Origin: Utricularia gibba | Lineage: Eukaryota; Plantae; Magnoliophyta | Reading direction: 5' to 3' | Assembly: GCA_002189035.1 (NCBI GenBank) | Contig: NEEC01000042.1 | Span: forward strand, 62,001-126,000 | DNA length: 64,000 nucleotides | Shown here: positions 1 to 64,000 of the stretch, one piece after another | Layout of the letters: each line of letters opens with the position of its first letter | Position numbering within the stretch: the stretch's first letter is position 1 | Translations under genes and position numbers: made by a program | Notes under the pieces: model-generated | The model's database searches: none | What the model was told of the DNA's origin: nothing | The model's input: only the letters and a program-made list of their open reading frames with translations

Positions 1-3000
1 ATGCATTTGTTTAAATTACGATATCACGTGCACCCTACATGATTTTTTCAACAACTTACTTTATACTTTAGGAGGTGGTGTTCCGAGGCAACAGGAACGG
101 AAAAAGGTCAGCTTAGGTTTGGGCCGAAAGTAAGTTGTAGCCCGGCAAAGAAAGTGATGTATTTATTAACATTCAGTTTTCGGGGGCTGCCTACATGGTT
201 TTTCAAGGAACATATTCTCGTTTTTTGGCGGCTAGTCTCATTGGGAACTGGTCCTAGACCCCGATTCTGTATGGCTCATGGGGTCAACCGGATGCAAATC
301 GATGAATACAATGATGCATTTGTTTAAATTGCGATATCACGTGCACCCTACATCATTTTTTCAACAACGTACTTTATACTTGAGGAGGTGGTCTTGGGGG
401 GGAGAGGAACCGGACAAAGGTTAGCATAGGCTTTGGTCGAAAGTAAGTTGTAGCCCGGCAAAGAAAAGTGATATATGTATTTACGTTCGGTTTTCGGGGA
501 TGCTTACATGGTTTTTCAAGGAACAACTTCTCCTTTAGTGGCGGCCAGTCTCGCTAGGAACTTGGTCCGGGCCCCTGATTCTTTATGGCTCAAGAGGACA
601 AAAGGATGCAAATCGATGAATACAATGATGCATTTGTTTAAATTACGATATCACGTGCACCCTACATGATTTTTTCAACAACGTACTTTATACTTGAAGA
701 GGCGGTCTTGGGGTGCACCTAGAACGGGACAAAGGTCAGGTTGGGCTTTGCCAGAGAGTTAGTTGTAGCCCGGCAAAGAAAGTGATGTATTTATTAACGT
801 TCGGTTTTCGGGTTGCCTACATGGTTTTTCAAGGAAAAGCTTTTCGTTTTGTGGCGGCTGCTCTCGCTGGGAACTTTGTCCGGGCCCCCGATCCTATATG
901 GCTCATGAGGTCAACCAGATGCAAATCGATGAAGACAAGCATGCTTTTTTTTAAATTACGATATCACGTGCACCCCACATGATTTTTTCAACAACTTACT
1001 TTATACTTGAGAAGGCGGTCTTGGGTGCACCAAGAACGGGACAAAGGTAAGGTTTGGCTTGGGCCGAAAGTAAGTTGTAGTCTTGCAAATAAAGTGATGT
1101 ATTTATTAACGTTCGGTTTTCGGAAGCTGCCTAAATGCTTTTTGAAAGAACATCTTCTCGTTTTTTGGCGGCCAGTCTCGCTGGGAACTTGGTCCTTGAC
1201 CCCGGTTCTATATCGTTCATGGGGTCAATCGGATGTAAATCGATGAAAAAAAATGATGCATTTGTTTAAATTACGATATCACGTGCACCCTACATGATTT
1301 TTTCAACAACTTACTTTATACTTGAGGAGGTGGTCTTGGGGGGCAAGAGGAACCGGACAAAGGTCAGCTTAGGCTTGGCCGAAAGTAAGTTGTAGCCCGG
1401 CAAAGAAAGTGATGTATTTATTAACATTCAGTTTTCGGGGCTGCCTACATGGTTTTTCAAGGAACATATTCTCGTTTTTTGGCGGCTAGTCTCATTGGGA
1501 ACCTGGTCCTAGACCCCGATTCTGTATGGCTCATGGGGTCAACCGGATGCAAATCGATGAATACAATGATGCATTTGTTTAAATTGCGATATCACGTGCA
1601 CCCTACATCATTTTTTCAACAACGTACTTTATACTTGAGGAGGTGGTCTTGGGGGGAGAGGAACCGGACAAAGGTTAGCATAGGCTTTGGTCGAAAGTAA
1701 GTTGTAGCCCGGCAAAGAAAAGTGATATATGTATTTACGTTCGGTTTTCGGGGATGCTTACATGGTTTTTCAAGGAACAGCTTCTCCTTTAGTGGCGGCC
1801 AGTCTCGCTAGGAACTTGGTCCGGGCCCCTGATTCTTTATGGCTCATGAGGTCAAAAGGATGCAAATCGATGAATACAATGATGCATTTGTTTAAATTAC
1901 GATATCACGTGCACTCCACATCATTTTTTCAACAACTTACTTATACTTGATGAGGTGGTCTTGGGAGGCAAGAGGAACCGGACAAAGGTCAGCTTAGGCT
2001 TGGGCCGAAAGTAAGTTATAGCCCGGCAAATAAAGTGAAGTATTTATTAACGTTCGGTTTTCGAGGTTGCCTACATGGTTTTTCAAGGAACAACTTCTCC
2101 TTTAGTGGCGGCTAGTCTCGCTAGGAACTTGGTCCGGGCCCCTGATTCTTTATGGCTAAAGAGGACAAAAGGATGCAAATCGATGAATACAATGATGCAT
2201 TTGTTTAAATTACGATATCACGTGCACCCCACATCATTTTTTCAACAACTTACTTTATACTTGAAGAGGCGGTCTTGGGGTGCACCTAGAACGGGACAAA
2301 GGTCAGGTTGGGCTTTGCCAGAGAGTTAGTTGTAGCCCGGCAAAGAAAGTGATGTATTTATTAACGTTCGGTTTTCGGGGTTGCCTACATGGTTTTTCAA
2401 CGAAAAGCTTCTCGTTTTGTGGCGGCCGCTCTCGCAGGGAACTTGGTCCGGGCCCCGATGCTATATGGCTCATGAGGTCAACCAGATGCAAATCGATGAA
2501 GACAAGCATGCTTTTTTTTTAGTTACGATATCACGTGCAGCCCACATGCTTTTTTCAACAATTTACTTTATACTTGAGGAGGCGGTCTTGGGGTGCACCT
2601 GGAACGGGATAAAGGTCAGCTTAGGCTTGGGCCGAAAGAAAGTTGTAGCCCGGCAAAGAAAGTGATGTATTTATTAAGGTTCGGTTTTCAGTGTTGCCAA
2701 CATGGTTTTTCAAGGAACAGCTTCTCGTTTTGTGGCGGCCAATATCGCAAGGAACTTGGTCCGGGCGCCTGATTCTTTATGGCTCATGAGGACAAAAGTA
2801 TGCAAATCGACGAAAAAAATGATGCATTTGTTTAAATTACGATATCACGTGCACCCTACATGATTTTTTCAACAACTTACTTTATACTTGAGAAGGCAGT
2901 CTTGGGGTGCACCAGGAACGGGACAAAGGTCAAGTTTGGCTTGCACCGAGAGTTAGTTGTAGCCCGGCAAATAAAGTGATGTATTTATTAACGTTCGATT

Positions 3001-6000
3001 TTCGGAAGCTGCCTAAATGCTTTTTGAAAGAACATCTTCTCGTTTTTTGGCGGCCAGTCTCGCTGGGAACTTGGTCCTTGACCCCGTTCTATATGGCTTA
3101 TGGGGTCAACCGGATGCAAATCGATGAAAAAAAATGATGTATTTGTTTAAATTATGATATCACGTGCACCCTCCATGATTTTTTCAACAACTTACTTTAT
3201 GAGTGAGTTTTATCTCGGCAAAGAAAGTGATGTATTTATTAACGTTCGGTTTTCGGGGTTGCCTACATGGTTTTTAAAGGAACAGCTTCTCGTTTTGTGG
3301 CGGCCTGTATCGCAAGGAACTTCGTCCGGCCCCCTAATTTTTTATGGCTCATGAGGACAAAAGGATGCAAATCGATGAATACAATGATGCATTTGTTTAA
3401 ATTACGATATCACGTGCACCCTACATGATTTTTTCAACAACTTACTTTATACTTTAGGAGGTGGTGTTCCGGGCAACAGGAACGGAAAAAGGTCAGCTTA
3501 GGTTTGGGCCGAAAGTAAGTTGTAGCCCGGCAAAGAAAGTGATGTATTTATTAACATTCAGTTTTCGGGGGCTGCCTACATGGTTTTTCAAGGAACATAT
3601 TCTCGTTTTTTGGCGGCTAGTCTCATTGGGAACCTGGTCCTAGACCCCGATTCTGTATGGCTCATGGGGTCAACCGGATGCAAATCGATGAATACAATGA
3701 TGCATTTGTTTAAATTGCGATATCACGTGCACCCTACATCATTTTTTCAACAACGTACTTTATACTTGAGGAGGTGGTCTTGGGGGGGGAGGAACCGGAC
3801 AAAGGTTAGCATAGGCTTTGGTCGAAAGTAAGTTGTAGCCCGGCAAAGAAAGTGATATATGTATTACGTTCGGTTTTCGGGGTGCTTACATGGTTTTTCA
3901 AGGAACAACTTCTCCTTTAGTGGCGGCCAGTCTCGCTAGGAACTTGGTCCGGGCCCCTGATTCTTTATGGCTCAAGAGGACAAAAGGATGCAAATCGATG
4001 AATACAATGATGCATTTGTTTAAATTACGATATCACGTGCACCCACATGATTTTTTCAACAACGTACTTTATACTTGAAGAGGCGGTCTTGGGGTGCACC
4101 TAGAACGGGACAAAGGTCAGGTTGGGCTTTGCCAGAGAGTTAGTTGTAGCCCGGCAAAGAAAGTGATGTATTTATTAACGTTCGGTTTTCGGGGTTGCCT
4201 ACATGGTTTTTCAAGGAAAAGCTTCTCGTTTTGTGGCGGCTGCTCTCGCTGGGAACTTGTCCGGGCCCCCGATCCTATATGGCTCATGAGGTCAACCAGA
4301 TGCAAATCGATGAAGACAAGCATGCTTTTTTTTAAATTACGATATCACGTGCACCCCACATGATTTTTTCAACAACTTACTTTATACTTGAGAAGGCGGT
4401 CTTGGGTGCACCAAGAACGGGACAAAGGTCAGGTTTGGCTTGGGCCGAAAGTAAGTTGTAGCCCGGCAAATAAAGTGATGTATTTATTAACGTTCGGTTT
4501 TCGGGCTGCCTAAATGCTTTTTGAAAGAACATCTTCTCGTTTTTTGGCGGCCAGTCTCGCTGGGAACTTGGTCCTTGACCCCGGTTCTATATCGTTCATG
4601 GGTCAATCGGATGTAAATCGATGAAAAAAATGATGCATTTGTTTAAATTACGATATCACGTGCACCCCACATCATTTTTTCAACAACTTACTTTATACTT
4701 GAGAGGCGGTCTTGGGGGCAAGAACGGGACAAAGGTCAGGTTGGGCTTTGCCGAAAGTAGTTGTAGCCCGGCAAAGAAAGTGATGTATTTATTAACGTTC
4801 GGTTTTCGGGTTGCCTACATGGTTTTTCAAGGAAAAGCTTCTCGTTTTGTGGCGGCTGCTCTCGCTGGGAACTTGGTCCGGGCCCCGATTCTATATGGCT
4901 CATGAGGTCAACCAGATGCAAATCGATGAATACAATGATGCATTTGTTTAAATTACGATATCACGTGCACCCTACATCATTTTTTCAACAACTTACTTTA
5001 TACTTGAGAGGCGGTCTTGGGGTGCACCTAGAACGGGACAAAGGTCAGGTTGGGCTTTGCCAGAGAGTTAGTTGTAGCCCGGCAAAGAAAGTGATGTATT
5101 TATTAACGTTCGGTTTTCGGGGTTGCCTACATGGTTTTTCAAGAAAAGCTTCTCGTTTTGTGGCGGCTGCTCTCGGGGAACTTGGTCCGGGCCCCCGATT
5201 CTATATGGCTCATGAGGTCAACCAGATGCAAATCGATGAAACAAGCATGCTTTTTTTTTAATTACGATATCACGTGCACCCACATGATTTTTTCAACAAC
5301 TTACTTTATACTTGAGGAGGCGGTCTTGGGGTGCACCTGAACGGGATAAAGGTCAGGTTGGGCTTTGCCAGAGAGTTAGTTGTAGCCCGGCAAAGAAAGT
5401 GATGTATTTATTAACGTTCGGTTTTCGGGGTTGCCTACATGGTTTTTCAAGGAACAGCTTCTCGTTTTGTGGCGGCCAGTCTCGCTAGGAACTTGGTCCG
5501 GGCCCCGATTCTTTATGGCTCATGAGGACAAAAGGATGCAAATCGATGAATACAATGATGCATTTGTTTAAATTACGATATCACGTGCACCCCACATCAT
5601 TTTTTCAACAACGTACTTTATACTTGAAGAGGCGGTCTTGGGGTGCACCTAGAACGGGACAAAGGTCAGGTTGGGCTTTGCCAGAGAGTTAGTTGTAGCC
5701 CGGCAAAGAAAGTGATGTATTTATTAACGTTCGGTTTTCGGGGTTGCCTACATGGTTTTTCAACGAAAAGCTTCTCGTTTTGTGGCGGCTGCTCTCGCTG
5801 GGAACTTGGTCGGGCCCCCGATCCTATATGGCTCATGAGGTCAACCAGATGCAAATCGATGAAGACAAGCATGCTTTTTTTTAAATTACGATATCACGTG
5901 CACCCCACATGATTTTTTCAACAACTTACTTTATACTTGAGAAGGCGGTCTTGGGGTGCACCAAGAACGGGACAAAGGTCAGGTTTGGCTTGCACCGAGA

Positions 6001-9000
6001 GTTAGTTGTAGCCCGGCAAATAAAGTGATGTATTTATTAACGTTCGGTTTTCGGGCTGCCTAAATGCTTTTTGAAAGAACATCTTCTCGTTTTTTGGCGG
6101 CCAGTCTCGCTGGGAACTTGGTCCGACCCCGGTTCTGTATCGCTCATGGGGTCAATCGGATGTAAATCGATGAAAAAAAATGATGCATTTGTTTAAATTA
6201 CGATATCACGTGCACCCACATCATTTTTTCAACAACGTACTTATACTTGAGGAGGTGGTCTTGGGGGGAGGGGAACCGGACAAAGGTTTGCATAGGCTTG
6301 GGCCGAAAGTAAGTTGTAGCCCGGCAAAGAAAGTGAAGTATTTATTAACGTTCGGTTTTCGGATTGCCTACATGGTTTTTCAAGGAACAACTTCTCCTTT
6401 AGTGGCGGCCAGTCTCGCTAGGAACTTGGTCCGGGCCCCTGATTCTTTATGGCTCAAGAGGACAAAAGGATGCAAATCGATAAATACAATGATGCATTTG
6501 ATTAAATTACGATATCACGTGCACCCCACATCATTTTTTCAACAACTTACTTTATACTTGAAGAGGCGGTCTTGGGGTGCACCTAGAACGGGACAAAGGT
6601 CAGGTTGGGCTTTGCCAGAGAGTTTGTTGTAGCCCGGCAAAGAAAGTGATGTATTTATTAACGTTCGGTTTTCGGGGTTGCCTACATGGTTTTTCAACGA
6701 AAGCTTCTCGTTTTGTGGCGGCCGCTCTCGCAGGGAACTTGGTCCGGGCCCCCGATCTATATGGCTCATGAGGTCAACCAGATGCAAATCGATGAAGACA
6801 AGCATGCTTTTTTTTTTAATTACGATATCACGTGCAGCCCACATGATTTTTTCAACAACTTACTTTATACTTGAGGAGGCGGTCTTGGGTGCACCTGGAA
6901 CGGGATAAAGGTCAGGTTGGGTTTGCCAGAGAGTTAGTTGTAGCCCGCAAAGAAAGTGTTGTATTTATTAACGTTCGGTTTTCGGGGTTGCCTACATGGT
7001 TTTTCAAGAAAAGCTTCTCGTTTTGTGGCGGCCGCTCTCGCAGGGAACTTGGTCCGGGCCCCCGATTCTATGGCTCATGAGGTCAAAGATGCAAATCGAT
7101 GAAGACAAGATGCTTTTTTTTAATTACGATATCACGTGCACCCCACATCATTTTTTCAACAACGTACTTTATACTTGAAGAGGCGGTCTTGGGGTGCACC
7201 TAGAACGGGACAAAGGTCAGGTTGGGCTTTGCCAGAGAGTTAGTTGTAGCCCGGCAAAGAAAGTGATGTATTTATTAACGTTCGGTTTTCGGGGTTGCCT
7301 ACATGGTTTTTCAACGAAAAGCTTCTCGTTTTGTGGCGGCTGCTCTCGCTGGGAACTTGGTCCGGGCCCCCGATCCTATATGGCTCATGAGGTCAACCAG
7401 ATGCAAATCGATGAAGACAAGCATGCTTTTTTTTAAATTACGATATCACGTGCACCCCACATGATTTTTTCAACAACTTACTTTATACTTGAGAAGGCGG
7501 TCTTGGGTGCACCAAGAACGGGACAAAGGTAAGGTTTGGCTTGGGCCGAAAGTAAGTTGTAGCCCGCAAATAAAGTGATGTATTTATTAACGTTCGGTTT
7601 TCGGAAGCTGCCTAAATGCTTTTTGAAAGAACATCTTCTCGTTTTTTGGCGGCCAGTCTCGCTGGGAACTTGGTCCTTGACCCCGGTTCTATATCGGTGG
7701 GGTCAATCGGATGTAAATCGATGAAAAAAATGATGCATTTGTTTAAATTACGATATCACGTGCACCCTCATGATTTTTTCAACAACTTACTTATACTTGA
7801 GAGGTGGTCTTGGGGGAAGAGGAACGGGAAAAAGGTTAGCTTAGGCTTGGCCGAAAGTAAGTTGTAGCCCGCAAATAAAGTGATGTATTTATTAAGGTTC
7901 GGTTTTCGGGGTTGCCTACATGGTTTTTTAAGGAACATCTTCTCGTTTTGTGGCGGCCAGTCTCACTGGGAACTTGGTCGGACCCCGATTCTGTATGGCT
8001 CATGGGGTCAACCGGATGCAAATCGATGAAAAAAAATGATGCATTTGTTTAAATTACGATATCACGTGCACCCTACATGATTTTTTCAAAACGTACTTTA
8101 TACTTGAGGGGGTGGTCTTGGGGGGCAAGAGAACGGACAAAGGTCATCATAGGCTTTGGCCGAAAGTAAGTTGTAGCCCGGCAAAGAAAGTGATGTATTA
8201 TTAACGTTCGGTTTTCGGGGTTGCTTACATGGTTTTTCAAGGAACAACTTCTCCTTTAGTGGCGGCCAGTCTCGCTAGGAACTTGGTCCGGGCCCCTGAT
8301 CTTTATGGCTCATGAGGACAAAAGGATGCAAATCGATGAATACAATGATGCATTTGTTAAATTACGATATCACGTGCACCCTACATCATTTTTTCAACAA
8401 CTACTTTATACTTGAGGAGGTGGTCTTGGGGGGCAAGAGGAACCGGACAAAGGTCAGCTTAGGCTTGGGCCGAAAGTAAGTTGTAGCCCGGCAAAGAAAG
8501 TGATGTATTTATTAACGTTCGGTTTTCGGGGTTGCCGACATGGTTTTTCAAGGAACAGCTTCTCGTTTTGTGGCGGCCAGTCTCACTAGGAATTTGGTCC
8601 GGCCCCTGATTCTTTATGGCTCAAGAGGACAAAAGGATGCAAATCGATGAATACAATGATGCATTTGTTTAAATTACGATATCACGTGCACCCCACATCA
8701 TTTTTTCAACAACTTACTTTATACTTGAAGAGGCGGTCTTGGGGTGCACCTAGAACGGGACAAAGGTCAGGTTGGGCTTTGCCAGAGAGTTAGTTGTAGC
8801 CCGGCAAAGAAAGTGATGTATTTATTAACGTTCGGTTTTCGGGGTTGCCTACATGGTTTTTCAACGAAAAGCTTCTCGTTTTGTGGCGGCCGCTCTCGCA
8901 GGGAACTTGGTCCGGGCCCCCGATGCTATATGGCTCATGAGGTCAACCAGATGCAAATCGATGAAGACAAGCATGCTTTTTTTTTAGTTACGATATCACG

Positions 9001-12000
9001 TGCAGCCCACATGATTTTTCAACAACTTACTTTATACTTGAGAAGGCGGTCTTGGGTGCACCAAGAACGGGACAAAGGTCAGGTTTGGCTTGCCCGAGAG
9101 TTAGTTGTAGCCCGGCAAATAAAGTGATGTATTTATTAACGTTCGGTTTTCGGAAGCTGCCTAAATGCTTTTTGAAAGAACATCTTCTCGTTTTTGGCGG
9201 CCAGTCTCGCTGGGAACTTGGTCCTTGACCCCGGTTCTATATCGCTCATGGGGTCAATCGGATGTAAATCGATGAAAAAAAATGATGCATTTGTTTAAAT
9301 TACGATATCACGTGCACCCCCATGATTTTTTAAAACTTACTTTATACTTGAGAGGTGGTCTTGGGGGCAAGAGGAACCGGAAAAAGGTCAGCTTAGGCTT
9401 GGGACGAAGTAAGTTGTAGCCCGGCAAAGAAAGTGAAGTATTTATTAACGTTCGTTTTCGGGTTGCCTACATGGTTTTTCAAGGAACAACTTCTCCTTTA
9501 GTGGCGGCCAGTCTCACTAGGAACTTGGTCTGGGCCCCTGATTCTTTATGGCTCAAGAGGACAAAAGGATGCAAATCGATGAATACAATGATGCATTTGT
9601 TTTAATTACGATATCACGTGCACCCCACATCATTTTTTCAACAACGTACTTTATACTTGAGGAGGTGGTCTTGGGGGGGGGAAACGGACAAAGGTTTGCA
9701 TAGGCTTGGGCCGAAAGTAAGTTGTAGCCCGGCAAAGAAAGTGAAGTATTTATTAACGTTCGGTTTTCGGATTGCCTACATGGTTTTTCAAGGAACAACT
9801 TCTCCTTTAGTGGCGGCCAGTCTCGCTAGGAACTTGGTCCGGGCCCCTGATTCTTTATGGCTCAAGAGGACAAAAGGATGCAAATCGATGAATACAATAA
9901 TGCATTTGTTTAAATTACGATATCACGTGCACCCCACATCATTTTTTCAACAACTTACTTTATACTTGAGGGCGGTCTTGGGGTGCACCTAGAACGGGAC
10001 AAAGGTCAGGTTGGGCTTTGCCAGAGAGTTAGTTGTAGCCCGGCAAAGAAAGTGATGTATTTATTAACGTTCGGTTTTCCGGGTTGCCTACATGGTTTTT
10101 CAAGGAAAAGCTTCTCGTTTTGTGGCGGCTGCTCTCGCTGGGAACTTGGTCCGGGCCCCGATTCTATATGGCTCATGAGGTCAACCAGATGCAAATCGAT
10201 GAATAAATGATGCATTTGTTTAAATTACGATATCACGTGCACCCACATCATTTTTTCAACAACTTACTTTATACTTGAGCAGGTGGTCTTGGGGGGCAAG
10301 AGGAACCGGACAAAGGTCAGCATAGGCTTTGGCCGAAAGTAAGTTGTAGCCCGGCAAAGAAAGTGATGTATTATTAACGTTCGTTTTCGGGGTTGCTTAC
10401 ATGGTTTTTCAAGGAACAACTTCTCCTTTAGTGGCGGCCAGTCCCGCTAGGAACTTGGTCCGGGCCCCTGATTCTTTATGGCTCATGAGGACAAAAGGAT
10501 GCAAATCGATGAATACAATGATGCATTTGTTTAAATTACGATATCACGTGCACCCCACATCATTTTTTCAACAACTTACTTTATACTTGAAGAGGCGGTC
10601 TTGGGGTGCACCTAGAACGGGACAAAGGTCAGGTTGGGCTTTGCCAGAGAGTTAGTTGTAGCCCGGCAAAGAAAGTGATGTATTTATTAACGTTCGGTTT
10701 TCGGGGTTGCCTACATGGTTTTTCAACGAAAAGCTTCTCGTTTTGTGGCGGCCGCTCTCGCAGGGAACTTGGTCCGGGCCCCCGATGCTATATGGCTCAT
10801 GAGGTCAACCAGATGCAAATCGATGAAGACAAGCATGCTTTTTTTTTAATTACGATATCACGTGCAGCCCACATGATTTTTTCAACAACTTACTTTATAC
10901 TTGAGAAGGCGGTCTTGGGTGCACCAAGAACGGGACAAAGGTCAGGTTTGGCTTGCACCGAGAGTTAGTTGTAGCCCGGCAAATAAAGTGATGTATTTAT
11001 TAACGTTCGGTTTTCGGAAGCTGCCTAAATGGTTTTTGAAAGAACATCTTCTCGTTTTTTGGCGGCCAGTCTCGCTGGGAACTTGGTCCTTGACCCCGGT
11101 TCTATATCGCTCATGGGGTCAATCGGATGTAAATCGATGAAAAAAATGATGCATTTGTTTAAATTACGATATCACGTGCACCCACCATCATTTTTTCAAC
11201 AACGTACTTTATACTTGAGGAGGTGGTCTTGGGGGGGAGGGGAACCGGACAAAGGTTGCATAGGCTTGGGCCGAAAGTAAGTTGTAGCCCGGCAAAGAAA
11301 GTGAAGTATTTATTAACGTTCGGTTTTCGAGATTGCCTACATGGTTTTTCAAGGAACAACTTCTCCTTTAGTGGCGGCCAGTCTCGCTAGGAACTTGGTC
11401 CGGGCCCCTGATTCTTTATGGCTCAAGAGGACAAAAGGATGCAAATCGATAAATACAATGATGCATTTGATTAAATTACGATATCACGTGCACCCCACAT
11501 CATTTTTTCAACAACTTACTTTATACTTGAAGAGGCGGTCTTGGGGTGCACCTAGAACGGGACAAAGGTCAGGTTGGGCTTTGCCAGAGAGTTAGTTGTA
11601 GCCCGGCAAAGAAAGTGATGTATTTATTAACGTTCGGTTTTCGGGGTTGCCTACATGGTTTTTCAACGAAAAGCTTCTCGTTTTGTGGCGGCTGCTCTCG
11701 CTGGGAACTTGGTCCGGGCCGATTCTATATGGCTCATGAGGTCAACCAGATGCAAATCGATGAATATAATGATGCATTTGTTTAAATTACGATATCACGT
11801 GCACCCTACATCATTTTTTCAACAACTTACTTTATACTTGAGTAGGTGGTCTTGGGGGGCAAGAGGAACCGGACAAGGTCAGCTTAGGCTTGGGCTGAAA
11901 GTAAGTTGTAGCCCGGCAAAGAAAAGTGATGTATGTATTTACGTTCGGTTTTCGGGGATGCTTACATGGTTTTTCAAGGAACAACTTCTCCTTTAGTGGC

Positions 12001-15000
12001 GGCCAGTCCGCTAGGAACTTGGTCCGGGCCCTGATTCTTTATGGCTCATGAGGACAAAAGGATGCAAATCGATGAATACAATGATGCATTTGTTTAAATT
12101 ACGATATCACGTGCACCCCACATCATTTTTTCAACAACTTACTTTATACTTGAGGAGCGGTCTTGGGGGCACCTAGAACGGACAAAGGTCAGGTTGGCTT
12201 TGCCGAAAGTTAGTTGTAGCCCGGCAAAGAAAGTGATGTATTTATTAACGTTCGGTTTTCGGGGTTGCCTACATGGTTTTTCAACGAAAAGCTTCTCGTT
12301 TTGTGGCGGCCGCTCTCGCAGGGAACTTGGTCCGGGCCCCGATGCTATATGGCTCATGAGGTCAACCAGATGCAAATCGATGAAGACAAGCATGCTTTTT
12401 TTTTTAATTACGATATCACGTGCAGCCCACATGATTTTTTCAACAACTTACTTTATACTTGAGGAGGCGGTCTTGGGGTGCACCTGGAACGGGATAAAGG
12501 TCAGGTTGGGCTTTGCCAGAGAGTTAGTTGTAGCCCGGCAAAGAAAGTGTTGTATTTATTAACGTTCGGTTTTCGGGGTTGCCGACATGGTTTTTCAAGG
12601 AACAGCTTCTCGTTTTGTGGCGGCCAGTCTCGCTAGGAACTTGGTCCGGGCCCGGATCCTTTATGGCTCATGAGGACAAAAGGATGCAAATCGATGAATA
12701 CAATGATGCATTTGTTTAAATTACGATATCACGTGCACCCCACATCATTTTTTCAACAACGTACTTTATACTTGAAGAGGCGGTCTTGGGGTGCACCTAG
12801 AACGGGACAAAGGTCAGGTTGGGCTTTGCCAGAGAGTTAGTGTAGCCCGGCAAAGAAAGTGATGTATTTATTAACGTTCGGTTTTCGGGGTTGCCTACAT
12901 GGTTTTTCAACGAAAAGCTTCTCGTTTTGTGGCGGCTGCTCTCGCTGGGAACTTGGTCCGGGCCCCCGATCCTATATGGCTCATGAGGTCAACCAGATGC
13001 AAATCGATGAAGACAAGCATGCTTTTTTTTAAATTACGATATCACGTGCACCCCACATGATTTTTTCAACAACTTACTTTATACTTGAGAAGGCGGTCTT
13101 GGGTGCACCAAGAACGGGACAAAGGTCAGGTTTGGCTTGCACCGAAAGTTAGTTGTAGCCCGGCAAATAAAGTGATGTATTTATTAACGTTCGGTTTTCG
13201 GAAGCTGCCTAAATGCTTTTTGAAAGAACATCTTCTCGTTTTTTGGCGGCCAGTCTCGCTGGGAACTTGGTCTTGACCCCGGTTCTGTATCGTCATGGGG
13301 TCAATCGGATGTAAATCGATGAAAAAAAATGATGCATTTGTTTAAATTACGATATCACGTGCACCCTCCATGATTTTTTAACAACTTACTTTATCTTGAT
13401 GAGGTGGTCTTGGGGGGAAGAGGAACGGAAAAAGGTTTGCTTAGGCTTGGGCCGAAAGTAAGTTGTAGCCCGGCAAAGAAAGTGAAGTATTTATTAAGGT
13501 TCGGTTTTCGAGGTTGCCTACATGGTTTTTCAAGGCAAACAACTTCTCTCTTTGCAGATGGTTGCTTGGCCAGTCTCGCTAGGAAAGAACTCTGGTCCGG
13601 CCCCTGATGTCTTGTATGGCATTCAGTGCAGGACAAAAGGATGCAAATCATGAATACAATGATGCATTTGTTTAAATTACGATATCACGTGCACCCCACA
13701 TCATTTTTTCAACAACTTACTTTATACTTGAGGAGGCGGTCTTGGGGTGCACCTAGAACGGGACAAAGGTCAGGTTAGGCTTTGGGCAGAAAGTAGTTGT
13801 AGCCCGGCAAAGAAAGTGATGTATTTATTAACGTTCGGTTTTCGGGTTGCCTACATGGTTTTTCAAGGAAAAGCTTCTCGTTTTGTGGCGGCTGTCTCGC
13901 TGGAACTGGTCCGGGCCCCGATTCTATATGGCTCATGAGGTCAACAGATGCAAATCGATGAATACAATGATGCGATTCACGTTGTGGGAGGCGGTCTTGG
14001 GGTGCAGTCAGGTCACTAGGTTCGGTTTTCGGGGTTGCCTACATGGTTTTTCAAGGAACAGCTTCTCGTTTTGTGGCGGCCAGTCTCGCTAGGAACTTGG
14101 TCCGGGCCCTGATTCTTTATGGCTCATGAGGACAAAAGGATGCAAATCGATGAATACAATGATGCATTTGTTTAAATTACGATATCACGTGCACCCCACA
14201 TCATTTTTTCAACAACGTACTTTATACTTGAAGAGGCGGTCTTGGGGTGCACCTAGAACGGGACAAAGGTCAGGTTGGGCTTTGCCAGAGAGTTAGTTGT
14301 AGCCCGGCAAAGAAAGTGATGTATTTATTAACGTTCGGTTTTCGGGGTTGCCTACATGGTTTTTCAACGAAAAGCTTCTCGTTTTGTGGCGGCTGCTCTC
14401 GCTGGGAACTTGGTTCGGGCCCCCGATCTATATGGCTCATGAGGTCAACCAGATGCAAATCGATGAAGACAAGCATGCTTTTTTTTTAAATTACGATATC
14501 ACGTGCACCCCCACATGATTTTTTCAACAACTTACTTTATACTTGAGAAGGCGGTCTTGGGGTGCACCAAGAACGGGACAAAGGTCAGGTTTGGCTTGCA
14601 CCGAGAGTTAGTTGTAGCCCGGCAAATAAAGTGATGTATTTATTAACGTTCGGTTTTCGGAAGCTGCCTAAATGCTTTTTGAAAGAACATCTTCTCGTTT
14701 TTTGGCGGCCAGTCTCGCTGGGAACTTGGTCCTTGACCCCGGTTCTTATCGCTCATGGGGTCAATCGGATGTAAATCGATGAAAAAAATGATGCATTTGT
14801 TTAAATTACGATATCACGTGCACCCACATCATTTTTTCAACAACGTACTTATACTTGAGGAGGTGGTCTTGCCGGACAAAGGTTTGCATAGGCTTGGGCC
14901 GAAAGTAGTTGTAGCCGGCAAAGAAAGTGAAGTATTTATTAACGTTCGGTTTTCGAGTTGCCTACATGGTTTTTCAAGGAACAACTTCTCCTTTAGTGGC

Positions 15001-18000
15001 GGCCAGTCTCGCTAGGAAGGCCGGGGGCCGGATGAGGACAAAAGGATGCAAATCGATGACAATATGCATTTGATTAAATTACGATATCGTGCACCCCACA
15101 TCATTTTTTCAACAACTTACTTTATACTTGAAGAGGCGGTCTTGGGGTGCACCTAGAACGGGACAAAGGTCAGGTTGGGCTTTGCCAGAGAGTTAGTTGT
15201 AGCCCGGCAAAGAAAGTGATGTATTATTAACGTTCGGTTTTCGGGTTGCCTACATGGTTTTTCAAGAAAAGCTTCTCGTTTTGTGGCGGCTGCTCTCGCT
15301 GGGAACTTGGTCCGGGCCCGATTCTATATGGCTCATGAGGTCAACCAGATGCAAATCGATGAATATAATGATGCATTTGTTTAAATTACGATATCACGTG
15401 CACCCTACATCATTTTTTCAACAACTTACTTTACTTGAGAGGTGGTCTTGGGGGCAAGAGGAACGGACAAGGTCAGCTTAGGCTTGGGCTGAAAGTAAGT
15501 TGTAGCCCGGCAAAGAAAGTGATGTATGTATTACGTTCGGTTTTCGGGTGCTTACATGGTTTTTCAAGGAACAACTTCTCCTTTAGTGGCGGCCAGTCCC
15601 GCTAGGAACTTGGTCCGGGCCCCTGATTCTTTATGGCTCATGAGGACAAAAGGATGCAAATCGATGAATACAATGATGCATTTGTTTAAATTACGATATC
15701 ACGTGCACCCCACATCATTTTTTCAACAACTACTTTATACTTGAAGAGGCGGTCTTGGGTGCACCTAGAACGGGACAAAGGTCAGGTTGGCTTTGCCAGA
15801 GAGTTAGTGTAGCCCGGCAAAGAAAGTGATGTATTTATTAACGTTCGGTTTTCGGGGTTGCCTACATGGTTTTTCAACGAAAAGCTTCTCGTTTTGTGGG
15901 CCGCTCTCGCAGGGAACTTGGTCCGGGCCCCGATGCTATATGGCTCATGAGGTCAACCAGATGCAAATCGATGAAGACAAGCATGCTTTTTTTTTTAATT
16001 ACGATATCACGTGCAGCCCACATGATTTTTTCAACAACTTACTTTATACTTGAGGAGGCGGTCTTGGGGTGCACCTGGAACGGATAAAGGTCAGGTTGGG
16101 CTTTGCAGAGAGTTAGTTGTAGCCCGGCAAAGAAAGTGTTGTATTTATTAACGTTCGGTTTTCGGGTTGCCGACATGGTTTTTCAAGGAACAGCTTCTCG
16201 TTTTTTGGCGGCCAGTCTCGCTAGGAACTTGGTCCGGGCCCCGATTCTTTATGGCTCATGAGGACAAAAGGATGCAAATCGATGAATACAATGATGCATT
16301 TGTTTAAATTACGATATCACGTGCACCCACATCATTTTTTCAACAACGTACTTTATACTTGAAGAGGCGGTCTTGGGGTGCACCTAGAACGGACAAAGGT
16401 CAGGTTGGGCTTTGCCAGAGAGTTAGTGTAGCCCGGCAAAGAAAGTGATGTATTTATTAACGTTCGGTTTTCGGGGTTGCCTACATGGTTTTTCAACGAA
16501 AAGCTTCTCGTTTTGTGGCGGCCGCTCTCGCTGGAACTTGGTCCGGGCCCCGATCTATATGGCTCATGAGGTCAACCAGATGCAAATCGATGAAGACAAG
16601 CATGCTTTTTTTTAAATTACGATATCACGTGCACCCACATGATTTTTTCAACAACTTACTTTATACTTGAGAGGCGGTCTTGGGGTGCACCTGGAACGGG
16701 ATAAAGGTCAGGTTGGCTTGCAGAGAGTTAGTTGTAGCCCGGCAAAGAAAGTGATGTATTTATTAACGTTCGGTTTTCGGGGTTGCCTACATGGTTTTTC
16801 AAGAAAAGCTTCTCGTTTTGTGGCGGCTGCTCTCGCTGGGAACTTGGTCCGGCCCCCGATCCTATATGGCTCATGAGGTCAACCAGATGCAAATCGATGA
16901 AGACAAGCATGATGCACAAAGGTTAGGCTTGGGCCAAAGTAAGTTGTAGCTTGCAAAGAAAGTGAAGTATTTATTAACGTTCGGTTTTCGGATTGCCTAT
17001 GCTTTCAAGGAACAACTTCTCCTTTAGTGGCGGCCAGTCTCGCTAGGAACTTGGTCCGGGCCCCGATTCTTTACGTTGCAAATCGATAAATTGATGCATT
17101 TTAAATTACGATATCACGTGCACCCCACATATTTTTTCAACAACTTACTTTATACTTGAGAGTGGTCTTGGGGGCAGAACGGGACAAAGGTCAGGTTGGG
17201 CTTGCCGAGGTAGTTGTAGCCCGGCAAAGAAAGTGATGTATTATTAACGTTCGGTTTTCGGGTTGCCTACATGGTTTTCATTCTCTTTTGTGGCGCTGTC
17301 TCTTGGAACTTGGTCTTGATTCTATTGGCTCATGGGTCAACCGATGCAAATCGATGAATATAATGATGCATTTGTTTAAATTACGATATCACGTGCACCC
17401 ACATCATTTTTTCAACAACTTACTTTATACTTGAGTAGGTGTCTTGGGGCAAGAGGAACGGACAATGGTCAGCTTAGGCTTGTGAAAGTAAGTTGTAGCC
17501 CGGCAAAGAAAGTGATTATGTATTTACGTTCGGTTTTCGGGGATGCTTACATGGTTTTTCAAGGAACAACTTCTCCTTTAGTGGCGGCCAGTCTCGCTAG
17601 GAACTTGGTCCGGGCCCTGATTCTTTATGGCTCATGAGGACAAAAGGATGCAAATCGATGAATACAATGATGCATTTGTTTAAATTACGATATCACGTGC
17701 ACCCCACATCATTTTTTCAACAACTTACTTTACTTGAAGAGGCGGTCTTGGGGTGCACCTAGAACGGGACAAAGGTCAGGTTGGGCTTTGCCAGAGAGTT
17801 AGTTGTAGCCCGGCAAAGAAAGTGATGTATTTATTAACGTTCGGTTTTCGGGGTTGCCTACATGGTTTTTCAACGAAAGCTTCTCGTTTTGTGGCGGCCG
17901 CTCTCGCAGGGAACTTGGTCCGGGCCCCCGATGCTATATGGCTCATGAGGTCAACCAGATGCAAATCGATGAAGACAAGCATGCTTTTTTTTTAATTACG

Positions 18001-21000
18001 ATATCACGTGCACCCACATGATTTTTTCAACAACTTACTTTATACTTGAGGAGGCGGTCTTGGGTGCACCTGGAACGGGATAAAGGTCAGGTTGGGCTTG
18101 CCAGAGAGTTAGTTGTAGCCCGGCAAAGAAAGTGATGTATTTATTAACGTTCGGTTTTCGGGGTTGCCTACATGGTTTTTCAAGAAAAGCTTCTCGTTTT
18201 GTGGCGGCCGTCTCGCAGGGAACTTGGTCCGGGCCCCGATTCTTATGGCTCATGAGGTCAACCAGATGCAAATCGATGAAACAAGATGCTTTTTTTTAAA
18301 TTACGATATCACGTGCACCCCACATCATTTTTTCAACAACTACTTTATACTTGAGAGGCGGTCTTGGGGTGCACCTAGAACGGGACAAAGGTCAGGTTGG
18401 GCTTTGCCAGAGAGTTAGTTGTAGCCCGGCAAAGAAAGTGATGTATTTATTAACGTTCGGTTTTCGGGGTTGCCTACATGGTTTTTCAACGAAAAGCTTC
18501 TCGTTTTGTGGCGGCTGCTCTCGCTGGGAACTTGGTCGGGCCCCCGATCTATATGGCTCATGAGGTCAACCAGATGCAAATCGATGAAGACAAGCATGCT
18601 TTTTTTTAAATTACGATATCACGTGCACCCCACATGATTTTTTCAACAACTTACTTTATACTTGAGAGGCGGTCTTGGGGTGCACCAAGAACGGGACAAA
18701 GGTCAGGTTGGCTTGCCGAGAGTTAGTTGTAGCCCGGCAAATAAAGTGATGTATTTATTAACGTTCGGTTTTCGGGTGCCTACATGCTTTTTAACATCTT
18801 CTCGTTTTTTGGCGGCCAGTCTCGCTGGGAACTTGGTCCCCCGGTTCTGTATGCTCATGGGGTCAATCGGATGTAAATCGATGAAAAAAATGATGCATTT
18901 GTTTAAATTACGATATCACGTGCACCCACATCATTTTTTCAACAACGTACTTATACTTGAGGAGGTGGTCTTGGGGGGGAGGGGAACCGGACAAAGGTTT
19001 GCATAGGCTTGGCCGAAAGTAAGTTGTAGCCCGGCAAAGAAAGTGAAGTATTTATTAACGTTCGGTTTTCGGATTGCCTACATGGTTTTTCAAGGAACAA
19101 CTTCTCCTTTAGTGGCGGCCAGTCTCGCTAGGAACTTGGTCCGGGCCCTGATTCTTTATGGCTCAAGAGGACAAAAGGATGCAAATCGATGAATACAATG
19201 ATGCATTTGATTAAATTACGATATCACGTGCACCCCACATTTTTTTCAACAACTTACTTTATACTTGAAGAGGCGGTCTTGGGTGCACCTAGAACGGGAC
19301 AAAGGTCAGGTTGGGCTTTGCCAGAGAGTTAGTTGTAGCCCGGCAAAGAAAGTGATGTATTTATTAACGTTCGGTTTTCGGGGTTGCCTACATGGTTTTT
19401 CAACGAAAAGCTTCTCGTTTTGTGGCGGCTGCTCTCGCTGGGAACTTGGTCCGGGCCCTTGATTCTATATGGCTCATGAGGTCAACCAGATGCAAATCGA
19501 TGAATATAATGATGCATTTGTTTAAATTACGATATCACGTGCACCTACATCATTTTTTCAACAACTTACTTTATACTTGAGAGGTGGTCTTGGGGGCAAG
19601 AGGAACGGACAAAGGTCAGCTTAGGCTTGGGCTGAAAGTAAGTTGTAGCCCGGCAAAGAAAAGTGATGTATTATTACGTTCGGTTTTCGGGGATGCTTAC
19701 ATGGTTTTTCAAGGAACAACTTCTCGTTTAGTGGCGGCCAGTCGCTAGGAACTTGGTCCGGGCCCTGATTTTTATGGCTCATGAGGACAAAAGGATGCAA
19801 ATCGATGAATACATGATGCATTTGTTTAAATTACGATATCACGTGCACCCACATCATTTTTTCAACAACGTACTTTATACTTGAAGAGGCGGTCTTGGGG
19901 TGCACCTAGAACGGGACAAAGGTCAGGTTGGGCTTTGCCAGAGAGTTAGATGTAGCCCGGCAAAGAAAGTGATGTATTTATTAACGTTCGGTTTTCGGGT
20001 TGCCTACATGGTTTTTCAACGAAAAGCTTCTCGTTTTGTGGCGGCTGCTCTCGCTGGGAACTTGGTCGGCCCCCGATCCTATATGGCTCATGAGGTCAAC
20101 CAGATGCAAATCGATGAAGACAAGCATGCTTTTTTTTAAATTACGATATCACGTGCACCCCACATGATTTTTTCAACAACTTACTTTATACTTGAGAGGC
20201 GGTCTTGGGGTGCACCAAGAACGGGACAAAGGTCAGGTTTGGCTTGCACCGAGAGTTAGTTGTAGCCCGGCAAATAAAGTGATGTATTTATTAACGTTCG
20301 GTTTTCGAAGCTGCCTAAATGCTTTTTGAAAGAACATCTTCTCGTTTTTTGGCGGCCAGTCTCGCTGGGAACTTGGTCCTTGACCCCGGTTCTGTATCGC
20401 TCATGGGGTCAATCGGATGTAAATCGATGAAAAAAAATGATGCATTTGTTTAAATTACGATATCACGTGCACCCTCCATGATTTTTTTAACAACTTACTT
20501 TATACTTGAGAGGTGGTCTTGGGGGCAAGAGGAACGGAAAAAGGTCAGCTTAGGCTTGGGCCGAAAGTAAGTTGTAGCCCGGCAAATAAAGTGAAGTATT
20601 TATTAACGTTCGTTTTCGAGGTTGCCTACATGGTTTTTCAAGGAACAACTTCTCCTTTAGTGGCGGCCAGTCTCACTAGGAACTTGGTCCGGGCCCCTTA
20701 TTCTTTATGGCTCAAGAGGACAAAAGGATGCAAATCGATGAATACAATGATGCATTTGATTAAATTACGATATCACGTGCACCCACATCATTTTTTCAAC
20801 AACTTACTTTATACTTGAGAGGCGGTCTTGGGGTGCACCTAGAACGGGACAAAGGTCAGGTTGGGCTTTGCCAGAGAGTTAGTTGTAGCCCGGCAAAGAA
20901 AGTGATGTATTTATTAACGTTCGGTTTTCGGGTTGCCTACATGGTTTTTCAAGGAAAAGCTTCTCGTTTTGTGGCGGCTGCTCTCGCTGGGAACTTGGTC

Positions 21001-24000
21001 CGGGCCCCGATTCTATATGGCTCATGAGGTCAACAGATGCAAATCGATGAATGATGCTTTTTTTTTTAATTACGATATCACGTGCAGCCCACATGATTTT
21101 TTCAACAACTTACTTTATACTTGAGGAGGCGGTCTTGGGGTGCACCTGGAACGGGATAAAGGTCAGGTTGGGCTTTGCCAGAGAGTTAGTTGTAGCCCGG
21201 CAAAGAAAGTGTTGTATTTATTAACGTTCGGTTTCGGGGTTGCCTACATGGTTTTTCAAGGAACAGCTTCTCGTTTTGTGGCGGCCAGTCTCACTAGGAA
21301 CTTGGTCCGGGCCCTGATTCTTTATGGCTCATGAGGACAAAAGGATGCAAATCGATGAATACAATGATGCATTTGTTTAAATTACGATATCACGTGCACC
21401 CCACATCATTTTTTCAACAACGTACTTTATACTTGAAGAGGCGGTCTTGGGTGCACCTAGAACGGGACAAAGGTCAGGTTGGGCTTTGCCAAAGAGTTAG
21501 TTGTAGCCCGGCAAAGAAAGTGATGTATTTATTAACGTTCGGTTTTCGGGGTTGCCTACATGGTTTTTCAACGAAAAGCTTCTCATTTTGTGGCGGCTGC
21601 TCTCGCTGGGAACTTGGTTCGGGCCCCCGATCCTATATGGCTCATGAGGTCAACCAGATGCAAATCGATGAAGACAAGCATGCTTTTTTTTAAATTACGA
21701 TATCACGTGCACCCCACATGATTTTTTTCAACAACTTACTTTATACTTGAGAAGGCGGTCTTGGGGTGCACCAAGAACGGGACAAAGGTCAGGTTTGGCT
21801 TGCACGAGAGTTAGTTGTAGCCCGGCAAATAAAGTGATGTATTTATTAACGTTCGGTTTTCGGGCTGCCTAAATGCTTTTTGAAAGAACATCTTCTCGTT
21901 TTTTGGCGGCCAGTCTCGCTGGGAACTTGGTCCTTGACCCCGGTTCTGTATCGCTCATGGGGTCAATCAGATGTAAATCGATGAAAAAAATGATGCATTT
22001 GTTTAAATTATGATATCACGTGCACCCCATGATTTTTTTAACAACTTACTTTATACTTGATGAGGTGGTCTTGGGGGCAGAGGAACGGAAAAGGTCAGCT
22101 TAGGCTTGGGCCGAAAGTAAGTTGTAGCCCGGCAAATAAAGTGAAGTATTTATTAACGTTCGTTTTCGAGGTTGCCTACATGGTTTTTCAAGGAACAACT
22201 TCTCCTTTAGTGGCGGCCAGTCTCACTAGGAACTTGGTCTGGGCCCCTTATTCTTTATGGCTCAAGAGGACAAAAGGATGCAAATCGATGAATACAATGA
22301 TGCATTTGATTAAATTACGATATCACGTGCACCCACATCATTTTTTCAACAACTTACTTTATACTTGAGAGGCGGTCTTGGGGTGCACCTAGAACGGGAC
22401 AAAGGTCAGGTTGGGCTTTGCCAGAGAGTTAGTTGTAGCCCGGCAAAGAAAGTGATGTATTTATTAACGTTCGGTTTTCGGGTTGCCTACATGGTTTTTC
22501 AAGGAAAAGCTTCTCGTTTTGTGGCGGCTGCTCTCGCTGGGAACTTGGTCCGGGCCCCCGATTCTATATGGCTCATGAGGTCAACAGATGCAAATCGATG
22601 AATATAATGATGCTTTTTTTTAATTACGATATCACGTGCAGCCCACATGATTTTTCAACAACTTACTTTATACTTGAGGAGGCGGTCTTGGGGTGCACCT
22701 GGAACGGGATAAAGGTCAGGTTGGGCTTTGCCAGAGAGTTAGTTGTAGCCCGGCAAAGAAAGTGTTGTATTTATTAACGTTCGGTTTCGGGGTTGCCTAC
22801 ATGGTTTTTCAAGGAACAGCTTCTCGTTTTGTGGCGGCCAGTCTCACTAGGAACTTGGTCCGGGCCCTGATTCTTTATGGCTCATGAGGACAAAAGGATG
22901 CAAATCGATGAATACAATGATGCATTTGTTTAAATTACGATATCACGTGCACCCCACATCATTTTTTCAACAACTACTTTATACTTGAAGAGGCGGTCTT
23001 GGGTGCACCTAGAACGGGACAAAGGTCAGGTTGGGCTTTGCCAAAGAGTTAGTTGTAGCCCGGCAAAGAAAGTGATGTATTTATTAACGTTCGGTTTTCG
23101 GGGTTGCCTACATGGTTTTTCAACGAAAAGCTTCTCGTTTTGTGGCGGCTGCTCTCGCTGGGAACTTGGTCCGGGCCCCCGATCTATATGGCTCATGAGG
23201 TCAACCAGATGCAAATCGATGAAGACAAGCATGCTTTTTTTTAAATTACGATATCACGTGCACCCACATGATTTTTTCAACAACTTACTTTATACTTGAG
23301 AAGGCGGTCTTGGGGTGCACCAAGAACGGGACAAAGGTCAGGTTTGGCTTGCACGAGAGTTAGTTGTAGCCCGGCAAAAAGTGATGTATTTATTAACGTT
23401 CGGTTTTTGGAAGCTGCCTATGCTTTTTGAAAGAACATCTTCTCGTTTTTGGCGGCCAGTCTCGCTGGGAACTTGGTCCTTGACCCGGTTCTGTATCGCT
23501 CATGGGTCAAAGATGTAAATCGATGAAAAAATGATGCATTTGTTTAAATTACGATATCACGTGCACCCCATGATTTTTTAACAACTTACTTTATACTTGA
23601 GAGGTGGTCTTGGGGGGCAAGAGGAACCGGAAAAAGGTCAGCTTAGGCTTGGGCCGAAAGTAAGTTGTAGCCCGGCAAATAAAGTGAAGTATTTATTAAC
23701 GTTCGTTTTCGAGGTTGCCTACATGGTTTTTCAAGGAACAACTTCTCTTTAGTGGCGGCCAGTCTCACTAGGAACTTGGTCCGGGCCCCTATTCTTTATG
23801 GCTCAAGAGGACAAAAGGATGCAAATCGATGAATACAATGATGCATTTGATTAAATTACGATATCACGTGCACCCACATCATTTTTTCAACAACTTACTT
23901 TTATACTTGTAGAGGCGGTCTTGGGTGCACCTAGAACGGGACAAAGGTCAGGTTGGGCTTTGCCAGAGAGTTAGTTGTAGCCCGGCAAAGAAAGTGATGT

Positions 24001-27000
24001 ATTTATTAACGTTCGGTTTTCGGGTTGCCTACATGGTTTTTCAAGGAAAAGCTTCTCGTTTTGTGGCGGCTGCTCTCGCTGGGAACTTGGTCCGGGCCCC
24101 CGATTCTATATGGCTCATGAGGTCAAAGATGCAAATCGATGAATATAATGATGCTTTTTTTTTTAATTACGATATCACGTGCAGCCCACATGATTTTTCA
24201 ACAACTTACTTTATACTTGAGGAGGCGGTCTTGGGGCACCTGGAACGGGATAAAGGTCAGGTTGGGCTTTGCCAGAGAGTTAGTTGTAGCCCGGCAAAGA
24301 AAGTGTGTATTTATTAACGTTCGGTTTCGGGGTTGCCTACATGGTTTTTCAAGGAACAGCTTCTCGTTTTGTGGCGGCCAGTCTCACTAGGAACTTGGTC
24401 CGGGCCCTGATTCTTTATGGCTCATGAGGACAAAAGGATGCAAATCGATGAATACAATGATGCATTTGTTTAAATTACGATATCACGTGCACCCCACATT
24501 TTTTCAACAACTACTTTATACTTGAAGAGGCGGTCTTGGGGTGCACCTAGAACGGGACAAAGGTCAGGTTGGGCTTTGCCAGAGAGTTAGTTGTAGCCCG
24601 GCAAAGAAAGTGATGTATTTATTAACGTTCGGTTTTCGGGGTTGCCTACATGGTTTTTCAACGAAAAGCTTCTCGTTTTTGTGGCGGCTGCTCTCGCTGG
24701 GAACTTGGTCGGGCCCCGATCCTATATGGCTCATGAGGTCAACCAGATGCAAATCGATGAAGACAAGCATGCTTTTTTTTAAATTACGATATCACGTGCA
24801 CCCCACATGATTTTTTCAACAACTTACTTTATACTTGAGAAGGCGGTCTTGGGGTGCACCAAGAACGGGACAAAGGTCAGGTTTGGCTTGCACCGAGAGT
24901 TAGTTGTAGCCCGGCAAATAAAGTGATGTATTTATTAACGTTCGGTTTTCGGAAGCTGCCTAAATGCTTTTTGAAAGAACATCTTCTCGTTTTTGGCGGC
25001 CAGTCTCGCTGGGAACTTGGTCTTGACCCCGGTTCTGTATCGCTCATGGGGTCAATCGGATGTAAATCGATGAAAAAAAATGATGCATTTGTTTAAATTA
25101 CGATATCACGTGCACCCACATCATTTTTTCAACAACGTACATTATACTTGAGGAGGTGGTCTTGGGGGGAGGGGAACCGGACAAAGGTTTGCATAGGCTT
25201 GGCCGAAAGTAAGTTGTAGCCCGGCAAAGAAAGTGAAGTATTTATTAACGTTCGGTTTTCGAGATTGCCTACATGGTTTTTCAAGGAACAACTTCTCCTT
25301 TAGTGGCGGCCAGTCTCGCTAGGAACTTGGTCCGGGCCCCTGATTCTTTACGGCTCAAGAGGACAAAAGGATGCAAATCGATAAATACAATGATGCATTT
25401 GATTAAATTACGATATCACGTGCACCCCACATCATTTTTTCAACAACTTACTTTATACTTGAAGAGGCGGTCTTGGGGTGCACCTAGAACGGGACAAAGG
25501 TCAGGTTGGGCTTTGCCAGAGAGTTAGTTGTAGCCCGGCAAAGAAAGTGATGTATTTATTAACGTTCGGTTTTCGGGGTTGCCTACATGGTTTTTCAACG
25601 AAAAGCTTCTCGTTTTGTGGCGGCTGCTCTCGCTGGGAACTTGGTCCGGGCCCTGATTCTATATGGCTCATGAGGTCAACCAGATGCAAATCGATGAATA
25701 TAATGATGCATTTGTTTAAATTACGATATCACGTGCACCCTACATCATTTTTCAACAACTTACTTTATACTTGAGTAGGTGGTCTTGGGGGGCAAGAGGA
25801 ACCGGACAATGGTCAGCTTAGGCTTGGGCTGAAAGTAAGTTGTAGCCCGGCAAAGAAAAGTGATGTATGTATTTACGTTCGGTTTTCGGGATGCTTACAT
25901 GGTTTTTCAAGGAACAACTTCTCCTTTAGTGGCGGCCAGTCCCGCTAGGAACTTGGTCCGGGCCCCTGATTCTTTATGGCTCATGAGGACAAAAGGATGC
26001 AAATCGATGAATACAATGATGCATTTGTTTAAATTACGATATCACGTGCACCCCACATCATTTTTTCAACAACTTACTTTATACTTGAAGAGGCGGTCTT
26101 GGGGTGCACCTAGAACGGGACAAAGGTCAGGTTGGGCTTTGCCAGAGAGTTAGTTGTAGCCCGGCAAAGAAAGTGATGTATTTATTAACGTTCGGTTTTC
26201 GGGGTTGCCTACATGGTTTTTCAACGAAAAGCTTCTCGTTTTGTGGCGGCCGCTCTCGCAGGGAACTTGGTCCGGGCCCCCGATGCTATATGGCTCATGA
26301 GGTCAACCAGATGCAAATCGATGAAGACAAGCATGCTTTTTTTTAATTTACGATATCACGTGCAGCCCACATGATTTTTTCAACAACTTACTTTATACTT
26401 GAGGAGGCGGTCTTGGGGTGCACCTGGAACGGGATAAAGGTCAGGTTGGGCTTTGCCAGAGAGTTAGTTGTAGCCCGGCAAAGAAAGTGATGTATTTATT
26501 AACGTTCGGTTTTCGGGTTGCCACATGGTTTTTCAAGGAACAGCTTCTCGTTTTGTGGCGGCCAGTCTCGCTAGGAACTTGGTCCGGGCCCCGATTCTTT
26601 ATGGCTCATGAGGACAAAAGGATGCAAATCGATGAATACAATGATGCATTTGTTTAAATTACGATATCACGTGCACCCACATCATTTTTTCAACAACTAC
26701 TTTATACTTGAAGAGGCGGTCTTGGGGTGCACCTAGAACGGGACAAAGGTCAGGTTGGGCTTTGCCAGAGAGTTAGTTGTAGCCCGGCAAAGAAAGTGAT
26801 GTATTTATTAACGTTCGGTTTCGGGGTTGCCTACATGGTTTTTCAACGAAAAGCTTCTCGTTTTGTGGCGGCCGCTCTCGCAGGGAACTTGGTCCGGGCC
26901 CCGATGCTATATGGCTCATGAGGTCAACCAGATGCAAATCGATGAAGACAAGCATGCTTTTTTTTAATTACGATATCACGTGCACCCACATGATTTTTTC

Positions 27001-30000
27001 AACAACTTACTTTATACTTGAGGAGGCGGTCTTGGGGTGCACCTGGAACGGGACAAAGGTCAGGTTGGCTTGCCGAAGTTAGTTGTAGCCCGGCAAAGAA
27101 AGTGATGTATTTATTAACGTTCGGTTTTCGGGGTTGCCTACATGGTTTTTCAAGAAAAGCTTCTCGTTTTGTGGCGGCTGCTCTCGCTGGGAACTTGGTC
27201 GGGCCCCGATTCTATATGGCTCATGAGGTCAAAGATGCAAATCGATGAAGACAAGATGCTTTTTTTTTTAAATTACGATATCACGTGCACCCCACATGAT
27301 TTTTTCAACAACTTACTTTATACTTGATCTTGGGGCAAGAGAACGGGACAAAGGTCAGGTTTGGCTTGGCGAAGTAGTTGTAGCCCGGCAAAGAAAGTGA
27401 TGTATTTATTAACGTTCGGTTTTCGGGCTGCCTACATGGTTTTTGAAAGAACATCTTCTCGTTTTGGCGGCCAGTCTCGCTGGGAACTTGGTCCGACCCC
27501 GATTCTGTATGGCTCATGGGGTCAACGGATGCAAATCGATGAAAAAAAATGATGCATTTGTTTAAATTACGATATCACGTGCACCCTCCATGATTTTTTT
27601 AACAACTTACTTTATACTTGAGAGGTGGTCTTGGGGGCAAGAGAACGGAAAAAGGTCAGCTTAGGCTTGGGCCGAAAGTAAGTTGTAGCCCGGCAAAGAA
27701 AGTGATGTATTTATTAACGTTCGTTTTCGGGTTGCCTACATGGTTTTTCAAGGAACAACTTCTCCTTTAGTGGCGGCCAGTCTCAAGGAACTTGGTCCGG
27801 GCCCCTTATTCTTTATGGCTCATGAGGACAAAAGGATGCAAATCGATGAATACAATGATGCATTTGTTAAATTACGATATCACGTGCACCCCACATCATT
27901 TTTTCAACAACTTACTTTATACTTGAGAGGCGGTCTTGGGGTGCACCTAGAACGGGACAAAGGTCAGGTTGGGCTTTGCCAGAGAGTTAGTTGTAGCCCG
28001 GCAAAGAAAGTGATGTATTTATTAACGTTCGGTTTTCGGGTTGCCTACATGGTTTTTCAAGGAAAAGCTTCTCGTTTTGTGGCGGCTGCTCTCGCTGGAA
28101 ACTTGGTCCGGGCCCCCGATTCTATATGGCTCATGAGGTCAAAGATGCAAATCGATGAATACAATGATGCTTTTTTTTTTAATTACGATATCACGTGCAG
28201 CCCACATGATTTTTTCAACAACTTACTTTATACTTGAGGAGGCGGTCTTGGGGTGCACCTGGAACGGGATAAAAGGTCAGGTTGGGCTTTGCCAGAGAGT
28301 TAGTTGTAGCCCGGCAAAGAAAGTGATGTATTTATTAACGTTCGGTTTTCGGGGTTGCCTACATGGTTTTTCAAGGAACAGCTTCTCGTTTTGTGGCGGC
28401 CAGTCTCGCTAGGAACTTGGTCCGGGCCCTGATTCTTTATGGCTCATGAGGACAAAAGGATGCAAATCGATGAATACAATGATGCATTTGTTTAAATTAC
28501 GATATCACGTGCACCCCACATCATTTTTTCAACAACTTACTTTATACTTGAAGAGGCGGTCTTGGGGTGCACCTAGAACGGGACAAAGGTCAGGTTGGGC
28601 TTTGCCAAAGAGTTAGTTGTAGCCCGGCAAAGAAAGTGATGTATTTATTAACGTTCGGTTTTCGGGTTGCCTACATGGTTTTTCAACGAAAAGCTTCTCA
28701 TTTTGTGGCGGCTGCTCTCGCTGGGAACTTGGTCGGGCCCCCGATTCTATATGGCTCATGAGGTCAACCAGATGCAAATCGATGAAGACAAGCATGCTTT
28801 TTTTAAATTACGATATCACGTGCACCCACATGATTTTTTCAACAACTTACTTTATACTTGAGAAGGCGGTCTTGGGGTGCACCAAGAACGGGACAAAGGT
28901 CAGGTTTGGCTTGCGAGAGTTAGTTGTAGCCCGGCAAATAAAGTGATGTATTTATTAACGTTCGGTTTTCGGGGTGCCTACATGGTTTTTGAAAAACTTT
29001 CTCGTTTTTGGCGGCCAGTCTCGCTGGGAACTTGGTCCGACCCCGATGGCTCATGGGTCAAGGATGCAAATCGATGAAAAAAAATGATGCATTTGTTTAA
29101 ATTACGATATCACGTGCACCCCACATCATTTTTTCAACAACTACTTTATACTTGAGGAGGTGGTCTTGGGGGGGGGGAACCGGACAAAGGTGCTTAGGCT
29201 TGGGCCGAAAGTAAGTTGTAGCCCGGCAAAGAAAGTGATGTATTTATTAACGTTCGGTTTTCGAGATTGCCTACATGGTTTTTCAAGGAACAACTTCTCC
29301 TTTAGTGGCGGCCAGTCTCGCTAGGAACTTGGTCCGGGCCCCTGATTCTTTATGGCTCAAGAGGACAAAAGGATGCAAATCGATGAATACAATGATGCAT
29401 TTGTTTAAATTACGATATCACGTGCACCCCACATCATTTTTTCAACAACTTACTTTATACTTGAAGAGGCGGTCTTGGGGTGCACCTAGAACGGGACAAA
29501 GGTCAGGTTGGGCTTTGCCAGAGAGTTAGTTGTAGCCCGGCAAAGAAAGTGATGTATTTATTAACGTTCGGTTTTCGGGGTTGCCTACATGGTTTTTCAA
29601 CGAAAAGCTTCTCGTTTTGTGGCGGCTGCTCTCGCTGGGAACTTGGTCCGGGCCCCGATTCTATATGGCTCATGAGGTCAACCAGATGCAAATCGATGAA
29701 TACAATGATGCATTTGTTTAAATTACGATATCACGTGCACCCTACATCATTTTTTCAACAACTTACTTTATACTTGAGTAGGTGGTCTTGGGGGGCAAGA
29801 GGAACCGGACAAAGGTCAGCTTAGGCTTGGGCGAAAGTAAGTTGTAGCCCGGCAAAGAAAAGTGATGTATGTATTACGTTCGGTTTTCGGGGTGCTTACA
29901 TGGTTTTTCAAGGAACAACTTCTCCTTTAGTGGCGGCCAGTCCGCTAGGAACTTGGTCCGGGCCCCTGATTCTTTATGGCTCATGAGGACAAAAGGATGC

Positions 30001-33000
30001 AAATCGATGAATACAATGATGCATTTGTTTAAATTACGATATCACGTGCACCCACATCATTTTTTCAACAACTTACTTTATACTTGAAGAGGCGGTCTTG
30101 GGGTGCACCTAGAACGGGACAAAGGTCAGGTTGGGCTTTGCCAGAGAGTTAGTGTAGCCCGGCAAAGAAAGTGATGTATTTATTAACGTTCGGTTTTCGG
30201 GGTTGCCTACATGGTTTTTCAACGAAAAGCTTCTCGTTTTGTGGCGGCCGCTCTCGCAGGAACTTGGTCCGGGCCCCCGATGCTATATGGCTCATGAGGT
30301 CAACCAGATGCAAATCGATGAAGACAAGCATGCTTTTTTTTTAATTACGATATCACGTGCAGCCCACATGATTTTTTCAACAACTTACTTTATACTTGAG
30401 GAGGCGGTCTTGGGGTGCACCTGGAACGGGATAAAGGTCAGGTTGGGCTTTGCCGAGAGTTAGTTGTAGCCCGGCAAAGAAAGTGTTGTATTTATTAACG
30501 TTCGGTTTTCGGGGTTGCCTACATGGTTTTTCAAGGAACATCTTCTCGTTTTGTGGCGGCCAGTCTCGCTAGGAACTTGGTCCGGGCCCCGATTCTTTAT
30601 GGCTCATGAGGACAAAAGGATGCAAATCGATGAATACAATGATGCATTTGTTTAAATTACGATATCACGTGCACCCACATCATTTTTTCAACAACTACTT
30701 TATACTTGAGAGGCGGTCTTGGGGTGCACCTAGAACGGGACAAAGGTCAGGTTGGGCTTTGCCGAGAGTTAGTTGTAGCCCGGCAAAGAAAGTGATGTAT
30801 TTATTAACGTTCGGTTTTCGGGTTGCCTACATGGTTTTTCAAGAAAAGCTTCTCGTTTTGTGGCGGGCTCTCGCAGGGAACTTGGTCCGGGCCCCCGATG
30901 CTATATGGCTCATGAGGTCAACCAGATGCAAATCGATGAACAAGCATGCTTTTTTTTTAATTACGATATCACGTGCAGCCCACATGATTTTTTCAACAAC
31001 TTACTTTATACTTGAGGAGGCGGTCTTGGGGTGCACCTGGAACGGGACAAAGGTCAGGTTGGGCTTTGCCAGAGAGTTAGTTGTAGCCCGGCAAAGAAAG
31101 TGATGTATTTATTAACGTTCGGTTTTCGGGTTGCCTACATGGTTTCAAGAAAAGCTTCTCGTTTTGTGGCGGCTGCTCTCGCTGGAACTTGGTCCGGGCC
31201 CCCGATCCTATATGGCTCATGAGGTCAACCAGATGCAAATCGATGAAGACAAGATGCTTTTTTTAAATTACGATATCACGTGCACCCACATGATTTTTTC
31301 AACAACTTACTTTATACTTGAGAAGGCGGTCTTGGGTGCACCAAGAACGGGACAAAGGTCAGGTTTGGCTTGCCCGAGAGTTAGTTGTAGCCCGGCAAAG
31401 AAAGTGATGTATTTATTAACGTTCGGTTTTCGGGCTGCCTACATGGTTTTTCAAAGAACATCTTCTCGTTTTTGGGCGGCCAGTCTCGCTGGGAACTTGG
31501 TCCGACCCGGTTCTGTATGGCTCATGGGGTCAACGGATGCAAATCGATGAAAAAAAATGATGCATTTGTTTAAATTACGATATCACGTGCACCCCACATA
31601 TTTTTTCAACAACGTACTTATACTTGAGGAGGTGGTCTTGGGGGGGAGGGGAACCGGACAAAGGTCATAGGCTTGGCCGAAAGTAAGTTGTAGCCCGGCA
31701 AAGAAAGTGATATTTATTAACGTTCGGTTTTCGGGTTGCTACATGGTTTTTCAAGGAACAACTTCTCCTTTAGTGGCGGCCAGTCTCGCTAGGAACTTGG
31801 TCCGGGCCCCTGATTCTTTATGGCTCAAGAGGACAAAAGGATGCAAATCGATGAATACAATGATGCATTTGTTTAAATTACGATATCACGTGCACCCACA
31901 TCATTTTTTCAACAACTTACTTTATACTTGAAGAGGCGGTCTTGGGGTGCACCTAGAACGGGACAAAGGTCAGGTTGGGCTTTGCCAGAGAGTTAGTTGT
32001 AGCCCGGCAAAGAAAGTGATGTATTTATTAACGTTCGGTTTTCGGGGTTGCCTACATGGTTTTTCAACGAAAAGCTTCTCGTTTTGTGGCGGCCTCTCGC
32101 TGGGAACTTGGTCCGGGCCCCGATTCTATATGGCTCATGAGGTCAACCAGATGCAAATCGATGAATACAATGATGCATTTGTTTAAATTACGATATCACG
32201 TGCACCCTACATCATTTTTTCAACAACTTACTTTATACTTGAGGAGGTGGTCTTGGGGGGCAAGAGGAACCGGACAAAGGTCAGCTTAGGCTTGGGCCGA
32301 AAGTAAGTTGTAGCCCGGCAAAGAAAAGTGATGTATTATTAACGTTCGGTTTTCGGGGTGCCTACATGGTTTTTCAAGGAACAACTTCTCCTTTAGTGGC
32401 GGCCAGTCTCGCTAGGAACTTGGTCCGGGCCCCTGATTCTTTATGGCTCATGAGGACAAAAGGATGCAAATCGATGAATACAATGATGCATTTGTTTAAA
32501 TTACGATATCACGTGCACCCCACATCATTTTTTCAACAACTTACTTTATACTTGAGAGGCGGTCTTGGGGTGCACCTAGAACGGGACAAAGGTCAGGTTG
32601 GGCTTTGCCAGAGAGTTAGTTGTAGCCCGGCAAAGAAAGTGATGTATTTATTAACGTTCGGTTTTCGGGGTTGCCTACATGGTTTTTCAACGAAAAGCTT
32701 CTCGTTTTGTGGCGGCCGCTCTCGCAGGGAACTTGGTCCGGGCCCCCTATATGGCTCATGAGGTCAACCAGATGCAAATCGATGAAGACAAGCATGCTTT
32801 TTTTTTTTAATTACGATATCACGTGCACCCACATGATTTTTTCAACAACTTACTTTATACTTGAGGAGGCGGTCTTGGGGGCACCTGGAACGGGACAAAG
32901 GTCAGGTTGGGCTTGCCGAAGTTAGTTGTAGCCCGGCAAAGAAAGTGATGTATTTATTAACGTTCGGTTTTCGGGGTTGCCTACATGGTTTTTCAAGGAA

Positions 33001-36000
33001 CAGCTTCTCGTTTTGTGGCGGCCAGTCTCGCTAGGAACTTGGTCCGGGCCCCCGATTCTTTATGGCTCATGAGGACAAAGGATGCAAATCGATGAATACA
33101 ATGATGCATTTGTTTAAATTACGATATCACGTGCACCCACATCATTTTTTCAACAACTACTTTATACTTGAAGAGGCGGTCTTGGGGTGCACCTAGAACG
33201 GGACAAAGGTCAGGTTGGCTTTGCCAGAGAGTTAGTTAGCCCGGCAAAGAAAGTGATGTATTTATTAACGTTCGGTTTTCGGGTTGCCTACATGGTTTTT
33301 CAAGAAAAGCTTCTCGTTTTGTGGCGGCCGTCTCGCAGGGAACTTGGTCCGGGCCCCGATGCTATATGGCTCATGAGGTCAACCAGATGCAAATCGATGA
33401 AGACAAGCATGCTTTTTTTTTAATTACGATATCACGTGCACCCACATGATTTTTTCAACAACTTACTTTATACTTGAGGAGGCGGTCTTGGGTGCACCTG
33501 GAACGGGATAAAGGTCAGGTTGGGCTTTGCCAGAGAGTTAGTTGTAGCCCGGCAAAAAAGTGATGTATTTATTAACGTTCGGTTTTCGGGGTTGCCTACA
33601 TGGTTTTTCAAGAAAAGCTTCTCGTTTTGTGGCGGCCGCTCTCGCAGGGAACTTGGTCCGGGCCCCCGATGCTATATGGCTCATGAGGTCAACCAGATGC
33701 AAATCGATGAAGACAAGATGCTTTTTTTTTAATTACGATATCACGTGCACCCACATCATTTTTTCAACAACTTACTTTATACTTGAGGAGGCGGTCTTGG
33801 GGTGCACCTGGAACGGGACAAAGGTCAGGTTGGGCTTTGCCAGAGAGTTAGTTGTAGCCCGGCAAAGAAAGTGATGTATTTATTAACGTTCGGTTTTCGG
33901 GGTTGCCTACATGGTTTTTCAAGGAAAAGCTTCTCGTTTTGTGGCGGCCTCTCGCTGGAACTTGGTCCGGGCCCCCGATTCTATATGGCTCATGAGGTCA
34001 ACCAGATGCAAATCGATGAAGACAAGCATGCTTTTTTTTAAATTACGATATCACGTGCACCCCACATGATTTTTTCAACAACTTACTTTATACTTGAGGA
34101 GGCGGTCTTGGGGTGCACCAAGAACGGGACAAAGGTCAGGTTGGCTTGCCCGAGAGTTAGTTGTAGCCCGGCAAATAAAGTGATGTATTTATTAACGTTC
34201 GGTTTTCGGGCTGCCTAAATGGTTTTTCAAAGAACATCTTCTCGTTTTTGGCGGCCAGTCTCGCTGGGAACTTGGTCCGACCCCGTTCTTATGGCTCATG
34301 AGGTCAACGGATGCAAATCGATGAAAAAATGATGCATTTGTTTAAATTACGATATCACGTGCACCCCACATCATTTTTTCAACAACTTACTTATACTTGA
34401 GGAGGTGGTCTTGGGGGCAGGGGAACCGGACAAAGGTCATTAGGCTTGGGCCGAAAGTAAGTTGTAGCCCGGCAAAGAAAGTGATGTATTTATTAACGTT
34501 CGGTTTTCGGGTTGCCTACATGGTTTTTCAAGGAACAACTTCTCCTTTAGTGGCGGCCAGTCTCGCTAGGAACTTGGTCCGGGCCCTGATTCTTTATGGC
34601 TCATGAGGACAAAAGGATGCAAATCGATGAATACAATGATGCATTTGTTTAAATTACGATATCACGTGCACCCCACATCATTTTTTCAACAACTTACTTT
34701 ATACTTGAAGAGGCGGTCTTGGGGTGCACCTAGAACGGGACAAAGGTCAGGTTGGGCTTTGCCAGAGAGTTAGTTGTAGCCCGGCAAAGAAAGTGATGTA
34801 TTTATTAACGTTCGGTTTTCGGGGTTGCCTACATGGTTTTTCAACGAAAAGCTTCTCGTTTTGTGGCGGCTGCTCTCGCTGGGAACTTGGTCCGGGCCCT
34901 TGATTCTATATGGCTCATGAGGTCAACCAGATGCAAATCGATGAATATAATGATGCATTTGTTTAAATTACGATATCACGTGCACCCTACATCATTTTTT
35001 CAACAACTTACTTTATACTTGAGGAGGTGGTCTTGGGGGGCAAGAGGAACGGACAAAGGTCAGCTTAGGCTTGGGCTGAAAGTAAGTTGTAGCCCGGCAA
35101 AGAAAAGTGATGTATTATTAACGTTCGGTTTTCGGGGTGCTTACATGGTTTTTCAAGGAACAACTTCTCCTTTAGTGGCGGCCAGTCTCGCTAGGAACTT
35201 GGTCCGGGCCCCTGATTCTTTATGGCTCATGAGGACAAAAGGATGCAAATCGATGAATACAATGATGCATTTGTTTAAATTACGATATCACGTGCACCCC
35301 ACATCATTTTTTCAACAACTTACTTTATACTTGAAGAGGCGGTCTTGGGGTGCACCTAGAACGGGACAAAGGTCAGGTTGGGCTTTGCCAGAGAGTTAGT
35401 TGTAGCCCGGCAAAGAAAGTGATGTATTTATTAACGTTCGGTTTTCGGGTTGCCTACATGGTTTTTCAAGAAAAGCTTCTCGTTTTGTGGCGGCCGCTCT
35501 CGCAGGGAACTTGGTCCGGGCCCCGATCTATATGGCTCATGAGGTCAACCAGATGCAAATCGATGAAGACAAGCATGCTTTTTTTTTTAATTACGATATC
35601 ACGTGCAGCCCACATGATTTTTTCAACAACTTACTTTATACTTGAGGAGGCGGTCTTGGGGTGCACCTGGAACGGGATAAAGGTCAGGTTGGGCTTTGCC
35701 AGAGAGTTAGTTGTAGCCCGGCAAAGAAAGTGTGTATTTATTAACGTTCGGTTTTCGGGGTTGCCGACATGGTTTTTCAAGGAACAGCTTCTCGTTTTGT
35801 GGCGGCCAGTCTCGCTAGGAACTTGGTCCGGGCCCGCGATTCTTTATGGCTCATGAGGACAAAAGGATGCAAATCGATGAATACAATGATGCATTTGTTT
35901 AAATTACGATATCACGTGCACCCCACATCATTTTTTCAACAACGTACTTTATACTTGAAGAGGCGGTCTTGGGGTGCACCTAGAACGGGACAAAGGTCAG

Positions 36001-39000
36001 GTTGGGCTTTGCCAGAGAGTTAGTTGTAGCCCGGCAAAGAAAGTGATGTATTTATTAACGTTCGGTTTTCGGGGTTGCCTACATGGTTTTTCAACGAAAA
36101 GCTTCTCGTTTTGTGGCGGCCGCTCTCGCAGGGAACTTGGTCCGGGCCCCCGATGCTATATGGCTCATGAGGTCAACCAGATGCAAATCGATGAAGACAA
36201 GCATGCTTTTTTTTTTAATTACGATATCACGTGCAGCCCACATGATTTTTTCAACAACTTACTTTATACTTGAGGAGGCGGTCTTGGGTGCACCTGGAAC
36301 GGGATAAAGGTCAGGTTGGGCTTTGCCAGAGAGTTAGTTGTAGCCCGGCAAAGAAAGTGTTGTATTTATTAACGTTCGGTTTTCGGGGTTGCCTACATGG
36401 TTTTTCAACGAAAAGCTTCTCGTTTTGTGGCGGCCGCTCTCGCAGGAACTTGGTCCGGGCCCCCGATTCTATATGGCTCATGAGGTCAACCAGATGCAAA
36501 TCGATGAAGACAAGATGCATTTTTTTTTAATTACGATATCACGTGCACCCCACATCATTTTTTCAACAACTACTTTATACTTGAAGAGGCGGTCTTGGGG
36601 TGCACCTAGAACGGGACAAAGGTCAGGTTGGGCTTTGCCAGAGAGTTAGTTGTAGCCCGGCAAAGAAAGTGATGTATTTATTAACGTTCGGTTTTCGGGG
36701 TTGCCTACATGGTTTTTCAACGAAAAGCTTCTCGTTTTGTGGCGGCTGCTCTCGCTGGGAACTTGGTTCGGGCCCCCGATTCTATATGGCTCATGAGGTC
36801 AACCAGATGCAAATCGATGAAGACAAGATGCTTTTTTTTTAAATTACGATATCACGTGCACCCCACATGATTTTTTCAACAACTTACTTTATACTTGAGA
36901 AGGCGGTCTTGGGGTGCACCAAGAACGGGACAAAGGTCAGGTTTGGCTTGCACCGAGAGTTAGTTGTAGCCCGGCAAATAAAGTGATGTATTTATTAACG
37001 TTCGGTTTTCGGTGCCTAAATGCTTTTTGAAAGAACATCTTCTCGTTTTTTGGCGGCCAGTCTCGCTGGGAACTTGGTCCGACCCCGGTTCTGTATGCTC
37101 ATGGGGTCAATCGGATGTAAATCGATGAAAAAAAATGATGCATTTGTTTAAATTACGATATCACGTGCACCCCACATCATTTTTTCAACAACGTACTTAT
37201 ACTTGAGGAGGTGGTCTTGGGGGGAGGGGAACCGGACAAAGGTTTGCATAGGCTTGGGCCGAAAGTAAGTTGTAGCCCGGCAAAGAAAGTGAAGTATTTA
37301 TTAACGTTCGGTTTTCGAGATTGCCTACATGGTTTTTCAAGGAACAACTTCTCCTTTAGTGGCGGCCAGTCTCGCTAGGAACTTGGTCCGGGCCCCTGAT
37401 TCTTTACGGCTCAAGAGGACAAAAGGATGCAAATCGATAAATACAATGATGCATTTGATTAAATTACGATATCACGTGCACCCCACATCATTTTTTCAAC
37501 AACTTACTTTATACTTGAAGAGGCGGTCTTGGGGTGCACCTAGAACGGGACAAAGGTCAGGTTGGGCTTTGCCAGAGAGTTAGTTGTAGCCCGGCAAAGA
37601 AAGTGATGTATTTATTAACGTTCGGTTTTCGGGGTTGCCTACATGGTTTTTCAACGAAAAGCTTCTCGTTTTGTGGCGGCTGCTCTCGCTGGGAACTTGG
37701 TCCGGGCCCTTGATTCTATATGGCTCATGAGGTCAACCAGATGCAAATCGATGAATATAATGATGCATTTGTTTAAATTACGATATCACGTGCACCCACA
37801 TCATTTTTTCAACAACTTACTTTATACTTGAGTAGGTGGTCTTGGGGGCAAGAGGAACCGGACAAAGGTCAGCTTAGGCTTGGGCTGAAAGTAAGTTGTA
37901 GCCCGGCAAAGAAAGTGATGTATTATTACGTTCGGTTTTCGGGGTGCTTACATGGTTTTTCAAGGAACAACTTCTCGTTTTGTGGCGGCCAGTCTCGCTA
38001 GGAACTTGGTCCGGGCCCGCGATTCTTTATGGCTCATGAGGACAAAAGGATGCAAATCGATGAATACAATGATGCATTTGTTTAAATTACGATATCACGT
38101 GCACCCCACATCATTTTTTCAACAACGTACTTTATACTTGAAGAGGCGGTCTTGGGGTGCACCTAGAACGGGACAAAGGTCAGGTTGGGCTTTGCCAGAG
38201 AGTTAGATGTAGCCCGGCAAAGAAAGTGATGTATTTATTAACGTTCGGTTTTCGGGGTTGCCTACATGGTTTTTCAACGAAAAGCTTCTCGTTTTGTGGC
38301 GGCCGCTCTCGCAGGGAACTTGGTCCGGGCCCCCGATGCTATATGGCTCATGAGGTCAACCAGATGCAAATCGATGAAGACAAGCATGCTTTTTTTTAAT
38401 TACGATATCACGTGCAGCCCACATGATTTTTTCAACAACTTACTTTATACTTGAGGAGGCGGTCTTGGGGTGCACCTGGAACGGGATAAAGGTCAGGTTG
38501 GGCTTTGCCAGAGAGTTAGTTGTAGCCCGGCAAAGAAAGTGATGTATTTATTAACGTTCGGTTTTCGGGGTTGCCTACATGGTTTTTCAACGAAAGCTTC
38601 TCGTTTTGTGGCGGCTGCTCTCGCTGGGAACTTGGTTCGGGCCCCGATTCTATATGGCTCATGAGGTCAACCAGATGCAAATCGATGAAGACAATGCTTT
38701 TTTTTAAATTACGATATCACGTGCACCCCACATGATTTTTTCAACAACTTACTTTATACTTGAGAAGGCGGTCTTGGGGTGCACCAAGAACGGGACAAAG
38801 GTCAGGTTTGGCTTGCACCGAGAGTTAGTTGTAGCCCGGCAAATAAAGTGATGTATTTATTAACGTTCGGTTTTTGGAAGCTGCCTAAATGCTTTTTGAA
38901 AGAACATCTTCTCGTTTTTTGGCGGCCAGTCTCGCTGGGAACTTGGTCCTTGACCCGTTCTGTATCGCTCATGGGGTCAATCAGATGTAAATCGATGAAA

Positions 39001-41843
39001 AAAAATGATGCATTTGTTTAAATTACGATATCACGTGCACCCTCCATGATTTTTTAACAACTTACTTTATACTTGATGAGGTGGTCTTGGGGGGCAAGAG
39101 GAATCGGAAAAAGGTCAGCTTAGGCTTGGGCCGAAAGTAAGTTGTAGCCCGGCAAATAAAGTGAAGTATTTATTAACGTTCGGTTTTCGAGGTTGCCTAC
39201 ATGGTTTTTCAAGGAACAACTTCTCCTTTAGTGGCGGCCAGTCTCACTAGGAACTTGGTCTGGGCCCCTTATTCTTTATGGCTCAAGAGGACAAAAGGAT
39301 GCAAATCGATGAATACAATGATGCATTTGATTAAATTACGATATCACGTGCACCCCACATCATTTTTTCAACAACTTACTTTATACTTGTAGAGGCGGTC
39401 TTGGGGTGCACCTAGAACGGGACAAAGGTCAGGTTGGGCTTTGCCAGAGAGTTAGTTGTAGCCCGGCAAAGAAAGTGATGTATTTATTAACGTTCGGTTT
39501 TCCGGGTTGCCTACATGGTTTTTCAAGGAAAAGCTTCTCGTTTTGTGGCGGCTGCTCTCGCTGGGAACTTGGTCCGGGCCCCCGATTCTATATGGCTCAT
39601 GAGGTCAACCAGATGCAAATCGATGAATATAATGATGCTTTTTTTTTTAATTACGATATCACGTGCAGCCCACATGATTTTTCAACAACTTACTTTATAC
39701 TTGAGGAGGCGGTCTTGGGGTGCACCTGGAACGGGATAAAGGTCAGGTTGGGCTTTGCCAGAGAGTTAGTTGTAGCCCGGCAAAGAAAGTGTTGTATTTA
39801 TTAACGTTCGGTTTTCGGGGTTGCCTACATGGTTTTTCAAGGAACAGCTTCTCGTTTTGTGGCGGCCAGTCTCACTAGGAACTTGGTCCGGGCCGCTGAT
39901 TCTTTATGGCTCATGAGGACAAAAGGATGCAAATCGATGAATACAATGATGCATTTGTTTAAATTACGATATCACGTGCACCCCACATCATTTTTTCAAC
40001 AACATACTTTATACTTGAAGAGGCGGTCTTGGGTGCACCTATAACGGGACAAAGGTCAGGTTGGGCTTTGCCAGAGAGTTAGTTGTAGCCCGGCAAAAAA
40101 AGTGATGTATTTATTAACGTTCGGTTTTCGGGGTTGCCTACATGGTTTTTCAAGGAAAAGCTTCTCGTTTTGTGGCGGCTGCTCTCGCTGGGAACTTGGT
40201 CCGGGCCCCCGATTCTATATGGCTCATGAGGTCAACCAGATGCAAATCGATGAATATAATGATGCATTTGTTTAAATTACGATATCACGTGCACCCTACA
40301 TCATTTTTTCAACAACTTACTTTATACTTGAGCAGGTGGTCTTGGGGGCAAGAGGAACAGGACAAAGGTCAGCATAGGCTTTGGCCGAAAGTAAGTTGTA
40401 GCCCGGCAAAGAAAGTGATGTATTATTAACGTTCGGTTTTCGGGGTTGCTTACATGGTTTTTCAAGGAACAGCTTCTCCTTTAGTGGCGGCCAGTCTCGC
40501 TAGGAACTTGGTCCGGGCCCCTGACTCTTTATGGCTCATGAGGAGAAAAGGATGCAAATCGATGAATACAATGATGCATTTGTTTAAAATTACGATATCA
40601 CGTGCACCCTACATCATTTTTTCAACAACGTACTTTATACTTGAGGAGGTGGTCTTGGGGGCAAGAGGAACCGGACAAAGGTCAGCTTAGGCTTGGGCCG
40701 AAAGTAAGTTGAAGCCCGGCAAAGAAAGTGATGTATTTATTAACGTTCGGTTTTCGGGGTTGCCTACATGGTTTTTCAAGGAACAGCTTCTCGTTTTGTG
40801 GTGGCCAGTCTCACTAGGAACTTGGTCCGGGCCGCTGATTCTTTATGGCTCATGAGGACAAAAGGATGCAAATCGATGAATACAATGATGCATTTGTTTA
40901 AATTACGATATCACGTGCACCCCACATCATTTTTTCAACAACGTACTTTATACTTGAAGAGGCGGTCTTGGGGTGCACCTAGAACGGGACAAAGGTCAGG
41001 TTGGGCTTTGCCAGAGAGTTAGTTGTAGCCCGGCAATGAAAGTGATGTATTTATTAACGTTTGGTTTTCGGGGTTGCCTACATGGTTTTTAAAGGAAAAG
41101 CTTCTCGTTTTGTGGCGGCTGCTCTCGCTGGGAACTTGGTCCGGGCCCCCGATTCTATATGGCTCATGAGGTCAACCAGATGCAAATCGATGAATATAAT
41201 GATGCATTTGTTTAAATTACGATATCACGTGCACCCTACATCATTTTTTCAACAACTTACTTTATACTTGAGCAGGTGGTCTTGGGGGCAAGAGGAACAG
41301 GACAAAGGTCAGCATAGGCTTTGGCCGAAAGTAAGTTGTAGCCCGGCAAAGAAAGTGATGTATGTATTAACGTTCGGTTTTCGGGTTGCTTACATGGTTT
41401 TTCAAGGAACAGCTTCTCCTTTAGTGGCGGCCAGTCTCGCTAGGAACTTGGTCCGGGCCCCTGACTCTTTATGGCTCATGAGGAGAAAAGGATGCAAATC
41501 CATGAATACAATGATGCATTTGTTTAAATTACGATATCACGTGCACCCTACATCATTTTTTCAACAACGTACTTTATACTTGAGGAGGTGGTCTTGGGGG
41601 CAAGAGGAACCGGACAAAGGTCAGCTTAGGCTTGGGCCGAAAGTAAGTTGTAGCCCGGCAAAGAAAGTGATGTATTTATTAACGTTCGGTTTTCGGAAGC
41701 TGCCTAAATGCTTTTTGAAAGAACATCTTCTCGTTTTATGGCGGCCAGTCTCGCTGGGAACTTGGTCCTTGACCCTGGTTCTGTATGGCTCATGGGGTGA
41801 TGAAAAAAAATGATGCATTTGTTTAAATTACGGTATCACGTGC
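1..41843 (+). repeat. Tandem satellite array, left domain (~133 monomers of ~313-315 bp; each a 156+157-bp dimer), probably centromeric/pericentromeric
   Basis: The landmark ATGCATTTGTTTAAATTACGATATCACGTGCACC recurs at 1, 314, 628, 941, 1256, 1569, 1882 and onward without interruption, always in the same orientation. The monomer count is estimated from length. Centromeric status is inferred from monomer size and array length only. Confidence 0.97.
20440..25080 (+). repeat. Three tandem copies of a 5-monomer HOR (~1.55 kb)
   Basis: The marker GCTGCCTA(A)ATGCTTTTTGAAAGAACATC occurs at about 20311, 21865, 23413 and 24957. The same ordered variants lie between each pair (TCTCACTAGG/CCCCTTATTC; CAAGGAAAAGC; CACCTGGAACGGGATAAAGG; CAACGAAAAGC; TTGAGAAGGCGG). 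Confidence 0.8.
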
Positions 41844-42578
41844 CCTGGTTATATTCATATTGTGCATTTTGGTGAGGAGAGCAGATTCACCATAAGTTTT
41901 CTCAACTTCATTACCATCTCTTAGTTCCAATCTCTTTTCTGTAGATTGCAACTCAATCATGAACTCTCTAAATGTTGGCTCTGGTGTAACAGGATATTCA
42001 GGATACAGCTGATGGAGCTTTCCTTCAATAATGTCAAGGATTTTTCTTTCTGTCTCAAGTGCACATAACTTTGGCTCGAATCTTGCAGGTAGGCTCATGA
42101 TTGCCTTGCTAATCACCTTTTGATCCTCAAGTTTTTCCCCCAATCCTCGAATCTCCTTCACAAGCTTCGCAGTACGTTCATAATAGACTTGTATGGTTTC
42201 ATTGTCTAACATTTTGTTCCTCTCAAAGTCCTCCAGCTTGTTTTTGCATAATATCTCTCTGAGTTTGGCATCGCCTTCATAATGGGATTTGAGAGTATCC
42301 CATATTTCTTTTGCTGATTGACACTCTGCAATATCATCAAATAGATGTTCAGAGATGGCTTGATACAAGGCATCCATTGCTTCATCTTTTCTCTGTTGAA
42401 GATACTCAGCTTCCTCTTGCTGTTCTGATGTGGATTTGCTTGTTATTGTAATAGCCGGAATCTCCCTTTCAACAACATCCCAAATCTTTCTGACCCGAAG
42501 GTAGCTGCGCATCTTTTTGACCCAGCTTCCATACTCTGAACCATCAAATATTGGAGGTCCTCTACCAGATGCCATCAT
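41823..42578 (-). CDS. gag: Truncated copia Gag (251 aa from ATG; the ORF track starts at a GTG at 42584). N-terminal PPIFDG..Y..W...M..YL motif plus UBN2/Retrotran_gag_2-type core; no zinc knuckle; C-terminal ARDTVI* encoded by satellite
   Basis: The motifs GPPIFDGSEYGSWVKKMRSYL, SAKEIWDTLKSHYEG, FERNKMLDNETIQVYYER and GEKLEDQKVISKAIMSLPARF are recognisable copia Gag motifs. The ORF starts 106 bp downstream of the PBS. Expression is not shown. Confidence 0.88.
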   Translation of the reverse strand: MMASGRGPPIFDGSEYGSWVKKMRSYLRVRKIWDVVEREIPAITITSKSTSEQQEEAEYLQQRKDEAMDALYQAISEHLFDDIAECQSAKEIWDTLKSHYEGDAKLREILCKNKLEDFERNKMLDNETIQVYYERTAKLVKEIRGLGEKLEDQKVISKAIMSLPARFEPKLCALETERKILDIIEGKLHQLYPEYPVTPEPTFREFMIELQSTEKRLELRDGNEVEKTYGESALLTKMHNMNITRARDTVI

Positions 42579-42684
42579 AGCCACCGCTTGACAAGCTTTG
42601 GGTTGATACTTGGTAATCTACCAAGTAAAAAACGCTGAACGGTATATAAAATACTGAAACGAACACAGGTTTGAGAACCTTACT

Positions 42685-42696
42685 GCTCTGATACCA
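42685..42696 (-). other. Primer-binding site for initiator tRNA-Met, copy 1
   Basis: Minus-strand TGGTATCAGAGC immediately after the LTR-terminal CA; this is the canonical plant copia PBS. Confidence 0.93.
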
Positions 42697-43019
42697 TGTT
42701 GTTGCAAGAAAAATAGTCTTGGGAAGTAACAAAAAGGTAATGCTTATGAGATCACCTTGGATGAAAAACGACTCATGAACAATAAGAATGACCGAAAACC
42801 TAATTGACACGCATTTCTAGTAGGGCTTATATATACCAAATACCTAGGTTACCCAACAGTGGGCCACAATCATTGAAAACACACAAAAAGCCCAACAACT
42901 CGAATCCAACACTTCCATGCTCGAACCCAACACCTTTTTTTATCTGAAATATGACATTATGACACAAGTTTAGTTCTTCCAATCACCTTCAAGCTTTGGA
43001 TTGAGGCTGATCTCCAACA
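42697..43019 (-). repeat. 5' LTR, copy 1 (323 bp)
   Basis: The minus strand begins TGTTGGAGATC and ends TTGCAACAACA (5-bp terminal inverted repeat TGTTG/CAACA). It abuts the PBS and contains TATATATAA. It is 2 bp shorter than the other copies (AAATAGTCTT vs AAATAGAGTCTT). Confidence 0.9.
42827..42835 (-). promoter_or_regulatory. Putative LTR TATA box (also at 47216, 52551, 56324, 60097, 63876)
   Basis: Minus-strand TATATATAA about 130 bp before the LTR 3' end, the expected U3 position for an LTR Pol II promoter. Function is not demonstrated. Confidence 0.65.
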
Positions 43020-46000
43020 CTTGGTCCGGGCCCCTGATTCTTTATGGCTCATGAGGACAAAAGGATGCAAATCGATGAATACAATGATGCAATTGTTTAA
43101 ATTACGATATCACGTGCACCCTGATTTTTTCAACAACTTACTTTATACTTGAGGAGGTGGTCTTGGGGGGCAAGAGGAACCGGACAAAGGTCAGCTTATG
43201 CTTGGGTCGAAAGAAAGTTGTAGCCTGACAAAGAAAGTGATCTATTTATTAACGTTCGGTTTTCGGGGCTACCTACATGGTTTTTCAAGGAACCGCTTCT
43301 CGTTTTGTGGCGGCCAGTCTCGCTGGGAACTTGGTCCTTTACCCCGATTCTGTATGGCTCATGAGGTCAACCGAATGCAAATCGATTAAAAAAAATGATG
43401 CATTTGTTTAAATTGCGATATGACGTGCACCCCACATGATTTTTTTCAACAACTTACTTTATACTTGGGAGGCGGTCTTGGGGTGCACCTGGAACGGGAC
43501 AAAGGTAAGGTTTGGCTAGCGCCGAGAGTTAGTTGTAGCCCGACAAATAAAGTGATATTTATTATCGTTTGGTTTTCGGGGCTGCCTACATGGTTTTTCA
43601 AGGAACCGCTTCTCGTTTTGTGCGGCCAGTCTCGCTGGGAACTTGGTCCTTGACCCCGATTCTGTATGGCTCATGAGGTCAACCGGATGCAAATCGATTA
43701 AAAAAATGATGCATTTGTTTAAATTGCGATATCACGTGCACCCCACATGATTTTTTCAACAACTTACTTTATACTTGAGGAGGCGGTCTTGGGGCAGCTG
43801 GAACGGGACAAAGGTAAGGTTTGGCTTGCGCCGAGAGTTAGTTGTAGCCCGACAAATAAAGTGATAAATTTATATCGTTCGGTTTTCGGGGCTTCCTACA
43901 TGGTTTTTCAAGGAACCGCTTCTCGTTTTGTGGCGGCCAGTCTCGCTGGGAACTTGGTCCTTGACCCCGATTCTGTATGGCTCATGAGGTCAACCGGATG
44001 CAAATCGATTAAAAAAAGTGATGCATTTGTTTAAATTGCGATATCACGTGCACCCCACATGATTTTTTCAACAACTTACTTTATACTTGAGGAGGCGATC
44101 TTAGGGTGCACCTCGAACAGGACAAAGGTAAGGTTTGGCTTGCGCCGAGAGTTAGTTGTAGCCCGACAAATAAAGTGATGTATTTATTATCGTTCGGTTT
44201 TCGGGGGCTGCCTACATGGTTTTTCAAGGAACCGCTTCTCGTTTTGTGGCGGCCAGTCTCGCTGGGAACTTGGTCCTTGACCCCGATTCTGTATGGCTCA
44301 TGGGTCAACCGGATGCAAATCGAAGAAAAAAAATGATGCATTTGTTTAAATTACGATATCACGTGCACCCTACATGATTTTTTCGACAACTTACTTTATA
44401 CATGGGGAGGCGGTCTTGGGGGTACCTGGAAGCGGAAAATGGTCAGCTTAGGCTTGGGCCGATAGTAAGTTGTAGCCCGGCAAAGAAAGTGATGTATTTA
44501 TTATCGTTCGGTTTTTGGGGCTGCCTACATGGTTTTTCAAGGAACATCTTCTCTTTTTGTGGCGGCCGCTCTCGCTGGGAACTTGGTCCGGGCCCCTGAT
44601 TCTCTTTGGCTCATGAGGACAAAAGGATGCAAATCGATGAAACAATGATGCATTTGTTTCAATTACGATATCACGTGCACCCCACATGATTTTTTCAACA
44701 ACTTACTTTATACTTGAGGAGGTGGTCTTGGGGGCAAGAGGAACCAGACAACGGTCATATTAGGCTTGGGCCGAAAGTAAGTTGTAGCCCGGCAAAGAAA
44801 GTGATGTATTTATTAACGTTCGGTTTTCAGGGTTCCCTACATGGTTTTCCAAGGAAAAGCTTTTCGTTTTGTGGCGGCCGCTCTCGCTGGGCACTTGGTC
44901 CGGGCCCCTAATTCTTTATGGCTCATGAGGACAAAAGGATGCAAATCGATGAAAATAATGATGCATTTGTTTAAATTACGATGTCGCGTGCACCCCAAAT
45001 GATTTTTTTAACAACATACTTTATACATGAGGAGGCGGTCTTGGGGGCACTTGGAACCGGAAAAAGATCAGCTTAGGCTTGGGCCGAAAGTAAGTTGTAG
45101 CCCGGCAAAGAAAGTGATGTATTTATTAACGTTCGGTTTTCGGGGTTGCCTACATGGTTTTTCAAGGAACAGCTTCTCGTTTTGTGGTGGCCAGTCTCAC
45201 TAGGAACTTGGTCCGGGCCGCTGATTCTTTATGGCTCATGAGGACAAAAGGATGCAAATCGATGAATACAATGATGCATTTGTTTAAATTACGATATCAC
45301 GTGCACCCCACATCATTTTTTCAACAACGTACTTTATACTTGAAGAGGCGGTCTTGGGGTGCACCTAGAACGGGACAAAGGTCAGGTTGGGCTTTGCCAG
45401 AGAGTTAGTTGTAGCCCGGCAATGAAAGTGATGTATTTATTAACGTTTGGTTTTCGGGGTTGCCTACATGGTTTTTAAAGGAAAAGCTTCTCGTTTTGTG
45501 GCGGCTGCTCTCGCTGGGAACTTGGTCCGGGCCCCCGATTCTATATGGCTCATGAGGTCAACCAGATGCAAATCGATGAATATAATGATGCATTTGTTTA
45601 AATTACGATATCACGTGCACCCTACATCATTTTTTCAACAACTTACTTTATACTTGAGCAGGTGGTCTTGGGGGCAAGAGGAACAGGACAAAGGTCAGCA
45701 TAGGCTTTGGCCGAAAGTAAGTTGTAGCCCGGCAAAGAAAGTGATGTATGTATTAACGTTCGGTTTTCGGGGTTGCTTACATGGTTTTTCAAGGAACAGC
45801 TTCTCCTTTAGTGGCGGCCAGTCTCGCTAGGAACTTGGTCCGGGCCCCTGACTCTTTATGGCTCATGAGGAGAAAAGGATGCAAATCCATGAATACAATG
45901 ATGCATTTGTTTAAATTACGATATCACGTGCACCCTACATCATTTTTTCAACAACGTACTTTATACTTGAGGAGGTGGTCTTGGGGGGCAAGAGGAACCG

Positions 46001-46231
46001 GACAAAGGTCAGCTTAGGCTTGGGCCGAAAGTAAGTTGTAGCCCGGCAAAGAAAGTGATGTATTTATTAACGTTCGGTTTTCGGAAGCTGCCTAAATGCT
46101 TTTTGAAAGAACATCTTCTCGTTTTATGGCGGCCAGTCTCGCTGGGAACTTGGTCCTTGACCCTGGTTCTGTATGGCTCATGGGGTGATGAAAAAAAATG
46201 ATGCATTTGTTTAAATTACGGTATCACGTGC
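43020..46231 (+). repeat. Satellite block between element copies 1 and 2 (partial + 10 monomers + 31 bp)
   Basis: Satellite resumes at CTTGGTCCGGG directly after the LTR. Monomer starts fall at about 43087, 43398, 43708, 44021, 44336, 44647, 44961, 45274, 45588, 45901, then 46201. Confidence 0.95.
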
Positions 46232-46966
46232 CCTGGTTATATTCATATTGTGCATTTTGGTGAGGAGAGCAGATTCACCATAAGTTTTCTCAACTTCATT
46301 ACCATCTCTTAGTTCCAATCTCTTTTCTGTAGATTGCAACTCAATCATGAACTCTCTAAATGTTGGCTCTGGTGTAACAGGATATTCAGGATACAGCTGA
46401 TGGAGCTTTCCTTCAATAATGTCAAGGATTTTTCTTTCTGTCTCAAGTGCACATAACTTTGGCTCGAATCTTGCAGGTAGGCTCATGATTGCCTTGCTAA
46501 TCACCTTTTGATCCTCAAGTTTTTCCCCCAATCCTCGAATCTCCTTCACAAGCTTCGCAGTACGTTCATAATAGACTTGTATGGTTTCATTGTCTAACAT
46601 TTTGTTCCTCTCAAAGTCCTCCAGCTTGTTTTTGCATAATATCTCTCTGAGTTTGGCATCGCCTTCATAATGGGATTTGAGAGTATCCCATATTTCTTTT
46701 GCTGATTGACACTCTGCAATATCATCAAATAGATGTTCAGAGATGGCTTGATACAAGGCATCCATTGCTTCATCTTTTCTCTGTTGAAGATACTCAGCTT
46801 CCTCTTGCTGTTCTGATGTGGATTTGCTTGTTATTGTAATAGCCGGAATCTCCCTTTCAACAACATCCCAAATCTTTCTGACCCGAAGGTAGCTGCGCAT
46901 CTTTTTGACCCAGCTTCCATACTCTGAACCATCAAATATTGGAGGTCCTCTACCAGATGCCATCAT
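46211..46966 (-). CDS. gag: Truncated copia Gag, copy 2
   Basis: Translation identical to copy 1 in the ORF track. Confidence 0.88.
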   Translation of the reverse strand: MMASGRGPPIFDGSEYGSWVKKMRSYLRVRKIWDVVEREIPAITITSKSTSEQQEEAEYLQQRKDEAMDALYQAISEHLFDDIAECQSAKEIWDTLKSHYEGDAKLREILCKNKLEDFERNKMLDNETIQVYYERTAKLVKEIRGLGEKLEDQKVISKAIMSLPARFEPKLCALETERKILDIIEGKLHQLYPEYPVTPEPTFREFMIELQSTEKRLELRDGNEVEKTYGESALLTKMHNMNITRARDTVI

Positions 46967-47071
46967 AGCCACCGCTTGACAAGCTTTGGGTTGATACTTG
47001 GTAATCTACCAAGTAAAAAACGCTGAACGGTATAAAAATACTGAAACGAACACAGGTTTGAGAACCTTACT

Positions 47072-47083
47072 GCTCTGATACCA
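47072..47083 (-). other. PBS (tRNA-iMet), copy 2
   Basis: Plus-strand GCTCTGATACCA. Confidence 0.93.
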
Positions 47084-47408
47084 TGTTGTTGCAAGAAAAA
47101 TAGAGTCTTGGGAAGTAACAAAAAGGTAATGCTTATGAGATCACCTTGGATGAAAAACGACTCATGAACAATAAGAATGACCGAAAACCTAATTGACACG
47201 CATTTCTAGTAGGGCTTATATATACCAAATACCTAGGTTACCCAACAGTGGGCCACAATCATTGAAAACACACAAAAAGCCCAACAACTCGAATCCAACA
47301 CTTCCATGCTCGAACCCAACACCTTTTTTTATCTGAAATATGACATTATGACACAAGTTTAGTTCTTCCAATCACCTTCAAGCTTTGGATTGAGGCTGAT
47401 CTCCAACA
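47084..47408 (-). repeat. LTR, copy 2 (325 bp)
   Basis: Same termini as copy 1. Confidence 0.9.
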
Positions 47409-50400
47409 CTTGGTCCGGGCCCCTGATTCTTTATGGCTCATGAGGACAAAAGGATGCAAATCGATGAATACAATGATGCAATTGTTTAAATTACGATATC
47501 ACGTGCACCCTACATGATTTTTTCAACAACTTACTTTATACTTGAGGAGGTGGTCTTGGGGGCAAGAGGAACCGGACAAAGGTCAGCTTATGCTTGGGTC
47601 GAAAGTAAGTTTAGCCTGACAAAGAAAGTGATCTATTTATTAACGTTCGGTTTTCGGGGCTACCTACATGGTTTTTCAAGGAACCGCTTCTCGTTTTGTG
47701 GCGGCCAGTCTCGCTGGGAACTTGGTCCTTTACCCCGATTCTGTATGGCTCATGAGGTCAACCGAATGCAAATCGATTAAAAAAAATGATGCATTTGTTT
47801 AAATTGCGATATGACGTGCACCCCACATGATTTTTTTCAACAACTTACTTTATACTTGGGAGGCGGTCTTGGGGTGCACCTGGAACGGGACAAAGGTAAG
47901 GTTTGGCTAGCGCCGAGAGTTAGTTGTAGCCCGACAAATAAAGTGATAAATTTGATATCGTTCGGTTTTCAGGGGCTACCTACATGGTTTTTCAAGGAAC
48001 CGCTTCTCGTTTTGTGGCGGCCAGTCTCGCTGGGAACTTGGTCTTTGACCCCGATTCTGTATGGCTCATGAGGTCAACCGGATGCAAATCGATTAAAAAA
48101 AATGATGCATTTGTTTAAATTGCGGTATGACGTGCACCCCACATGATTTTTTTCAACAACTTACTTTATACTTCAGGAGGCGGTCTTGGGGTGCACCTGG
48201 AACGGGACAAAGGTCAGCTTAGGCTTGGGCAGAAAGTAAGTTGTAGCCCGCCAAAGAAAGTGATGTATTTATTATCGTTTGGTTTTCGGGGGCTGCCTAC
48301 ATGGTTTTTCAAGGAACCGCTTCTCGTTTTGTGGCGGCCAGTCTCGCTGGGAACTTGGTCCTTGACCCCGATTCTGTATGGCTCATGAGGTCAACCGGAT
48401 GCAAATCGATTAAAAAAATGATGCATTTGTTTAAATTGCGATATCACGTGCACCCCACCTGATTTTTTCAACAACTTACTTTATACTTGAGGAGGCGGTC
48501 TTGGGACAGCTGGAACGGACAAAGGTAAGGTTTGGCTTGCGCCGAGAGTTAGTTGTAGCCCGACAAATAAAGTGATAAATTTGATATCGTTCGGTTTTCG
48601 GGGGCTTCCTACATGGTTTTTCAAGGAACCGCTTCTCGTTTTGTGGCGGCCAGTCTCGCTGGGAACTTGGTCCTTGACCCCGATTCTGTATGGCTCATGA
48701 GGTCAACCGGATGCAAATCGATTAAAAAAAATGATGCATTTGTTTAAATTGCGATATGACGTGCACCCCACATGATTTTTTCAACAACTTACTTTATACT
48801 TCAGGAGGCGGTCTTGGGGCACCTGGAACGGGACAAAGGTCAGCTTAGGCTTGGGCAGAAAGTAAGTTGTAGCCCGCAAAGAAAGTGATGTATTTATTAT
48901 CGTTGGTTTTCGGGGGCTGCCTACATGGTTTTTCAAGGAACCGCTTCTCGTTTTGTGCGGCCAGTCTCGCTGGGAACTTGGTCCTTGACCCCGATTCTGT
49001 ATGGCTCATGAGGTCAACCGGATGCAAATCGATTAAAAAAAATGATGCATTTGTTTAAATTGCGATATCACGTGCACCCCACATGATTTTTTCAACAACT
49101 TACTTTATACTTGAGGAGGCGGTCTTGGGGTACAGCTGGAACGGACAAAGGTAAGGTTTGGCTTGCGCCGAGAGTTAGTTGTAGCCCGACAAATAAAGTG
49201 ATAAATTTATATCGTTCGGTTTTCGGGGGCTTCCTACATGGTTTTTCAAGGAACCGCTTCTCGTTTTGTGGCGGCCAGTCTCGCTGGGAACTTGGTCCTT
49301 GACCCCGATTCTGTATGGCTCATGAGGTCAACCGGATGCAAATCGATTAAAAAAATGATGCATTTGTTTAAATTGCGATATCACGTGCACCCCACATGAT
49401 TTTTTCAACAACTTACTTTATACTTGAGGAGGCGTCTTAGGGTGCACCTCGAACAGGACAAAGGTAAGGTTTGGCTTGCGCCGAGAGTTAGTTGTAGCCC
49501 GACAAATAAAGTGATGTATTTATTATCGTTCGGTTTTCGGGGGCTGCCTACATGGTTTTTCAAAGAACCGCTTCTCGTTTTGGCGGCCAGTCTCGCTGGG
49601 AACTTGGTCCTTGACCCCGATTCTGTATGGCTCATGGGTCAACCGGATGCAAATCGAAGAAAAAAAATGATGCATTTGTTTAAATTACGATATCACGTGC
49701 ACCCTACATGATTTTTTCGACAACTTACTTTATACATGGGGAGGCGGTCTTGGGGGTACCTGGAAGCGGAAAATGGTCAGCTTAGGCTTGGGCCGATAGT
49801 AAGTTGTAGCCCGGCAAGGAAAGTGATGTATTTATTATCGTTCGGTTTTTGGGGGCTGCCTACATGGTTTTTCAAGGAACATCTTCTCTTTTGTGGCGGC
49901 CGCTCTCGCTGGGAACTTGGTCCGGGCCCCTGATTCTCTTTGGCTCATGAGGACAAAAGGATGCAAATCGATGAATACAATGATGCATTTGTTTCAATTA
50001 CGATATCACGTGCACCCCACATGATTTTTTCAACAACTTACTTTATACTTGAGGAGGTGGTCTTGGGGGGCAAGAGGAACCAGACAACGGTCATATTAGG
50101 CTTGGGCCGAAAGTAAGTTGTAGCCCGGCAAAGAAAGTGATGTATTTATTAACGTTCGGTTTTCAGGGTTGCCTACATGGTTTTCCAAGGAAAAGCTTTT
50201 CGTTTTGTGGCGGCCGCTCTCGCTGGGCACTTGGTCCGGGCCCCTAATTCTTTATGGCTCATGAGGACAAAAGGATGCAAATCGATGAAAATAATGATGC
50301 ATTTGTTTAAATTACGATGTCGCGTGCACCCCAAATGATTTTTTAACAACATACTTTATACATGAGGAGGCGGTCTTGGGGGGCACTTGGAACCGGAAAA

Positions 50401-51565
50401 GATCAGCTTAGGCTTGGGCCGAAAGTAAGTTGTAGCCCGGCAAAGAAAGTGATGTATTTATTAACGTTCGGTTTTCGGGGTTGCCTACATGGTTTTTCAA
50501 GGAACAGCTTCTCGTTTTGTGGTGGCCAGTCTCACTAGGAACTTGGTCCGGGCCGCTGATTCTTTATGGCTCATGAGGACAAAAGGATGCAAATCGATGA
50601 ATACAATGATGCATTTGTTTAAATTACGATATCACGTGCACCCCACATCATTTTTTCAACAACGTACTTTATACTTGAAGAGGCGGTCTTGGGGTGCACC
50701 TAGAACGGGACAAAGGTCAGGTTGGGCTTTGCCAGAGAGTTAGTTGTAGCCCGGCAATGAAAGTGATGTATTTATTAACGTTTGGTTTTCGGGGTTGCCT
50801 ACATGGTTTTTCAAGGAAAAGCTTCTCGTTTTGTGGCGGCTGCTCTCGCTGGGAACTTGGTCCGGGCCCCCGATTCTATATGGCTCATGAGGTCAACCAG
50901 ATGCAAATCGATGAATATAATGATGCATTTGTTTAAATTACGATATCACGTGCACCCTACATCATTTTTTCAACAACTTACTTTATACTTGAGCAGGTGG
51001 TCTTGGGGGGCAAGAGGAACAGGACAAAGGTCAGCATAGGCTTTGGCCGAAAGTAAGTTGTAGCCCGGCAAAGAAAGTGATGTATGTATTAACGTTCGGT
51101 TTTCGGGGTTGCTTACATGGTTTTTCAAGGAACAGCTTCTCCTTTAGTGGCGGCCAGTCTCGCTAGGAACTTGGTCCGGGCCCCTGACTCTTTATGGCTC
51201 ATGAGGAGAAAAGGATGCAAATCCATGAATACAATGATGCATTTGTTTAAATTACGATATCACGTGCACCCTACATGATTTTTTCGACAACTTACTTTAT
51301 ACATGGGGAGGCGGTCTTGGGGGTACCTGGAACCGGAAAATGGTCAGCGTAGGCTTGGGCCGATAGTAAGTTGTAGCCCGCAAATAAAGTAATGTATTTA
51401 TTATCGTTCGGTTTTCGGAAGCTGCCTAAATGCTTTTTGAAAGAACATCTTCTCGTTTTATGGCGGCCAGTCTCGCTGGGAACTTGGTCCTTGACCCTGG
51501 TTCTGTATGGCTCATGGGGTGATGAAAAAAAATGATGCATTTGTTTAAATTACGGTATCACGTGC
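47409..51565 (+). repeat. Satellite block between element copies 2 and 3 (partial + 13 monomers + 31 bp)
   Basis: Same monomer landmarks; includes an internal duplicated dimer at about 48105-49357. Confidence 0.95.
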
Positions 51566-52300
51566 CCTGGTTATATTCATATTGTGCATTTTGGTGAGGA
51601 GAGCAGATTCACCATAAGTTTTCTCAACTTCATTACCATCTCTTAGTTCCAATCTCTTTTCTGTAGATTGCAACTCAATCATGAACTCTCTAAATGTTGG
51701 CTCTGGTGTAACAGGATATTCAGGATACAGCTGATGGAGCTTTCCTTCAATAATGTCAAGGATTTTTCTTTCTGTCTCAAGTGCACATAACTTTGGCTCG
51801 AATCTTGCAGGTAGGCTCATGATTGCCTTGCTAATCACCTTTTGATCCTCAAGTTTTTCCCCCAATCCTCGAATCTCCTTCACAAGCTTCGCAGTACGTT
51901 CATAATAGACTTGTATGGTTTCATTGTCTAACATTTTGTTCCTCTCAAAGTCCTCCAGCTTGTTTTTGCATAATATCTCTCTGAGTTTGGCATCGCCTTC
52001 ATAATGGGATTTGAGAGTATCCCATATTTCTTTTGCTGATTGACACTCTGCAATATCATCAAATAGATGTTCAGAGATGGCTTGATACAAGGCATCCATT
52101 GCTTCATCTTTTCTCTGTTGAAGATACTCAGCTTCCTCTTGCTGTTCTGATGTGGATTTGCTTGTTATTGTAATAGCCGGAATCTCCCTTTCAACAACAT
52201 CCCAAATCTTTCTGACCCGAAGGTAGCTGCGCATCTTTTTGACCCAGCTTCCATACTCTGAACCATCAAATATTGGAGGTCCTCTACCAGATGCCATCAT
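51545..52300 (-). CDS. gag: Truncated copia Gag, copy 3
   Basis: Translation identical to copy 1. Confidence 0.88.
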   Translation of the reverse strand: MMASGRGPPIFDGSEYGSWVKKMRSYLRVRKIWDVVEREIPAITITSKSTSEQQEEAEYLQQRKDEAMDALYQAISEHLFDDIAECQSAKEIWDTLKSHYEGDAKLREILCKNKLEDFERNKMLDNETIQVYYERTAKLVKEIRGLGEKLEDQKVISKAIMSLPARFEPKLCALETERKILDIIEGKLHQLYPEYPVTPEPTFREFMIELQSTEKRLELRDGNEVEKTYGESALLTKMHNMNITRARDTVI

Positions 52301-52406
52301 AGCCACCGCTTGACAAGCTTTGGGTTGATACTTGGTAATCTACCAAGTAAAAAACGCTGAACGGTATATAAAATACTGAAACGAACACAGGTTTGAGAAC
52401 CTTACT

Positions 52407-52418
52407 GCTCTGATACCA
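52407..52418 (-). other. PBS (tRNA-iMet), copy 3
   Basis: Plus-strand GCTCTGATACCA. Confidence 0.93.
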
Positions 52419-52743
52419 TGTTGTTGCAAGAAAAATAGAGTCTTGGGAAGTAACAAAAAGGTAATGCTTATGAGATCACCTTGGATGAAAAACGACTCAT
52501 GAACAATAAGAATGACCGAAAACCTAATTGACACGCATTTCTAGTAGGGCTTATATATACCAAATACCTAGGTTACCCAACAGTGGGCCACAATCATTGA
52601 AAACACACAAAAAGCCCAACAACTCGAATCCAACACTTCCATGCTCGAACCCAACACCTTTTTTTATCTGAAATATGACATTATGACACAAGTTTAGTTC
52701 TTCCAATCACCTTCAAGCTTTGGATTGAGGCTGATCTCCAACA
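52419..52743 (-). repeat. LTR, copy 3 (325 bp)
   Basis: Same termini as copy 1. Confidence 0.9.
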
Positions 52744-55338
52744 CTTGGTCCGGGCCCCTGATTCTTTATGGCTCATGAGGACAAAAGGATGCAAATCGAT
52801 GAATACAATGATGCAATTGTTTAAATTACGATATCACGTGCACCCTACATGATTTTTTCAACAACTTACTTTATACTTGAGGAGGTGGTCTTGGGGGCAA
52901 GAGGAACCGGACAAAGGTCAGCTTATGCTTGGGTCGAAAGTAAGTTGTAGCCTGACAAAGAAAGTGATCTATTTATTAACGTTCGGTTTTCGGGGCTACC
53001 TACATGGTTTTTCAAGGAACCGCTTCTCGTTTTGTGGCGGCCAGTCTCGCTGGGAACTTGGTCCTTTACCCCGATTCTGTATGGCTCATGAGGTCAACCG
53101 AATGCAAATCGATTAAAAAAAATGATGCATTTGTTTAAATTGCGATATGACGTGCACCCCACATGATTTTTTTCAACAACTTACTTTATACTTGGGGAGG
53201 CGGTCTTGGGGTGCACCTGGGACAAAGGTAAGGTTTGGCTAGCGCCGAGAGTTAGTTGTAGCCCGACAAATAAAGTGATAAATTTGATATCGTTCGGTTT
53301 TCAGGGGCTACCTACATGGTTTTTCAAGGAACCGCTTCTCGTTTTGTGGCGGCCAGTCTCGCTGGGAACTTGGTCTTTGACCCCGATTCTGTATGGCTCA
53401 TGAGGTCAACCGGATGCAAATCGATTAAAAAAAATGATGCATTTGTTTAAATTGCGGTATGACGTGCACCCCACATGATTTTTTCAACAACTTACTTTAT
53501 ACTTCAGGAGGCGGTCTTGGGGTGCACCTGGAACGGGACAAAGGTCAGCTTAGGCTTGGGCAGAAAGTAAGTTGTAGCCCGCCAAAGAAAGTGATGTATT
53601 TATTATCGTTTGGTTTTCGGGGGCTGCCTACATGGTTTTTCAAGGAACCGCTTCTCGTTTTGTGGCGGCCAGTCTCGCTGGGAACTTGGTCCTTGACCCC
53701 GATTCTGTATGGCTCATGAGGTCAACCGGATGCAAATCGATTAAAAAAAGTGATGCATTTGTTTAAATTGCGATATCACGTGCACCCCACATGATTTTTT
53801 CAACAACTTACTTTATACTTGAGGAGGCGATCTTAGGGTGCACCTCGAACAGGACAAAGGTAAGGTTTGGCTTGCGCCGAGAGTTAGTTGTAGCCCGACA
53901 AATAAAGTGATGTATTTATTATCGTTCGGTTTTCGGGGCTGCCTACATGGTTTTTCAAGGAACCGCTTCTCGTTTTGTGGCGGCCAGTCTCGCTGGGAAC
54001 TTGGTCCTTGACCCCGATTCTGTATGGCTCATGGGGTCAACCGGATGCAAATCGAAGAAAAAAAATGATGCATTTGTTTAAATTACGATATCACGTGCAC
54101 CCTACATGATTTTTTCGACAACTTACTTTATACATGGGAGGCGGTCTTGGGGGTACCTGGAAGCGGAAAATGGTCAGCTTAGGCTTGGGCCGATAGTAAG
54201 TTGTAGCCCGGCAAAGAAAGTGATGTATTTATTAACGTTCGGTTTTCGGGGTTGCCTACATGGTTTTCCAAGGAAAAGCTTTTCGTTTTGTGGTGGCTAG
54301 TCTCGCTGGGAACTTTGTCCTGGACCTCGATTCATTATGTCTTATGAGGTCAACCGGATGCAAATCGATGAAAAAAATTGATGCATTTGTTTAAATTACG
54401 ATATCACGTGCACCCTACATGATTTTTTCAACAACTTACTTTATACTTGAGGAGGTGGTCTTGGGGGGCAAGAGGAACCAGACAACGGTCATATTAGGCT
54501 TGGGCCGAAAGTAAGTTGTAGCCCGGCAAAGAAAGTGATGTATTTATTAACGTTCGGTTTTCAGGGTTGCCTACATGGTTTTCCAAGGAAAAGCTTTTCG
54601 TTTTGTGGCGGCCGCTCTCGCTGGGCACTTGGTCCGGGCCCCTAATTCTTTATGGCTCATGAGGACAAAAGGATGCAAATCGATGAAAATAATGATGCAT
54701 TTGTTTAAATTACGATGTCGCGTGCACCCCAAATGATTTTTTTAACAACATACTTTATACATGAGGAGGCGGTCTTGGGGGCACTTGGAACCGGAAAAAG
54801 ATCAGCTTAGGCTTGGGCCGAAAGTAAGTTGTAGCCCGGCAAAGAAAGTGATGTATTTATTATCGTTCGGTTTTTGGGGTTGCCTACATGGTTTTTCAAG
54901 GAACATCTTCTCGTTTTGTGGTGGCTAGTCTCGCTGGGAACTTGGTCCTTGACCCCGATTCTGTATGGCTCATGGGGTCAACCGGATGCAAATCGAAGAA
55001 AAAAAATGATGCATTTGTTTAAATTACGATATCACGTGCACCCTACATGATTTTTTCGACAACTTACTTTATACATGGGGAGGCGGTCTTGGGGGGTACC
55101 TGGAACCGGAAAATGGTCAGCGTAGGCTTGGGCCGATAGTAAGTTGTAGCCCGACAAATAAAGTAATGTATTTATTATCGTTCGGTTTTCGGAAGCTGCC
55201 TAAATGCTTTTTGAAAGAACATCTTCTCGTTTTATGGCGGCCAGTCTCGCTGGGAACTTGGTCCTTGACCCTGGTTCTGTATGGCTCATGGGTGATGAAA
55301 AAAAATGATGCATTTGTTTAAATTACGGTATCACGTGC
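52744..55338 (+). repeat. Satellite block between element copies 3 and 4 (partial + 8 monomers + 31 bp)
   Basis: Eight monomers of the right-hand subfamily in a fixed order. Confidence 0.95.
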
Positions 55339-56073
55339 CCTGGTTATATTCATATTGTGCATTTTGGTGAGGAGAGCAGATTCACCATAAGTTTTCTCAA
55401 CTTCATTACCATCTCTTAGTTCCAATCTCTTTTCTGTAGATTGCAACTCAATCATGAACTCTCTAAATGTTGGCTCTGGTGTAACAGGATATTCAGGATA
55501 CAGCTGATGGAGCTTTCCTTCAATAATGTCAAGGATTTTTCTTTCTGTCTCAAGTGCACATAACTTTGGCTCGAATCTTGCAGGTAGGCTCATGATTGCC
55601 TTGCTAATCACCTTTTGATCCTCAAGTTTTTCCCCCAATCCTCGAATCTCCTTCACAAGCTTCGCAGTACGTTCATAATAGACTTGTATGGTTTCATTGT
55701 CTAACATTTTGTTCCTCTCAAAGTCCTCCAGCTTGTTTTTGCATAATATCTCTCTGAGTTTGGCATCGCCTTCATAATGGGATTTGAGAGTATCCCATAT
55801 TTCTTTTGCTGATTGACACTCTGCAATATCATCAAATAGATGTTCAGAGATGGCTTGATACAAGGCATCCATTGCTTCATCTTTTCTCTGTTGAAGATAC
55901 TCAGCTTCCTCTTGCTGTTCTGATGTGGATTTGCTTGTTATTGTAATAGCCGGAATCTCCCTTTCAACAACATCCCAAATCTTTCTGACCCGAAGGTAGC
56001 TGCGCATCTTTTTGACCCAGCTTCCATACTCTGAACCATCAAATATTGGAGGTCCTCTACCAGATGCCATCAT
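55318..56073 (-). CDS. gag: Truncated copia Gag, copy 4
   Basis: Translation identical to copy 1. Confidence 0.88.
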   Translation of the reverse strand: MMASGRGPPIFDGSEYGSWVKKMRSYLRVRKIWDVVEREIPAITITSKSTSEQQEEAEYLQQRKDEAMDALYQAISEHLFDDIAECQSAKEIWDTLKSHYEGDAKLREILCKNKLEDFERNKMLDNETIQVYYERTAKLVKEIRGLGEKLEDQKVISKAIMSLPARFEPKLCALETERKILDIIEGKLHQLYPEYPVTPEPTFREFMIELQSTEKRLELRDGNEVEKTYGESALLTKMHNMNITRARDTVI

Positions 56074-56179
56074 AGCCACCGCTTGACAAGCTTTGGGTTG
56101 ATACTTGGTAATCTACCAAGTAAAAAACGCTGAACGGTATATAAAATACTGAAACGAACACAGGTTTGAGAACCTTACT

Positions 56180-56191
56180 GCTCTGATACCA
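56180..56191 (-). other. PBS (tRNA-iMet), copy 4
   Basis: Plus-strand GCTCTGATACCA. Confidence 0.93.
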
Positions 56192-56516
56192 TGTTGTTGC
56201 AAGAAAAATAGAGTCTTGGGAAGTAACAAAAAGGTAATGCTTATGAGATCACCTTGGATGAAAAACGACTCATGAACAATAAGAATGACCGAAAACCTAA
56301 TTGACACGCATTTCTAGTAGGGCTTATATATACCAAATACCTAGGTTACCCAACAGTGGGCCACAATCATTGAAAACACACAAAAAGCCCAACAACTCGA
56401 ATCCAACACTTCCATGCTCGAACCCAACACCTTTTTTTATCTGAAATATGACATTATGACACAAGTTTAGTTCTTCCAATCACCTTCAAGCTTTGGATTG
56501 AGGCTGATCTCCAACA
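56192..56516 (-). repeat. LTR, copy 4 (325 bp)
   Basis: Same termini as copy 1. Confidence 0.9.
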
Positions 56517-59111
56517 CTTGGTCCGGGCCCCTGATTCTTTATGGCTCATGAGGACAAAAGGATGCAAATCGATGAATACAATGATGCAATTGTTTAAATT
56601 ACGATATCACGTGCACCCTACATGATTTTTTCAACAACTTACTTTATACTTGAGGAGGTGGTCTTGGGGGGCAAGAGGAACCGGACAAAGGTCAGCTTAT
56701 GCTTGGGTCGAAAGTAAGTTGTAGCCTGACAAAGAAAGTGATCTATTTATTAACGTTCGGTTTTCGGGGCTACCTACATGGTTTTTCAAGGAACCGCTTC
56801 TCGTTTTGTGGCGGCCAGTCTCGCTGGGAACTTGGTCCTTTACCCCGATTCTGTATGGCTCATGAGGTCAACCGAATGCAAATCGATTAAAAAAAATGAT
56901 GCATTTGTTTAAATTGCGATATGACGTGCACCCCACATGATTTTTTTCAACAACTTACTTTATACTTGGGAGGCGGTCTTGGGGTGCACCTGGAACGGGA
57001 CAAAGGTAAGGTTTGGCTAGCGCCGAGAGTTAGTTGTAGCCCGACAAATAAAGTGATAAATTTGATATCGTTCGGTTTTCAGGGGCTACCTACATGGTTT
57101 TTCAAGGAACCGCTTCTCGTTTTGTGGCGGCCAGTCTCGCTGGGAACTTGGTCTTTGACCCCGATTCTGTATGGCTCATGAGGTCAACCGGATGCAAATC
57201 GATTAAAAAAAATGATGCATTTGTTTAAATTGCGGTATGACGTGCACCCCACATGATTTTTTTCAACAACTTACTTTATACTTCAGGAGGCGGTCTTGGG
57301 GTGCACCTGGAACGGGACAAAGGTCAGCTTAGGCTTGGGCAGAAAGTAAGTTGTAGCCCGCCAAAGAAAGTGATGTATTTATTATCGTTTGGTTTTCGGG
57401 GGCTGCCTACATGGTTTTTCAAGGAACCGCTTCTCGTTTTGTGGCGGCCAGTCTCGCTGGGAACTTGGTCCTTGACCCCGATTCTGTATGGCTCATGAGG
57501 TCAACCGGATGCAAATCGATTAAAAAAATGATGCATTTGTTTAAATTGCGATATCACGTGCACCCCACATGATTTTTTCAACAACTTACTTTATACTTGA
57601 GGAGGCGATCTTAGGGTGCACCTCGAACAGGACAAAGGTAAGGTTTGGCTTGCGCCGAGAGTTAGTTGTAGCCCGACAAATAAAGTGATGTATTTATTAT
57701 CGTTCGGTTTTCGGGGGCTGCCTACATGGTTTTTCAAGGAACCGCTTCTCGTTTTGTGGCGGCCAGTCTCGCTGGGAACTTGGTCCTTGACCCCGATTCT
57801 GTATGGCTCATGGGGTCAACCGGATGCAAATCGAAGAAAAAAATGATGCATTTGTTTAAATTACGATATCACGTGCACCCTACATGATTTTTTCGACAAC
57901 TTACTTTATACATGGGGAGGCGGTCTTGGGGGGTACCTGGAAGCGGAAAATGGTCAGCTTAGGCTTGGGCCGATAGTAAGTTGTAGCCCGGCAAAGAAAG
58001 TGATGTATTTATTAACGTTCGGTTTTCGGGGTTGCCTACATGGTTTTCAAGGAAAAGCTTTTCGTTTTGTGGTGGCAGTCTCGCTGGGAACTTTGTCCTG
58101 GACCCGATTCTTATGTCTTATGAGGTCAACCGGATGCAAATCGATGAAAAAAATGATGCATTTGTTTAAATTACGATATCACGTGCACCCTACATGATTT
58201 TTTCAACAACTTACTTTATACTTGAGGAGGTGGTCTTGGGGGCAAGAGGAACCAGACAAGGTCATATTAGGCTTGGGCCGAAAGTAAGTTGTAGCCCGGC
58301 AAAGAAAGTGATGTATTTATTAACGTTCGGTTTTCAGGGTTGCCTACATGGTTTTCCAAGGAAAAGCTTTTCGTTTTGTGGCGGCCGCTCTCGCTGGGCA
58401 CTTGGTCCGGGCCCCTAATTCTTTATGGCTCATGAGGACAAAAGGATGCAAATCGATGAAAATAATGATGCATTTGTTTAAATTACGATGTCGCGTGCAC
58501 CCCAAATGATTTTTTAACAACATACTTTATACATGAGGAGGCGGTCTTGGGGGGCACTTGGAACCGGAAAAAGATCAGCTTAGGCTTGGGCCGAAAGTAA
58601 GTTGTAGCCCGGCAAAGAAAGTGATGTATTTATTATCGTTCGGTTTTTGGGGTTGCCTACATGGTTTTTCAAGGAACATCTTCTCGTTTTGTGGTGGCTA
58701 GTCTCGCTGGGAACTTGGTCCTTGACCCCGATTCTGTATGGCTCATGGGGTCAACCGGATGCAAATCGAAGAAAAAAAATGATGCATTTGTTTAAATTAC
58801 GATATCACGTGCACCCTACATGATTTTTTCGACAACTTACTTTATACATGGGGAGGCGGTCTTGGGGGTACCTGGAACCGGAAAATGGTCAGCGTAGGCT
58901 TGGGCCGATAGTAAGTTGTAGCCCGACAAATAAAGTAATGTATTTATTATCGTTCGGTTTTCGGAAGCTGCCTAAATGCTTTTTGAAAGAACATCTTCTC
59001 GTTTTATGGCGGCCAGTCTCGCTGGGAACTTGGTCCTTGACCCTGGTTCTGTATGGCTCATGGGGTGATGAAAAAAAATGATGCATTTGTTTAAATTACG
59101 GTATCACGTGC
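56517..59111 (+). repeat. Satellite block between element copies 4 and 5 (partial + 8 monomers + 31 bp)
   Basis: Near-identical to 52744-55338. Confidence 0.95.
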
Positions 59112-59846
59112 CCTGGTTATATTCATATTGTGCATTTTGGTGAGGAGAGCAGATTCACCATAAGTTTTCTCAACTTCATTACCATCTCTTAGTTCCAATC
59201 TCTTTTCTGTAGATTGCAACTCAATCATGAACTCTCTAAATGTTGGCTCTGGTGTAACAGGATATTCAGGATACAGCTGATGGAGCTTTCCTTCAATAAT
59301 GTCAAGGATTTTTCTTTCTGTCTCAAGTGCACATAACTTTGGCTCGAATCTTGCAGGTAGGCTCATGATTGCCTTGCTAATCACCTTTTGATCCTCAAGT
59401 TTTTCCCCCAATCCTCGAATCTCCTTCACAAGCTTCGCAGTACGTTCATAATAGACTTGTATGGTTTCATTGTCTAACATTTTGTTCCTCTCAAAGTCCT
59501 CCAGCTTGTTTTTGCATAATATCTCTCTGAGTTTGGCATCGCCTTCATAATGGGATTTGAGAGTATCCCATATTTCTTTTGCTGATTGACACTCTGCAAT
59601 ATCATCAAATAGATGTTCAGAGATGGCTTGATACAAGGCATCCATTGCTTCATCTTTTCTCTGTTGAAGATACTCAGCTTCCTCTTGCTGTTCTGATGTG
59701 GATTTGCTTGTTATTGTAATAGCCGGAATCTCCCTTTCAACAACATCCCAAATCTTTCTGACCCGAAGGTAGCTGCGCATCTTTTTGACCCAGCTTCCAT
59801 ACTCTGAACCATCAAATATTGGAGGTCCTCTACCAGATGCCATCAT
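59091..59846 (-). CDS. gag: Truncated copia Gag, copy 5
   Basis: Translation identical to copy 1. Confidence 0.88.
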   Translation of the reverse strand: MMASGRGPPIFDGSEYGSWVKKMRSYLRVRKIWDVVEREIPAITITSKSTSEQQEEAEYLQQRKDEAMDALYQAISEHLFDDIAECQSAKEIWDTLKSHYEGDAKLREILCKNKLEDFERNKMLDNETIQVYYERTAKLVKEIRGLGEKLEDQKVISKAIMSLPARFEPKLCALETERKILDIIEGKLHQLYPEYPVTPEPTFREFMIELQSTEKRLELRDGNEVEKTYGESALLTKMHNMNITRARDTVI

Positions 59847-59952
59847 AGCCACCGCTTGACAAGCTTTGGGTTGATACTTGGTAATCTACCAAGTAAAAAA
59901 CGCTGAACGGTATATAAAATACTGAAACGAACACAGGTTTGAGAACCTTACT

Positions 59953-59964
59953 GCTCTGATACCA
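59953..59964 (-). other. PBS (tRNA-iMet), copy 5
   Basis: Plus-strand GCTCTGATACCA. Confidence 0.93.
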
Positions 59965-60289
59965 TGTTGTTGCAAGAAAAATAGAGTCTTGGGAAGTAAC
60001 AAAAAGGTAATGCTTATGAGATCACCTTGGATGAAAAACGACTCATGAACAATAAGAATGACCGAAAACCTAATTGACACGCATTTCTAGTAGGGCTTAT
60101 ATATACCAAATACCTAGGTTACCCAACAGTGGGCCACAATCATTGAAAACACACAAAAAGCCCAACAACTCGAATCCAACACTTCCATGCTCGAACCCAA
60201 CACCTTTTTTTATCTGAAATATGACATTATGACACAAGTTTAGTTCTTCCAATCACCTTCAAGCTTTGGATTGAGGCTGATCTCCAACA
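59965..60289 (-). repeat. LTR, copy 5 (325 bp)
   Basis: Same termini as copy 1. Confidence 0.9.
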
Positions 60290-62890
60290 CTTGGTCCGGG
60301 CCCCTGATTCTTTATGGCTCATGAGGACAAAAGGATGCAAATCGATGAATACAATGATGCAATTGTTTAAATTACGATATCACGTGCACCCTACATGATT
60401 TTTTCAACAACTTACTTTATACTTGAGGAGGTGGTCTTGGGGGGCAAGAGGAACCGGACAAAGGTCAGCTTATGCTTGGGTCGAAAGTAAGTTGTAGCCT
60501 GACAAAGAAAGTGATCTATTTATTAACGTTCGGTTTTCGGGGCTACCTACATGGTTTTTCAAGGAACCGCTTCTCGTTTTGTGGCGGCCAGTCTCGCTGG
60601 GAACTTGGTCCTTTACCCCGATTCTGTATGGCTCATGAGGTCAACCGAATGCAAATCGATTAAAAAAAATGATGCATTTGTTTAAATTGCGATATGACGT
60701 GCACCCCACATGATTTTTTTCAACAACTTACTTTATACTTGGGGAGGCGGTCTTGGGGTGCACCTGGAACGGGACAAAGGTAAGGTTTGGCTAGCGCCGA
60801 GAGTTAGTTGTAGCCCGACAAATAAAGTGATAAATTTGATATCGTTCGGTTTTCAGGGGCTACCTACATGGTTTTTCAAGGAACCGCTTCTCGTTTTGTG
60901 GCGGCCAGTCTCGCTGGGAACTTGGTCTTTGACCCCGATTCTGTATGGCTCATGAGGTCAACCGGATGCAAATCGATTAAAAAAAATGATGCATTTGTTT
61001 AAATTGCGGTATGACGTGCACCCCACATGATTTTTTTCAACAACTTACTTTATACTTCAGGAGGCGGTCTTGGGGTGCACCTGGAACGGGACAAAGGTCA
61101 GCTTAGGCTTGGGCAGAAAGTAAGTTGTAGCCCGCCAAAGAAAGTGATGTATTTATTATCGTTTGGTTTTCGGGGGCTGCCTACATGGTTTTTCAAGGAA
61201 CCGCTTCTCGTTTTGTGGCGGCCAGTCTCGCTGGGAACTTGGTCCTTGACCCCGATTCTGTATGGCTCATGAGGTCAACCGGATGCAAATCGATTAAAAA
61301 AAGTGATGCATTTGTTTAAATTGCGATATCACGTGCACCCCACATGATTTTTTCAACAACTTACTTTATACTTGAGGAGGCGATCTTAGGGTGCACCTCG
61401 AACAGGACAAAGGTAAGGTTTGGCTTGCGCCGAGAGTTAGTTGTAGCCCGACAAATAAAGTGATGTATTTATTATCGTTCGGTTTTCGGGGGCTGCCTAC
61501 ATGGTTTTTCAAGGAACCGCTTCTCGTTTTGTGGCGGCCAGTCTCGCTGGGAACTTGGTCCTTGACCCCGATTCTGTATGGCTCATGGGGTCAACCGGAT
61601 GCAAATCGAAAAAAAAAATGATGCATTTGTTTAAATTACGATATCACGTGCACCCTACATGATTTTTTCGACAACTTACTTTATACATGGGGAGGCGGTC
61701 TTGGGGGGTACCTGGAAGCGGAAAATGGTCAGCTTAGGCTTGGGCCGATAGTAAGTTGTAGCCCGGCAAAGAAAGTGATGTATTTATTAACGTTCGGTTT
61801 TCGGGGTTGCCTACATGGTTTTCAAGGAAAAGCTTTTCGTTTTGTGGTGGCTAGTCTCGCTGGGAACTTTGTCCTGGACCTCGATTCTTATGTCTTATGA
61901 GGTCAACCGGATGCAAATCGATGAAAAAAATTGATGCATTTGTTTAAATTACGATATCACGTGCACCCTACATGATTTTTTCAACAACTTACTTTATACT
62001 TGAGGAGGTGGTCTTGGGGGCAAGAGGAACCAGACAACGGTCATATTAGGCTTGGGCCGAAAGTAAGTTGTAGCCCGGCAAAGAAAGTGATGTATTTATT
62101 AACGTTCGGTTTTCAGGGTTGCCTACATGGTTTTCCAAGGAAAAGCTTTTCGTTTTGTGGCGGCCGCTCTCGCTGGGCACTTGGTCCGGGCCCCTGATTC
62201 TTTATGGCTCATGAGGACAAAAGGATGCAAATCGATGAAAATAATGATGCATTTGTTTAAATTACGATGTCGCGTGCACCCCAAATGATTTTTTTAACAA
62301 CATACTTTATACATGAGGAGGCGGTCTTGGGGGCACTTGGAACCGGAAAAAGATCAGCTTAGGCTTGGGCCGAAAGTAAGTTGTAGCCCGGCAAAGAAAG
62401 TGATGTATTTATTATCGTTCGGTTTTTGGGGTTGCCTACATGGTTTTTCAAGGAACATCTTCTCGTTTTGTGGTGGCTAGTCTCGCTGGGAACTTGGTCC
62501 TTGACCCCGATTCTGTATGGCTCATGGGGTCAACCGGATGCAAATCGAAGAAAAAAAATGATGCATTTGTTTAAATTACGATATCACGTGCACCCTACAT
62601 GATTTTTTCGACAACTTACTTTATACATGGGGAGGCGGTCTTGGGGGTACCTGGAACCGGAAAATGGTCAGCGTAGGCTTGGGCCGATAGTAAGTTGTAG
62701 CCCGACAAATAAAGTAATGTATTTATTATCGTTCGGTTTTCGGAAGCTGCCTAAATGCTTTTTGAAAGAACATCTTCTCGTTTTATGGCGGCCAGTCTCG
62801 CTGGGAACTTGGTCCTTGACCCTGGTTCTGTATGGCTCATGGGGTGATGAAAAAAAATGATGCATTTGTTTAAATTACGGTATCACGTGC
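60290..62890 (+). repeat. Satellite block between element copies 5 and 6 (partial + 8 monomers + 31 bp)
   Basis: Near-identical to 56517-59111. Confidence 0.95.
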
Positions 62891-63625
62891 CCTGGTTATA
62901 TTCATATTGTGCATTTTGGTGAGGAGAGCAGATTCACCATAAGTTTTCTCAACTTCATTACCATCTCTTAGTTCCAATCTCTTTTCTGTAGATTGCAACT
63001 CAATCATGAACTCTCTAAATGTTGGCTCTGGTGTAACAGGATATTCAGGATACAGCTGATGGAGCTTTCCTTCAATAATGTCAAGGATTTTTCTTTCTGT
63101 CTCAAGTGCACATAACTTTGGCTCGAATCTTGCAGGTAGGCTCATGATTGCCTTGCTAATCACCTTTTGATCCTCAAGTTTTTCCCCCAATCCTCGAATC
63201 TCCTTCACAAGCTTCGCAGTACGTTCATAATAGACTTGTATGGTTTCATTGTCTAACATTTTGTTCCTCTCAAAGTCCTCCAGCTTGTTTTTGCATAATA
63301 TCTCTCTGAGTTTGGCATCGCCTTCATAATGGGATTTGAGAGTATCCCATATTTCTTTTGCTGATTGACACTCTGCAATATCATCAAATAGATGTTCAGA
63401 GATGGCTTGATACAAGGCATCCATTGCTTCATCTTTTCTCTGTTGAAGATACTCAGCTTCCTCTTGCTGTTCTGATGTGGATTTGCTTGTTATTGTAATA
63501 GCCGGAATCTCCCTTTCAACAACATCCCAAATCTTTCTGACCCGAAGGTAGCTGCGCATCTTTTTGACCCAGCTTCCATACTCTGAACCATCAAATATTG
63601 GAGGTCCTCTACCAGATGCCATCAT
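62870..63625 (-). CDS. gag: Truncated copia Gag, copy 6
   Basis: Translation identical to copy 1. Confidence 0.88.
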   Translation of the reverse strand: MMASGRGPPIFDGSEYGSWVKKMRSYLRVRKIWDVVEREIPAITITSKSTSEQQEEAEYLQQRKDEAMDALYQAISEHLFDDIAECQSAKEIWDTLKSHYEGDAKLREILCKNKLEDFERNKMLDNETIQVYYERTAKLVKEIRGLGEKLEDQKVISKAIMSLPARFEPKLCALETERKILDIIEGKLHQLYPEYPVTPEPTFREFMIELQSTEKRLELRDGNEVEKTYGESALLTKMHNMNITRARDTVI

Positions 63626-63731
63626 AGCCACCGCTTGACAAGCTTTGGGTTGATACTTGGTAATCTACCAAGTAAAAAACGCTGAACGGTATATAAAATA
63701 CTGAAACGAACACAGGTTTGAGAACCTTACT

Positions 63732-63743
63732 GCTCTGATACCA
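63732..63743 (-). other. PBS (tRNA-iMet), copy 6
   Basis: Plus-strand GCTCTGATACCA. Confidence 0.93.
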
Positions 63744-64000
63744 TGTTGTTGCAAGAAAAATAGAGTCTTGGGAAGTAACAAAAAGGTAATGCTTATGAGA
63801 TCACCTTGGATGAAAAACGACTCATGAACAATAAGAATGACCGAAAACCTAATTGACACGCATTTCTAGTAGGGCTTATATATACCAAATACCTAGGTTA
63901 CCCAACAGTGGGCCACAATCATTGAAAACACACAAAAAGCCCAACAACTCGAATCCAACACTTCCATGCTCGAACCCAACACCTTTTTTTATCTGAAATA
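63744..64000 (-). repeat. LTR, copy 6 (partial, window edge)
   Basis: The 3' end of the LTR (plus strand TGTTGTTGCAAG) is at 63744; the sequence matches the other copies to the window end. Confidence 0.9.

Follow-up and report, generated by a model that had tools for sequence, protein, structure and literature searches.

A truncated Ty1/copia insertion in a 313-bp satellite was very probably co-amplified passively with the satellite monomers flanking it, by unequal exchange or conversion, and its copies now form part of a chimeric unit of about 3.77 kb in the window (the whole 64-kb stretch of DNA analysed here). We favour a single origin followed by co-amplification because all copies of the inserted fragment, hereafter cassettes, have identical joints and share a private 15-bp deletion, because one of their ends is an LTR terminus and the other a truncation, and because the monomers at the unit boundaries are hybrids.

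The 313-bp satellite was detected by TRF as one array across 1-62845, and TRF and GC skew indicated that the whole window is a single array of 313-314-bp monomers in one orientation, the monomer being itself a diverged dimer of ~157 bp. Neither conserved 17-20-mers of the monomer nor a 314 bp/157 bp satellite gave a useful match in the full-text literature, and a conserved satellite 32-mer and a junction 30-mer had 0 matches in metagenome scans. Silene latifolia X43.1, also 313 bp long, was rejected as the identity of the satellite, its published probe 12H5 being unmatched in the window with up to 3 mismatches. BLAST of one monomer against the window left six non-satellite blocks of ~1.18 kb each; the block ends at 43018, 47407, 52742, 56515 and 60288 were extended by 1 for the terminal base of the LTR (to 43019, 47408, 52743, 56516 and 60289), giving the following cassettes, all placed by monomer BLAST and alignment:

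41844..43019, minus strand: cassette copy 1 (LTR-PBS-5'UTR-gag codons 1-245)
46232..47408, minus strand: cassette copy 2
51566..52743, minus strand: cassette copy 3, the reference copy for anatomy
55339..56516, minus strand: cassette copy 4
59112..60289, minus strand: cassette copy 5
62891..64000, minus strand: cassette copy 6, cut inside the LTR by the window end

The cassettes are 1,176-1,178 bp long, and aligning the six gives 0 substitutions, with indels at three columns that lie in the 5' UTR and LTR and outside the ORF (copy 2 has one T, copy 1 has AG). This agrees with the preliminary description of the stretch, which had reported six near-identical 1.18-kb copia 5' fragments (LTR-PBS-gag) on the minus strand. 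All copies have the same left joint (...CACGTGC/CCTGGTT, monomer position 29) and the same right joint (...CTCCAACA/CTTGGTCC, monomer position 246), so placed in the phase used here and earlier given as positions 31 and ~248, and the cassette replaces satellite positions 30-245 of one monomer. In every copy, the monomer adjoining the cassette on the left is missing ~15 bp close to its end, a common deletion first put at 16 bp. Satellite sequence is identical for 40 bp on each side in 6/6 copies, and identity between copies reaches further, to 160-330 bp on the left side and some 100-1000 bp on the right side. Junctions that differ between copies, which would have spoken against the amplification of one insertion, were looked for, and both joints and flanks proved identical in the six cassettes. 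The observed array of cassettes cannot be attributed to chance.

Units were delimited by monomer-HMM segmentation of the array, after which the full monomers (n = 180) were compared all-against-all, and differences between units were taken from pairwise global alignment. Consecutive cassettes (c1-c6 for the six copies) are separated by 10, 13, 8, 8 and 8 full monomers, the same spacing as first described. With letters for monomer types and primes for variants, the order is [.. Z ?0 Y Z H'] c1 [A B' X D E' F G' Y Z H'] c2 [A B C X C' X D E' F G' Y Z H] c3 [A B C D E F G H] c4, followed by c5 and c6, the last three units being alike. The units and their hybrid monomers are as follows:

40715..41843, plus strand: leftmost partial unit, with the second half of ?0, then Y0, Z0, H'0 and 29 bp of the next monomer, recognised by homology to the tails of units 1 and 2
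41844..46231, plus strand: edge unit 1, cassette + A B' X D E' F G' Y Z H', 10 monomers, 4388 bp
46232..51565, plus strand: edge unit 2, cassette + A B C X C' X D E' F G' Y Z H, 13 monomers, 5334 bp
51566..55338, plus strand, and again at 55339-59111 and 59112-62890: 8-monomer unit (cassette + A-H), 3773 bp
50299..50610, plus strand, and 44963-45275: hybrid G', its first ~165 bp equal to G and its second half to ?0
55011..55298, plus strand, and 51239-51527, 58784-59073 and 62563-62852: hybrid H, positions 38-168 unique and the rest equal to H'

Within the window the chimeric array thus comprises three full 8-monomer units and two variant units. The three full units, 3773, 3773 and 3779 bp long, differ from one another at 0-2 substituted sites and by 8-20 indels of one base each; many of these indels fall in G, T or A runs and look like long-read consensus noise. 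Monomers A-H within one unit are 85-95.5% alike, and units 3-5 are accordingly far closer to each other than are the monomers inside them, as in a higher-order repeat, which upholds the ~3.77-kb chimeric repeat of the preliminary description. Edge unit 2 has a local C-X duplication inside it. On the left, Y0, Z0 and H'0 match their counterparts Y1, Z1 and H'1 at 100% identity, and the true left edge of the repeated domain lies inside ?0 (40576-40889), near 40715 and ~1.1 kb to the left of the start reported earlier.

The boundaries of the units carry sharp sequence switches. The second half of G' has 0 mismatches in 147 bp against ?0, which lies three monomers to the left of the first cassette, and differs from the second half of G at 19 sites; its first half has 0 substitutions against G and 13-15 differing sites against ?0. 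H and H' differ by 18 substitutions, all in positions 38-168, and are identical from there onward to the cassette, the 15-bp deletion included, while E and E' differ at 26 sites, in their second halves only. Switches of this kind in G', H and E/E' are the traces expected from unequal homologous exchange or conversion between misaligned monomers. Judged from these alignments, G' appears to be a joint of unequal exchange and H the joint that defines the 8-monomer unit. No near-identical donor was found in the window for the second halves of E and G or for the first part of H, which led us to reject simple Y-Z deletions as models of how the 8-monomer unit arose. The B'/X/E' differences between units 1 and 2 and units 3-5 are unexplained by one simple series of exchanges.

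A burst of the 3.77-kb unit by replication, either as an eccDNA rolling circle with re-integration or through break-induced or template-switching replication, would also leave units 3-5 identical save for probable sequencing indels, and a circle closed between two monomers would yield the same hybrid H. We consider it unlikely, since the three unit lengths and the two hybrid joints (G' and H) require several separate exchanges. For the 8-monomer burst taken by itself, replication and crossover are indistinguishable from sequence.

Comparison with the remainder of the array placed the cassettes in a wider setting. The best identity of monomers A-H to the 127 upstream monomers is at most 94.8%, and A-H are a subfamily of their own; Y, Z and ?0 are 98-99% identical to monomers among the same 127. 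As A-H are unlike the upstream monomers and Y, Z and ?0 are like them, the cassette sits at the border of two satellite sub-domains, a position that fits a truncating deletion which took satellite along with element sequence. The upstream array has local higher-order structure of its own (e.g. a 5-monomer period at 19.2-25.4 kb), so the same machinery is active along the whole array.

Eleven runs, from seven studies, contain at least part of the stretch, and we compared the region 51400-52900 with contigs of four of them from four studies (X2, X5, X6 and X7). In X2, a short-read run of 2013, a contig of 139 nt covers 51526-51664, 40 nt being from the satellite and 99 nt from gag, with 0 differences and a k-mer depth of 326, and contigs over the H-specific flank with the private deletion have depths of 318-332. 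The contig of the undeleted parent form, which differs at 51607 and 51634, has a depth of 253, and contigs of the gag body have depths of 386-534, roughly the cassette and parent forms summed. In X2 the LTR end is joined to at least three different flanks, so the parent family is multi-copy there. Given a bridging depth of 326 against 253 for the parent, the satellite-gag joint is real and multi-copy, and in relative depth it is at least as abundant in X2 as the whole parent family. Satellite bins in the same run reach depths of 128,000-235,000, which relative to the joint amounts to about one cassette per 400-720 monomers genome-wide.

These reads bear on the possibility that one or a few real cassettes were multiplied by the assembler. 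The differences between units are indeed homopolymer-type indels, typical of an unpolished long-read consensus, and the assembly has T at 52540 in all six copies where every contig aligned there, X2 included, has C, a conflict that is either an assembly error or a fixed genotype difference. Such an artefact is nonetheless improbable: the cassettes occur in at least four contexts (H'-c-A B', H'-c-A B C X, Z H-c and G H-c), beyond simple over-expansion; the X2 junction contig is deeper than the dispersed parent family, with its three or more flanks, at the same place; and contig sets of only 14-95 Mb include 84-87% of the words in the stretch, which is what a repeat would give. The 8-monomer units differ almost only by 1-bp indels and an assembler could have miscounted identical units, so the number of identical 3.77-kb units is that given by the assembly.

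The other three runs differ from X2. X5 (labelled a plant metagenome), X6 and X7 have only parent letters at the cassette-diagnostic positions 51607 and 51634, apart from a minor signal in X6, where the window's letter at 51607 accounts for 12/727 of depth. Among the contigs of these three runs, which drop rare variants, none bridging the satellite-gag joint was listed. Two of the three parent-form runs carry the same species label and the third is the plant metagenome. The proportion of satellite to copia family in X5 is similar to that in X2; in X7 the copia family is present and the satellite has zero depth. The cassette had been called a fixed subunit of the satellite repeat, a description that the parent form at both diagnostic sites in three other runs does not bear out; for contigs that drop rare variants, the pattern suggests that the expansion is not common to all samples and is a polymorphism.

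The anatomy of the cassette was resolved in copy 3:

52419..52743, minus strand: LTR, 325 bp, TGTTGG...AACA, from sequence and from the points where contigs of other runs diverge
52407..52418, minus strand: putative primer-binding site TGGTATCAGAGC, directly after the LTR, from its position in the sequence
51545..52300, minus strand: chimeric ORF of 251 codons (245 of gag and 6 of satellite, then a stop), identical in six copies

Contigs of other runs diverge into varied flanks at 52418-52419 and at 52744-52746, which marks both ends of the LTR. The 325-bp LTR has the TG...CA termini of Ty1/copia and a TATA-like TATATATAAG at LTR position 185 (window 52559). The site TGGTATCAGAGC is presumably the primer-binding site usual in plant copia elements, which pairs with initiator tRNA-Met at the 3' end of the tRNA. 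A leader of 107 nt separates it from the ORF, which begins at 52300 and whose six last codons and stop (51545-51565) are supplied by the satellite. The gag part matches Pfam PF14223 Retrotran_gag_2 (E = 2.1e-27, 96 bits against a cut-off of 27, profile positions 1-153 of 172) and, below the family cut-off, DUF4219 (E = 6e-5); among Atlas clusters the nearest are without exception plant copia gag, and with the Retrotran_gag_2 match they identify it as copia-type. These gag relatives point to a flowering plant as the source of the DNA. No exact protein is on record for the chimeric 251-aa ORF, and the 245-aa gag had no homologue at E <= 1e-10 among proteins of similar length, a search outside which full polyproteins fall. 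An Rfam scan of one unit found no family.

Gag stops at codon 245 and is followed by satellite, for which reason the cassette is best regarded as a fragment of a Ty1/copia element; the pol region (PR-INT-RT-RH), the polypurine tract (PPT) and the 3' LTR of a complete element are all absent from it, and a 5-bp target-site duplication (TSD) would have been lost with one of its ends. TR-GAG elements are non-autonomous LTR elements that encode only gag, and two neighbouring cassettes read head to tail resemble them, as LTR-PBS-gag-(satellite)-LTR. They differ from a TR-GAG-like mobile pseudo-element at the PPT, since the downstream LTR is preceded by satellite (...GGCCCGGACCAAG) and by no polypurine tract; no TSD is recognisable at a stub with one end gone, and no dispersed copies are known. 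Mobilisation of the cassette is unlikely because of this missing tract. We think it very unlikely that the head-to-tail layout is more than a passive by-product and that the LTR promoter (TATA at LTR position 185) drives a gag-satellite read-through RNA that feeds siRNA silencing or chromatin marking of the array, or that is packaged and reverse transcribed in trans by a still-active parent family; if trans packaging did occur, satellite would be seeded at new loci, a route for satellites into LTR elements and for their spread. None of the runs listed with the stretch is recorded as an RNA run, which is no proof of silence.

The two ends of the cassette are of different kinds. The right end is an integration end, because the joint sets the exact 5' terminus of the LTR (TG) against satellite position 246, and because the LTR of the family leaves at the same base into several unrelated flanks in other runs. 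The left joint lies inside gag, against satellite position 29, and past 51569-51571 the parent form continues ...TTGCACCTGAG in three runs, which makes the cassette a truncated member of a dispersed family. The motif TGCACC is present both in the satellite and in the parent gag, within 3 nt of the truncation joint. A clean microhomology product was rejected, as the joint is without three bases that such a product would have, and the motif offers a suggestion only that microhomology played a role. The six cassettes must descend from a single event, given that a stub without pol, PPT and 3' LTR cannot transpose and that joints and flanks are identical. Independent insertions of a target-specific, pre-truncated element would account for the shared satellite position and nothing more, and are barely conceivable for a stub that cannot integrate, whose left end is not an element terminus and whose copies share 160-330 bp of left flank, about 100-1000 bp of right flank and the private deletion.

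For the co-amplification of one truncated insertion, we infer the following order of events. A young Ty1/copia element would have integrated into one 313-bp monomer, where satellite position 246 still adjoins the 5' LTR end. Everything from gag codon 246 onward, the 3' LTR included, may then have been lost in an illegitimate deletion that extended into the array and joined gag to position 29 of a monomer from a different satellite sub-domain. The leftover 1.18-kb stub would have had no means of self-movement, and hence would have multiplied passively. Unequal homologous exchange and/or gene conversion between the monomers flanking it would have produced a cassette with eight monomers, sealed by H, and this tandem unit would subsequently have been amplified. 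Further exchanges with the neighbouring array could have given the two edge units, which have 10 and 13 monomers and in which G' is the seal. The preliminary description had likewise proposed one truncated insertion amplified by satellite homogenisation, and the joints, the private deletion, the hybrid monomers and the junction depth in X2 all speak for it.

The array is probably very young. There are 0 substitutions in ~7 kb of cassette sequence, most gag k-mers are common with the dispersed copies, and the substitution rate often assumed for plants is 0.7-1.3e-8 per site per year; we infer either an age of a few tens of thousands of years or homogenisation that is continuing. An intact gag-satellite ORF is expected at such a young age, so it is no evidence of selection and implies no function.

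Comparable processes are known from other genomes. In Arabidopsis CEN180, Naish et al. 2021 (bioRxiv 10.1101/2021.05.30.446350) described five post-integration duplications of ATHILA elements or solo LTRs and ascribed them to the mechanism that makes higher-order repeats. There, as here, LTR-retrotransposon sequence was copied with a satellite array after integration. However, the ATHILA cases involve Ty3/gypsy elements or solo LTRs with duplicates 8.9-538 kb apart, whereas in our array a stub of copia LTR-PBS-gag recurs regularly within a head-to-tail unit of 3.77 kb, of which the window has at least 3-6 repeats with the joints preserved. In maize, the tandem repeats CRM1TR and CRM4TR derive from the LTR and UTR of CRM elements; these repeats, 1-4 Myr old, were begun by illegitimate recombination and enlarged by gene conversion (Sharma, Wolfgruber & Presting 2013, PMC3648361). 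In our case, too, an LTR element has contributed its 5' part to a tandem repeat, but CRM1TR/CRM4TR are retrotransposon sequence throughout, in contrast to a chimera of a TE stub and eight satellite monomers with zero divergence, in which a pre-existing satellite provides the homology for exchange. Tandems of TEs in Drosophila are polymorphic and sometimes expand, with ~16 copies of hobo in one line (McGurk & Barbash 2018, PMC5932611). These share with our array the rise and expansion of a TE-containing tandem; they start from double insertions of whole elements, unlike the one truncated insertion that rides on satellite recombination here.

The preliminary description spoke of a new repeat family caught in the act of forming. 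As a picture of this array the phrase is fair; the status of a family is not borne out, and the phenomenon has precedents. The case leaves knowledge of the mechanism unchanged and is a clean, very young example that combines features seen earlier. In it an undiverged copia stub recurs regularly within a short chimeric unit with all joints preserved, which makes it an unusually readable record of a transposon fragment becoming satellite DNA. The cassette offers a handle of unique sequence (for PCR, FISH and read mapping) inside an otherwise unmappable array, and the structure, which some samples of the species appear to have and others to lack, may serve, for example through its copy number in different accessions or pedigrees, as a natural marker for the rate of satellite turnover and the size of its units.

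Two satellite sub-domains meet, within window positions 40264-43400, at the cassette, the 1.18-kb minus-strand copia stub. The monomers on its left are of types shared through homogenisation with the 40 kb upstream (98-100% identity); to its right lie monomers A-H, the eight types that make up the 3.77-kb unit together with the cassette, for which the best upstream match reached at most 94.8%. The part of the array without cassettes includes stretches of a regular higher-order repeat, in which 87% of lag-5 monomer pairs have at least 99% identity, and throughout the rest of the upstream array the same approximately 10 monomer types return at 99-100% identity in irregular order. The regular stretches and the individual irregular monomers are as follows:

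19203-25394, and also 38696-39950: regular 5-monomer higher-order repeat (approximately 1.57 kb), in the part of the array without cassettes
3139-3389: 250-bp deletion variant of the monomer (TRF also gives a 250-bp period at 2950-3450)
13974-14035: rearranged 62-bp stretch contained in a monomer
16917-17091: partial monomer

Assembly and short reads disagreed at window position 52540, where all six assembled cassettes carry T and every short-read contig from the four runs carries C, including those of the run with the satellite-gag joint. This mismatch reflects either a systematic consensus error or a genotype difference fixed across the array. In run X7, which bears the same species label, the copia family was present at a depth of 300-5000, and depth over the 313-bp satellite (51400-51552 and 52777-52900) was zero at 95% likeness or above. 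Run X7 may represent a lineage lacking this 313-bp satellite variant, or the absence may be a library or filter effect.

Within run X2, just two substitutions (51607 and 51634) separated the cassette from its parent family, the dispersed and undeleted copia form. Both lie less than 70 bp from the truncation joint (51565|51566 in reference copy 3), where small indels are present. These substitutions and indels may simply be variants of the progenitor, or they may record error-prone repair at the site of the deletion.
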